A stretch of DNA of 64,000 nt from Epithemia pelagica (lineage: Eukaryota; Protista; Bacillariophyta), in assembly GCA_946965045.2 (NCBI GenBank), contig OX337229.1, positions 2,170,001 to 2,234,000 on the forward strand, written 5' to 3'. The notes below the pieces were generated by a model, which was not told the DNA's origin, made no database searches, and was given only the letters and a program-made list of their open reading frames with translations. Of this stretch, positions 1-64,000 are shown piece after piece. Both the position numbers and the translations under genes were made by a program. Numbering within the stretch: position 1 is the first letter of the stretch; every line of letters begins with the position of its first letter.

Positions 1-315
1 TTGTGTGATTTGTTGTGGAGTGATCCCGATGCTCCCAATTATTGTGGCGAATTTGACAATGCCGGCGGCATGATTACCATTGCACACGATTTAACCTGTT
101 CCTTTCAAATCCTCAAACCCAGTCATTCTCGTCACAACCCATCTCTGGCTGCAGCAACCACTGCAACATCGCGAGGAGAAGGAACGCGACGTCCAAATCC
201 CAGAGAGCATAAAAAGGACTCCACCAAGACCACTCCGACAAGCAGTAGCAGTGTCGAACCATCCTCCGTGTCCAGTCGAACCATGGGCAGTGGTCTTCTT
301 CGCAGCACCTTTTGA
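1..315 (+). pseudogene. 3' part of PP1 catalytic-subunit fragment (duplicate copy)
   Basis: [22 protein letters not shown]...CSFQILKP, identical to 11981-12295. Confidence 0.9.
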
Positions 316-945
316 GCACATTTACTTTAGGGGCGAGGGCTTTGTTTTGCATCCCCACCATTGGAGCAAGGTTATCGTGTCCCTGGAAAGCTTTGTCGAG
401 AGATGAAATTCATGGTTCATCCTGCGTCGAAAGCATCCCAGCTTGCGGTCGAAAAGGTTTCTGGGCGACCAGTTGGTGGTGGGCATCGAAGTGAATCCAC
501 CCCCTTGTGCGACCGTGCACTAGTGTCGGAAACGGGCAACTGCCCTTATTGCACAGACCGACAAGAAATTTGTATCCTGCTGGAGTAGAAACTCCACGGT
601 TTGTGCCGTGGTGGATGGACCTTTCGGTCCATTAGCAGCGATCATAATTTCTAATTTAAGCTCTGGGACCCTTTCGTAGTATTCTCCACGCCCAACTGCT
701 CCGTATTTCGTTGCGAAAAGGAATGCTTTGTATGCTTGATGCGACTTGGACTCCACTCGATGGTGAGATTGTCGTTCTCGATAGTGTTGCCAAGGCACCC
801 ACTCCGGAAGGCTCACTCCAAGTCGGAAGCACCACCATTCAGTGATCTTGATCTCCTACGAGCATAAACTCCCTTGTCTTTTTGGAGAGGGAAACAACAC
901 ATTCAAAATGATTGGAAGAAGCGATCATTCATTCCTATCGTGCCC

Positions 946-1299
946 TTAAAAGAATTGAAGGATGGCACCCAGTACCACCAGGCCACCGGACAACCAGGCA
1001 TAGTATTGTTTCCATTGGATGGCTTCTTGTTGCTGTTCTTGGACTTGTCGCATTTCTTGTAATGTTTGTTGTAATTGTTGTTGCAAGTTCTCTCGTTCTT
1101 GTTTGGCTTGTTCATTCCCCTGCAATACTTGTTGCTGTAACTGCCCTCGTTCCACCCGACCGGCTTCCTGGGCGTTTCGTATTTCGTCTTGCAAGGCTTG
1201 CTTTTCCTGGTTCAGTCGATGTTGTTGTTGTTGATACTGTTTCAATTGTTCGGATTGTTGTTGTTGTAATTGCGCTCGTTCTGTCCGACTTGTTTCCTG
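946..1299 (-). pseudogene. 3' half of Q-rich coiled-coil, tail-anchored protein gene (duplicate copy)
   Basis: Same as 12926-13279; ends in hydrophobic YYAWLSGGLVVLGAILQFF. Confidence 0.75.
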
Positions 1300-2351
1300 G
1301 GAGCTGGGGTAATCCTGAGCAGCTCGCTGTCATTCCAGGCAAAGTCTGACTACAAAGCGGAACACGACCAGAACGCTTAATCGATGTACTATAGCATAAA
1401 CTATGAACATGGACAAATAGAGAACTAATAGAAAGATTTAGGCCCACCACCACCCGGTTTTTGCAACCGCCCCAAATCATACTACATTAATTTACAGACG
1501 CACCATCTTGTGCTTCATGCCGCCTTCAAATTGTGCGTCCGGCTCATGTAGGGAAATCAACAACGCTCTGAATCCGTTTGTTGTGTCGTACATAAATTCG
1601 TAGTCGAACCTGCTTTGGACCATGAAAGGAAGAGAAAGAGAAAACTTTGACCTGACAAAGTCTGTTTCTCTTTTTAGCATCTGATTCATGGCGTCTTCCA
1701 AAGCAAGTTTCATTCGTAGGTTTTTCTCCTCGACATGCCACTCTCTGTGCATGTGTTGGGTTAGATAATGGATATGAGTTGCGTTGTCAGGCCAAATTAC
1801 CTTCACATGTACCTGTAGCTGGCTCGGATCCACTTCAATCAAGCAATTTGTTGTGTCTTCATGTGCAATACCTGTAGGCAACACCACCAAAATCACCAAA
1901 TGACGCTGTTTCTTGTCGTCGACCCACTGTGTCAAGACATGAGGAGGCTCCCAATTCCTCATCATGTCATTACCACTGTCTTCTTCATTCGTCTTTTTCC
2001 TCTTTTGTTGTAGTTGTACCTGTAGTGTCTCCTGTAATGGCATGGATCCTGCCGCCCTTTTCTTCACCATAGCATCGTCACTGACAACAGACTCAGGAGC
2101 GACCTTGGCAGCAACACCTGGTCATAAAAGACAATAAACCACAACAGGTAAGGACAGTGACTCAACAATCAAACAAACTGTGTACACTGGCACTTACCTT
2201 GTCCTTTGGACGACCCAAACAAAGAAGGAGCTGGTTTGAGATCTCCATCATTGGGGTTCCTTACCTTTCCATCCATAGATGGGGCCGTCTCACCACGACC
2301 CAACAACTCATGACCAGTCTCTCTCTCATGTTGATCCTTCAAGTGGACTTG
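1300..2351 (-). mobile_element. Truncated copy of the PHIS/Harbinger element (one TIR, ORF2 exon 2, intron, part of exon 1)
   Basis: CTG then GGAGCTGGGGTAATCC at 1297-1315; same as 13280-14331; cut at the hAT end. Confidence 0.9.
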
Positions 2352-2899
2352 TGAATTACAAATTACCCATTTTAGCACAATTCCAAGAATTATAATAAAA
2401 TTACCCTAACATCACCATTTCATCTTATCTTCCACAATCCCCATCGCATTTGAATAAATTACCTAATTATCTTCCATATGTTTCCCACCATAGAGCAAAT
2501 TACTATATTCAATTCTAGTATCCTAGCTCCATGTAATTGAGACCCTTATTCCATTCCCCCCCTCTCACGATCCATATAATTAGTCCCCAATTACACATCA
2601 TACCCCCCATTGAATTATCAAATCACTCCCTATCCACATGTATTACTGTAATTAGGTCGAATAATAATGAACTTCTATAGAGTTTTCTTTGCTCATTCGT
2701 TACAACAACAGATGAGGAATGGTGAATGAAAGAACACACCATGTACCATGCACCTCCACCACCACCACTCATTTGCGTTTGTGCAGATCTGCAGATCCGT
2801 TTCTCTCCCTCTCTTCAACAACACTCAGACTCTTTTTCCCCTCCATCGTCATACTTCTTTCTATTTGTCGCAAGTTATTATTGATACACCTATTGCAAC

Positions 2900-5800
2900 A
2901 TGGCTCCCCCTTCATTACCAAAGAAGAAACCCAAACCACCACCGAAGAAGAAACAGTCCTCCAGCACCAAGAAGAAAAGCGCTCCCAACAAAAAGAAGCC
3001 TTCTGCTTTAGAGGCTCAACAAGCTTTGATCGAGAAGGATTTTGGTGAGGATGTACAGGCAACCAAAGACGTGAACCAAATGGAGAAAGATGTTCTCCCT
3101 GTGTACCCAAACATTCCTACTCTCTTTTTTGATACCAAATCCTCTTCACAATATTGGGATTGGTCAATTCATATCAACTGGATTGAATTCGAGAAACTCG
3201 TCTCAAACAATAGAGAAGAGCTCGAGTCTTCTTTATACCCCGGATACCACAAAATAATCAAACTCTTCGATTCCTTAGTTGTCATCGATGAAGAGAAGAC
3301 CAAGACTTTGTCGCCTCCTGATCTGAGAGACAAGTTTTGGAAAATGTCCCGACGTGTTCTCATCTGTCCTAGATGTTTCAAGAACAAGTCACAACCACTA
3401 TGTGATTCGGTTATGGTCTGTTCACACGACAAGGCCTCTAACATCTACCAACACATCAAGGGCCATCACAAAGATCTCTATGACACTATACAGGCTGGTG
3501 GAAGTATATTGGGGTCGAATCCGAAACCCCCACCGTCCAACCAAAAGACGCTATCAGGATTCAAAGCGCCAGTCCAACCACGCAAACAAGCCACCAAAGA
3601 ACTCCATCGCCTCATGTATGAGTTCATCAATGACTGTTGTCTTCCAGCAGTAACAGTCGAGAAGCCCCAGTTCCGTGCTTTGTTGAAATATGCCTTTGAC
3701 AACGGTACCCAGTTAAAAGACTCTCGAGCTGAAGCCATGAGCCGACGGGAAATCACTCAGATACGGGTATCGTCGTACCAGGAGTTCATTGATGTTGTTT
3801 CCGATCTTGCACGAAAAGTCCGAGCGGAATACCGTCGCCTTTGTCAACATGAAATCCCATTCGCCACAGTGTGCCACGACATTTGGCAAGCACGGAAACA
3901 CGACGTGCTGGGAGTAACTATCATGTTATGCGACCCACGCAACTGCGTCATCTATCGCATACCAATCGGTCTGGCAGAAACACAAGGACATGCTGCTGTT
4001 GACGTTGCTGCCCTAACGCATTCTCTTCTTAAAGCCGTGGGATTTCGTCCATCTGACCTTTGCGCTACAGTGAACGATAATACTTCCGCAGCAGTGCTAG
4101 CGGGAAAGTACATTGTTGGAGAGCATGCCAGTAAGGGCAAATGTGACATGCACCGTGCAGAATTGGTGCTCAAGCATGCTACTGGTTTGATTCAGCGTTA
4201 TCAAAACAAGACTTTGATCGATTCCTTTCCAGCATTTGTCGACGCTTGGCAGGTTGCTAAGGAGTTTGCTTCGTACCTCTGTTCCAGAAAAGCATATCAC
4301 CGATTCGAAAAATTCAAGTCTGTTGTCTCATCTCTTGGTTGGGTTGTTGTGTCCATCCCACTCCCCAACGATACTCGAGTGGGCGGCTGTGTGTTATCCA
4401 TGGAGACGCTTCTCCGCATACTGTATCCAATGAAGGAGTATGCCTCTAAAGCCGTTGAGTCGGATCCTCACTTTATTACCCTCTTCAACAAGATCGACTG
4501 GACATTGATCTCGCAGTTTGAAGGAATTCTCCATCCGCTTCGTGGAGTCTTGCTATCATTGCAAACTGATGACCCAGGTTCTGGATCGGCTTCCCTCTTG
4601 GAAATCTATACATGTCGATTCCTTATTAAACACATGCGAACAGGTATTGTTGGTTGTCTTCCTACCAATCTAAACTATGGTCAACAGTGGGACGCCAGCA
4701 TCACCATGAAGGAGCTCGATGAAAAAAAAAGGAAAAAGGTCAAGTTTGAGAAACTCGAGAAAGGACCTCGAGACCTAATCCGTCGCATACTCAAGGAATA
4801 CGATTCATACTTAACCAACAAGGACGAAGACGGTCTCAAGGCCATGTGTGCCAACCCCCTACTTGTGAATGTGTATGAAGAACATCTCGTCGAATTAGGA
4901 GCCTACAATGAAGATGAAGTAAAAGAAATAAGGCGGCTTTTTATCAAAGACATGGTGAAACAATTCACAAACAAGAAAGTCTCACAAATTGGTGCTTTGA
5001 TTGCCAAACAAGGAAACATGGCAGTGTCGAACAAGAACACCGCTACCGATACTACAAGTACGGCTCGTACGGCTCATGCAACGGCTTCCAACGCGACCAC
5101 GGGCGGGAAAGCCACTGCAAACGACGATTCCGATTCCGATTCTGATACCTATGTTCCACTCAATCCATTTGAGAAAATTCGAAGATCGAGGGAGTTGAAA
5201 AAACAGGCACGACTACAATTGAGTGGGACGGCTGTAATGGGCGGTCAAGAAGCAGAAATCGTTGCGGCATTGCGGAAAGTATGCACTGAAGCATTCGACG
5301 AATACCGTTCCATGTGTTCGAAGAAGGTGGAACATCAGTGGGATACTGTTATACAGAATTATCCCACAAAGCAGTTGGATAAAGATTCAGAGAAGTGGAC
5401 AGACGATGAGACAAACGAGTTCCTCCAATACTGTTCGGAACACAACTTCCTGAAGGTTGGCAAATACTTTGACGTGATGAAATGGTGGGATGATAACAAA
5501 GGTGATTATCCCTATGTCTTTGTAAGCGCAATCATCTGGCTCACTAAGCCCGCTACAAACGCCTTCCAGGAACGCATCTTCTCTTTGGGAACGTGGTTTT
5601 CACAAAATAAGCTGATGTCTAATCTCTTGAAAAAACATTTCGAAATGAGGACCATGGACTGCCTAACAAGGGAGCTGAGACGAGAAATCCAGCAACGGGA
5701 ATCCGAATTGGAAGCTGCAAAGAGGAACAAGACAAAAGGCTCCACTCTGTCCAAGTATGTTGATAAGCGTCGTCTAGAAAGTGAGAAAGGTGATGGTACT

Positions 5801-6937
5801 GCTGACAAAGAGATTGAAGTTGAGGAAAAAGCAGATGAGACCTTGAATGAAGAAAGTATCTCTCAACAAAAGACGGCCGTTAGGACAAAGTCCATTCAAA
5901 CTGCCACTGAAGGTTTTAAGAAATATGTTCGAGCGGCAAAGTTCCCTGAGTCTGGTCCAATCTCCAAGGTTTCCGAAGATCCAACGTTAGAGATGACGTA
6001 TTATCCACTGTCGGATGACGACGAGCCAGATGGGAAACAAAGAGCCACTGCTAGTGGAAAGAAAGGACAGAGATCACCTACAACAGAGGAAGCCGATGGC
6101 AAACCACCGGCAATCAACAAGAAAGCAAACAATGAACAACCGGCAAAACCTAAGCAGTGGAACAGAGTCGTTTACACACAAGTCAGTGGTAAGCCGACAT
6201 TAGATGACGCGGACTCAGTCATCTATTCCTTAGGAACTGCTGAAAGTATGGATGAAGACAGTGACTGCGCTATGAATCAAGTTGTCCGTGACATAGTCAA
6301 AAATCCCGAACAGGTTGTTGTACTTGAGTCACTTGCAGGAAATTCTGACGAGATTCCCTTAGAAGTTGAGGTAGTGAATGAGTCAAAGGGGGGAGAGAAG
6401 AGAAAGACAGTCAGTTCGGATTCCAAACAATCTCGGAAGAAGCAAAAGGCAAAACAAACTACCATGACTGTAGCGGTACGGACATCGCCACCGAGGCGTG
6501 CAAAAGAAAAGTCACGCAATACACCCCCATCGGCTAAGCTAGTGCGTTCGGATGCAGCCAAAGGAAGTGGAAGTAAGAACAAAGCAAAAAAAACACGTGG
6601 AAAGTCAAAAGAAATCACCCAGTCAAAAGAAGACGCCCATAGTGTGGTCGAGGAAAACACACCCGGTGATCCACATAACGATCATGGAACGGATAAAGAC
6701 AACAACGATTCCGAAGACGACGAAGAGAGAAATGAAGATGGGCATGAAGGGGTGGATGTAGAAGAGATCAATGGCGACGAAGGTGATGAATGTGATAGTA
6801 ACAACAAGAATGATGTAGGAGAATCTATGGAGGAGCAGGAAGAAGACTTTGCCGTTGATGAGGGTGATGAGTGTGACGAGAGTGATGAGGAGGGTGATGA
6901 GGAGGGTGATGTGGAGGGTGACGATGATAACGAGTAA
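2900..6937 (+). CDS. hAT transposase, 1345 aa, intact
   Basis: BED-like CPRC...HIKGHH; VCHDIW (D), VNDNT (D), KCDMH (CxxH), PNDTRV, PATNAFQERIFS (E, dimerisation region); long acidic tail. Confidence 0.92.
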   Translation: MAPPSLPKKKPKPPPKKKQSSSTKKKSAPNKKKPSALEAQQALIEKDFGEDVQATKDVNQMEKDVLPVYPNIPTLFFDTKSSSQYWDWSIHINWIEFEKLVSNNREELESSLYPGYHKIIKLFDSLVVIDEEKTKTLSPPDLRDKFWKMSRRVLICPRCFKNKSQPLCDSVMVCSHDKASNIYQHIKGHHKDLYDTIQAGGSILGSNPKPPPSNQKTLSGFKAPVQPRKQATKELHRLMYEFINDCCLPAVTVEKPQFRALLKYAFDNGTQLKDSRAEAMSRREITQIRVSSYQEFIDVVSDLARKVRAEYRRLCQHEIPFATVCHDIWQARKHDVLGVTIMLCDPRNCVIYRIPIGLAETQGHAAVDVAALTHSLLKAVGFRPSDLCATVNDNTSAAVLAGKYIVGEHASKGKCDMHRAELVLKHATGLIQRYQNKTLIDSFPAFVDAWQVAKEFASYLCSRKAYHRFEKFKSVVSSLGWVVVSIPLPNDTRVGGCVLSMETLLRILYPMKEYASKAVESDPHFITLFNKIDWTLISQFEGILHPLRGVLLSLQTDDPGSGSASLLEIYTCRFLIKHMRTGIVGCLPTNLNYGQQWDASITMKELDEKKRKKVKFEKLEKGPRDLIRRILKEYDSYLTNKDEDGLKAMCANPLLVNVYEEHLVELGAYNEDEVKEIRRLFIKDMVKQFTNKKVSQIGALIAKQGNMAVSNKNTATDTTSTARTAHATASNATTGGKATANDDSDSDSDTYVPLNPFEKIRRSRELKKQARLQLSGTAVMGGQEAEIVAALRKVCTEAFDEYRSMCSKKVEHQWDTVIQNYPTKQLDKDSEKWTDDETNEFLQYCSEHNFLKVGKYFDVMKWWDDNKGDYPYVFVSAIIWLTKPATNAFQERIFSLGTWFSQNKLMSNLLKKHFEMRTMDCLTRELRREIQQRESELEAAKRNKTKGSTLSKYVDKRRLESEKGDGTADKEIEVEEKADETLNEESISQQKTAVRTKSIQTATEGFKKYVRAAKFPESGPISKVSEDPTLEMTYYPLSDDDEPDGKQRATASGKKGQRSPTTEEADGKPPAINKKANNEQPAKPKQWNRVVYTQVSGKPTLDDADSVIYSLGTAESMDEDSDCAMNQVVRDIVKNPEQVVVLESLAGNSDEIPLEVEVVNESKGGEKRKTVSSDSKQSRKKQKAKQTTMTVAVRTSPPRRAKEKSRNTPPSAKLVRSDAAKGSGSKNKAKKTRGKSKEITQSKEDAHSVVEENTPGDPHNDHGTDKDNNDSEDDEERNEDGHEGVDVEEINGDEGDECDSNNKNDVGESMEEQEEDFAVDEGDECDESDEEGDEEGDVEGDDDNE

Positions 6938-6991
6938 AATTGTAGGAGACCTACGAAAAACACATTACATGATACATGATTAGTTTACTAT

Positions 6992-8815
6992 CTATAATCG
7001 TTTATAACTACCGTATTTTCGAACGAGTTGTTGGACTCTGTCTTTTAATTCGTCACTCATTTCGGATTCGGCAATGATGGATTGCAGCTTGTGTCTATTC
7101 TCCGACACTGCACTTTGACTCAATGATCCAAACATTGGGTTAATAGACGACCAGTCAGCGGGATGAACCCATGATTCAAGATACTTGGATGTTAAATATC
7201 CACCTGTATCCTTCGGTACCCAACCCAAAAATTGGGTCCATCTGATCACGTGAATATCAGAAGGAATACCATCCGATCGACCAAATGATGACTCGACAAT
7301 AATCGCGGCGGTTTTGTATCCAATACCAGTGAGGGTAGACACTTCTTCGATCGTGATGTTGGAAGGAATTCGCCCACCATAATGCTTCATAAAGTAGTTT
7401 GCTGCATTAATTATTCGTTCGGTGTTCTGGTAATACCGACCCGGTTCCGAGAACATGGAGCAGATTGCATCAGGTCCGAATTGATCGCTGGCATCGATCA
7501 CAGCTCTTGAAGACGTGATCCCAAAAGAAAATATACGTGGCATGACTCGGCTAAGTTGAGAATCCGAAGTGCTCGATGACATACAGATAGTCATGAGGAA
7601 CATGAAGGCCCTGTCTGCCTGTCGGTCATCTTTTCGAATTGATGCGTCAATCCATTCTTCCCAATTGTCTCTTGGGGAGATTATTCCCATGGACTTGGCC
7701 TTTTCGTGGACAGACAACAGAGCAATAAGGTCGAACTTCCAAATCAAAGTCTGAATGGGACAGAAAATAGGAAGGTATGGAGGTTTGTCAAATACTTTTT
7801 TTAGCATTGGTGGGTCGTGAGGCATAATGCGGCGCTTTTCCTTTGTGCAATATTGGATTGTTTTTTTGGATCGCGACAACGATTTGAGAAAGTTGGACAT
7901 TTCTTGATTTCGGGCACGAGTTGGATATAAGTGATAAGCCTGTCGATGGATGGGGTGTGCTTTTCTGGGTGAATGTGAAGGAGATTTCCGCTTCAACAGT
8001 GTCTGATTTGGAGAATCTGATGGAGTATCGGTGGGAGTGTTAGATTCAGACGTTGGATCAGTGGTAATACAAGTTTCTGGAGACTCGGCGACTGCTTTTT
8101 GGGATGGTTTTGTAAGCAGGTTGGAATATTCATCCCTGATACATCGCAGGTACGGTGAAATGTTTCTTGGTATATACACAGAACATGATGATTTGGATAA
8201 AGAAGAACATGGTTCTAGGAAACAGTCGGTGGTCATCTTCTGTGGTGATTGCTTGCAATATATAGTTGTGTCTGTGGATAATATCCACGAAAGAGCCATT
8301 GACTGAATGGAAGATTGTAGTGGTTGTTCGTTTGCTTGCTCTTGTTCGATGGAGGAAAAGCATTCAAGGGACTGTTGATTGTGTACGAGTTTGAAATGTG
8401 GTTTGCAATGAACATGAAGGATGATTGTTGTACTACCAGGGGGTTGATCAACAAAATGGAAGTGTTGATGTTGCCAGGGACTGGAAACTTCTGTAGTATT
8501 GTAGTCTTCCAATATGGTTTGGAGAACGATTGCTGAAATCAATTCAACTTGCGCAGAAAATGAAAGCAGATCTACTCGGCAGTCATGAGAGGCAGATCCA
8601 GTGGTATTGTGGGTTTGGTAGGAGATATGACCGTCCACTGAGAGTAGCCAATTGATTGTTGCTTGTTCAATGGATTTCAGCATCTCAATTCTGGATGAGG
8701 TACTTGTTGTTGTACCAACGTTGGACCAGATGGCAAATAACTCCAAGTTGCAATGCATGATGTACATTGGTCTGCAGAAAGATTGGAATTGAAGTGATGG
8801 AAGTTCCTTGTTCAT
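6992..8815 (-). CDS. Endonuclease III-like HhH-GPD DNA glycosylase, 607 aa, with unknown N-terminal half
   Basis: FMFLMTICMSSSTSD, YGGRIPS..IEEVSTLTGIGYKTAAII (HhH with Lys), GIPSDIHVIRW (Asp); no C-terminal 4Fe-4S Cys cluster. Confidence 0.88.
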   Translation of the reverse strand: MNKELPSLQFQSFCRPMYIMHCNLELFAIWSNVGTTTSTSSRIEMLKSIEQATINWLLSVDGHISYQTHNTTGSASHDCRVDLLSFSAQVELISAIVLQTILEDYNTTEVSSPWQHQHFHFVDQPPGSTTIILHVHCKPHFKLVHNQQSLECFSSIEQEQANEQPLQSSIQSMALSWILSTDTTIYCKQSPQKMTTDCFLEPCSSLSKSSCSVYIPRNISPYLRCIRDEYSNLLTKPSQKAVAESPETCITTDPTSESNTPTDTPSDSPNQTLLKRKSPSHSPRKAHPIHRQAYHLYPTRARNQEMSNFLKSLSRSKKTIQYCTKEKRRIMPHDPPMLKKVFDKPPYLPIFCPIQTLIWKFDLIALLSVHEKAKSMGIISPRDNWEEWIDASIRKDDRQADRAFMFLMTICMSSSTSDSQLSRVMPRIFSFGITSSRAVIDASDQFGPDAICSMFSEPGRYYQNTERIINAANYFMKHYGGRIPSNITIEEVSTLTGIGYKTAAIIVESSFGRSDGIPSDIHVIRWTQFLGWVPKDTGGYLTSKYLESWVHPADWSSINPMFGSLSQSAVSENRHKLQSIIAESEMSDELKDRVQQLVRKYGSYKRL

Positions 8816-9611
8816 TATTGGTTATTGTGAAGAAGTCAACAGGACAAGCTGTAGAGGTACAACGAACAACGAATGAACACAGAACACATGACCTCTGGGA
8901 GCACGAATTCTGAGCACAGAGTACTGAGCACTACGCACTAATCAACACTGTGAACTGCATGGAAGCGTAAAAAAATATGATAATTTGGTAATTAATTGGG
9001 TAATAGAATGGAAATTTATTCAATTACTCATTGGTGTGGTAATTTAATAAATCTTAAAAATGAATTCTAGGTGGTGCGTTGAATATTGTTATTGAAACGG
9101 ACTAATTCCAAGGCAAAGTGTGTGAGAAGGAAATTATGGTAATTTTTATAAATTAATTCAAACGGACAAGGAATTGGGAAAATTACAATAATTCAATTCA
9201 AAGACAATTGAGTGGATTTGTTAATTCAATAATTATATTCTAAATTATATTAGGGCTAAATTAATTTTGATATTAAATTAAAGAGAGAAAACAAGGAGTA
9301 ATAAATTATAAAATTCCATTATTAAGTGATTGTGCGGTAATTCACAACCCTGATTCGCTTGCGGACGGTTGTCCACAACTCGCTTCTAGCCGCTCTTTGG
9401 TCGTCGATCGACTGGGACTCCTCGTCCTGATCCAACAATTGGACCGCTTCGCGGTAAAGAGTCGACTAAGTTCAGTATCTGTTATCTGTGCAGTGGAATC
9501 CGTGACTGAACGAACCAGAAGTACTGAAATATGTAGACTACTTAGGAGTGAGAATAAAGAGAGACGGTGCAACTGAACTTGCTCTGTACTCCTGGGAGTA
9601 GTTATGGAATT

Positions 9612-10413
9612 CTAGTATCCACAGGTTTCGGAATGTGAAAATGTTGTCACTTATATTCCACGCCATACGATATCTGATGATGCAATGCAATTTGGGTGCG
9701 GCAACTTTGATGGTATAGTTGTTCCTGTTCGACTTGAGGCTATTGTACTACAAGATTTGTCGCCATTTGTTTCGCGTGAGAACAACTCTAGTATCCAAAG
9801 GTTTTGGAATGTGAAACTGTTGTCACTTATAGTCCACGCCATAAGGTATCTGATAATGCAATGCAATTTGGGTTCGGCAACTTTGATGGTATACTTGTTC
9901 CTGTTCGACTTGAGGCTATTGTACTACAAGATTTGTCGCCATTTGTTTCGAGTGAGAACAACTCTAGTATCCACAGGTTTTGGAATGTGAAAATGTTGTC
10001 ACTTATAGTCCACGCCATAAGGTATCTGATAATGCAATGCAATTTGGGTGCGGCAACTTTGATGGTATACTTGTTCCTGTTCGACTTGAGGCTATTGTAC
10101 TATAAGATTTGTCGCCATTTGTTTCGCGTGAGAACAACTCTAGTATCCAAAGGTTTTGGAATGTGAAACTGTTGTCACTTATAGTCCACGCCATAAGGTA
10201 TCTGATGATGCAATGCAATTTGGGTTCGGCAACTTTGATGGTATACTTGTTCCTGTTCGACTTGAGGCTATTGTACTACAAGATTTGTCGCCATTTGTTT
10301 CGTGTGAGAACAACTCTAGTATCCAAAGGTTTTGGAATGTGAAACTGTTGTCACTTATAGTCCATGCCATAAGGCATCTGATAATGCAATGCAATTTGGG
10401 TGCGGCAACTTTG
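9612..10413. repeat. Tandem array, 176-bp unit x ~4.55
   Basis: CTAGTATCCA starts at 9612, 9788, 9964, 10140, 10316; units differ by scattered substitutions. Confidence 0.97.
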
Positions 10414-10864
10414 TGTTAGAATTCTCACCGTCTATGGTGGTTAGATTCTACATCTCATCGATTCCCCATGTCACATAGCCTCGTGCTATCGCATCATGCC
10501 ATCTAGCTTCGAGCTATGTTCCCTAGCTTCGCGCTATATCGACCTATATTTCTTCACAAATCATGAAAAGTGAGAATAGATTGACGAACTCACTCTCAAG
10601 ACTAAACTGGGTCGTGCGGTATTACAACGGACGTAAATTTGGCCGTTGCTCGGACATTATACTAACGCCCTAAGCGTACGCGCCCAAAATCATCGAGCGT
10701 GCCCAAGCGACATCCGAGCGCTGTCGGCATCTATCCGACCCAACGGTCTAAGTATCCCAAGCACGACACACGATCACGCAAGACCATATTTCCATTCCCA
10801 CAATCTCCAAATTGTCAACAAGCTGCGCGCCATGAAAACAACTATGCCAATCCAAAGCAAGAGC
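10414..10864 (+). mobile_element. Decayed copia LTR/leader fragment
   Basis: Starts TGTTAG; GATTGACGAACTCA at 10579-10592 matches 10/14 of the PBS of the other two copia elements; followed by CAAGACTAAAC, similar to CAAGACTTAAAC in the copia leader near 18185. Confidence 0.4.
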
Positions 10865-11421
10865 TGTTGACCCTGTATATGTTATCCGTCCACATATACA
10901 TGTCATATACATCACATGAATCGACTCCAACTATTCCAAACCTGTTGCCGCCAAGAACCCTACCCCCAAGCAGGGGTGAGTCCAGGTCGCACATAGGTCG
11001 TACCTAAAGGTACATCTGTATACTCACCCCCTTGGCTCGACCACCCAAAATTGGCGGTTTTCCGACATTGATACAAATTGCATTTTACCTCAACGCATCC
11101 ACCACGGTGCCAAACTAATGAGGTCGATTGCATCCGCCGTGAAGGCTGTCCAACCGCACCCAAGCCCTTGTAAGCTTTCCCATCCTACCGACGACACTTC
11201 TGCCTACTCGGTGTTGCCTTCAATTGTTCTTTCACGAGCATGGACAACCAGCAAAACACCACATTTCGCGACAACAACGAGGGAGATGAAGATCCATCAA
11301 CCGACTTCCCAAACCGCTCTATTACGTCCCTTCCGCCATCTCATTCTCTCCCCATAATACCGAGCGGCCTTCCAAAGGTCCAGACCTTCTGCACCAGGCA
11401 CGAACCGGAACAACCATAAAC

Positions 11422-11450
11422 CAAGACAAGACAAGACAAGACAAGACAAG
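11422..11450 (+). repeat. (CAAGA)n microsatellite, ~6 units
   Basis: Read directly. Confidence 0.9.
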
Positions 11451-11658
11451 GATGGAAGGTTGTGGTTGTCTCCATTGATAGTGCCATCTGATACAGCTTT
11501 TATCTCTTCTGTCTGTGTGTCTCCTCGGTGAACGAAAGATAGCTTGAATCTTTCCTTTTGTTTCGTGATCTGAAATTGGTGCAGCGGCGGTCATCTCGTC
11601 ATTGGACACGCTTTCCCAACAACACCATGTCTTCCTTTCGTTCGGCCTCAATTCCCAG

Positions 11659-12295
11659 TGTCGATCGCGGCAAACAATCGATTGAAACCATTTGTTTGCT
11701 CTTGGCCTACAAGATCCAATATCCACTCAACTTTTTTATACTACGAGGCAATCACGAAAGTGCCGGTATCAATCGCATTTATGGATTTTACGACGAATGC
11801 AAACGGCGGTATTCCATCAAATTGTGGAAAGTCTTTTCCGATGTCTTTAATTGTCTGCCCGCCGCCGCTGTGATTGACGAACGAATCTTGTGCATGCATG
11901 GCGGGTTGTCTCCTCAATTGCAAGAATTGGACCAGATCGCCGACCTTGAACGACCCTGCGATGTTCCCGATTCCGGATTGTTGTGTGATTTGTTGTGGAG
12001 TGATCCCGATGCTCCCAATTATTGTGGCGAATTTGACAATGCCGGCGGCATGATTACCATTGCACACGATTTAACCTGTTCCTTTCAAATCCTCAAACCC
12101 AGTCATTCTCGTCACAACCCATCTCTGGCTGCAGCAACCACTGCAACATCGCGAGGAGAAGGAACGCGACGTCCAAATCCCAGAGAGCATAAAAAGGACT
12201 CCACCAAGACCACTCCGACAAGCAGTAGCAGTGTCGAACCATCCTCCGTGTCCAGTCGAACCATGGGCAGTGGTCTTCTTCGCAGCACCTTTTGA
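11659..12295 (+). pseudogene. PP1: Ser/Thr protein phosphatase 1 catalytic-subunit fragment, 5'-truncated and internally deleted
   Basis: [65 protein letters not shown]; GDIHG exon absent; putative acceptor TTCCCAG at 11652-11658. Confidence 0.92.
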
Positions 12296-12439
12296 GCACA
12301 TTTACTTTAGGGGCGAGGGCTTTGTTTTGCATCCCCACCATTGGAGCAAGGTTATCGTGTCCCTGGAAAGCTTTGTCGAGAGATGAAATTCATGGTTCAT
12401 CCTGCGTCGAAAGCATCCCAGCTTGCGGTCGAAAAGGTT

Positions 12440-12800
12440 TCTGGGCGACCAGTTGGTGGTGGGCATCGAAGTGAATCCACCCCCTTGTGCGACCGTGCAC
12501 TAGTGTCGGAAACGGGCAACTGCCCTTATTGCACAGACCGACAAGAAATTTGTATCCTGCTGGAGTAGAAACTCCACGGTTTGTGCCGTGGTGGATGGAC
12601 CTTTCGGTCCATTAGCAGCGATCATAATTTCTAATTTAAGCTCTGGGACCCTTTCGTAGTATTCTCCACGCCCAACTGCTCCGTATTTCGTTGCGAAAAG
12701 GAATGCTTTGTATGCTTGATGCGACTTGGACTCCACTCGATGGTGAGATTGTCGTTCTCGATAGTGTTGCCAAGGCACCCACTCCGGAAGGCTCACTCCA
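12440..12800 (-). pseudogene. Possible degenerate ankyrin-like gene fragment
   Basis: TVEFLLQQDTNFLSVC then, after a frameshift, GQLPV; weak resemblance only. Confidence 0.25.
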
Positions 12801-13471
12801 AGTCGGAAGCACCACCATTCAGTGATCTTGATCTCCTACGAGCATAAACTCCCTTGTCTTTTTGGAGAGGGAAACAACACATTCAAAATGATTGGAAGAA
12901 GCGATCATTCATTCCTATCGTGCCCTTAAAAGAATTGAAGGATGGCACCCAGTACCACCAGGCCACCGGACAACCAGGCATAGTATTGTTTCCATTGGAT
13001 GGCTTCTTGTTGCTGTTCTTGGACTTGTCGCATTTCTTGTAATGTTTGTTGTAATTGTTGTTGCAAGTTCTCTCGTTCTTGTTTGGCTTGTTCATTCCCC
13101 TGCAATACTTGTTGCTGTAACTGCCCTCGTTCCACCCGACCGGCTTCCTGGGCGTTTCGTATTTCGTCTTGCAAGGCTTGCTTTTCCTGGTTCAGTCGAT
13201 GTTGTTGTTGTTGATACTGTTTCAATTGTTCGGATTGTTGTTGTTGTAATTGCGCTCGTTCTGTCCGACTTGTTTCCTGGGAGCTGGGGTAATCCTGAGC
13301 AGCTCGCTGTCATTCCAGGCAAAGTCTGACTACAAAGCGGAACACGACCAGAACGCTTAATCGATGTACTATAGCATAAACTATGAACATGGACAAATAG
13401 AGAACTAATAGAAAGATTTAGGCCCACCACCACCCGGTTTTTGCAACCGCCCCAAATCATACTACATTAAT

Positions 13472-14616
13472 TTACAGACGCACCATCTTGTGCTTCATGC
13501 CGCCTTCAAATTGTGCGTCCGGCTCATGTAGGGAAATCAACAACGCTCTGAATCCGTTTGTTGTGTCGTACATAAATTCGTAGTCGAACCTGCTTTGGAC
13601 CATGAAAGGAAGAGAAAGAGAAAACTTTGACCTGACAAAGTCTGTTTCTCTTTTTAGCATCTGATTCATGGCGTCTTCCAAAGCAAGTTTCATTCGTAGG
13701 TTTTTCTCCTCGACATGCCACTCTCTGTGCATGTGTTGGGTTAGATAATGGATATGAGTTGCGTTGTCAGGCCAAATTACCTTCACATGTACCTGTAGCT
13801 GGCTCGGATCCACTTCAATCAAGCAATTTGTTGTGTCTTCATGTGCAATACCTGTAGGCAACACCACCAAAATCACCAAATGACGCTGTTTCTTGTCGTC
13901 GACCCACTGTGTCAAGACATGAGGAGGCTCCCAATTCCTCATCATGTCATTACCACTGTCTTCTTCATTCGTCTTTTTCCTCTTTTGTTGTAGTTGTACC
14001 TGTAGTGTCTCCTGTAATGGCATGGATCCTGCCGCCCTTTTCTTCACCATAGCATCGTCACTGACAACAGACTCAGGAGCGACCTTGGCAGCAACACCTG
14101 GTCATAAAAGACAATAAACCACAACAGGTAAGGACAGTGACTCAACAATCAAACAAACTGTGTACACTGGCACTTACCTTGTCCTTTGGACGACCCAAAC
14201 AAAGAAGGAGCTGGTTTGAGATCTCCATCATTGGGGTTCCTTACCTTTCCATCCATAGATGGGGCCGTCTCACCACGACCCAACAACTCATGACCAGTCT
14301 CTCTCTCATGTTGATCCTTCAAGTGGACTTGGTATTTTCTTTTGGCTTTGTTGAGTGCCGACCTGAATGATTCCAATTTGTACTTTTGGAAAACAGCGTG
14401 TTCCAACCACACAGATTTGGGTGTGGCGCTCTCCAGAATCAAGCCTTCTGACACGATTTTGTCAAGGAATTCGGCATCTGTTGACTTTGAATTCCACGAA
14501 AGTAGGGCACCCTCGCCCAAACTGTTGCGGCCAGACCTGGTCATCGGAGTATAGGTACTATTAGTACGTAAAACAGAAGCGCGAGGGAGTGCGAAACCAG
14601 ACTGGTCTGTTCGCAC
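13472..14616 (-). CDS. PHIS accessory ORF2, two exons (14616-14178, 14097-13472), ~330-354 aa; helical DNA-binding-like N-terminus plus HSP20/alpha-crystallin-like C-terminus
   Basis: 80-nt GTAAGT...CAG intron (14177-14098, phase 1) joins the 155-aa and 192-aa ORFs in frame; the domain calls are by pattern only. Confidence 0.75.
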
Positions 14617-14737
14617 GAAAACTAATTATGACCCTAAAAACAGTTCACCAAAATCCGGACTGGGTCGGTTTTCATCATGGACTCCATTTTTCAATCGAGG
14701 AGGCCATGCCTAATTTGGCTCCAATTCTGAAAGTAGT

Positions 14738-14960
14738 GCGACCCACGTATTGCCCTTACCTTGGGTCAACCGTGGGTCGTTCGTCCAAGTGAATTGGGCA
14801 CTTATAAGGTGTCCTGGGTCGGTTTTAAAAAAACGAGCTGGGTCGATTTTTTCGAGCCAGGTAGTTTTTTCAAAACCGACCCAGGACACTTTCTAGTGGT
14901 TCAAATGATATAATCAAGCGACCCACAGTTAACCCAAGATAAGGGCAATATGTGGGTCGC
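14738..14960. promoter_or_regulatory. Nested palindrome between the divergent PHIS genes
   Basis: 43-bp arms 14738-14780 / 14918-14960 (5 mismatches); perfect 18-bp inner IR 14809-14826 / 14872-14889; repeated GGGTCG. Function inferred from position only. Confidence 0.6.
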
Positions 14961-15300
14961 TTAAGATGTAGAAAGTAATAGGATGTTGGCGAGGTAGGGC
15001 CATTCAGAAATTCCAGTTTTTGAATGAAAACGATTTTTGAATCGATTTCTGCACCGTTCCAGGCCGGTTCCAATGACCGGACACGAATTCGAATTGGTCA
15101 CTATATGTAGAACAGTACAAAGTTTAGTGTCGCTGCTCAACTGACCAGCCAATCAAATGAACGTGATGAAATTCCAAAAAACCTGTTCCAATGAACTGAC
15201 AGTACTACACACAGACAGACCGAGATCAAAGTAAAGGTGTGGTCAGCATCGCGACACACACTGAGCAAACATAAATTTTCCAAAGCGGTTTTCTCCCACC

Positions 15301-16239
15301 ATGTTGGTGACACAACGAACATTCATCAACTTGGCTCTGCCAATGCTTGGTAGAGCAAGACACTCACACACACTTGATTTCTCACGTGCTTTTCGTTCTT
15401 ACTTTGGAATGTCTCCTTTGCTCTGTGTTCATGTGTGGGATGAACTGGACAGTTCATTGCCCAAAGGTGCATCGCCTCGTCATTTGTTGTGGACACTGGC
15501 TTTTCTGAAAGTCTATGCTACAGAGGATGTTATGGTCTCAATAGCCAAAACAACGAGGAAGACCTACAGGAAGTGGGTCAAAGTGTTTGTAAATTTGTTG
15601 TATAGTGGTCTTAATTATGTAAGTACATGGCCCTACATGAATTTGCCATGAAGTCGTCCTCCTCATATCTGACCATTGCTGTTGTTCTTATAACAGGTTG
15701 TATGGGACAATAGGTTTGATTGTTGTGTACCTGGACAGGTCTGTTTCATTAGTTTGGATGGTACTGACTTCAGGATTTTGGAGCCGTCACCTTTTGATCC
15801 AAAATGGTACTCGCACAAGTTTAAGGGAGCAGGTGTGAGGTATGAGGTGGGAATCTGCCTGAAAACTGGCTGGATAGTGTGGTGGAATGGTGCATTCCCT
15901 TGTGGCGCTTGGCCAGACCTACGGATTGCCAGAGACTGGCTTGTTCAAGAGCTACTACCGAATGAGAAAGTGATTGCTGATGGTGGTTACAACGATTCTG
16001 GATGCTACTTTGTCACACCTACTGGAAGAAATGACTATCAAGACAAGATGATGGCTGATGCCAGGGCGAGACATGAAACTGTCAACAATTTACTGAAACA
16101 TTACAATATCTTAAAGGAGAAATACAGAGGAGATCTGGATGGGCATCACAAGGTGTTTGGAGCAGTGGTGAATCTGGTTCAGATGAAGATTGAAAATGGT
16201 GAGGCGAAAGTGTTTCAGATCGAAGTGGAAGATGACTAG
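15301..16239 (+). CDS. PHIS/Harbinger DDE transposase, two exons (15301-15618, 15697-16239)
   Basis: 78-nt GTAAGT...CAG phase-0 intron; HLLWTLAFLK helix region; LDGTD, IADGGY, RARHETVN (D-D-E). Confidence 0.92.
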
Positions 16240-17330
16240 CAGTACAAATATGTAGCGGTTATGAACCGGGTGGTGGTGGGTTTTAATAGTACTAGCAGTC
16301 AGTATATCATCTTTTGTCGCTAGAGTGTTCTTTATACAGAAAAAGCGTTCGGTAACTCCTATAGGTCACAGTCAGTATCTGACTGGTAAGGTAGCGACCT
16401 GCTCAGGATTACCCCATCTCCCTGAGCCTTTCGCATTTCCTCTTGCAAGTTTTGCTTTTCTAGAACGAGTAGCGCTTGTTGCTGTCGATGCTGTTCCAAT
16501 TGATCCGAAACTTGTTGTTGCAATTTCGTTCGTTCCGTCTGACCGGTTTCCCGAACCGTTTGCATTTCGTCGTGCAAGCCTTTCTTTTCCTGAACCAGTC
16601 GTTCCTACCTGACAAGATTGCTTGAGTGTTGTTGTTGTGCCTGTCGGTTTGCCAAAGGAGTTTCGTAGGAGAAATTCGCAACTATAGCATCAATACCACC
16701 TGCGGCAACGGAGGAAGGAGGGCGAAACAACGTGATACCGGGGGTTGAGGAGGAATGGGCCTGGGATGTAGGAGTGTTGTTGGTTTTGGCGATGCCAGTA
16801 TCAAAACCTGCTCTTGCAGATGCCACCGGCTGACTTGGGTCCACCTGAGCTTCATAGGCTTGTCGGGTTTGCTTCTGAGAAAGCTTCCGACGTTTATGTC
16901 AAGAAGAAGACATGATGTAGGTCGATTTGATACCTCTGCACCTCCACCACCGTAATGGATGCGTGGAGGTAGAATGAAATTTGTATCAATGTCGAGAGCG
17001 ACCAGGTCGAGCCAAGGGGGTGAGTATACGGATGCACATCGTGCATCCAATCACGCGTGACTGACTCACCCCTGCTTGGGGGTACCAAGAACCTATGACA
17101 CATGACCCTTGGCAGGACCGAACATTTCACGTAGACCTATCGTAGTAATCAACACACAATCTAACAATATCACCATTTATCACATCTTCTTTTGTGTCCC
17201 GACTATCCTTTTGATAGACTACGATTTGCTTGCTTCTCTGACCCTGAGAAGCTTGTATCGGTTGGTGACCTACCTGATTGTCTGCTCTACCGAGCATCAA
17301 TGTCCCTACGATTCAGAAAGAATTGTAACA

Positions 17331-17344
17331 GATTAACAGTCTCA
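17331..17344 (+). promoter_or_regulatory. Primer-binding site GATTAACAGTCTCA (copia 1)
   Basis: Directly after the LTR-terminal CA; identical 14-mer in copia 2 at 58891-58904. Confidence 0.85.
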
Positions 17345-17366
17345 AAGCTTATTTCCTTGTGGTTTC

Positions 17367-18146
17367 ATGGATACTAACGAGCTTATCACTCCTGTACGAC
17401 AGATCTATCGAGCCAACCTGCATCCCGGGCAGCCCGATACCCTGGTGCAGCAGGAACTGGTGCCGACGCCGAAGGCAGCCAACACATCGGTCAACATCTC
17501 CGTCGACAGTTCCAACAGCAACCCATTCGAGACTCCAACCCAGCCTCACGCTCCGATCCCTGCGCCGTTGCTTCGGCCCCCGAATCCGCCTCGTCGGCTC
17601 GTCCCTTCTCGATCCCGTCGTACCACCCGGTTGATTGCTGATCATATCAAGTACTTCCGTCAACCAACTTCTTCGACCTTCGATCCCGAGATCATCCGTG
17701 GGGAGACCCAGATCGAACGCCAGTTCCAATCGGTGACCCACATCGTCGACCAAGAAGACATTGACCGTCTGAACGACCAACTTCATCGTTCTCCGAGGCG
17801 TCGCCTCATCTTGGCCGCCCTCTCGGGCAACCCCATCCGTACTGTCCACCTCCGCTTCCTAACCTTCGAGCGCCCAACTGGATACTACAATACCATCTAC
17901 GTCGTGAACGCGACGACTTGCCCTCTGCCTCCTAACGTTGTGCGCCTAGATAACTACGTTGCCTACATCCACGAGGTCCATACCATCGAGGACCATCGTG
18001 CAACTATCTTCCCTTTGCGTACCGAGGTCGAGAGCCACTTGGCTGAAGGTGATACCCCTTCTTCTGTTGCTTGTGCTGCCCCATCTGAGCCTGGAAACGA
18101 CTCTGATTATTCGGAAGAGAGTGGAGATTCGGAGACCGAAGCTTAA
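17367..18146 (+). CDS. Extra upstream ORF (259 aa) between PBS and gag, unknown function
   Basis: ATG 23 bp after the PBS, uninterrupted, Pro-rich N-terminus, acidic C-terminus. Confidence 0.6.
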   Translation: MDTNELITPVRQIYRANLHPGQPDTLVQQELVPTPKAANTSVNISVDSSNSNPFETPTQPHAPIPAPLLRPPNPPRRLVPSRSRRTTRLIADHIKYFRQPTSSTFDPEIIRGETQIERQFQSVTHIVDQEDIDRLNDQLHRSPRRRLILAALSGNPIRTVHLRFLTFERPTGYYNTIYVVNATTCPLPPNVVRLDNYVAYIHEVHTIEDHRATIFPLRTEVESHLAEGDTPSSVACAAPSEPGNDSDYSEESGDSETEA

Positions 18147-18466
18147 TTACTCATAGTTAACTCCCGTCCTCTCAAAACCTTTCCAAGACTTAAACTCAAC
18201 GCACATCCGGGTACCCTTGGTCGCACAACACGCCACACATTCCCGTCAAATCGCGAAAATTCGGCGAAAATTTGTTGAAACTCGGTGAAAATTTGTCGGA
18301 ATCAACGGAAATTTCCAGGAGTCGCACATCACAACACACATCCGGGTATCACATACGTGGTACATACGTGGCACACGTGGTACATCCGGGTTCACATCAC
18401 ATCACACATTAAATAAACCACATCACACCGCACATTAAATAAACATCGAACCAACCAAATAACACC

Positions 18467-20917
18467 ATGGATCCTCAATCACCCAAGACACCTACGACTC
18501 CTAAGGGAGAAGATAACCAAGACAATGTCTCGAACACAGACCTATTCGACCACATCATATTTACTGTCTGCCAATTCTTTACCAAAGAAAGGGCCGACTA
18601 CTTAATGAAGTGGATGAAATACCATGGTTTTGAGAACATTACCCAAGTTCCAGTCTCGCCAATGAAGTCACTGTCATCTGTGAAATCTGTCAGCACAGTT
18701 ACTGCCGCATCCCAATCTCAACAAGACCTTACAGCATTCAGAAAGGGAACTAAGCGCGACGCAACTGCATATGAGGTATTCAAGGATGAACGATACTACG
18801 ATTCATTCTGGCGTGTATTCAAGACTACAGCTAAGGCTCAAGGCCTATCCAACGTTCTGAATTTCAAATACACACCACCCCATGATGATGAGTATGCCGA
18901 AGAACTTTTTCAAGAGCAACAAGTATTTCTTTACTCCGTTCTTGTCCGTATCATTCAGACTGACCAAGGTCGAGCCTATGTACGTGAACATGAACATGAT
19001 GAAGATGCGCGTGCCGTATTGCAGAAGTTACACTCTTTGCATACCGAATCCGACCTAGCAAAACGAGAAGTCCTCCGTTTAACCAACTACATTTCCAATC
19101 TACGTCTTGACGACACATGGCGCGGAACAACACGTCAATTTCTTCTACACTTTCAAGAGCAGCTACGTTTGCTAGACAATCTAGTGACATTGTCTGATCG
19201 CATCCCTGATCATACCAGGATGACCTTCCTCATGCAAGCTGTAGAAAAGGTACCTGATCTCCGCCGAGTCAAGATCTTGGATAATGTGGTGAACACCAAA
19301 TCCGGTGCAAAATCCCTTTGCTATCAATCATACTTCCGTCTCCTTCTAGACGCAGCTTATGACCATGATCAAGCAACCCAGTCATCTGTTCATAGTCGCC
19401 GTCGACATGTCAAACAACATGAATCACTATATGGCCAAGATACAGATGCTGACATAACCTCACAAGATGATATGGAGTATCATGTCCACAACACCAAAGC
19501 GACATCTGAATCTCCATCCTCTTCGTCCAAGGTTAGTCTACCGCGTGACCTATGGTTCAAACTTTCTGAAGAAGATCGCAAGTTGATCATTGAGTATAAC
19601 AAGATGATTCAAGCACCTACATCAACAACACCGAGGAAAGTGCAAACACATGCCCTTGACATTGATCCGGAACCTGATCCTGACCCCAACCAAGTTGCAT
19701 CTGATGACGACTCACCTGGCGTAGTCCCTGAGCATCCAGATGATTCAGATCCGGTAACACAATTTATCAACCAAGCCATGACGACTGATATCAATCACCC
19801 GGCAACTGACCTGACTAGTGTTCTTTCTAACGCCAAGTCCAAGACGAGCAAGAAGGTTACTTTCAAAGCCAACATGCATAAACAAGCAGGACATGTTCCA
19901 GGCTATTTGTTTTCCAGGAAATCTACTTTACCAGGAAATCAATTGATTGACCGTGGTGCTAATGGAGGACTTGCTGGTTCTGACATGCGCATCCTTTCTA
20001 AGACTGGCCGCCATATCACTATTGTGGGTATTGATAACCATGAACTTACTGGACTTCCTGTCGTCACATGTGCCGCAAAGTTTGAGACCAATGATGGACC
20101 TATTGTCGGCATCTTCAATGAATATGCTTATTATGGAAAGGGCTTATCTATCCATGCTCCTGGTCAATTCGAGCATTTCGGACTTGCTGTTGATGAACGA
20201 TCTGTTAAAGTTGATGGTAAACAACGCATCACTACACTTGATGGTCGTGCTATACCCCTTCACATCAAGGATGGGTTAGCCTACATCCACTCCTTGGGTA
20301 TCCCCAGCGACGATGACATGAATACCTTACCTCAGATCATCTTCACGTCACCCGACACATGGGATCCTGGTGTTCTGGACCATTCGTATTCTCCCACACC
20401 CTCTGACAATGATCCTGATTGGAAACACGTCAAGACTGATTGTAGTATGTCGAACCATCCATACGGCAACTATGGGGAGTCCACTGATCTTTCGACACCA
20501 GATAGCTCTCCTACCCCCGAGATTCGATACAGAGATGCTTCACCTCGGTCTATGGCTCCCCCAGATTATTTGGTATCTCTTGGTGACCAATATGAGCACG
20601 AAGGGTCCACTTTCCAAGTCTCTGTCTATTTCCCACCGTCCGACAAGAAACAATATGTTCTTCGTGACAAATACGACGAATCAATTTTCACCATGAATGA
20701 TCCTGAGAGATACGACCAAATCGGAGGAATAGAGGGTATGGAATACGTAGGGACACTACTTCCCTCAAAATCTTGGTCCATCGGCTGTGTTGTTGTTGGT
20801 GGTGATCGATTCAAGCCGGACATACAGGACGGAATTCAGGAAATGGATTTCCATATGGACATTCCTTTCATTGCAAGTCTCGTGGAAGCAAACAGTCTCG
20901 TTCAAGCAGACAAGTAG
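18467..20917 (+). CDS. Copia (CoDi-like) Gag-protease truncated before integrase and fused in frame to a foreign ~145-aa C-terminus
   Basis: FRKGTKRD..AY, LIDRGANGGLAGSD (protease), PDTWDPGVLD; no integrase or RT; sequence after ~20490 is not copia-like. Confidence 0.85.
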   Translation: MDPQSPKTPTTPKGEDNQDNVSNTDLFDHIIFTVCQFFTKERADYLMKWMKYHGFENITQVPVSPMKSLSSVKSVSTVTAASQSQQDLTAFRKGTKRDATAYEVFKDERYYDSFWRVFKTTAKAQGLSNVLNFKYTPPHDDEYAEELFQEQQVFLYSVLVRIIQTDQGRAYVREHEHDEDARAVLQKLHSLHTESDLAKREVLRLTNYISNLRLDDTWRGTTRQFLLHFQEQLRLLDNLVTLSDRIPDHTRMTFLMQAVEKVPDLRRVKILDNVVNTKSGAKSLCYQSYFRLLLDAAYDHDQATQSSVHSRRRHVKQHESLYGQDTDADITSQDDMEYHVHNTKATSESPSSSSKVSLPRDLWFKLSEEDRKLIIEYNKMIQAPTSTTPRKVQTHALDIDPEPDPDPNQVASDDDSPGVVPEHPDDSDPVTQFINQAMTTDINHPATDLTSVLSNAKSKTSKKVTFKANMHKQAGHVPGYLFSRKSTLPGNQLIDRGANGGLAGSDMRILSKTGRHITIVGIDNHELTGLPVVTCAAKFETNDGPIVGIFNEYAYYGKGLSIHAPGQFEHFGLAVDERSVKVDGKQRITTLDGRAIPLHIKDGLAYIHSLGIPSDDDMNTLPQIIFTSPDTWDPGVLDHSYSPTPSDNDPDWKHVKTDCSMSNHPYGNYGESTDLSTPDSSPTPEIRYRDASPRSMAPPDYLVSLGDQYEHEGSTFQVSVYFPPSDKKQYVLRDKYDESIFTMNDPERYDQIGGIEGMEYVGTLLPSKSWSIGCVVVGGDRFKPDIQDGIQEMDFHMDIPFIASLVEANSLVQADK

Positions 20918-20967
20918 TGCAATCTCTGAAGCAAATCTCATTATATATTGACTAGTATCTTTCTTAT

Positions 20968-23900
20968 CTACTCTGATTCGTACTCTTCCTCAGTAGTTGT
21001 CGAATCTTCTGAGTCTGCATCGAGATCATTTGAATCATCCAAGCGAGGATCATAGAGAATCTCCACTCCCACATCCCAGTCGAACTCATATTCCTTTACC
21101 CCATCCTCATCTTCATCTTCTTCATCCTTGGATTCGTCATTGGCTGTCTTGTTGTGTCGAACTATCTGCCCGAATTCTATCGTTCCACCGTTGTCTCTCA
21201 CCCAAGTTTTGAACTTTTCTTCCTCCTCTGGCGTCCTGGCATCCATTTCAGCTCGCATGGTTTCCAGGTCATAGCCCAGCATGAAAACCATGCGGCGTTA
21301 GATCCATCGTGCCATGGGACGTAACCTTGATCGAGCCCCTTGCCCTCTGTTCACTGCTCCTCCGCGTTGGGTTCTATTGAAATAGAAGCTCTTAAACGCG
21401 GAGTTGAACGCTTCCCAGCCTTGCTGGGAATGGTTCGTGAGGTTGCGCCAGTGTAAGAGATATTCCCCGATATGCCCACTACCAATGTAGTGGGCGTAAT
21501 TTGTAATTCCATCGTCCCCATATAACTCAATCCAATCACGATTGAACAGATCCGCATGTTTTTGGTACTCAAATATTTGGTCGTTCGTCATTGGTTCCCT
21601 GATTCTCAGCAGTTGGAATGAGGCTGAGTAGTGTTGCATGGCCCTCTTCCATAAGAATACGTCATCCTCATCGACAATGCACTTGTCCACAAGTTTCTCG
21701 ATGTCGGCAATCATACGACGTATCTGGACATTGCTCATCTGAACCACACCGATGGTCTTTGTTGTATCTTCAAACGGAATCTGGAATTGGAACGCGAGAT
21801 TTCCAGTTCCAAGTATCTCGGAATTGATACATTGCTCGATTCCTCGAAGGAAGGACTTCCATTTTTTCTCGACAGACGAACGGTTGGACCGAGTGATCCA
21901 AGGAAGTAGATTGTTTTTGGCATTCATAAGCCCAGTGCGGAAGCACATGGTCAAAATCTTCTGTCCCATTCGCATCTCCATGTGGAGAATGCACGGAATA
22001 GAATCCATCACCATAACCAGTGCCGTGCTGACCTTCCCTTCTCCGAACAATCGGATACAATCCGTGCAATCAACATACTGCCACTCTGAAATAAGTTGGC
22101 GTCGTAAACGATCCTGCCGCTCCAACACATTGCCGTCTAGTGACAGATTCCGTAATCCCAAATCCTTGTTGAGCCAAGAAGAATACCTCTTTTGTAGAGT
22201 TGCTGATGCTTTCGTAACATCGAAGTGAATTGAAGTTACGATGGTCAGCTGAATCTCGTCTACTGGCATTCTCGGGTCCATTGTCTTGTTCATTGCAATC
22301 TTCGACTGGCCCCATATCTCTTCAATCTTGTCCTTGATCTGGGGCATGTCCTTCTCGAATTTTTTCATTTCGTCTTGACGGACTTGCACGTAGTCATCCG
22401 TGCAAATAGGAAAGTGGCGACACATCCACCCATCTTCAGTGGATGTATAGTCCCAGTGATCACACCATTTGCATTCGTCCGGCGATTCTAGGCCCTTTGT
22501 TAAGTTGTCGCTTGAAATGTGACACTTAACACATGGAAATTTCGCAACCTTGACCGCACCTCCCTTGTCTGAAACTTTGAAATCACACGACATGTCGGCG
22601 TTCAGGGGATTGTACACTTTTTTTATTCCGAAAGCTTTCGGGAGTACTGTCTCCGCAGCTTCCTTATTCTCTTTCAACATTCTAGAGAATAATCCGCGTA
22701 CAGTGTTTTTCTTTTCCCGACCAATTACACAACAGGTTGGGACACAAGCGGCCTGGGACCGTTGAAGTGGATTGGAGATGTCATTGTACTTGAATCCACC
22801 CAGTGTATGGTCCAATGACTTTGCAAGACTGGCACCATCCATAGTAGAAGCGACTGTATGTTCTCTTTCTTTCGCTTTGCCCTCCAATGCGTTATTGGAT
22901 CTCAGAACACCTTTCATACTATCTGCCCCCCGAAAGATGAAACCTTCCGACCCGTCTTTCGTATTGCGAATGGTATGGAAGGGAACTATTGTGTCGGCAA
23001 ACCGTTCTATTTTTTGTTGGGCTTTTTTCATGGCAGCCGAACTGGGGATCATTGTATGGGCTCCCTTCCTCCCATCAGACTCACACTTCCGCAAAATTTC
23101 CAGACCCGACAGACTCAGAACGCCACCGGTTGTATCCATTTCGCGAAGAAAACGGAATGGTGAGAAACAAGTTTGACGAAGGTAGTTTGAAACTGCCTTA
23201 ACAATGATGTCACGCACTTGCGTTGCTTGTAAGTTGTCGCTCATGAGCATATTGGTTAGCATTCGAAAAAACTTATCGGACCGTTGGCTACCAACTTGAT
23301 GATTCTTCACGGAAGATTGAATGACTTCCTTGATGTGTCGGACAATCATCTCTGCATTTTCTTCTTTGGAACAAGTCGAAGGAAGCGAAGCCATCCCCTC
23401 TGGACCAGAATTTTCTATCTTTTTCTTGAGATAGTAGATACGATCCAGTCTCGACTTGTTTTTTGCCCGCTGCTCCGAAAGACGACGCTTGTGAGTTGCG
23501 TTTTTTTGTCCTTCTTTCGAAAGCTTCTTTTTAAGCGACTCGACTTGCATCAATAGTCCATTGACCAACAAAACAGTGTACTGTTTCTTCTCTTCTTCTG
23601 TTTCTTCCCTTGATGTTGTGGCCGCTTCAGAAGTTGCGTCAGAGCGATCAAGGATCTCCGGAATCGTCAGTCCGCGATTGAGATCCACAGAAGGGTGGTT
23701 TCTACTACGGGGGGTTATAGACTTATCTATTGTGTCTTCGAAGCCGTCGTCTTCAGGTTTACGGTCAGACTCTACGCCGTCGTCGTCCGGGGGTGGAATG
23801 AGTGTCTGGGTGGATGGAGCATCGGTGGTTGGGACAGGAGGGGGTTTCTTCGGGCTACTGGCAAATTCCTGGTCTTCATGAGGATTGGGAGGATGCTTCG

Positions 23901-24804
23901 TGGATTGAGAGGGGAAATTTGCTACTTCAGGTTGAGTCCATGTGAGATTTGGTTCATTGGTATGAACTGTCATCGCAATGACTGTTGTGAAGGGGGTTTG
24001 CTGGATTCGTCAGGTTCGTTGTCTTGAAGTGGGTTACATGGTGGTGCTTCATTGGAGTGAGAAGGTTCGGTGGAGAGATCATGTGTTGATTCCTTGGATT
24101 CTGGTTCCAAGGAATCCGAATTTGGAAGAGAACAAATCTCTTGTTGCGCTTCCTTGTCGGCTTTGGCTTTTTTCTGTCGCTGTTGTTCTGCAAGTTTCTT
24201 GAGTCTCCTTTTTTTCTCATCCACCATTCGGTCGGTTGGGTAAATGCCATTCTTGTGCTCGGCAACACATCCAAAAAGACCAGAGAACCTATTCACCTTG
24301 AGTTGTGGTTGGGCACGTTCCTTGTTATCCGCATATTCGCAATTTAGACAGAAAAAAAACCACCGCGATAACGGGCCTCTCTTTCGAGACCAAAAACGGA
24401 GCACGGCTTCTTGTAATGGTGTTTGAATTGCTTACGAATCTTGGCAATCCTTTCCCTTTCGACATAACTATTGGATACCGTCGTGCCTTTGTTCAGGCGC
24501 GTGGCTCGAGTTTGAAGATTGGGAGATGGTGGTAAGTCTTCAGCAATTCGGGACGATCGGCGAAGAGGGTGTGAAGGGGCGGGAGGTTCCTTGGGAGGGA
24601 CAGGACGCTCTTTGGGAGGTGCTGGAGGATCTTCGGAAGGGGTTGGAGGTTCCTTGCAAGGGACTGGAGGTTCCTTGGGAGGTGGAGGGTCTTTAGCAAT
24701 TCGGGAGGAGCGGCGAAGAGGGGGTGGAGGGGTCTCAGGTTCTGTTGGAGTGGCTGTGCTGGTTCTTCCCCTAGTTTCGTCGTGGCTTGAGATCGAGTTC
24801 TCAT
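20968..24804 (-). pseudogene. RAG1/Transib-like (CMC-Transib clade) DDE transposase, ~1280 codons
   Basis: TMDGA, NADMS..x20..CVKC, PCILHMEM, ITNYAHYIGSGH, SQQGWEAFN; frameshifts near 24780, the A8 run 24352-24359 and the G5 run 23992-23996; in-frame TAA at 21298-21300 (WI*RRMVF). Confidence 0.7.
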
Positions 24805-26321
24805 GGCTCTGTCGACACAATCAAACCGTGAGGCTCGTTATGATAAAGTGGGACAATTGATTGGATGGATGTGTCAATCGGGTCATTACGAAATAAAGAG
24901 ACGTCTTGTAAAAGATGAGAGAGGCCCAATCTCATTGAGTCGAAGGGAGAGTTTGGAATTGTCGATTAACATGCGACTACTGTGTAATACTACATTCGTA
25001 GACGTAGAAATATTAATATTGTGAGTATGCCATCTCGGACGGAAGCCGAGCGTGACATGGGTTTTTTCCTCATAATTTGGAGGCAGTTTCAGTTGGACTT
25101 ACGGGCATGAAAGACAATATTGTAACTCTGATGCAAGGTCGGGGATCCAATTTGGATACATAGAAGAAAGTTTTTGCATACTTACATCAGAGTTACATAC
25201 ATGATATGGACTCCGTTTTGGGCTTCCAATGGAGAAGAGATGCTCAAGAGTGAAATTTGATGCCAAACGACCCAATTATTTAACCAAAAACTCTTTCCAC
25301 TGTTTGGCTTATAGTGAGTTTTTGGGTTTCTGAGATGGTCGCGGCAGCATGAAAGTGGTGCATGCGTGCGACTTGGGATACGAAGTGCTGCCTATGTAGG
25401 TTTTGTAAGATCGTTGCAGCGTGTTATTTCCTTGTTTTCAACAACCATGACACTCTGAAGCAGGTAAGAAGCCATCTTCCAGCATACCCGATAGACTCTA
25501 TGATCCATGACGACTACTCCTCTAGTTATAGTAGGACTAGTGACAACAAGATGCTGCAGTTGTCGTCATCTAGATCTACCACTCAACGAAAGGTTCTGTG
25601 GTCGAGACGGATGATGGATGGGCGAAACACAATGATGAGTGTAAAAAAACATGCTACAAAGATATGAAGACAACCAACCAACAATCAAACAGCACTACGA
25701 ATAAAGCAAAGGAAAAGTTGTGGCAAATGGCCTACAATGACTTGTCCTCCGTATCATTGCGACGAAATCAAAGGACAACAAACCATCAACTTTAACATGG
25801 ACAAAGATAAATGAGATAACTTGTGAGAAAACTATGCAGGGCATGAAAGAAGCTAAGAGACAAACAACAAGTAACAAGAGAGAAAACCAACCAAAATACT
25901 GCTTCAGGTCACAAGGATTCGTAAAGAGCTCGCTTCATGGTCAATGTCGATGTTTTTGACACCGCGTGAAATTTTTTGTGACGAGTATGAAAGGATTCCA
26001 AATTTGAATCGTGGTCACGGTCACAGGAAGGTGCCAACCGCCAACGGCTACTTGCACGCCGGCATTTCCACCAGCACGAGGAATCATATTGGTGAAAAGG
26101 ACAGACGAAAAGTGAAATTTCCTGTCTGTGTCCACTTGGGAACCTATGAAGGTGGCACAGACAAAAAACAGCTAAGCAGTGGACACTGATACCGAGGGTT
26201 TCTTACTTGCGACTACGTCTGTCCTAAATGGTAAGTATTCGATATTCTTCGATTTCTGTTTCTTGTTTTCTGTTTTTTCAGTTGATGCTTCTCGTGTACT
26301 CTGTCATTATACATTCGGTCT

Positions 26322-30272
<3,951 letters not shown>

Positions 30273-30299
30273 TGGTCACTGGTCACTTCATTCATGTCT

Positions 30300-30732
30300 T
30301 GAATGAGTGATGAGTGGCGAAACATGTCGAGAGGCGAGAGGAATATCAAGCAACATGTGGAAAGAAAGAAGTGATCTTAGTGTGTGTTAGGAAGTAATTG
30401 ACTAGAGTATATTGTAGGCTGGTAGGAGAGAACAAAGAAAATTGGAAATAGATTTGTACAGAAAAGTTGGAACCGATGACTATGAGAATAGACTTTTGAT
30501 AGTAAGTCAGAGGAGAATTGCGAGGAAATTGAATGCAACTTAGGGAAATTATGCTGAATGTAAAGTTGCAATTTATCGACGAAAAGTCATAGAAATATTC
30601 GTTGCGAATGAATTATAGACGCGAAGTTGGTAAAAAAAGGGGGGGGAATGAACTAAAAATGGTGAAAATGCAACTTTTTTGGTAAAAATATTTGGAAATT
30701 GGAAAATGGCCAAATTCAACTTCCACACCCTG
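30300..30732 (-). mobile_element. 5' end of hAT element 2
   Basis: Terminus CAGGGTGTGGAAG on the minus strand (ends 30732) with AT-rich subterminal region; partner end not found. Confidence 0.65.
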
Positions 30733-31522
30733 ATGATAACGCAACACCTCAAAACGCAATGCCATTACTGATTACTGATTACTGGCTCGTCGGGCGCAAG
30801 CGCCCTCCTCGCCCGATTCGACCCTTTGTCTCCCCAAGTTGCAAGGCGACGAATACCGTTACGACTGCCGTCCTCTTTTCTTGCTACACCATCATTCAAC
30901 TGCTTGTAAAAGTCATTTGTTGTTGGTTGGGAAAATCAGGATATTTGTATATTACAATACATGTATTTTTGAATTGTACAGTTAATCGACTTATGACCCT
31001 GCGCGGTTTACAGTCAAAACAATGACCCGAACACATGATGAAATGCTCAAGTCTGTATATTCTGATATATTACTTTTATCATAATTAACGTTCAAATCCC
31101 TGTCCAAATTTGTCATTGTACTTCCCGATCAATTGTCTGTTTTGCAGTCATTGCTGAAATTTCCACCCCAGACCCCATCTAAACGATCTACCCGACATCG
31201 TTCATACTGAACTCAGTCGAACAGGCCCTAGTACGATCATTGGGTGGAATCGGTCTCTCCGTAGTCCGTAGTTTGTAGTACGTCGTATGTAAGGCGCAAG
31301 TTTGCAAGCAAGAGCAGGGCAGGCGTGTGGTGTCGAGGCAGCATGTGGTTCATGAGGTTAAGAAGAGTACAATGATGGTTAGTGTAAAAAGTGATATATA
31401 TGATTATAGTAGGATCACACAAAAATCTGAAAGCAACATTTCCGATTTTGAATTCAAACAGAAATGTTGAAAGCCACGGTAGATTTTGATTTGGCTACAA
31501 TTGATAACAAAAACAAATCAAA

Positions 31523-33012
31523 ATGGCGCCGTCGAAGAAGGCGAAGCCGAAGGAATCATATGCGGGTGTTGGAATTGCAGGAAGTAGGGAGAAGAAGCTA
31601 AAAGAGCGTGCGAAGAGTATATTTGAAAAAAACAAGCCAAAGGAACCGACGATTGACGATAAACGGCGAAGTAACAGAAAACATCAGAGACGTACGAAGC
31701 TCGTCAAAGATGCTCGAATAGAGCTACAGAAGACTGAGTCGCCCAAGTTGCCTATGGAAATACTATATGATAAGAAAGAGGACGAATATCAGGTTGCGTC
31801 AGAAGTACTGGTATGCACTGGTGGTGTTGTGTTGGCGGGAATTTTACCGACAAAGAAGAAGTTGAGCTGTTGCGTGCGTATGCACTACTGAGTTTCGGCA
31901 AACTGCATTGTGACAGTTTAGACAAGCGGGGCAACATACCAAGTGGAGATTAGTTCAGAAGGAAATAGTTTTGCAGAAGTGGAAGCTCTATTTCAGCGTA
32001 TGGAGAAGAAATTGGAGGAGATGCTTTACATCGTTTTTAACCAGAAACGGTATTCTGCGGTAAATAAGATGTTTATTTGGAAAAAAGGGAATCAAGCCGC
32101 CGCACAGTGGGTGCATGCTGACTCGATGTATCAGAACAACTTAAAGGTCCTGGTATGTTTGTCGAAAGATGGGTGCTCGGCAACACGGATAATGCCGTAC
32201 GAGTGATTGAGCGGTAATCCTCTAATCGCTGTAGACGGAGGAAGAGACGTTTTACGAAGTGACCTGAAGAGACGGTTTGAGAATTTATACGCGCCTAGGC
32301 TCGATCCAACGTTGTTAAAAGAAATTTACAGATCTGTGATGGTTCCAGTGAAAAAGGAAGGATTTTGTGCTGGTGACTCGTTTGTTTTTCTTGGTGATCT
32401 TCTTCACGGAGGTCCAACGACCATGGACGATTCACACGACAGAATAGTTTTGTTCATGGCAATGGACTGTGCAGGTGAAACGGAGTTTGAGAAGCATCAG
32501 TTGCACGCCTCCTCATTGATGGAAGCCATTCATGAAGATGAACGGGGAGAGAAATTAAGGGCAGTCGTTTGTCATCGTGCAGTTCTGAAGGCAAATGAGG
32601 TGGAGATGCGGAATTATTATGACTGCTCATGGCCATCACTTGAAGTAAGCAAAGAAGATGGTAAGCCTGCGGCCGATACTGGACATCAAAGTGTAAGACG
32701 TACGAGGGAGAGGAATGACAGAAGTGATGATGCAGGTGCCCCGGCTTCTACGAAACGCGGTAGGGGGCGAAACGTCAACACCCCTCTCCTACACCAGCGT
32801 TTCCAACCTTTGAAGAACTTGTCGCTCTGACGAACAAGATTAGAATTATGATTGGAGAACGTGGTGACAATAATGATGATGACGATATTGGTAATGACGA
32901 CATTGAGTGGAATAACCCGGAAAATGATGATCCGGAAGAAGGTGAATCTGAAGAGGTTGGCGTTGATGATGTCATGGACGATGATGAATCATATGGTAGC
33001 GATGATGGCTAG
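31523..33012 (+). pseudogene. 2OG-Fe(II) dioxygenase (PhyH-like) with Lys-rich N-terminus and acidic tail
   Basis: QWVHADS (HxD), GDSFVFLGDLLHGG (H), RIVLF (R); one frame 31523-32830 with stops at 31889, 31919, 32204. Confidence 0.75.
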
Positions 33013-33412
33013 ATTCTGGTGATTAACAGGCCGAGGTATTCATCGACAGTAAGCAGTAGATTATTGATAGACTTTGACTAAGTTTTCTTGCTTGTCATAT
33101 GTGTTCTATACACACTGGTATACAGATGAACTTAACATCTGAGTTCCATATGATTCGTCGGTGACATCAACAATCAACAATCATTGTAAGCAAACAATAG
33201 GCATGTGACAAAGAAATGATTGGATTAGATCCAATCTTATGACGTAATAATGTAGAGGAGGTGAGGTACATGACGTCCGTCTATTCAGTGTCTGGTACTC
33301 CTAGCAAAAATAGAGGCTAGTAATACGAATTGATTGGCGGGTTGATGAAGATACTAACAGCGACTGATTAACGAGCGGAGGCAACTTTGCTCTTTTGTGT
33401 GATGTCATATTC

Positions 33413-34627
33413 ATGACAACGAGTCTTGAGGGTGTGAACACACAGCAAGAAAAAGAACCCAGCTGCGTCCTGATTCCCCTTGCAGAATTTAATGAAGCCA
33501 CAAGCGCTTTGCATCAATTTGACTGGCAGGTGGCTGGAAAACAGAGGCATCATATGAGTGGAAGCAACGCTGGGGACTTCGAGAACATCTATCGTATAGA
33601 CTTGGAAGAATTTGTTGAAAACTGGGAGAGAGCTGCTTTCAACATTACTGGGCTTCACTCAACGCAAAGTATTGAGGCCCAATGCTCCATCACTCGAGCT
33701 AACAAGTACTTTGAAGGATGCAATACTAAACAGAAAAGCGCCCAGTACGGTCGCCTGTTACCTCAAGCAACCAAAACAGTATTCTCAGAATTCCTCGAAT
33801 TACAACCATCGGACATTTTCGTGGATTTGGGACACGGTTTGGGGAACGCAGTTATGCAAGCAGCTTACACTCATGGCTGTGCAAGTCGAGGTATCGAGGT
33901 TGTCAAATCACGTTTTGACGTATCTCTTGCGTTCAAGAAACGGGAATTGTCAGAAATGGCTGGATGTTTTCCCATGCAACTTCGACATGGCCAAATTGAA
34001 AAGGCGGAGCATCGGCATTTTCTCACGATGTCGGGAAAGAGCGTGATGAAAGTGTTGTGTAACAACTTTGGCGATGTGTTTGGAACACGGTCGTCTTCAA
34101 ACCCTCCATATTTGAATGATTACGTCGCAGGGTTGTTTGCATCTATGAAGGAAGGCTCGAAAATCGCTACGTTTGACGAATTAAGGTTTCAAGTCGGTCC
34201 GCTCGACATGGTGAACAAACATCGAAAGAAGTTGAAGATGGAGACATCGTCATACGCCTCATTTTATATAATGGAACGGAAAGTTCTTGGATTCCAAAAT
34301 AAATATGTATCATGGTCCGAAAATGGCGGGAATCAGCACCAAATAACAATGTATGTGTATACAAGAGTGGGGAAGGAATCAAACTTTATGTGCAGTGCCG
34401 CCATATGTAAAAAAAGAATAAACAATGAGCGCCAAAAGTCATTTATCATCAACCAAAGAGGCGAGATGCTTATGAGGGTATGCGAATGTAAGAAGACAAT
34501 GCGGCCACACCGACTGCGAACAAACAAAGGCAACGAGATGCTTTTGAATGCAACAAAAAATGGAAATCAAGGAACCAATGAAGATGGAAACTGGACGGAC
34601 GGTGCCAAAAAACGAAGTTGCCACTAA
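33413..34627 (+). CDS. DOT1-like (H3K79-type) SAM-dependent methyltransferase, ~404 aa, intact
   Basis: QYGRLLP, DIFVDLGHGLGNAVMQAA, CASRGIEVV, VLCNNF; C-terminal CxxxxC...CxC. Confidence 0.82.
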   Translation: MTTSLEGVNTQQEKEPSCVLIPLAEFNEATSALHQFDWQVAGKQRHHMSGSNAGDFENIYRIDLEEFVENWERAAFNITGLHSTQSIEAQCSITRANKYFEGCNTKQKSAQYGRLLPQATKTVFSEFLELQPSDIFVDLGHGLGNAVMQAAYTHGCASRGIEVVKSRFDVSLAFKKRELSEMAGCFPMQLRHGQIEKAEHRHFLTMSGKSVMKVLCNNFGDVFGTRSSSNPPYLNDYVAGLFASMKEGSKIATFDELRFQVGPLDMVNKHRKKLKMETSSYASFYIMERKVLGFQNKYVSWSENGGNQHQITMYVYTRVGKESNFMCSAAICKKRINNERQKSFIINQRGEMLMRVCECKKTMRPHRLRTNKGNEMLLNATKNGNQGTNEDGNWTDGAKKRSCH

Positions 34628-36599
34628 GTAGCTGAATTGCGGTATAGAACCATGTTTTGTGGTATGATGCGTCTAATTGTGTATTACGTTTGCTTGCTGC
34701 TTTGTCGAGGTCCTGTTTTGTGGTGTGGCTGAGTATGAATCTGATGGTAGATAGTCAGTCAAACAATCGCAACTACTAATAAATCTGAGTGAGAAAAAAT
34801 GGATTGAAGACAGTCAAACGATACGCCTTGATCCAATCCAATGAATCAACATGTTGACAGGGTAGTGGTAGGTGACACTCTGGTGATGTTTTTACCACAA
34901 TGGTAACATGCCTTGTCATTAATAAACAATTGTGTTTGATGCAATCCAATGTCGTATCTGTCGTTGATGAAAGCACAAAACGGGTATCCGACGATTTTCT
35001 TTGCGCTAGGTAGTGTTGCTACTTGCTATGGTTCAGTGTTGTCGAATTGGAGGGAATCGCTTTAAGTCATGCACCCTAAACATGACGCTACCGGTGGTAG
35101 CTATGCTCTTTCGACAGGAGGTGTTAAGAATCGACCGACCCATCGACCTAAGTAAGCAGAAGCAAACCTCTCAGGACCGGTATTAATGTCTAGACCTCCC
35201 ACATCAACATGTAGTTCAACCACTAGGCTATCGTGAACTGGGAAATGTTAGGTTATTAGGTGATATTTTTCCGACAATGTTCGCGGCGACTGCAATGAAA
35301 TTTGTGCTCTGCATACATTGTTAGGCTCATCTGCATTGGGTGAACAGTTGTGACACCTTGTACTTCTTCCTGAAAAAGTGGATTTGGAGTGTTTGGGAAA
35401 TGACAATGGTATCTATTGACGTTTCCAAGGCAATTCACAAAATCTTGGCGTCTGTCGAAAGCTTGTTGTATTTCAAATGTATTGAACAAGTCCCATCCAC
35501 AAAACTTTGGCCTCCTCACATCTATTTTGATCCAACAATGAAAATGTATTCGACAAAAAACTGGACTGATTTGACAAAGAGATACTTAGTATTCCCGCTT
35601 GGCCAATACACATCTGACACGGCGTTGGAAGCTGTATTATCTCTGACATTCTGCTGATGATGTTTATAAAATGTTTTGTTGCATCCATATTGGATGTCTC
35701 TGGACAGGCACCTTCTGTAGCTATTCCTTCTTGTGGTGCTAAAACTGGACATTGGCATTCATGGGTGTGCAACTCTCTGGAAATAAATTACCTCGTACTG
35801 GTGGAGATGCCGTCAGGGATGTTCCATTACCTACTCGAACAGGATGAGATGGCTGAGAGATGATACTGCTATTTGGGTTATTGGGTAGCATATGCGAAAG
35901 AGACATCAATTCACGTCATTGTCGCAAATTTCTATCCATCTCTATGAGTGATAATGACTGGACAACACCTTGGAACATTGTCCTGGAAAGCATGGATGAC
36001 TGTTCTCCAGATGATGCAAGATTCTGCATGAGAAGTGTCATGAGAGGGTCGACACCGGTAGAACCAGCAGTGTTGGCAGAGTCATTCTGCTGGTCTGTTT
36101 TGTTCTCATCAGAGTCTTGAGCATTACTCCTAGAAGAAGACATGATTAATGCAGAAAACTAACCAACTGAGTTCCCTGCTATAGTTATCTCTCCCTTACC
36201 AGTCGGGTAGAGATGTCACGACTAATGACGAAACGCGTGATCCACAGCAGTAGAATGCCAAAACACCAATGGAATGTAATCGGTACCGGGAGCAGCTGTC
36301 ACTAAGCTTGCCTGGCAAAGCTAATTAGGTGTGACACGCTTCCACTGCAGTCTTTAGGCTAGGTAGCTACTCGGAAGTAACCAAGAACTAGCAAGTTCTG
36401 ACGGTAACTGTTCTTGTCTCCACACACCGGGATTGCCAGTCCCTAGCCCAATCTCCACACGTAGACTGTTGAGGAATCGCAAGGAGCAAGATGAACTGTG
36501 GCTGCACTGAAAGCGTTCCAATTTGATGAATTCCACGATTGTCCGATTGCAAAAGTGTAGATTCTTAAGACGGACCAACCTGCCACAGCACAAAGATAG

Positions 36600-37600
36600 A
36601 GAGCCTTGTCGCTTGGCAGGCGACAGCAACAGATGCTTTGTTAGGAAACAAGCGGTGTGCCGGAGCACGCAAAGTAGTACCTGTTGAGTCCTAGTCGGTG
36701 GTAGCAGATGCTTTTCGGTAAGTTGCTTTCGGCTTCGATTTCGACTTTTATTGGTCCTCGAGCAGGGTCGTTTCTCACACCGCTGAGTTTGAGTCCTTGT
36801 GGTTCGATTTTTATGGTTTCCCCTTGGTATCGCTGTAAGAGGCTGCTTGTACTGAGAAGCCGACAGCCAGCTGCGGGTATGTACAGAGCAAGGAGTTCGA
36901 TGCATCGTAGCCGTCCATGGACGTCTTTGATGTACCATTCCACGACTCCTTGGCTTTCGACTTGTGCTCCTTCGGCCAAACCTTGGACCTGATAGTCAGG
37001 AGGTACGTCCCTCACTTTGTTTGGAATGAAATCGCTCTTGTCGTTTGTGATGGAGACACTTGCGCCTGAATCCCAATGAGGAGAAAAGCTTGTTTGTCTT
37101 CCATTTCTGACTGAAATTTTCGTGGGTGATTGATTGCAGCTTGGAGCGCCAGATTTTGGCTCATGGTGTAAGCATGTGCCTGTATGGTGGTGGTGCTCAT
37201 GAGTGATGGAAGTGGCTGTGGTCCTTGCAGTGGAACACCAATCTGCTTTCGAGGCACACGGTCCTTTGCTCGAAATGATTGAAGAAGAGTTGGAATTGAC
37301 TTGGTTCCACGTCAAAGTTCTCGTCTGTGCTGATTCATGAGCGAGTGACTTGCTCATAGTACTTTTATCCTTGTTTCGTGCTGAAGTCGAGTTGCTGACT
37401 GATTCCAGCTGGGAGTGGGTCCTGAGGAATGGTCCTGGTCCTCCTCCTCCTGCTCCGCCACCACCGCCCCATGCTGCTACTGCTGCAGCGGCTGTGTTCG
37501 CGGCTACGTTCGCAATGGCTTGCTGGATTGCATTTTCCAGTTGGAGCTCTAATTGTGAACAAAGAAGTTTGAAAATGTACCAATGGAGGACGACTCTAAT
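36600..37600 (-). mobile_element. Copia relic (gag N-terminus joined to protease)
   Basis: LDFSTKQG*KYYEQVTRS gag start; HWDSGASVSITNDKSDF and YIPAAGCRLLS protease region. Confidence 0.75.
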
Positions 37601-38433
37601 ATGGGTACACGGGGCTAATCTTCGGGAGAAACCACAGCATTGGATAACTTCTTCACAGATGTTGTGGGACCACCTCCCAATGCCATTCCCGCCCTTGGCT
37701 TCATCTCAAACTTTGAGTATGAATCCACCTTGGGCAAAGCGGTGAGCCCCTTCTTGCCCAGAAGGCACGGGGCATAACTGTGTTGGATCAGGCAATGGTT
37801 GACATCATTGCTGATGCAAATGGTCGGGTTGATGCAAATGGTCGGGTTGATGCACCAGAGGATGATGATTATGAAGAGGCAAAGCAACGGGCTTTGGCTA
37901 TTGCTTCATTCATGGCACCAACAAAAACCACAAAGGATATCTCAGCAAACATCTCCGTGACAGTCATCTAGATATCCATGGCAACTACCCCAAGACGGTA
38001 CAAGCCGCCTTCAATAACCTTCAGAGACGTGAGGGGTAGCCTTTGCTCAATCCTCATCCAACGGTCGTGACAAGAGTCAAGTGGTTTGATACAATTGTGG
38101 AGGTCCTGGTTACTTTGCCAGGGACTGTCCAAAACTGAATAATGGCTATGATGGTAACCAAGGAAACAATTTCAATCGTGAGAGCACTAGAATTCATGCG
38201 GTTACATTTTCATTCTCGCAAACAAACACCAGTCATCTCCCCCAGTCAGTTTCTTGTTTTCCTTTGATGAATCCTTGTCTCCCTGTGGACAAGGTTGGCG
38301 GATGCCGGCAGATCCTCTGGTTCCAAATCCTGGCGACGATACCTTCGGATGACTAATCATTGGGATCAACTCTCACGAAGGGAATGAGGCACCAAGTGAA
38401 TCTTTCCTTGATATTTCATCCAAATGTTACATA

Positions 38434-38515
38434 GTCAATGCCTCACATCATTTTTGGCGTGAGCTCACATTATTTTTGGCGTGAGGCCACATTATTTTTG
38501 GCGTGAGGCATTGAC
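38434..38515. repeat. 13-bp inverted repeat enclosing three 22-bp direct repeats
   Basis: GTCAATGCCTCAC / GTGAGGCATTGAC flank (CACATTATTTTTGGCGTGAGGC)x3. Confidence 0.8.
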
Positions 38516-39410
38516 AATGAGAGGCATCTGATTCTAATTTGTTGGTCTTGGGTCATTCCAACCAAGACAAGGCAACACTTGCGAGGCAGACCTTCCCGTG
38601 AAGAAACTCTTTGCTGTACCAGGGTCTTCTTACAAAATTTGTTCAAGGGATGTTTTTTTCTCGCAACAAGGATACTGTTATCAGTCGCTGAGACACAGAC
38701 ACCATGTTGATTTAGATGCTGCTACATGGACCAAAGTTCTTGAGAGGAAGAACCAGAGGATGATCAGGCAGAACCAACAACAATCCAAGAGATGATGCAT
38801 TGTCCTACCAGGAAACTGACCTGTTGCCCCAACCATCTCGCTGGATAGGCAATGATACCAATCACAAATGGTGAGAAGGATTCACTAGGCTATACAGGTG
38901 ATAACCAGAAAGAAGCAGAGGATCCCGTAGGTGATACAGGTAATATCCAGAAAGAAGCAGGGAAACCATAAGCTCTTGAAGAACTGAGCAAATGATCAAT
39001 GAGGTCAAGAAAGAAACCAACATGACCCATATGCTACTTGCTGTCAAAAGTCCAGTTAAGCAAACAAGACCACAAAATGCTCGACCCTATCCTCCTAAAA
39101 TATTTTTGGGAAGCTTTGTACCATGAAGCATCAGGAACAGACGTCGAGTAAACTTCTTCGGATTGGTTGGATCCAGCAAAAGGTCGACCAAAATGTTGAG
39201 GTCTTCATGGTCCTTGAGAGAGGTGAGGACCTCAGGTAAGGACCTCACCTTGTCTTTCTCGTATGCCTTTGTATTCAACAACAAGTTTCTCAACTATTTT
39301 GTGTTTGGTCTTGGATCGATGTATCAACTTTCCCAAGCCGGTCGATTTATCTTCCCAAAGCTGGGATTCGGTGTCTCTCTGTCGCACATCGTGGTGCTGA
39401 CTTAAATCTC

Positions 39411-39610
39411 CTTATTAAGTCAGAGACTTAAGTCAAACTTTTTTCCTGCAATAAGTCAATTCCTTAACTTGGATTCTTCCCCACAAAAACATCTCCTACA
39501 ACCAAATCATGGTGCTTACTAAGTCAGAGACTTAAGTCAAACTTTTTTCCTGCACTAAGTCAATTCCTTAACTTGGATTCTTCCCCACAAAAACAGCTCC
39601 TACAACCAGT
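39411..39610. repeat. Tandem duplication, period 104 bp, ~2 copies
   Basis: CTTA(T/C)TAAGTCAGAGACTTAAGTC at 39411 and 39515. Confidence 0.9.
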
Positions 39611-41589
39611 TGTTGAAAAAGACCTGTGTCATTCCATTCCAAGAGAATGGGTCTGAAGAAAAAGATAAAATAATTCTATTATTCATGTACATTCTGTTAT
39701 CACAATGTCAGGCTGAATGCATGCTGCAGGTATTTGAGAACTCGGATTAATTTTCTGCGGACGTCAACGTCTGGTGCCGCCACTCGTGTACTCAAGAAGG
39801 AGACTGCTGTTCTCACATCTGGTCACCCTCTTTGAGCAAGGTAAGCCAGTTGCATTGTCAGACTTTGGAACTCCTCCGCCTGGGCCTCACTCAGATTTGT
39901 TGCATTCTCTCCAATGAGACTCAGGTGATTCGCTGCCAGTGACTGAGCTTTTTCTTTCATGTGCTCAGGAAGATCGTTGAGGATTGTTAGATGGATTCCT
40001 ACCCTGAAAGCTTGCGTGCAGCGAAGCAACTTCAACAAGACATCATCAACAACAATAACCAGCGAATTGAAAAAGTATGGTTGAAGATGATGGTAGTTAA
40101 GAAGAAGACAATATACTAGATATAGATGTGATGCCAGCGCCTAACATATGAGCAACTCTGTGAACGACAACCAAGCTGCAATTACACCAGAGTATTGAGC
40201 TGCAATTACACCAGAGTATTGGTACTTTGTCAACAATTTACCAAGTGTGACTATATTGGATTTTGGGATGCATGCTGTTGGAGCCCCCTGGTCCATATGG
40301 TCTGGTCAAAAGTTATGTTGGTGCCTGCCAGATGTCATGATAGATGGTAGCGAATGGAATCTCTTGCCCACATAGGGTGAAGCCACTGTGGACACATAAT
40401 CAGCTTTGTCACAAGTTGTACAACAAGACACTAATCATCTGTGAGACAAACGCCGCCATCCACCCCATACCTGTTTGTATCGGTGGTTGATTTGCAATAT
40501 ACAAATCGACCCACCATCGGTCATAAGTCAATGTGTCTCAAATCTGCCCCAACATATCAAAAATGACTTTAATACCCATATTTTTATATTACTCCCTATA
40601 TTTTGTAGTTTTTTTTGCACCCATCATATCCGGAATTATCTTTTTACTTGCCAGGTTCTCCAACAGGACTGAAAGGACAGGGTGTACAGTATGCTTTTCT
40701 GAAGCAGTCTGATTCCACAGATTTCCACCGAGTGGCATACATTTTTTGACTATAGACTTCTGGGAAGTACCATATTCAACTCCAGCATCACCTGTATTCC
40801 AAGTCATATCAGTTCAATTTCAGTACATATTGGCTACCCCAATGTTACATCATCATATTGTACCTCCAGTGGTTTTATCAGTATAACAAAGAAGGACAGC
40901 AACAAGAAGTTGTGTTAGAGTCACTGACACACTACTGATGTGTCAAGGTACATCTTGTCCCATATCAACAATGCACATAACAACTTCAGAGTTAGTAATA
41001 TTTAGAACAAAAGAAGTCTGTGGCTGTGGTGTGATCAGTCTCAGCACCAACTTCTTCCCCTAGGAGTTCCAACTCTTTCCCATCACAATGCTCCATCATT
41101 ATACATCTACCCATTGTCTCTTCCAATTTCTCCATTGAACCCTGGACCTATCATTCTTGTCCCCATTTACTCACCAAAAAAGCACTAGTCTGCTTATTAA
41201 TTACATTAGACCATACTAGCCAGACAGTGTGTTGGGAAAATGATATATCAGCCATAGTATATTAGTGGATGGAATCTTGGATGTATATTGATCATGCACA
41301 ACAAACTGAATTCCAAATCAGTGTAAACTGGGAATGAGTGATTCATTCTGAATGATATGGTTGAAAATACAATTATCCAACCCAATGAAATCACCCCAAA
41401 CATTGGCTACTGGAAAACTTCTCACCTTGCTTCTGGACACTTTCCCAACTCTACAACAATTTGAATCTTAAACCATGTCATCCACAGAGACTTCATCCAC
41501 ATCACCACTCCTGGGTACCTGTCCTGTCTATTCCACTCCAATACTGTCACCAACTGCAATGGGAAGATATGAGTACATTTTCTGCCCAA

Positions 41590-41816
41590 GAGGCAGCCCA
41601 AAACACTGTTCACTTCCTCTCTGGCATATAATCCACAAGGGATGGTCTCAGCATTGTGCTTTCAGTAATATAGTTCCTTCAAACTTCCTGCATCACTACA
41701 AGGTGTTTTGTTTTACTGTGAAACAGTGGTGCTATACACTGATGTACCCAAGGTTTAGTGAAAATGAAGATGAATTTCAAGTATCCAAGGCCTTGCTGCT
41801 AGCATACGCTCATTAA
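41590..41816 (+). pseudogene. MULE transposase fragment related to 45916-49900
   Basis: WHIIHKGWSQHC...TVKQWCYTLMY...SKALLLAY parallels WHIIHKGWSRHC...TVKQWCYTFMY...SKSLLLAY. Confidence 0.85.
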
Positions 41817-43086
41817 AGACATGTTCAAAAATCTCAAGGAGCTTGATCTACTCAGTTGCCTAAAGCTGATCCTAGTCTTTGAGTAAGTTGGACTAAAGTT
41901 TTCTAAAGTGGTTCTGAGCCCAAGTTAACGGCCTAGCAAAGCCTACGCTATCTTGTTTACGAGGTGAAGAAAGAGTCCATCATTCTTGTCATCATTCTTG
42001 TGGACGACATCTCCCCTACCAGCGCTAGAAGCTACACCTTCATTGAGAACTGGGAACTATTGATATTCCACCTACGGTCCCGCAGTGGAACCTCCCCAAG
42101 GTGTAAACGATCCCACTGACCCAACCAACGGTTCAGCTGATCCACCCCCTACTCGAGATCCAACAATTGACAACAATCGTTTTGGAAGCTTCTTTTCGGT
42201 GATGACTTCGAAGGACAGTTGGGGCTGTATCATTTTTTACAGCATATCATCAGACAATGAGATAGGGGCATCACCCGTACCACAAAGCCTTGACTGAACT
42301 TCTCCAATGTATGTACAGCTTCGAAGCAGAATCCTTGAATACTTTGAAGTCTGGCAAAATGGCTGTGATTGAGTTGCATACACCATGTTGGAAATCATGG
42401 AGATGCAAGGCACACCCAAATTCTGATGCCGGTTTTGGAAGTATGTCATGAAAGACATACCCTCACCCCCCCCCCCCCCCCCCCCCACACTGTCATTGAA
42501 CACAATCTTCAAAATGGATCCATCAGTATAAGGGGAACGAAGATCCTTGTACCGGAAAGAAATTCTTCACACCAAGATGGCTGTCGTGGAGCAAATGAAG
42601 AATGCTGTGTATATCCAATACACAGTACTGAAGGATGTGTACAGGGTTGATTTCATCTCTAGGATACCGGAGTTCTGGGTAATCCAAATGGAAACCCAAC
42701 CAAATGGTAACCCAAACGAACAATTTTTGTTTGAATGCCATGACAAGACTCCCAGTCGTGTTGATCAATTTTGAATATGTAGCAAGTGATGGAAAATCAT
42801 CTTCAACAGAGTGGTGTCGTGAGAAGAATGAGGGGGCTGGGAACTTAGAGTTTGGAACCAACCACAAATGCCGGTGATGAGATCAGAGAAGACATTGGTA
42901 GCGATGAAAAATATACCAATTGGTAACACATTATGTTGTTCTGTGAGAGGATGAGCAGAAAGCAACAACCACGTTGAAGAAACGCTTGAGTCTGAAGAAA
43001 GAGTAAGCGTAAGAACACCCACATGAGCTGCATTTAGTTTTGAATTCCGTAAGTGTGGGAGAGAAGATCGTCCAGAGGACGGGGAA

Positions 43087-43500
43087 GTGTCACAGATTCC
43101 GAGCAAGGGGTTGGATTTTGAAGGAAGGACCATCTGGATGCCCCCCACAGTAATTACCACCGAGACAATATTTGAATATGACCCGGTGGCACATGCTTCT
43201 TTATGGGATGTTGGTGATTGTGAACCATACATAGATTTCCTGTTTCTATTTGATAGACTGCTGCGTTTTAATAGTTAGGTTTGCATGGATACATTTTGGG
43301 AAAGTGATTCGGATTGTGATAAAGCAAAAGCCACTTCCACGGCTTCCTTGGAATCAGCTCATACCATGATGGATGGTATTAAAAGATATGCTACAAGGTA
43401 AGGTAAGAAAGGAAAATTGATTACCAATGGTTGGATGATACCCAAGTACCACAATCTGATACACATTGTAAAACAGATACAAAACTTTGGTCGCGCAAGG
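43087..43500 (+). pseudogene. Plavaka-like transposase fragment
   Basis: FLFLFDRLLRF..FW...NGWMIPKYHNLIHIVKQIQNFG resembles the PKxH..H....FG motif. Confidence 0.55.
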
Positions 43501-43899
43501 CTAGCGTGTGTTTTTCCAAATGCGACGAAGGATGATATCCACAGTACGCAAGTTCTCAGCCAAGGCGTGGTGGTATCATATGCTTACCTGTAATTTGTTT
43601 GATAAGAAGGAAGGCCCAACGGGTGACATCCTATTTGTCAAAATTTCACAGCGTTAATAGCGCTAACAGCAATATTGCTGCAACCCGTTGTGCTCGTCGA
43701 TAAGTTTCCCTCCTTGGTATCCCTGAGGCTGGACACATCTTCTGTTCTTCCCGACATACGGGGCATTTGTAGTTGACATCCCTTGGTTGAAACGAGTGAT
43801 CGCATAGTGCGACTTGTTGTATTCGGACTGTGACATATAGTGATTAGACTAGGTTAGCTAGGCAGATCAACCGATGCACTCAAGAAAGGAGACCTTTGT

Positions 43900-44430
43900 T
43901 TGGCCTGGATGAAACTCGAGAAGAAGCAAAGACAAGGTCAATCTCTTCGATCCCTTCCATCAGAACACCCTGGATGATCCAAGGACTGGATCACTCACTG
44001 AGCTGACAAAGCAGAGGCGTGAGTTGAAGGATATTGGGCATAATGGATATTGGGCATAATATGGATGACGACACGTTCCTGATCCACGTCATGATGTCCC
44101 TACCGAAGGAGTACCACAAAGTTGTACGAGACATGAAAAAGTTAGTGATGTCTGGGAATTTGACTGGGGAAGAGACAACCAGTTTGCCTTCAGATCAATA
44201 CAGTATTCTGAAGAAGGAGAACAATTGGGATGCGTCAGAAACTGCACTAACAATCGAAGTCAGGGCAACAATCGTCAACAACAAAACTTACACTAAGAAG
44301 AAGTATAAAGGGATATGATGTCCTCACTGTGGCAAAATGGGTCACAAAGGAGCTGATTGTTGGACAAGAGAAGAAAACAAGACCAAGAGGCCCAGCAATT
44401 ATAAGGCAAAAGGACAGAGGTCCGCGCATA
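43900..44430 (+). pseudogene. Copia gag relic with zinc knuckle
   Basis: DDDTFLIHVMMSLPKEY; CPHCGKMGHKGADC. Confidence 0.8.
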
Positions 44431-44695
44431 CCAACACTGGTGGCACCAACAGAGTAGGAATCTCCAAAATTTAGGTACAAATAGTAAAATGAGGGGTTTC
44501 TGACTGCTTCTCGGTAAGGCCGGCATATCCCATTAGACGTCCACAAAATACTGGACAGACGCACAGACTAATCCCGAACTCTAATACATCTCGTGTGTGA
44601 CACGTGTAGATCTAGGCTGGCTTGACCTGAGTGATCAACCGTCACAAGTTGAAGGCTTGAGCATTAGATCGTTGTACTCCCAAGATTCTTTTTTC

Positions 44696-45818
44696 ATGAA
44701 AAACTCACCCACGAAACGCAGCAGAACAGAGCAAGACAATAAGGCCACCCATCTTTCTTCAGTCATCCATTGTTTCAAATCTAAGAAAAGTTCCTCACAA
44801 CGGACACAGGCTGCCTTGTGTATATTGGAGGCTGGTGGTAAACCACCTCCTTCCTCATCTAAGCGTTTCAGACGACATCAAAACAAACGAAGGAAGGAAA
44901 AAAAAGATTCAAAATCTCTTCCAAGTTCCAGATGTGCCAAGCTCCTTCAAATGGAAGAAATCGACGTTGGAAAAGAAAATGATTGCCTTCCATGATGAAC
45001 ATTTGGCAGATGACACGAAGAACAAAGGCTCCAATAATCAACCATTCTTTTCCCCACTTGCAGAATTGGTTACAACGGATGTGGGAAGGGCCGGAGCCAT
45101 ATTTCAAACGGACGATTTAACACTGCCTGTTTATGTCAAGACGCCTATGAGTGAAATGACAACACCACTTATCCAGAAGAAGATCCTGTGCATATTTGAG
45201 AAATTTGAGGATGAATACAAGACTCCCCAACAAAGAGGTCAATCCCGCTGCATCGGATTGGAGTCCCACAACTTGTCATATATCACAATTGGTAAACATG
45301 CCAATCGTGGAGGAAAAGGCATCGTCAATTTGAAAATGAAACTTCTACATTGGTGAGAAAAGGAAACCCTGATTCGGTTTGTACGACAAGTGGAAGAATG
45401 CTTCTGTCAATGGGTCGACTCCTCCTTTTTAATTGGCTTTTCCATGATAAAGGCAATCCAGGAAATCGAAAGTCTCTCTTTTGAAGGCAAAGAATCAACC
45501 TTTTTCTCTTCCATTGCTTTTGGAAAGAATGTTTTCCTTCCAGCCCATACAGACAACGATTTCTTTTATTCTGTTGTCATGGCACTCGCGAGAGAGCCCG
45601 AGAAGACAGGTGACGACATCCTATGCTACTTTGTTTTCCCAGAGCATGGGCAGAAAGTTCCAATGAGAAATCTTGACTTTCTCATATTCAATCCACAAGT
45701 GTACCATTGTGTTTCGAAAAGGGTAACCCACGACAATGTTTATTGTGCCTCATTTTACATCAAAACTGCAGTCGTTGGGAAGAACGACCTTGAACAATGT
45801 ATCTGTAATAACTATTAG
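44696..45818 (+). pseudogene. TET/JBP-like 2OG-Fe(II) dioxygenase
   Basis: AHTDNDFFYS (HxD), YFVFPEHG...DFLIFNPQVYHCVSKR (H), SFYIK; one frameshift (~44900-44990) and an in-frame TGA at 45354. Confidence 0.62.
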
Positions 45819-45915
45819 AACTAGTATCTAACACTATCGTTTCATAGGGCAACCAATATCTCCTAGTGAGCGTTTAGTAACTGGGGAGCATGTTTTCTCA
45901 TATATTATGTTGTTC

Positions 45916-48900
45916 TCAATCAAACTGCGTAAGTCCCAGTTTTGCTCCACGGAATCTTCGACAGTGACGGGAATGCTCCGAATTTGATGAAACCCATTCT
46001 TGGCCATGATTATGGTTACTTCTTTGTGCCATGTCCTTGCGAATAGATCTTGTAAGTTCACATATGCTGGCAACTGGCTTCATCAAATCCACTGCGTTGT
46101 TATTATAGTTTGCTGAACAAAACATCTTCTTAAGGTCAGTGATTTCTTCCATCATTAATTTGATAAATGAGCTTGGTACCAGAGTCTCTCCGTATTCTTC
46201 ATCGCATTTCTCGTGAACATTATTGTCGAAAACATCACTGGACGTTTCATCAACTACAAGGTCAGCAGATATTTCATCATTGTTTATCTTGTTTCTGTTT
46301 TGACTGTCATCATCATTAGGATAAGGATTGTCAACAACACCAGGAATAGTTGGCATTGAAGTACCATACCGAGGACCAATATCCTCAGGAGCTACAAAAG
46401 ATTCTTGTGTTAGAGTTTCATGATTCGCCATTTCAATAGGATTCTCTGGTAGCAAGAATTCTTGAAACGTATCTCCGGCTCTCTTGATTTGTTCATCGGA
46501 ATAGTTCATGCACTGTTTTTGTCGTTCTTCTATCCAATCCGGAATATGACCTGTCTCCGGACAGTAGCTCCACAACTCCTTCTCATTCCACAACCTGCCT
46601 GTTTGTATAGGGAATTTGGGGCCACTGATGTCATTGGTCAAAAGCTCTTTTAACATGTCGTTCACCGTATTGTCAGTACTTTCATTTGTTGATCGAAAAG
46701 CAAAGAAAATATACTTTTCCACCAAACCACACTCACATCATGGTGTGAGAATCCGTTATACTCGTTGCACTCAAAACTCAAGACTGCCGCTTGATGAGAA
46801 TATGGATATCCACATCGCTGGAACGTCGAACAAGGCACAGCAGTCTACCAGTCTCATCCAGTGTGACCGTCTGTGTTCGATGCCAAACAGGATAGAGGCG
46901 TTTCCTTTCTGTTTCCAAAACTGTCTGTTCCACATTGACCACATCCCATGACCATGGAGACTGTGGTTGTCGTCGTATGGCATATTTGATCCTGTTGTCC
47001 CAAGCCTTATTCACTATATCATGGCACAATTCAGTTACCATTCCATTTAAAGGAAGTCCCGTCTGCTTCATCCAAACAGATTTTGATTCCACTCGACTGG
47101 CCGCTAGTCTGATCTGAGAGTTGATAGTGACATCTGATTGGAACTTCCCGTCTGCTTCATCCAAACAGATTTCGATTCCACTCGACTGGCCGCTAGTCTT
47201 ATCTGAGAGTTGATAGTGACATCTGATTGGAACTTCCCGTCTGCTTCATCCAAACAGATTTCGATTCCACTCGACTGGCCGCTAGTCTGATCTGAGAGTT
47301 GATAGTGACATCTGATTGGAACTTCCCGTCTGCTTCATCCAAACAGATTTCGATTCCACTCGACTGGCCGCTAGTCTTATCTGAGAGTTGATAGTGACAT
47401 CTGATTGGAACTTCAATATGGCAGCATCAGCTTGCACAGTTCCACCCGGAACAACTGCAGCAGAATGTTCCTTCATACCACAATTTGTCCCTTCAGGACT
47501 GCTGTTTGTACATTCATCATAATGTCAAAGATTCTTACGGTAACAATGGACAAGATGTCGGTCATGTATAAAAACATATCCTGTTAGGAAACGTAGAATT
47601 TTCCATTTCTGGAATGAATATAGGCCAGTAGTAATGACTTTGATGTAATCAATTCGTCTTGAGTCTCGCAATACCTGCGGTACATGAAAGTATAACACCA
47701 CTGTTTGACAGTGTACCCAAAGAGTTTGTACTCCCGACTATAGTTTGTATCAATTGCATTACCAAAAGAGCAATGCCGTGACCAACCTTTATGGATGATG
47801 TGCCATCCACATCAAAGACGAACACAATTTGGCATGAACCGTCTACAAGCTTCTTCAACTTCGGTGATTTCATGCGAATCTCCATCAGTGATTATCGCTT
47901 TTATCTCATTAACCCATTCCCCACTAAGAAGCTTTGGCAAAGCCCAGGAGAAAACCCATCGAAATGTCGCTTGTTTTTGATCACGCAAGAACATTTGCAG
48001 TATAATGATGTATTTTCCAAAGGATGTGCGAATTGAGGCCGTTAGAAGAGGTCTAGATTCCTTGTTGGTTCCTTCAGTAACATCCATCTTGAGAACATGA
48101 GGAAATAAGCGGAACATACGCTTCTCCTTGTTTGTGATCCAAGCACATGCGATGAAGAAATTTTGGTCTGGTTGGATTTCCAATGTATCCATATCTGTGG
48201 AGTATTCATCAAGAATTTCTGCACAAAAGGCAGTCATGTCAGTGACATCTCGTTTCCCATCATCATATTGGTTCTCACTGAATATCATACCAGCTTGACG
48301 CTGGAGTCTTGCATTTATTAGGTTCCCCCCCCCCCAAAATACAGTAACTCAATTCAGGAGTTGACCGTAACCATTCCACCACAGCTTCTGCACCGACTTT
48401 AATTCCCTTGTAGTGATATTTAGATTCTGATGCCATAGTACAAAATGCCCACCACGTTTGCTCGGGTGTGAGTGTAATGTCATGAATCGCGTGGAAGAAG
48501 TTGCATCCCAAAGCAGGTCCAGTGTTTGCCTTGCCAAGCTCAGCTGCCCTTTTGCGCTGTTCACGTGTTAGATGTCGAAGTTTGGTTAGAATGTCTGTTG
48601 CCATCCGTTTGAAATGGTTACAATGTGTTAATGACCCTGAGCTACATTTTAATATATCGATGTAGATGTCAAATCGGAATGAGCATGTATCTTCGTTTTT
48701 GAGTGCGCGATTCGTAACAACCTTCCGTGGACCCTTTTTCCCATCAATTCCCCTGCTGTTGCCTCTTTTGTCATTGTGTAACGAGATGTTCCGGTGTTCC
48801 ACTTCAATGCTATTCCCTGGAGGCTGTTTACGCTTCTTGTTGTACCGTCAGTAGCGGTCACACATGAATGTTCTTGACATGTATGGAGGTTCACTTCCCA

Positions 48901-49900
48901 TTGGAAAAGCCTTACGATTAGCCAATGACTTCTTGTTTGTGTTACCATTCATTACAATAGAAAAACCATTCGCAATGGCAGCTCTGGAAATACAGGCTCG
49001 TAACATTGAAAAAGACCCTTGTTCATCAAAAACAGTGCTGGGGTTGGTACAAGGAGGCAATTCATTTCTGTTGAAATATGCGTAGTAGCCTTTGATGTGG
49101 TCTGCTTGAGGGAGCCATCCAATGAACGCGCAAATGTCGACGTCCATTGTTGTCGCAGTTGAAATACAGTCATCTCCAGTGTGCATTGGGAATGTCATAG
49201 GTGAGACCCATTCTGTTTCTAAGGAGTTAAAGTATCGGTCCAATTCATATTGAATTCTGTCATGAAGATTTGTATAATCGTTACTGATCGTTCGAAGTGT
49301 CGTTGATTTTTTTTGCTCATTTAATTTTTTGACGTATAATTGGAGTACTTTCATTTCTTTAATCAAATTTAGGACAATAGTAGAAGCGTCCTTGATGGTA
49401 GCAGACATGTCCATAGTATTATTTGTTTCCCTTGTTGCTTCCAATCGTGATCTGTTAGGAATCTTATGGACTTCCAGAATATGTGTCTCACTGGTAACCT
49501 GTTCAGAATTCTCCAGTTCTTGGTTGTCTGAAACGTTTCGAGGGCAAGTGATGACAGTAGCTTCCTGACCGACGGGCTCACCTACTGGGTCCCGGTAGGA
49601 CTCAATTTCTGGACTGGTATTAAATGTGGGTGGATCGGTGTTAATGAATGAATTTGATTGGACAAAGGTTTTGTAAAATGTGTTTCCTTGAAGTACTTGT
49701 GCCACTTCTTCGACATCACTTGGTACACGCAAATTAACCGGTAAGAAAGAAACTTTCTGACCGTCCATGATTTGACCCTTGACACGTCCTTTCTTCTTAT
49801 TGGGAACGGGAACACGAGTGACCCACCCAACGTGGTCCTTGTGTAAAAGTGATGGTAGCAAACTGACCAACCCTCCATTTGGAATTACGGGGCAAATCAA
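45916..49900 (-). pseudogene. MULE (Mutator) transposase with SWIM finger, decayed
   Basis: MDVTEGTNKESRP, IITDGD, L*CGWH, LLC/CSTFQRCGYPYSH (SWIM, frameshifted); several stops and a repeat expansion. Confidence 0.88.
47058..47413. repeat. 89-bp unit x4 inside the MULE ORF, ABAB variant order
   Basis: Starts 47058, 47147, 47236, 47325; CTGATC / CTTATC alternate. Confidence 0.95.
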
Positions 49901-51539
49901 TCAAGCTGATGTTGGTATTAATTTTGATATCATTCCCAAATTAAAAATATAACATTTACAAAGTGGAGGACATTAACGAAGTGGAGGACATCTGAGAGTC
50001 CTCCTCATTCTTATATAATATAAGAGTTCTTTGTTCTCATTCATGTAGAGTATAAAACTGTTCCTAGCCTTGCCAACTACTTGCCATTTCTGAGAATACA
50101 CTACCACACGATCAATATAAGACCCACCTTCAACTATATAGGCGACCTCTCTATTAAAATTATCGGAATCTTCTTTTCAGTCGTGGAATCCAAACTCGTT
50201 TCAATTGCATGTGGTTTGAAAGAAAAAACAGGATGAAGAAACAGATGGTCTTCATTGATCTTTGCAAACTCTTTGATGCCGGTGAACTGAAAGTGGAAGT
50301 GATGGTTTCAAACACCACAATGACTAAGAAAAAGACTACGAAACCTAGACCAATGGAGAGGGAAGAAAAACGAAAGGACGATCAGGACAACGAACGTGTC
50401 ATTTTGGAAGTGGAGGAAGGAGAGGTCTTGAAACAGAAAGCAAGTCAAGTAACAACCAACATGTTGCCAAATGCAACAGAGAAGAGAGTGGAAGGGAATG
50501 ACGAGAGGAAAAGGAAAGCTTCACAAACTTTGGAAGGAATGATGAATGGTTCATATTAAGCAGTAAGATGTGAAGTATCAACAAGACTTCTACTTATTCT
50601 ACTTTGTAGAGACAAAAGCGCAACATTCTGTCATCCAAAGCCAGCAAAACTCTCTGTACATCCACAAGAGAGAAGAGAGCATACAAGAGTATACAATAGT
50701 ATAATGCAACACTTGGGAGCATATCATTGAATACATATACTGAGAAAGACACTTGCGATGGAAAATGTTGGGTGGTGGATCAGTCTCAACCAGGGGCACG
50801 GGCAGGAAAGACAAATGTTACGCAAACCCGCCCAACAAGCAAAAAGGTGCTCACAATCCACCAAATGCCCCCAGCAATTCGTCTTGCAATAAAGGCTCTA
50901 CACTCGAAGCATGACGAGAGCTTACGAGTGGGCCTGGGCAAAATCCTGCTTCTCGACAACACTGGATTTGGGCTTCCCCCAAATGTCGGTGGTGGTGTCC
51001 GGGCTCAACAATACGGTGCACCTGCTCGACTTTGCGATATTTGGAGATCGATCTTGTTCAGATCACCCTTTGCAAGATACTTCTGGAGAATGTCGTTATC
51101 CAGGTAAATCTTCCATCATCCAATTCTGTGGAGTTCTCTGTCTTCTCCGAGATCGGCACTGATCTCTTCAACGACCTAGCCAATTTTTCCCAATTGGACA
51201 CCCGACATTTGATAATTGAACTCATGAGATCCCTTGAATCATGGTTTTATTCAGGGCTCTACAGAGCAGTTGCTTGATTATTGAAACTTATGAAAGGGTA
51301 CTTTTGGACACTGTACAAAATCATTTGATGAGTTCCCAAGAGAGATGATCAACAGAACCTGGCTTGCTTTGCAATCATGTTTGCTAAATGACGCAGATAG
51401 TTTTGTCAGTGGCACTCCTGGTGTCCCTATAGAAATCCAATATGACAATGGAAGTCACACCCTCCTCAGCAATGGTCCTGACATCAAATCCTTCATCATA
51501 CTACTTATTTCCTTGAAGGAGACATTTTATAATGAATAA

Positions 51540-51788
51540 AAGGACATTTTTATTTTCTTGAAAAAGGAAAATAAAAGGAAAATGGAAAATTTTTTTGTGG
51601 TCCACAGAAGAACTAAATGAGAAACAAAACCTCCATTTTTGACACTTATGGTCCACTACAAAGGTGTGTCAAGATACCATAAGATCTTGTTGGGACAAAA
51701 TAGCCTATGATGTGTGGTCTAAAACCTCTTTGAATCGGTGGGTTTTTCTATCTTGGTCAAGGCTTACTGAATGCTTGCAGCAACCCTG
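51540..51788 (-). mobile_element. Orphan hAT-like terminus
   Basis: Reverse complement begins CAGGGTTG (8/8 with the hAT1 TIR) followed by an AT-rich tract. Confidence 0.4.
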
Positions 51789-52089
51789 TCCTACAGTTTG
51801 GTCAATGTACAACACATTAGGGAGTTGATTGCACCTCTCTGTTCATCACCACCCAAAAAATCTGTTTTTTATATTCTTATTTCAAAAGACTAATTTCCAA
51901 TCCTTCTATGAATAATTCTTGTGAAGGCAAGAATAGATTGTGTAAACATTCTGATGTTTCGACACGTCCAAATATGTGAATGGCATCATCTGCAAATGCT
52001 ATGTTCAGCCATTCAAGTTTTGACAGATGGTGGAGAGTCCACTTGTCATCAAGGAAGGTTCAGGTCACAACGTAGAGTAAACCATACTC

Positions 52090-52300
52090 CATCATTCAGA
52101 GTAAGTATGATGCATTCTCAGAAGTTCAAAAATAGGACTGTGACTGGAATTGCTCCTCCCTCTTTCAAGACAGCCTGGTGTATGGAATTATATCAACAAG
52201 AAATTTTGAGTTGCAATTATGGATACACACAGCAAAATGGAATACCGTGTGACCATTTATTCTGTGTTGAAGATGCATATGGTTTGGAAAAAATTTCACC
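52090..52300 (+). pseudogene. MULE SWIM-finger fragment
   Basis: LSCNYGYTQQNGIPCDHLFCV. Confidence 0.65.
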
Positions 52301-52309
52301 CGATAGTTA

Positions 52310-55300
52310 CAGTTCATCTAGAGGGACTCCCAACATCCTAAGTGTGTATCGAAGATCCAGAACTTGATCAGTCATAGTACGTCCTGCGATGAACTCTGAA
52401 GTGAACGTTGCAGTGGCGACAGTACTTTGTTTCTTGGAGTACCAATCTACAGGGGTCTTGTTGACAAACATCAGCACACCGGTCATTGCACGTCCTGTGA
52501 TGAGGTCATGATATAGATTTGCATCAAAGAATGCAGAAATCCTGACCATCTTTCCTCACGGCGTCGGCATGTTTTGAGAAAGTTCTTCATCAATATTTCC
52601 ATAAATGGAATTCAACCAATCATGTTCTTCTCCTTTGAGTTCACTATAATCAGGAATACCTGTCCTGACTCTTATAGCTCCATCTTGAAAATGCTTGACG
52701 TATCCATAGAGACGTTTCATGCGATCCATGTGTCCAATTCTTGGGGCAACACGGTATGAAGATAATGCGTTTACAGCAATTGCTACATCAAAACGGCCAA
52801 GTGTGACTAACCATTGTGTAGCACCAACCATTGACATGTACTTTGCTATGCCCTCTTCATCCAAGAAATCTGTTTCAACAAGTTCAGGATGATCACCACT
52901 TTGTAGTGGGCATGATTGTTTCTTCAAGGTCTCCCCTGGAAACATCTTTTCATAAGTACTGACCATCTTCTGAATGTACTTCTTGGGTTTATAATAGAGT
53001 GTGTCATCAGGATCTCTACCAAAATCACAGCCAAGGTGGAAACTGAGAGGCTCATCACCTTTGAGCTTAAACTTGTGGACATTGACAAGTCTGTCAAGAT
53101 ATTCTCTTGGGTTCTTCATGATCAACAGTAGGTCATCTACATATACAGCAATCTATTCATAAACATTACCATTACGTCTCATCCAAACGTCTGTGTCAGC
53201 GCGACATGGGGAGAATCCGTCACTACGCATTGTGTCGGCAAAGCGTTCATTATAACGTTTCCCAGATGTCTTGAGACCGTAGAGTGCCTTGTTTATAACC
53301 ATAGTGTACCCTTCAAGACCGAATGCTCTAAATTCTGGACCAGCTTCGAAGTATACCTTTTCTTTTGTATACGCTTCGAGGTACGCATTCCCAACATCAG
53401 CTTGATAAGTCTGTAAGCCATTGAGCTCACCAATCAAGAGGATAAGTCTGATACTTCTGAGAGATACTACTCCAGAATACACACTTTCCCCAGGATCGTC
53501 TGTCAGGTGTCCACCTACCACGAATCGTGATTTATGGCGACCATCGTGTTTGACGGCAAAGACCATGCGGCATCTAATCTTGGTGAAGTCAGCAGGCATG
53601 TAGACATTAGTTCCCTTGACTATAAAGGTCTGGTAATCCATTAATTGCTGTATCTCTAGTTTCATTGAATCAAGCCATTTAGTGCTGCCATTTTCTTCAT
53701 CAAAACGAAGCGCTTCGGCTGGATGGCGCGGAATGCGAACACCATACATGTACTTGATCTTGTTATGATTATGTTTAGCTTTCTTGATAGATCGTTCCAT
53801 TCGTTCTTCAGCTTCAAGAAGACGTTTGTATCTTTTCGAACCTGGAGCGGACAATAGCCCATTGTCTTTTGCATATGTGGCACATGCCATAGGAGCATCC
53901 TTGCAGAAGGTGTCGAGCGGTTCATGTGTGACTGAACCGTCATCCCACTCAATAACGAGATTATACTTGGATCCTTTGTAGCTAGGATGTGTAGGGGATA
54001 GTGGGCCTTCATGCGATTGGATTTGTTTCCAATTCCAGAATGTAAGATCTTCTGTATTACCTTCCTTGAGGTTGATTTCTTGGGTAGATAGGGCGTCTAT
54101 GAGCTCCTGATATCCCATAATGGGATCGTGTTCTATGTGGGGCACCTTAACTAGATATTTCTCTCTAGCTTCTTGTGTGTCGTTGTCTAGCTCTTGGATC
54201 TTGCTAACAACGGTAGCTTGGAATCTGCGACCATCTTTGGTGGGGTCGGTAAGGAAGGTGCGACCAACGAGGTCGGTTTCATCCAAAGGCGAAAAAACTG
54301 GTGGTGGGGGGCATCCATCCGACTCAAAATCGCGGGAATGGACTATTTCTTGAATTGCCTTCTGAGAATTCTCCCCTTCGAATGGATCAAGCTGACGGTT
54401 ACGTTCCGACTCGATGAGAGCAGACCGTACCGCGGGGCGATGTACGATACGTTGGGTATCATCGCTAAGGATTTGGAACGTCAGGGCATCACCCACATTA
54501 TCAGCAAAGCCTACCCATCTCCCCTTACGTTCTTGTGGGGTAGGGAATTGGCCGGTTTCGGAGTAATAGACCGGTTCATAAAATAGAAAACATGTAGCGG
54601 CAGAGATGTCTGGCCATTGGCCAGTTAACTTCTGGTGGGGGGATAGGTTATCAAGGGATTCGAGCGAACATATGTTGAGGACGGTCGCGACATATGACAG
54701 ACACAGAAACCACAAAGTGGTAGGGGCACCTGTAAAGGTGAGAACCCTGTTGCACGTGTCCTTGAGGAATCCAATCGTGCGTTCAGCAAAATTTTGGTGC
54801 TGGTGGTGTGGCTCGCTCTGATAGTCGGCGATCTTGTACATACGTAGTATATCCTTGACCTTGTTACTGATTTGTGCCTTGGCATTATCGCTAATGAGTA
54901 TATCCATTGCCCCGCGCCGGCGAATATTGTCCTCTAGGGTCTGGACAAATTCTCCATCGGTACGGACAGGATAGACATCGACGAATTTGGTCGTACGTCC
55001 AACAAAAACTGGGGCACCTTTAGCTCCTCCGTCTATTGCGGGGACTTTGGACCACATAGTATCGGTAGCAACTGGCTCGTGACGTCGAGGGACGTTGAAG
55101 GCCGGGAACCGTGACTTGAAAAGCTTCCTGAATAGAATACGGTACATGTTGCGAAACCACTGAGTAGAGTTCTCTAGTGTTTTCTTGACGCGATCTAGGG
55201 GCAGCCAAAGGAGATAGGGCCTTAGCTTCTCATAGTCATAGCTGTTGAGACGCCTATTCCTGGGATTGACTGTAGCATTTAGCTTGTCATTGGTATCCAT

Positions 55301-57805
55301 AGGTTGACCGGGATGTGTTCTTGCTTGATAGGCCTCTAGGACACGAGCGACACAGTCCACATGTAGGTAGTGGCCGGTCTCGTTGTACCTAGGATCGAAG
55401 GAGTTAAACTCGTCTAGTTCTTCAGGGGACTCCATAGCTTTGTGATAAACATCTTCTTCGACATTAATTTCATGATCTAAGACACCAGGTTCCCATAAGG
55501 CATCACTAGTGAACACTACTGTAGGTAGCGTATCTAGTTCTTCATCCGTAGGAGGGTGCATAGGCATCCTAATTAATCCTTGGCGGCATTGAAAAGGAAT
55601 TACCCATTGGTCCACTGTAACCATGCGTTGCTGATGGCCAGGGATCATAGCCGACTTGTCGTCAACCGTATTGCCAAAATGGGACAGTTGTCCTATAGAG
55701 TGCATAGTACTCCCCTTTCCATAGTAGGCGTACTGGTTCATGATGATTACGATTGGTCCACGTGTTGTCTGAACGACACCTGCACACGTCACAATGGGAA
55801 CGTCTTCCATATGGCTGTCGCCAATTCCCGTGATGTCAGCACTTCTATCCGTATAGCTCAGAACGCGTACGTCTTCACCAGCGAGCCCTCCATTTGCTCC
55901 GCCATCAATGAGCGAGCCCGGTAGAGTGGTAGATGCTGCGGCTTGCGTGCACCTGTAAGTAACACTCGCCATGTTGATGCTCCGTGTGGAGCCACTTCCC
56001 AACACGCGTTGGTAGATCGCGCCGGTACTGCTGATGACTCGCTCGCTGTTATCAGATCGAGATAAGAGATTATTAGGGAGTGTCTGGTTGCTGGCTTGGC
56101 TTGGCGGGATCGCGAATTGAGTCGACGGACTTGGTGGTGTAGTTGTCGTGGTAGCTATGGTAGTTTCAGAGATAGATGCACTATCTTGAGGAGCTGCCTG
56201 ACGGCTTTGATTACAAGACCTATTGCTCTTGTTAGAAGAAGCAATAGCCTTTCTTGCATTAGGAGGAAGTTGGTCCCATAATGCCTTGGGTATCTTGCCT
56301 GAGTTTTCTTGTTCACTAGAGTTAGCCTGATATTGGGACTTGTTCTTAGTGATGATAGCCTGTCGAGCATCCGGAGGTAGTTGACTCCAGATTTCTTTCG
56401 GGACTGAAATTCGATTCGAGGTGTAATTCCCCCCTTACTGCCATGAGACGCCCCCCCCTTTGCCATGTCCCCCCTTGTTATGAGAACTAGAGCTAGAGGA
56501 AGTCTGATGGGCAGTATGAGCTTGACGACGAGGCTTGCCCGTGTGCCTAGAATCGATATTGAAGGCCGTAGAACGGAGCAGCGCAAGATAATTATCATAG
56601 GTAATCGGTGGATTACCCTGAGCCTGGAAGATATTGTCCTGATGTTGTAGGCTAAAGAATTCCGGTTCATCACGTAGTGCCGTGCAAAGCATAGTTTTCC
56701 GAACAGCATCGGACTCGCGATCAGCGTGCGCGGTGCAGCGATCAACGATCATCCACTGCGATTACCAGTTGTTAAGGAAGGCTTGTTTCGAGCTCTTCCA
56801 GTCCTTAATGCGGAGCTGCGCGAGTCCTGCGCGAACATCCTGCACATTGGTCTGAGCTATAATAGAGTGTTCGTAGTGCTCACATAGCGCCGTAGCTATA
56901 CCTTGGGCATCTGCACGTTCTTCGTGACGTTTGACCATCATGCGCCCAGAGGCGGTCTGGAGCACACGGCAGAACACGGAGTACATGAACTGCTGGATTT
57001 CTTGCCAAAGGGCAGATTCCTTCCGGGTCTTGGGGTAGTAGCTAGGGTCAAAGACCTGATGAGTCCCGTGGACTCTAGCTGTAGCAAGGGTATCCCGATA
57101 CCAGGCATACCACTGCTTGTCATCCTTGAAATTGCTATACATGCTAATATCCCGTTTGACTCCTTTCCTGAAGTTCCGAGCATCTAGGCCATCATCACTA
57201 CTATCGCTATCGTTGTCATCGGTAAGATGGACATAGCTAGAGGATGAACTGGAGGAGCTATCACTATTATAGGAGTTAGTGATAGATAGATGAGGATCGT
57301 GAAAGACTTCGCCTTCGTTGATAGTAGGCAGACCATGTAGACCGGGTGTAGGGGTAACGCTACAGGTTAATTTATTCCGTAGGTTAATAATCGGCATCCC
57401 CGTCAGAGATCTCTGGGTACCCATGGCGGATGGGGCGATACCAGGTGACAGATTCTGAAAAGGGAGAGGACGAGAGCGGTTAGAGTCTTTCTTTTTCTTG
57501 TGTTTCTTCTTCTTTGATTTCTTGGCGGAACGCTGGGAAACAGATTGCTCACCTTCTAGCGGGCCACGAAGAGGATGAAAGTCTTCTTGCGTGATGAGCG
57601 TGATGTCATGCCCGCTGCGGAACTGTTCCCCGAGAATGTCGTAGGTAAACCTGGCTACACAAACGAGACGGTAAATTTCGTCGAACGTGAGCGAACGGAC
57701 AGGGTCATTATAGTCTTCAATGGGATGATTGGCACGAATTTGGTCGAGCGCGCCGGGGTCAATCTCCAAGAACATCGCCAAATGGTACAAGTTGGTGTAC
57801 GTCAT
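52310..57805 (-). pseudogene. Gag-Pol polyprotein of copia element 2
   Basis: Track ORFs 56762-57805, 56435-56752, 53153-56005, 52556-53125 and 52307-52549 in Gag-PR-INT-RT-RH order. Confidence 0.93.
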
Positions 57806-58890
57806 AGGGCACGTGATAACACCGCCAAAGCTGAGGAATCGCGGGAGTGACGCGACATTGTGAAGCAGATGGCGTAGGGCGGTAACCTGGCGTTCGGTAG
57901 CTGGGGGAGTAATCGTTGTATAAATCCCCCATCATGGCTTGGGCGTATTCCAAGTTGTTGGTGGAACGCTCCGACATGGTTGAAATAGGCGTAACGGGAT
58001 CGCCGCTCGCAGACATTATGACCGCAAGAATTGGTTGGGCAAATAGACTTGGGTCTTATGGATGAATCGTGTGAACCGGAGTCTTGGAAACTTGGTCTTG
58101 TAGCACAAAATTTTAGTCGTAGATCTTGAAATTTGGTCGTGTTTGAATGTCTTGATTCTTGTTCGTGAATCTTGGTTAAGCTTGAAACTTGAGTCCCACA
58201 AAAACACGATAAGCGTGCGTAATATTTACTTAGTGGGTCTTGATGGTAGAACACAAGCTACCCCTACTTTTCACCTAATACTGACCTGGTCCCGCGACTT
58301 CAGTATCAGTAACAGACGTAGCAGATATGCACGAACACGATTCTGCAGTCGCTGTTCGGCCACACTGGCGGATTTGGGCTTCTCTAAGGCAGTTCTTAGT
58401 AGTTCCCCAGGTCCAACGCGAATGCCAGGCAGGGACCTCTTGCACGTTTTCGATATCGTACTCGCTCAACGATTGGCGCTGAGACGGGGTGGTTGTATGA
58501 CAGAGATAGGTCGGGTGGTACTTTCAAGACCGCTTTCCCTCAAGCCCTAGATGTCAGTGACTCCCTGTGTCCCCGGACGTATTCTTCGTTCTCCGTAGGA
58601 TGCTCGTCGTCGTTCTCCGATGTTCTCGTAGTTATCCGCAAATCTCCGTATGTCCGTCGATCGCTTGGTCATGGTCGGATGCGGATGGTCGTGGTCGGAT
58701 AGCTGCGGTCTCTCTGTCAGTCCGTTGTCTCCACTTGTGTCCCGTAGGCTCGTTGTAGTAACTCTCACGTAGAATCGGTCGTCACCGTCGCGTCGTGTCG
58801 TAGGGTAGTATAGGATGGATAAGAGGATGGATTTGAGATAGGTCCAACCTTCCGACTTGGGAAAGACAACTCCGCGGGTGATCAAGCCGA

Positions 58891-58904
58891 TGAGACTGTT
58901 AATC
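58891..58904 (-). promoter_or_regulatory. Primer-binding site GATTAACAGTCTCA (copia 2)
   Basis: Follows the LTR end TGTCA on the minus strand; identical to 17331-17344. Confidence 0.85.
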
Positions 58905-59310
58905 TGACAAGCTGGAAGGAAGGTAGGTTAGATATGGTGTAACAAAACACACACGATGGAGACGGTATAATTACGATAAGATAGAGGGTTTCGAATAATT
59001 GATGATAAAATATTGTGATTTCATGAAGTGGTTATCTAGACTGAATCCTTTCGATCCCAGGTTCCCATTAAGGTGATCCTGGATCTTGGATCGAGGTGTA
59101 AAAGGCTTCTAGACGGAAAAGATCGCCGTCTAGGGTCATCGGCACAGGCCTATGTCACCTAGAGGTGCATATATAAGTTAGATGTAATAGTTTGCCGTAG
59201 ACTATCCGTTGCGGCTCTTTACGCGCGGTTGATAAGCCTCAATCCGCGATTAGCGCAATACGGTTAAGTCCAGCGGATCTTGGAGAATATAAATATAACA
59301 TAGCCTATGA
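58905..59310 (-). repeat. 5' LTR of copia element 2 (outer boundary uncertain)
   Basis: Ends CA at the PBS; candidate TG start at 59300, or at 60900 if interrupted. Confidence 0.55.
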
Positions 59311-59319
59311 GAACTAGTC

Positions 59320-59960
59320 CATCCACTACTGCAAATAGTTGCTGTTTGGAGTATTTGTTTGACGGCGAGGACATTGGTTGTGGAGTGGCATTCTTCTCCT
59401 CAGCTAGCAGCACTGTTTTGAGACTGGGAACACAATGCCAGACACCATCAAATGCACCTGTCTCTCTTCCCAGACCATGAATATCAAGAAAGCTTGTGTT
59501 GTTGTTTGGTGAATCAATAAAGAGATTGTATTGTGGGAAAAACAAACATCCATCCAATAGTTTCTGATCACTGGCTGATACTCTGTCGGCGGCGAGTTTG
59601 ATTTGTCATTGTAAATTTTGTCGCTGTACACCAGCCTCTCTTCATTAGATTCCTTGTAAGTCTGTGCTCACAACAGGATCCAATAAAAGTGGAGGCTGCT
59701 TCAGTCATTTTGCTGTCAACAAACTGAGCAGCAGTCCTAAGCCATTTGTCCTCCTGGATTCCCTTTTTTTGCAGAGGTCCACAATTTCTGACACACATCT
59801 GAAACAAGCCTTGCATCCACATCTAGAGCATGTCCAAAACTGTGGTGTTGGCTTTGTTGTTGCTGTTTCTTGCAATGGTTGTATTGGTTTGATTGATTGC
59901 TGTTGTTTTCTTTCAACTGAATTTGGGGAACAAAAACGGCAACTCATGGTTCCAATGAAC
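59320..59960 (-). pseudogene. Decayed MULE-like fragment
   Basis: EAASTFIGSCCEHRLTRN (CxxH..N); Cys-rich CSRCGCKACFRC upstream. Confidence 0.45.
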
Positions 59961-60336
59961 ATTCATGAACAGGGGGCTCAATGACACCTTTCCTCTCAAT
60001 ACAAAGGAAGACAGCAACTGCCCTGACAAATGGATGAAGACACCCTTGTCCTCAAGACAGCAAAGAACTTCCTGGCACCAGGAAATAGATGCAGAGAACC
60101 CTCTATCACTCAATTCTTTGGAGTTCAAGGTCGACTTTTCATTTTTTGCCCAAGGACGCGTCGGAAAGTAGACTCAAAGACGGTTCCAAGGAAAAAAGGT
60201 TGACTCAAATCCCACCAGTAGATGTGGAGATATGTCCTTCCAGTCTGTCTGCTGGATTGTGATGACCAAGTTCTGATTGACCGGACATCACGCCACTGTC
60301 ACATCATCCCGTGGAGGAGTAGCGTATGGATGGTCA

Positions 60337-60464
60337 ACAGGTGGGAGTATCAAAAGGTTTTGTCATAGGGTCATTAGGGATAGGGTATAAATGGCCCACA
60401 GGTGGGAGCATCAAAAGGATTTGTCGTAGGGTCATTAGGGTAAGGGTATAAATGGCCCACAGGT
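60337..60464. repeat. 61-bp G-rich tandem repeat x2.1
   Basis: ACAGG at 60337, 60398, 60459; each unit contains TTAGGG. Confidence 0.9.
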
Positions 60465-60975
60465 TAACTGTGGTTCGGGGAGGTCTGTTTGACCGTTATA
60501 TCCAATTATTGAATCTAGAAAAATAAAAAAGTTACTGTAAAAAATCCAAATGATATTTTTTAAAAATTTGGATATTAGCGTGTAGACAGCAGACGGGAGG
60601 TACCCCCGCAATCGGAGGGTATAACATAGCCTATGAGACATAGGACTAGTTCGATCGTGGAGTATACATAAATAAGGAGTGAATAGATCTTCGTGACTCA
60701 ATCGTGCCTAATCTAGATTCATACAGGAATCTAGGCTTAATGCGATTGATCTGCCGCGTACTTTCCGCGACTCTTCATGACTATAGAACTACCTATTGGG
60801 GAATATAGCCAACATAGGTGTTCTAGGTATTAGGAACCACTATTAAAGGGCTGCATCTTCGATTACTCCAAAGTGGCCCACGTCGGAAATAAGTATAACA
60901 TGGACCTACACAAAGGGGTCGAAAAGAAGAACCAGTTGGTTCTATTTGGATTGAGCACAATGACTATGGATGTTA

Positions 60976-61067
60976 CAGACCACACCAGTCTGTCATTATA
61001 AGTAGCGTTTAGAGCAGAGACAGACCACACCAGTCTGTCATTATAAGTAGCGTTTAGAGCAGAGACA
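60976..61067. repeat. 45-bp tandem duplication
   Basis: CAGACCACACCAGTC at 60976 and 61021. Confidence 0.9.
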
Positions 61068-62199
61068 TTGTCAAACCCTCAAAATAGCAATGCAGCGAGA
61101 CAGCAACATTAGTGGTTGGTGCAGGAGAAGGAAAATTATATATTCAGGTCTTATTCTGTGAAGGTGGTAAAACACCAATCAGCAAGCAAGGCAATTTCTC
61201 CATGACCCCTTCTACCATACTTACTGTTCAATGGAGGTTGTTTGGAAACAAGTTTTGAACAACAAGTTACAGCCTCATGAATGTAAATAAGCCCAAATAC
61301 AAGTTCCCTCTGTGTCAAGAGATGCTGGACAAATTATTCAAAGAGCTTGTGTTCACTGACTGTAACAATCTCACAAAGTATAAGTATAAGTGTGGCATTC
61401 CAGTGTTTCTTGTCTAAGGCCATTTGATTGGAATTATCTGTGAAGTTTCTAATACCGTGGCAATCGGGCAAGAACAGAAGGACATCATCGAATGGACAAG
61501 CGACCCCCAAGAATATGGGGGCATCAGCATTCCCTCTTTGGGAACTGAATGTGGTATCTCTCAGGTTTATATGCTCTTGAATTGTCCCCACAAACTGGAG
61601 GAGCTGCTCCCTCGCAATAATTGATCTCTTGGGAACAATGCCTCGCAGGTACCAGCTTCCCAATCTTAGAAAACATTGCCACGCCTCTTCTCTATTTGAC
61701 CCCTATGCAATGGTTACCACAAGTACGACATTACCTTGCATCGATTCGGAGTTGCATCAAATTAGACCATACCTTTATTCCGCACATTCAATGAGTCCAT
61801 GATTCTTTTCTTATTGATCACTCTCTGGAAAATTTTTCCATCTGACTCAACTCTATCTCTCTTGACAAAGCTTGTTTGCGCATTCATACATTTCTTCTTG
61901 TTGTTTTGATAAGCAATGTAACATGGATCACGTTGTATTGATTGTAGAAGGGTGGTCCACAGCTTTTCCTCAATAAGGCATGATCACTGGACACTCTCCT
62001 CTAATAAGAGCCTCAATGATGCCACCATGGGAATGTAAAAAGCTGGTCATCATCCCTATACTATTGTATGCTTTGGTGAGGCATTCGGTATATCTAGAGT
62101 ATAGCATTGACTGGGTTTTCATTTGTGAACCTTTCCAAAGCCATATGTACAATGCCAAACAAATCCGGAATTGTCTGTTGCAAAGAACAAAAACCCAAT

Positions 62200-62900
62200 A
62201 TGGATCCATTGATTTTGGAAGGTGTGTCTTCCTTGCGGCACATGCACCGAGTGATTTCCGCGGATTTGAGGCGAATCGAGTACATTGGTGGGTCATGTAC
62301 GAGATGCCACTCCGGGAGCCAGCCTCCTCCAGGTAGTTGAGCATCCCCACAATGGATCGTTAGTTGAAGAAGTTGTTCAATGCCGGTTCGTCCAAGTGTC
62401 GAAGAAGTTGTTCAATGCCGGTTTGTCCAAGTGTTGGTGAAGGATCTTGGAAGATGCTATTGGGTTCTCTTTAGTTGTCACATTGTCTTTAAAATGGATT
62501 GCATCAAGTACCTTGTGGATTAAAGGTGATGGTGCTTTGTGATGTTCACTGCAAGGAAATCTTTTATGTTCCCTTCAACTGTTATGTTGAGTTTGGCTGC
62601 TTTGATGTCGGCTTAGTCAATTTCCTCTCTATCTGGCCCGCGTAAGACGCTATTGTCTGTGTACGTACACGCCTGATCCCAGATAGAATGCACATTTGTC
62701 GATTGACAATTTGGTGAATCCAATGTCATGTACCAGTTGTTCTTGAAAACATGTGGAATGACATCGAGGTTCAAAGGATGGGAAGGTTGTAGAAGGGATG
62801 GAGCTGTGGACGGTGAAAAAAATGCATCGCTGGAATGTTACATTAGGGAAACTGAGAGTCTGTGCATGTTTCTGGGAACATGGAATTCTGATGAGTGCTA
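62200..62900 (-). pseudogene. Heavily decayed copia reverse transcriptase
   Basis: DIGFTKLSIDKCAFY, ITVEGNIKDFLAVNI, RSIVGMLNYLE, ISYMTHQCTRFASNPRKS across frameshifts. Confidence 0.75.
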
Positions 62901-63868
62901 TGAAAGAAGATTTGATTGAACCGGCAAATACATGCATGCATCAACTATTTTCCAGGACTGTGGAGTAAAGTACAGGTTATTTGTCCTACAGTTGTTGATG
63001 AAGAGCATGACATGGTGACCTTACCTTGCCTCTACAATTGTTTTTCAAAACTTATGGAAGTATGGAAGAAGGCAAGTTTTGTAGCTCTTGTTGGATGCAA
63101 GATTAAAAAGCAAAGTAAATCAGTAACCATGGTTTGGGCAGAGTTACCTGCATTTCGGACGACCTACACTTACTTGGGCAAGGCATTGGACGAAGCTCAT
63201 TGTTGCATTAAAGGTTCTGCAGAACAAGAACATGGCTGGCATCATGGACCTCATCAGCTTCATGCTTTTGAAGACTATAGATATGATCATTGGGCTGAGA
63301 CCCTACATCCCTTGCTTGATAAAGTGCATGAGTTGATACTGCTGTAGCATCCAACAATTTTGTTCATGTGATATGAATTTGTGTATTCTTGTGCTCAGGC
63401 TTCATGTAGGCTTCTTGGGCATATTACTGCTGGTGCAAATTGATTTGGTTGTTTCTGGTCAATTTTTAAGCTGGATAGATTGGACACGAATGTACCTTTC
63501 TGAAGATATTCCCCATTGATAGTGCAGTTAATTGGGATAAGTAGATGGAATCCATCCAACTTCATTCTTAATTTTGATCACCATATAGGATTGGTACTCC
63601 CTGTTGTATCTTCGTGATTGGTATCGTCCTTTGAGAGTGGTCATTTAGTTTGCTGTTACAGCAACCTTTGTCCGTGTAGAGAAAGCGTGGACATTCACTG
63701 ATGACAATGACAAAAGAAAGGTGGGTCTCATTGCCCACTCCATTCACTGTCATCACCATCCCTCCAAACGCTCTCGATCCACTGAAACCAAACGAGAGGA
63801 TATGACAGAACCCAACGAGGAGGAATTGAAGAAAAGTCACAATGAGTCAATGACAGCAGCAAGTGTTG

Positions 63869-64000
63869 CAAAATGGCGCCGTCGAAGAAGGCGAAGCCGA
63901 AGGAATCATATGCGGGTGTTGGAATTGCAGGAAGTAGGGAGAAGAAGCTAAAAGAGCGTGCGAAGAGTATATTTGAAAAAAACAAGCCAAAGGAACCGAC
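63869..64000 (+). repeat. Identical copy of 31519-31650 (start of the 2OG oxygenase gene, ATG at 63873), running off the window
   Basis: 132 bp identical; upstream sequences differ. Confidence 0.95.

Follow-up and report, generated by a model that had tools for sequence, protein, structure and literature searches.

The window, by which we mean the whole 64-kb stretch of diatom DNA analysed here, is a repeat-rich island where DNA transposons of three unrelated families, each multi-copy and each built of two genes, have inserted independently of one another, a reading to which we give a probability of roughly 0.7. Three of the four gene pairs singled out in a preliminary description of this DNA are true two-gene DNA transposons with more copies in the same assembly (ENA ERZ21939226), and within families the transposase and its accessory gene are convergent, 34–107 bp apart and both inside the element ends. 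Among the three element copies in the window only the hAT copy retains intact genes, and the other two (RAG1-like and MULE) are dead or truncated (Table 1). A transposon graveyard, or nest of independent insertions, is the best description of the cluster, and not the single system that had been proposed.

Table 1 Features of the window, with positions counted from its first nucleotide
Feature	Positions	Strand	Evidence and remarks
Duplicated block	1..2351 (= 11981-14331)	.	100% identity, self-BLAST
hAT two-gene transposon copy, 7.0 kb	2349..9352	+	98% identical to L001 over exactly 2349-9352
hAT transposase, intact 1345-aa ORF	2900..6937	+	Pfam PF05699 Dimer_Tnp_hAT, 31.3 bits against a cut-off of 21.4
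Glycosylase cargo, intact 607-aa ORF	6992..8815	-	Convergent with the hAT transposase, 54 bp between
Unrelated upstream part of the chimeric ORF	18467..20478	+	Protease-like DRGANGG; Gag/protease-like by eye only
RAG1-like two-gene transposon, truncated and decayed	20479..25397	-	BLASTN, 98% identical to L005:9408-14338
Partner-gene remnant, last ~146 aa, small beta-barrel domain	20479..20917	+	BAH-like N-terminal domain missing here
RAG1-like transposase pseudogene	20968..24804	-	TBLASTN of P0005; three frames and an in-frame stop
Second hAT transposase ORF, 1048 aa	27126..30272	-	Pfam, 28 bits; 36% identical to the first hAT
"2OG-oxygenase-like" gene	31523..32830	+	One frame broken by TGA 31889, TAG 31919 and TGA 32204
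DOT1-like methyltransferase, intact 404-aa ORF	33395/33413..34627	+	Pfam PF08123, 60.9 bits against a cut-off of 23, E 1.6e-16
TET/JBP-fold 2OG dioxygenase gene (fold predicted)	44835..45818	+	One frame with TGA at 45354-45356; AHTDND...H
Decayed MULE transposase region	45916..49900	-	Frameshifts and stops; convergent with the TET-like gene, 97 bp between ORF ends

The earlier claim that a hAT transposase converges on a glycosylase gene holds. The C-terminal ~200 residues of the cargo protein, its last third, resemble in sequence an endonuclease III/NTHL1-like HhH-GPD glycosylase/AP-lyase domain, with PDB matches to NTHL1 (7rds, E 3e-11) and EndoIII (E 2e-5) and a sub-threshold Pfam HhH-GPD score (17.7 bits against a cut-off of 26.2); the N-terminal ~390 residues have no known fold. 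The catalytic lysine (K501, in GIGYKTA) and aspartate (D520, in PSDIHV) are invariant in five aligned sequences. The four-cysteine loop of a [4Fe-4S] cluster is absent from both the translation and the alignment: after the catalytic region there is no cysteine in the window protein, P0001 or P0004, and one in each of P0002 and P0003.

Delimitation of this element by terminal inverted repeats (TIRs), also claimed earlier, is correct for one side. The family TIR, taken from copy L001, is 16 bp long (CAGGGTTGTGAATTAC), and the window copy has a complete right TIR (9337-9352), but its left TIR is a remnant, TTGTGAATTAC (2349-2359), that lacks the terminal CAGGG, and no target duplication flanks the copy. 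AATTAC/GTAATT motifs are repeated near both of its ends. Other copies supply the missing boundaries: L001 has 16-bp TIRs and an 8-bp target site duplication (TSD), GTGTCGAT, and L003 and L004, 6.8-kb copies that are 99.96% identical and lie among host genes, have TSDs TTGTTCAC and ATTCAGGC, the duplications in all three being perfect and 8 bp long. At the family level, the dimerisation domain, short CAG-starting TIRs and 8-bp TSDs are all present, and the element belongs to the hAT superfamily.

Recurrence of the linkages at other loci and non-neutral evolution of the cargo, both implied by the preliminary description, are borne out for three of the pairs. The tail-to-tail hAT and glycosylase pair occurs at at least four further loci (L001–L004) in three subfamilies, all known glycosylase relatives here coming from one assembly, and the glycosylase diverges in step with the transposase (42–43% against 45–46% amino-acid identity, and 60% against 74%). 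The glycosylase cargo is under purifying selection, with a dN/dS of 0.19 between subfamilies; saturated synonymous sites, with a pN of 0.40, are also seen, and dN/dS for the transposase is 0.30 between the window copy and L001.

The RAG1-like copy has its 5′ terminus at 25397 and is cut inside its partner gene at 20479. The longest ORF left in the transposase pseudogene spans 21298-23973; P0005, its intact relative, is 1282 aa long. As described before, the pair is convergent, the tail of the RAG1-like gene (20968-20971) lying 50 bp from the plus-strand ORF stop at 20917, and it is found at three further loci (L005–L007; 97, 71 and 45% identity). However, the 816-aa ORF taken as a single partner gene (18467-20917) is a chimera, because the RAG1-like copy is cut inside the partner: comparison with L005 puts the breakpoint at 20478/20479, and the upstream part, for which no similarity to the partner genes of L005–L007 was found, is outside the element. 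Nor is the "RAG1-like" label reproduced by any sequence method, since Pfam was blank on the window ORF and nine relatives, as were phmmer and profile searches of the PDB for a RAG1/Transib match. The evidence for the label is language-model neighbours only, in which RAG1_RNase_H clusters stand at 0.86–0.88 and DUF1280 at 0.92; we retain it as a name. The element ends begin (C)ACATAGGCAGCAC, and those of L005 are 73% complementary.

At full length the partner is a convergent gene of ~550 aa, for which structure prediction suggests a BAH-like fold and a small barrel. Its PDB matches are, by their titles, BAH domains binding nucleosomes, and the partner is likely to be a chromatin reader, neither an enzyme nor one of the proposed erasers or writers. 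The partner relatives, too, apparently come from one assembly (all are ENA entries), and comparisons of the RAG1-like and partner genes give pN of 0.25–0.43 with synonymous sites saturated. Both the hAT and the RAG1-like cargo lie inside TIR-bounded elements, the hAT copies also with target duplications, and purifying selection accompanies the parallel divergence of cargo and transposase.

The pairing of a MULE with a TET/JBP-like gene stands as to its MULE domain, its predicted TET/JBP fold and its layout, but frameshifts and stops have broken up the MULE and a TGA interrupts the TET-like gene. The MULE region includes a DDE domain (47812-48288, minus strand; Pfam PF10551, 29.0 bits against 27.6; PF21056, ZSWIM RNaseH-like, E 2.9e-10), a FAR1-like region recognised by eye only (48848-49900), an 89-bp tandem array (46968-47501) and a terminal 269-aa ORF (45916-46725) to which no relation is assigned. 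Similarity of the TET-like gene region to a copy on another contig, L013, starts at 44524, and neither TIRs nor inverted ends could be located in the window around 44524-49900. L013 has window positions 44524-45724 joined to 48695-49282 at 95–98% identity and, since it joins the TET-like and MULE parts, derives from a single unit by deletion; this rearranged copy is the one locus beyond the window where we saw the linkage. The nearest structures to the predicted TET-like protein are TET/JBP members, above other 2OG oxygenases, and the HxD...H triad is kept (H226, D228 and H284 hardly vary across 30 TET-like sequences). Pfam TET_JBP was found in none of the 30 members, and the family profile had no match among PDB sequences; a structural match of this predicted kind speaks to fold, not to substrate. 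No MULE accompanies two distant TET-like homologues, of which one lies on a virus-like contig.

The fourth pair had been given as a DOT1-like gene next to an oxygenase. The DOT1 assignment is upheld by Pfam, and the SAM motif VDLGHGLG is present in the translation, but the neighbour, with its three stops, was called an oxygenase from an HxD...H pattern seen by eye only and has no support in Pfam, the PDB or the Atlas (hhalign against the TET-like profile gives 0.4% probability). Its first 132 bp are repeated at 63869-64000. No transposase linked to either gene was found in the window, and DOT1 and its broken neighbour belong to none of the three elements.

The tail-to-tail layout is itself a known transposon architecture, since maize MuDR (mudrA/mudrB) and amphioxus ProtoRAG (RAG1L/RAG2L) both have two convergent genes between TIRs; neither mudrB nor RAG2L is related to any of the present cargo, and the partner of the RAG1-like gene has a predicted BAH fold whereas RAG2 has kelch/PHD. 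The hAT-borne glycosylase has in common with EndoIII/NTHL1, and with DEMETER/ROS1, the plant HhH-GPD glycosylases that excise 5mC, the HhH-GPD domain and the catalytic Lys/Asp of a bifunctional glycosylase/lyase; unlike EndoIII and DEMETER, it has no Fe-S cluster, carries a unique 390-aa N-terminal region and is transposon-borne. The association of TET genes with transposons was reportedly first described by Iyer et al. in 2014, in Basidiomycota. In fungi, TET+ DNA transposons of diverse superfamilies encode a TET/JBP dioxygenase next to their transposase, as here, with gene order and orientation conserved within families and the cargo read as an escape from methylation silencing (Kojima 2025, PMC12730594). 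The fungal carriers exclude MuDR/MULE, whereas here the host is a diatom and the carrier a MULE, and our other families carry a glycosylase or a putative BAH reader instead. VANC of the Arabidopsis VANDAL (Mutator) elements is an accessory protein that counters silencing of its own family (PMC5735166, PMC10398659); it binds DNA sequence-specifically and has no known catalytic fold, in contrast to the predicted glycosylase, dioxygenase or histone-reader folds of the cargo described here. Modifying genes have likewise been captured by transposons of protists, including stramenopiles, in the form of genes for SET histone methyltransferases carried by Harbinger/MuDR elements of Phytophthora (as cited in PMC12730594) and of DNMTs in retrotransposons (de Mendoza 2018, as cited in PMC9998398), with enzyme classes and carriers that differ from ours; a transposon-borne status like that of the Phytophthora SET genes is not supported for the DOT1 gene of the window. 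The concept had already been published (PMC12730594, PMC5735166), and the earlier statement that it was not described applies, in the literature searched, to diatoms. That literature yielded no description of an EndoIII-derived glycosylase in a hAT element or of a BAH reader beside a RAG1-like transposase.

We propose that the accessory proteins may act on the chromatin or DNA of their own element. Each element end is assumed to have an inward promoter, as each end of maize MuDR has; modified bases would be removed by the glycosylase or oxidised by the dioxygenase, the BAH reader would steer the element toward or away from marked nucleosomes, and either activity could keep the element expressed or mobile. 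A counter-silencing role of the cargo is plausible; that it is directed against host DNA methylation we can only infer.

An unlikely alternative to this mechanism is that the cargo serves the mechanics or repair of transposition and has no epigenetic role, the glycosylase/AP-lyase nicking or repairing donor or target DNA and the BAH protein tethering the transposase to nucleosomes, much as RAG2 guides RAG1, a parallel in target choice. Such a role would fit the conserved catalytic lysine and aspartate of a bifunctional enzyme, the tight co-evolution of cargo and transposase in a fixed layout, and the nucleosome binding named in the titles of the BAH matches, yet the related second hAT in the window has no glycosylase (neither remnants of such a gene nor TIRs or a TSD were detected around it) and hAT transposition elsewhere is independent of glycosylases, none being required to our knowledge. 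We regard as improbable the original proposal of a single functional counter-defence cluster in which the four co-located pairs supply erasers and writers captured repeatedly to defeat host cytosine methylation. Three transposon families with cargo related to DNA or chromatin modification do lie within 64 kb, and the fungal precedent has been read in the same way (PMC12730594), but most of these copies are inactive, one partner appears to be a reader, the DOT1 and "2OG" genes have no transposase, and nothing ties the pairs to each other. We found no evidence of cooperation among the four, and the families are multi-copy genome-wide, so that their co-occurrence in a transposon island is expected. 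Quite doubtful, too, is that the MULE-borne TET/JBP-like dioxygenase and the hAT-borne EndoIII-like glycosylase provide a trans-acting, oxidise-then-excise demethylation shared among transposon families; were it so, transposons would encode a mobile demethylation pathway in a lineage other than plants, animals and fungi. We know of no demethylation pathway in diatoms. That the role of the DNA-modifying cargo is to mark DNA, either for silencing or for inter-element competition, for example by a dioxygenase making 5hmU from thymine, is very improbable: excerpts of PMC11572971 describe a dinoflagellate TET/JBP enzyme that makes 5hmU with a role in transposon silencing, and the fold of the TET-like protein leaves room for such a substrate, but a self-silencing gene would be hard to retain under purifying selection in a selfish element, and the fungal TET+ transposons have been interpreted oppositely (PMC12730594).

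Under the preferred reading of independent insertions, the value of these observations lies in the cross-family pattern, and the window alone adds little beyond copies of families that recur in the genome. If the cargo acts on DNA marks or chromatin, it would represent, after fungi, the second independent instance in which many transposon lineages are armed against epigenetic silencing, and would add two cargo types and testable material on silencing and counter-silencing in diatoms.

No RNA runs holding a transposon element were found. Junction sequences show that the right edge of the duplicated block at the start of the window meets the hAT element at its truncated left end; no contigs bridging 2351/2352 were found, and positions ~1300-2351 are a high-copy repeat, with contig depth in the thousands. 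The window had been described as lacking host genes, which does not hold entirely, as a PPP phosphatase fragment at 11558-12295 is host-like sequence.

We searched by word index for relatives of the glycosylase encoded beside the hAT transposase of the window and found four, all in the same assembly as the window. In every relative's context a hAT transposase lies tail to tail with the glycosylase gene at a distance of 54-107 bp, so the convergent hAT pair of the preliminary description recurs at four further loci. Over residues ~400-570 the cargo ORF matches human NTHL1 (E 3e-11) as well as bacterial endonuclease III; it keeps the catalytic Lys (GIGYKTA) and Asp (PSDIHV) and lacks the four-cysteine Fe-S loop. 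At one of the four loci (L001), a 98% copy aligns over exactly window positions 2349-9352 and has 16-bp TIRs (CAGGGTTGTGAATTAC) at its ends, flanked by a duplication of 8 bp (GTGTCGAT). Two others, L003 and L004, are surrounded by ordinary host genes and hold 6.8-kb copies that are 99.96% identical, each with its own perfect duplication, and the glycosylase of their subfamily is only ~40% identical to the window/L001 type.

Between hAT subfamilies, identity is 42-43% for the glycosylase and 45-46% for the transposase, with synonymous sites saturated and pN of 0.40, and the two genes co-diverge. For the remaining locus, L002, compared with L003, identity is 60% for the glycosylase and 74% for the transposase, and dN/dS of the glycosylase is 0.19. 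The elements are therefore an old family of autonomous two-gene hAT transposons whose cargo is not drifting. The HhH-GPD part of the glycosylase is conserved more than its N-terminal part. No RNA runs containing the hAT element were found.

In the window copy both ORFs are intact, the left TIR lacks CAGGG, and there is no target duplication. A 2351-bp block is present twice at 100% identity (1-2351 and 11981-14331, 11980 bp apart); its first copy stops exactly at the hAT start, where the TIR is truncated, and is fused to the left end of the element with 1-3 bp of bases common to both. Contigs from public runs contain only the uninterrupted form of the block; they also include hAT left ends that do have CAGGG, in other flanking sequence, and none of them bridges the 2351/2352 junction. 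This junction may reflect a true rearrangement or a mis-join made during assembly of a high-copy repeat. A second hAT (27126-30272) is 36% identical to the first, and searches around it for a glycosylase remnant, TIR or TSD found none. Two 11-mers at 34677 and 35430, considered as hAT ends, are chance matches without CAGGG.

Features of the window and their positions
Feature	Position	Strand	Remarks
hAT transposase ORF, 1345 aa	2900-6937		hAT dimerisation domain present
Glycosylase cargo ORF, 607 aa	6992-8815	opposite to transposase	54 bp downstream of transposase
Tandem array, 176 bp unit	9608-10435		about 4.7 copies
Unit between 47-nt inverted repeats	11063-16994		repeats 89% complementary; encloses phosphatase fragment and DDE_Tnp_4 ORF
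PPP-type Ser/Thr phosphatase fragment	11558-12295		Metallophos, E 9e-23
PIF/Harbinger-type DDE_Tnp_4 ORF	15754-16239		
TET/JBP-like gene	44835-45818	plus	single frame, one TGA (45354-45356), AHTDND...H motif
Tandem array, 89 bp unit	46968-47501		about 6 copies; within MULE remnant
MULE domain	47812-48288	minus	
Copia-type reverse transcriptase ORF, 950 aa	53153-56005	minus	RVT_2, E 1e-16

The second proposed pair, a RAG1-like transposase with a partner of unassigned function, was upheld as a family but not in the window. Ten relatives of the 891-aa ORF (21298-23973) were found in the assembly, and in three of their contexts (97, 71 and 45% identity) a convergent 548-556-aa ORF lies 34-57 bp from the transposase stop each time; at L005, one of these loci, both genes are enclosed by imperfect inverted ends. 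The two genes co-diverge, with identities of 64/44/42% for the partner and 69/46/46% for the transposase, and pN in these comparisons is 0.25-0.43 with synonymous sites saturated. The two-gene family is real and the window copy is dead: it extends only from 25397 down to 20479, the cut falls inside the partner gene, and the transposase is spread over three reading frames and carries an in-frame stop. The 816-aa ORF at 18467-20917 was rejected as the partner gene: only its last ~146 residues match the real partner, and everything before them belongs to an unrelated upstream ORF that happens to stay in frame with the 146 codons left at the end of the truncated transposon gene. This upstream part may be Gag/protease-like, going only by a DRGANGG motif seen by eye. 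The chimeric ORF, single and uninterrupted, is a warning that long ORFs in the window need not be genes.

In the search for a RAG1/Transib sequence match Pfam was blank, as were phmmer and a profile of 9 family members run against PDB sequences, and the sole pointer to the RAG1 label is a set of language-model neighbours with scores at lead level by the tool's own grading. For the partner, we collected 18 homologues and modelled the intact L005 protein (pLDDT 77). A fold search with the model returned BAH plus a small barrel, the latter Tudor/KOW-like (residues 430-545, weak Z), and the protein is thus a probable chromatin reader, not an enzyme. A RAG2-like partner, suggested by the ProtoRAG-like convergent layout, was rejected on the same fold, which is not kelch/PHD.

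The pairing of a MULE with a TET/JBP-like gene is likewise borne out away from the window. At L013, a locus on another contig, window segment 44524-45724 (TET-like part) abuts 48695-49282 (MULE 5' part), the match being 95-98% identical and interrupted by a Copia insertion; this is how one mobile unit looks after an internal deletion. The linkage is real and the window copy is decayed, its MULE gene split into several frames with a tandem array inside, and no MULE TIRs were found in the window. An exhaustive HMMER search with the C-terminal piece of the TET-like gene returned 790 clusters. Pfam and PDB sequence searches were blank, and none of 30 full-length members matches Pfam TET_JBP or a solved structure by sequence; it took a structure model to settle the TET/JBP identity. 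No MULE was found near two distant homologues from other samples (L010 and L012). The first of these lies on an 18-kb metagenome contig (ERZ925375 k127_475020), where P0020, the homologue modelled with a TET/JBP fold, is surrounded by short ORFs, one of them a MazG-like gene, and the contig looks like a virus, not a transposon.

In the fourth pair, the DOT1 gene was confirmed (60.9 bits, SAM motif VDLGHGLG), but its putative oxygenase neighbour, the upstream gene labelled 2OG, is one frame with three stops and found no support in Pfam, PDB, Atlas or hhalign against the TET-like profile. No link of this pair to any transposase was found. The first 132 bp of the 2OG gene recur at the window end, and the unit is therefore locally duplicated. 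Two cargo-like genes contain stops without indels and with the frame kept (31889, 31919, 32204 and 45354; TGA or TAG), point-mutation decay of the pattern expected from methylated-cytosine deamination or a RIP-like process.

The shared tail-to-tail layout is real in three families, but two-gene DNA transposons, MuDR and ProtoRAG among them, are classically built this way. The hAT, RAG1-like and MULE-TET families are all multi-copy, two of the three transposon copies in the window are wrecks, and their co-location is of the kind that a transposon graveyard would yield. The finding that transposons carry genes for chromatin or DNA modification therefore holds, and the reading of the region as a cassette cluster does not.

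In fungi, ten or more lineages of DNA transposons have taken up TET/JBP genes, which was read as escape from methylation silencing (Kojima 2025, PMC12730594). SET genes occur in Phytophthora Harbinger and MuDR elements, as cited in PMC12730594, and VANC is an anti-silencer borne by Mutator (PMC5735166). The concept is therefore already known; a hAT-borne glycosylase, a MULE-borne TET/JBP and a diatom case were not found described in the literature covered, which is incomplete.

Beyond the observed linkage and selection, we infer a mechanism in which transposase and accessory gene would be expressed from the two ends of each element and the accessory protein would work on the chromatin of its own element, the glycosylase by excising a modified base, the dioxygenase by oxidising one, and the BAH protein by reading histone marks for targeting or protection. 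Alternatively, accessory genes could mark DNA for silencing, not activation, for which dinoflagellate 5hmU is a precedent (PMC11572971), or they could serve transposition chemistry or repair.

The window corresponds to about 665539-729538 of contig ctg1343l (ENA assembly ERZ21939226) and is crowded with transposon remains, including two hAT transposase ORFs, a Copia reverse transcriptase, a PIF/Harbinger-type DDE ORF, a MULE and tandem arrays. It had been described as lacking host genes, which is correct except for one host-like piece, the PPP phosphatase fragment. The unit enclosing this fragment beside the DDE_Tnp_4 ORF may reflect gene-fragment capture. Further ORFs at 56155-58254 flank the Copia-type ORF, another retroelement in the island.

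Follow-up and report, generated by a model that had tools for sequence, protein, structure and literature searches.

A Pack-type transposon carrying a copied block of host DNA in the diatom Epithemia pelagica, with an AcademH-like autonomous partner

A transposon of the diatom Epithemia pelagica, bounded by long terminal inverted repeats (TIRs), holds pieces of host genes together with a nested element, which raises the questions of which transposase moves it and how host DNA came to lie inside it. An earlier note on this DNA assigned it to the Pack-MULEs, which in plants were reportedly described by Jiang et al. in 2004, and read the interior as a collection of unrelated gene fragments. The element occupies positions 10961-17084 of the window, that is, the whole stretch of 64,000 nt of contig OX337229.1 that was analysed, and is made up of the following features.

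10951..10960, no strand: left target site duplication, 10 bp, CCAAGAACCC, 9/10 match to 17085-17094
10961..11109, plus strand: left TIR, 149 nt, with the terminal 22-mer TACCCCCAAGCAGGGGTGAGTC, from the arm alignment
11110..11399, plus strand: helicase-side subterminal region, 84% identity to L031:8309-7870
~11400-11658, no strand: remnant of an older foreign segment, matching contig 1 at ~1603139-1603382 with 85-88% identity
11659..12295, plus strand: captured 3' half of a PP1 catalytic-subunit gene, including the stop codon, matching L059
12296..12925, no strand: captured spacer between the two source genes, colinear with L059:5948-6577
12926..13279, minus strand: captured coiled-coil tail, the 3' end of a convergent ExoVII-large-subunit-like gene, part 1, colinear with L059:6578-6931
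13280..16421, plus strand: nested PIF/Harbinger-type element, 3,142 bp, with a DDE_Tnp_4 ORF and a CTG duplication
16425..16601, minus strand: captured ExoVII-like 3' end, part 2, closing the captured block, 96% identity to L059:6932-7108
16602..16947, minus strand: transposase-side subterminal region, 77% identity to L031:949-499 and 99% to L033
16948..17084, minus strand: right TIR, 137 nt, from the arm alignment
17085..17094, no strand: right target site duplication, CCAAGAACCT, pairing with 10951-10960

The terminal 22 nt of the two arms are perfectly complementary, and the arms share three conserved blocks (22/22, 31/33 and 42/47) within an alignment of 115 matches in 158 columns. The basic anatomy given in the earlier note, with TIRs of about 140-150 bp, a 9/10-bp target site duplication and no transposase of its own, is borne out. 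Inspection of the ORFs revealed no transposase of the element's own family, only short 5' remnants of the two family genes. One of these, the ORF at 16605-16844, corresponds by ORF similarity to the N-terminal part of the 1,732-aa family gene, while the helicase-side region keeps an ATG at 11240 and the first ~50-60 codons of the RecQ-like helicase gene, the N-terminus of this ORF (MDNQQNT...) matching the helicase ORF of L031.

The TIR recurs elsewhere in the genome, as the earlier note had anticipated: in 60.5 Mb, the 22-mer tip has 134 matches at up to two mismatches, versus none for the reversed control. A 10-bp target site duplication is the norm of the family, being perfect in 12 other copies, and the exceptions are a 9-bp duplication in one copy and a 9/10 match in one more besides the window element. 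The autonomous partner, with termini homologous to those of the window element, is 7.8 kb long and contains two intact convergent ORFs. Its copies L031 and L032 have the same tip and homologous subtermini, and these two and L034 encode a DUF6589 protein and a RecQ-like helicase, with no other gene in the intact elements. In a second subfamily the two ORFs are likewise kept, with amino-acid identities of 51% and 59%. The helicase ORFs (698 and 682 aa) contain DEAD and Helicase_C domains and match RecQ1, BLM, RecQ, RECQ5 and WRN, the first four being the best solved relatives; in one distant homologue (P0137), DUF6589, DEAD and Helicase_C occur together in a single protein.

The larger ORF encodes a protein of 1,732 aa that matches DUF6589 in Pfam, a domain for which a literature search returned one incidental mention. 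An AlphaFold model of this protein (pLDDT 89.8), compared by an exhaustive structural aligner, resembles most closely the Hermes transposase, with a Z score of 8.7 that is just moderately above background for this aligner, and the P element transposase (Z 7.6), followed by Tn5, retroviral integrases, RAG1 and Transib. Neither a sequence-profile search of the PDB nor a Foldseek search of the PDB with the model returned a match, significant in the latter case. In an alignment of 38 sequences, D1015 is fully invariant, and D772 and E1271 do not vary among the sequences that cover them; all three are placed by the model on, or adjoining, predicted strands or a helix of an RNase H-like core. The modelled structure and the conservation together support a DDE/RNase H-like fold with D772, D1015 and E1271 as its triad, and the DUF6589 protein, with a conserved D, D, E triad of its own, is therefore taken as the transposase.

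Without the nested Harbinger, the foreign interior is one contiguous chunk of 1,972 bp whose source lies at C4:1417136-1419107 (98.7% identity). Three colinear stretches of the element align to this part of contig 4, with 23 mismatched positions among 1,798 nt. The chunk takes in the 3' half of PP1, the spacer that follows it and the 3' end of the ExoVII-like gene, which is convergent with PP1. The PP1 part matches L059:5137-5490 with 99.4% and L059:5662-5947 with 98.9% identity, and the fragment in the element still matches Metallophos in Pfam (E = 9e-23). At 12012/12013 the element lacks 171 bp (57 codons) of the source PP1 gene. The parental PP1 gene, for which the earlier note had proposed to look, is intact on contig 4, with a 505-aa ORF and STPPase_N and Metallophos domains, and the source ExoVII-like gene is likewise intact (789-aa ORF, PF02601 match, E = 3.9e-22). 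The capture is recent, and host DNA was copied into the element from the intact contig 4 locus. Of the captured fragments in the earlier note, the plus-strand PP1 exon and the minus-strand coiled-coil pieces are real, yet they belong to a single contig 4 block rather than to separate captures, and its minus-strand 'ankyrin-like' relic (ORF 12500-12796) falls within the spacer between the two source genes. Pfam searches of that ORF, of the coiled-coil ORFs and of the backbone ORFs produced no meaningful match.

The element is probably an AcademH-like non-autonomous deletion derivative, moved in trans, that gained its contig 4 DNA in one event of faulty repair. Its progenitor would have been a 1.8-kb element of the L036/L033 type with an older foreign segment already aboard; the segment at 11400..11658 is common to L036, L033 and L040 and absent from the autonomous L031. 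This progenitor probably lost ~625 bp from its middle and gained the 1,972-bp copy of contig 4 DNA in the same event, which was likely the faulty repair of a double-strand break or an excision gap within the element, either by repair synthesis that left the element template and copied the ectopic locus or by ligation of a filler fragment. Rejoining to the element would have used 0-1 nt of microhomology, with 171 bp skipped at a 3-nt microhomology. The junctions of the captured block with the backbone do display 0-1 nt of microhomology, a figure that fits template switching and end-joining of a free fragment alike. The family's 1,732-aa DDE transposase, acting on the common TIRs, presumably moved the element and would make a 10-bp staggered cut at the target. 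A young Harbinger then landed in the captured block, and the last step was a tandem duplication of the locus's left 5 kb around a hAT element.

A second recent capture has the same geometry. L040 contains 1,136 bp with 99% identity to C17:2658545-2659681 in place of its middle and is flanked by a perfect 10-bp duplication. On the same backbone, the left breakpoints of L040 and the window element are no more than 5 nt apart, and a sequence 9-14 nt away resembles the transposon tip at 8/10 positions; RecQ-like helicases, of which the family encodes one, are the enzyme class that dissolves D-loops. Capture could in principle be a built-in property of the family, in which cutting at the pseudo-end or helicase-driven release of the template sets a preferred point for switching to host DNA, but this extension is considered unlikely. 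The common left breakpoint was also tested for a hairpin, which was rejected (z = -1.24).

A composite origin by transduplication is very unlikely. It would require insertion of a family copy on each side of the contig 4 segment, transposition of the entire unit by its outermost ends and subsequent loss of the inner ones. Such a two-element model has been proposed for Pack-CACTA among the plant Pack-type elements (PMC13317346), and it would agree with a captured block that is a single contiguous genomic stretch. However, no TIR or element remnant was found at or near the contig 4 source locus, and no remnants of inner TIRs were detected at the two capture junctions, which lie 698 and 483 nt from the element tips, deep in the backbone. 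The retained backbone is, moreover, colinear with a single L036/L033-type progenitor, as in a simple replacement of the middle, and the same replacement is seen in L040.

The recent faulty-repair capture in a non-autonomous derivative, preferred here over the composite, leaves the superfamily to be considered. A true Pack-MULE, mobilised by a Mutator-superfamily transposase, is highly improbable; in that case the DUF6589 protein would be either accessory or a MULE protein that has diverged strongly. MULEs, too, typically have long TIRs and duplications of 9-10 bp, those of Pack-MULEs spanning 9-11 bp, and an active diatom MULE with TIRs of ~200 bp and 9-bp duplications has been published (bioRxiv 10.1101/2023.01.02.522487). 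Nevertheless, the 1,732-aa protein and its 38 homologues yielded no match to MULE, Transposase_mut or SWIM even at E values up to 1, and the intact elements hold just the DUF6589 protein, with its own triad, and the RecQ-like helicase. The earlier note had expected an autonomous MULE with the same TIR, and had set a non-MULE partner beforehand as evidence against its reading; the partner found, a DUF6589 DDE protein with a RecQ-like helicase, has no MULE/MuDR domain. What is retained of its diagnosis is the Pack-type character (a non-autonomous element with long TIRs, host fragments and repeated capture), while the MULE assignment is abandoned. According to PMC10045372, a helicase combined with 9-10-bp duplications marks AcademH, whereas duplications of 3-4 bp mark AcademX. 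The family, with 9-10-bp duplications and a helicase beside its transposase, therefore fits AcademH, a name assigned here by published hallmarks and not by phylogeny or sequence comparison with the Academ clade, DUF6589 being the only Pfam label. The AcademH lineage of the Academ superfamily is reportedly due to Kojima (2020, Mob DNA 11:15), and among the papers searched none links Academ with diatoms.

Foreign DNA has been acquired repeatedly in this family. In each of three non-autonomous subfamilies (L036-, L037- and L011-type) the older foreign segment is a different one, with matches of 83-96% to contigs 1, 7 and 5, respectively, and the sources are probable host genes. Each of these cargo backbones exists in at least three copies, and the target site duplication differs in every copy for which the flanks were read. 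Five separable acquisitions can be distinguished, and for the two recent ones the source locus is exact and the junctions are resolved to the base. The 5.4-kb interior of L033, tested as a third recent capture, was rejected as a fragment of another multi-copy transposable element. The older interiors consist of 2-4 pieces relative to their sources, with 105-693 bp missing between the pieces, and this pattern might suggest that foreign segments entered as cDNA of host transcripts. Such an RNA-mediated route is nonetheless scarcely probable. The captured block of the window element includes intergenic DNA and the 3' ends of two convergent genes and therefore cannot represent one mRNA, and the 171-bp stretch that it skips is coding and has the 3-nt microhomology TGC at its ends instead of GT-AG. 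For the older cargos, the gaps relative to contigs 7 and 1 fall within long open frames of 607 aa and 460 aa, and the two contig 7 gaps, of 105 and 141 bp, are each divisible by three; judged from these frame and ORF data, an origin by intron loss is unlikely. L028 retains 512 bp where L011 has its gap, which points to later deletion.

The DNA-level capture favoured here has parallels in several known systems. In maize, Ac/Ds and Mu give rise to internal-deletion derivatives with filler DNA through abortive gap repair, and they share with the diatom elements the replacement of the element's middle by ectopic DNA, the little or no microhomology at junctions and the internal skips at short repeats; the diatom filler differs in that it is single-copy genic DNA of another chromosome, 1-2 kb long, and in that the event recurs within the family. 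Kolobok transposons duplicate a 4-bp TTAA target, whereas the duplications of the diatom family are 9-10 bp long, varied in sequence and without TTAA. KolobokH and Kolobok-1_CCri likewise combine a DDE transposon with a RecQ helicase, but in KolobokH the helicase follows the transposase domain in a single protein (PMC9587614), while the diatom family has two ORFs. Like AcademH elements (PMC10045372, PMC10799480), the diatom elements are TIR-bearing cut-and-paste transposons with a large DDE transposase, a superfamily-2 helicase and 9-10-bp duplications. Their homologue clusters are most frequent in Basidiomycota, Mucoromycota and Cnidaria, as is reported for AcademH; that lineage was described from animals and fungi, whereas the present host is a diatom. 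Plant Pack-MULEs and other Pack-TYPE elements (PMC8903248) correspond in their lack of autonomy, in their long TIRs and duplications of 9-10 bp, in carrying host gene fragments copied at the DNA level from a source locus that stays intact, in repeated, independent and layered acquisitions and chimeric ORFs within a family, and in the later transposition of cargo-bearing elements, as in the L036-, L037- and L011-type elements. They differ in that the autonomous partner of the diatom family is not Mutator, that the host is a stramenopile alga and that the 'several genes' of the window element are one contiguous block across two convergent genes.

Pack-type capture is known almost wholly from land plants, for Mutator, CACTA and a small number of further superfamilies. 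The present case lies in a diatom and in what appears, by its hallmarks, to be the little-studied, helicase-carrying AcademH lineage, the host range of which would thereby be extended to diatoms. We know of no description of non-autonomous Academ derivatives that repeatedly carry host gene fragments. The family may thus offer a clean system for studying how cut-and-paste elements acquire host DNA, and whether the chimeric ORFs, antisense RNAs or small RNAs of the cargo affect the source genes (PP1 and ExoVII-like). The PP1 and ExoVII-like fragments lie in sense orientation to the helicase-side and transposase-side ends of the element, respectively.

The order of events at the element can be read from the locus itself. 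The Harbinger at 13280-16421 landed after the capture; CTG is duplicated on either side of it (13277-13279 and 16422-16424), and the contig 4 source locus holds the empty site, tttcCTGagcc. The locus also contains a 5-kb duplication around a hAT element, with copies 99.94% identical, so that the window element is present as one full copy and a segmental duplicate. Although this region is rich in repeats, a mis-join of repeats as the origin of the backbone/PP1 junctions or of the whole arrangement is barely credible, given that the matching duplications sit on unique flanks, that the junction sequence is present in both duplicate copies, that L040 independently has the same architecture with its perfect duplication, and that the assembly is highly contiguous (23 contigs for 60.5 Mb). 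The Harbinger belongs to a group of at least 35 copies in the genome, with 97-100% identity.

The element at 10951-17094 has an anatomy far beyond chance, and the terminal inverted repeats (TIRs) and target duplication described in the earlier note are both found there. The TIRs are perfectly complementary over the terminal 22 nt and contain two more conserved blocks (31/33 and 42/47), their arms aligning with 115 matches in 158 columns, and the flanking sequence is CCAAGAACCC on one side and CCAAGAACCT on the other. The genome-wide tip search suggested in that note yielded 134 occurrences of the 22-mer in the element's own genome (60.5 Mb, 23 contigs) at up to two mismatches, compared with none for its reversed control. 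In 14 other family copies checked, the duplication is a perfect 10 bp in 12, 9 bp in one and 9/10 in one; thus the duplication previously read as 9/10 bp is one of 10 bp with a single later substitution. Each TIR also contains, approximately 55 nt inside the tip, a 26-nt segment (window 11017-11042 and 17005-17030) with an inverted and imperfect version of the terminal motif, ACTCACCCC...TTGG, which may be a second transposase-binding site. The features of the element are as follows.

10961-11109, left TIR arm
11240, + strand, remnant of the helicase gene start
11659-12012, captured piece 1 (contig 4, C4:1417136-1417489; 99.4% identity)
12010-13279, captured piece 2 (C4:1417661-1418930; 98.9% identity)
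13280-16421, nested PIF/Harbinger-type element of 3,142 bp with a DDE_Tnp_4 ORF
16421-16601, captured piece 3 (C4:1418927-1419107; 96.1% identity)
16844-16605, - strand, remnant of the large-ORF N-terminus
16948-17084, right TIR arm

A genome search with the interior of the element showed the three captured pieces to be colinear with contig 4, with 23 mismatched positions among 1,798 nt and small indels absent. The source locus (L059), where no TIR was found, contains two intact convergent genes, one for a PP1 catalytic subunit of 505 aa (STPPase_N and Metallophos domains) and one for a protein of 789 aa in which an exonuclease VII large-subunit domain is combined with a coiled-coil tail. From a point within PP1, the captured block continues past the stop codon of that gene (window 12295) and through a 630-bp spacer, and then takes in the final 177 codons of the ExoVII-like gene. 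Since the element holds truncated copies of genes that are intact at L059, the direction of copying is fixed, and the cargo was copied at the DNA level from a two-gene stretch of another chromosome. The parental PP1 gene that the earlier note proposed to seek is therefore this 505-aa ORF, and what had been taken for three pieces of unrelated genes is one contiguous 1,972-bp chunk of contig 4; the supposed ankyrin-like relic (12500-12796) falls inside that spacer and gave no match to any family. A stretch of 171 bp (57 PP1 codons) is missing from the element copy, and its edges in the source are the 3-nt repeat TGC rather than GT-AG, which indicates a slip or deletion and not an intron.

The part of the element shared with its family is limited to 10961-11658 and 16601-17085, and its backbone is of the type represented by the copies L036 and L033, with termini 97-99% identical to L033. 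This backbone contains a foreign middle (L036:1039-1817), absent from the autonomous element, that matches contig 1 at approximately 1.60 Mb in four pieces (85-96% identity), and a remnant of this older cargo remains at about 11400-11658. The contig 4 block replaced approximately 625 bp of backbone (L036:988-1612), with junction microhomology of 0 nt on the left and 1 nt on the right. The nested Harbinger, which has at least 35 genomic copies (97-100% identity), lies between the two copies of a CTG duplication, and as the empty site is seen at the source locus on contig 4, its insertion is later than the capture. The order of events was acquisition of the old cargo, capture from contig 4, insertion of the Harbinger and local duplication.

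Pairs of the tip sequence define family size classes of 7.8 kb (the autonomous L031, L032 and L034, and the decayed L035) and about 1.8 kb, variants of 0.8-2.7 kb and miniature copies of 112-118 bp. The 7.8-kb copies contain two intact convergent ORFs, of which the larger (1,732 aa) has DUF6589 as its sole Pfam match and the second (698 aa) has DEAD and Helicase_C domains. The window element retains just the first codons of both genes and is non-autonomous, with ends common to elements encoding a DDE transposase. In L034, which represents a second subfamily with TIRs approximately 75% identical, both ORFs are still open, with amino-acid identities of 51% and 59%, indicating selection on both. 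Full-length relatives of the large protein occupy at least 19 genomic loci, mostly in uninterrupted frames of 1,630-1,805 aa. These full-length DUF6589 transposases are just 62-68% identical to that of L031, which makes the superfamily's population in this genome unusually diverse and, as it appears, live.

There is moderate-to-good support for the 1,732-aa DUF6589 protein being the family's transposase. An all-against-library search with HMMER identified 494 relatives; in an alignment of 38 sequences, made up of the query core plus 37 homologues, 25 match DUF6589, and none matches the MULE, hAT, P, CACTA or KDZ models, even at E values up to 1. A language-model search for look-alikes also returned DUF6589 clusters, most commonly from Cnidaria, Basidiomycota and Mucoromycota. 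Modelling of residues 601-1330 with AlphaFold from this alignment gave a confident structure (pLDDT 89.8, pTM 0.89), for which Foldseek returned no significant match. In an exhaustive structural search the top matches were Hermes (Z 8.7 over 285 aligned residues) and the P element transposase (Z 7.6 over 357), with further matches to Tn5, approximately 15 retroviral integrases, ISCth4, RAG1 and Transib; the matches are essentially only RNase H-fold DDE recombinases. As the core matches span model residues ~163 to ~701, a large helical insertion interrupts the fold. No residue other than D772 and E1271 occurs at these two positions in the 30 sequences that cover them, and D1015 is invariant in 38/38; the model places the three on the first core strand (D772), just after the fourth strand (D1015) and in a C-terminal helix (E1271).

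The best solved relatives of the second protein are RecQ1, BLM, bacterial RecQ, RECQ5 and WRN. RecQ is also carried by KolobokH elements; Kolobok target duplications are TTAA, and since these are absent from the family, KolobokH was rejected. In P0137, a distant homologue (26% identity), DUF6589, DEAD and Helicase_C lie within one polypeptide, so that the pairing is old. Within the Academ superfamily, AcademH has duplications of 9 or 10 bp and encodes a helicase, while AcademX has duplications of 3 or 4 bp and encodes a nuclease (PMC10045372); AcademH has been reported from Basidiomycota, Ascomycota and Mucoromycota (PMC10799480). The large DDE transposase, the helicase, the 9-10-bp duplications and the taxon range all fit, and the family is therefore called AcademH-like, a membership assigned by hallmarks and not by comparison with an Academ reference sequence. 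The MULE membership proposed in the earlier note does not hold, as the autonomous partner with the same tip is a non-MULE element encoding DUF6589 and a helicase, an outcome which that note had itself set against its reading. The likeness to plant Pack-MULEs is thus functional, consisting in Pack-type transduplication, while by membership the family is AcademH-like and not MULE. No description of a Pack-type element in diatoms and no report linking Academ with diatoms was found in the literature searched, and the authors of the one diatom MULE paper found there state explicitly that their own element is not a Pack-MULE (bioRxiv 10.1101/2023.01.02.522487).

Capture has occurred repeatedly in this family. 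In L040 (2,195 bp, perfect 10-bp duplication), which has the same backbone as the window element, approximately 740 bp were replaced by 1,136 bp that are 99% identical to C17:2658545-2659681. The left breakpoints of the two elements are 5 nt apart and the right ones about 120 nt apart, and as neither is derivable from the other, the capture events were independent. In the L037-type subfamily (L037, L038, L042, L039, L012) the cargo matches contig 7 (89-93%), and in the L011-type subfamily (L011, L028, L041) it matches contig 5 (83-87%). The cargo-bearing L036-, L037- and L011-type backbones have at least three copies each, with a different duplication in every copy whose flanks were read, which shows that they transposed once the cargo was in place. 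Two copies, L037 and L038, have an open ORF of 330-350 aa in which captured sequence continues in frame from the transposase N-terminus; the 330-aa chimeric ORF (L037:1172-2164, - strand, and its equivalent in L038) is intact in both copies and has no convincing Pfam domain. The 5.4-kb insert of L033 (L033:1890-7260 = C1:4611934-4617304) was rejected as host cargo, being a fragment of another repeated transposable element. It contains two ORFs, one of 602 aa with a RING finger and one of 388 aa, and the repeat has at least 20 copies (97-99% identity), others of which have a 300-bp terminal piece about 13 kb away; the full element may be approximately 18 kb.

Mechanistically, the transposase would mobilise the window element in trans, and capture probably arose while a break or excision gap within the element was being repaired, either by a switch of repair synthesis to an ectopic template or by the joining in of a filler fragment, with little microhomology. 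The older cargos lack stretches of 105-693 bp found at their sources. Intron loss through capture of cDNA would leave such gaps, but on contig 7 the two gaps (105 and 141 bp) lie inside a 607-aa open frame, a 94-nt piece matching contig 1 falls in a 460-aa open frame there, and L028 keeps 512 bp where L011 has a gap. Taken with the 171-bp PP1 skip, these findings favour discontinuous copying or later deletions. Capture of the segment between two flanking elements, as proposed for Pack-CACTA, is disfavoured, as inner TIRs are absent from the window element and the source is without any remnant. The captured gene fragments are sense-oriented behind the element's two inward-facing gene starts, making chimeric transcripts plausible.

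The left breakpoints of the two independent captures (window 11654-11658 and L040:1190-1200; backbone L036:1608-1613) lie in a region that may be a capture hotspot. In the unbroken backbone, TCCTCCCAAG, an 8/10 match to the tip TACCCCCAAG, lies 9-14 nt to their right, and no hairpin was found at the common breakpoint (z = -1.24).

One copy of a 4,979-bp direct duplication (99.94% identity) is window 9353-14331; the other consists of window 1-2351 and the 2.6 kb that precede the window. A 7.0-kb hAT-like element (2352-9352) lies exactly at the junction, and this X-hAT-X layout has the look of either a tandem direct duplication mediated by the transposon, through alternative or sister-chromatid hAT transposition, or an artefact of assembly. 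The partial Academ-type copy in the upstream duplicate is cut at Harbinger base 1062. At window 9608-10413, approximately 550 bp left of the insertion site of the window element, a 176-bp unit is repeated in tandem about 4.5 times (95-98% identity), and this array is present again in the upstream duplicate. The 7,809-bp autonomous copies L031 (C4:2025227-2033035) and L032 (C4:3401457-3409265) are inverted relative to each other, have 100% identical transposase cores and are both without a target duplication, their flanks being swapped reverse complements of each other, the mark of either recombination between the two copies that inverted 1.376 Mb or assembly mis-orientation.
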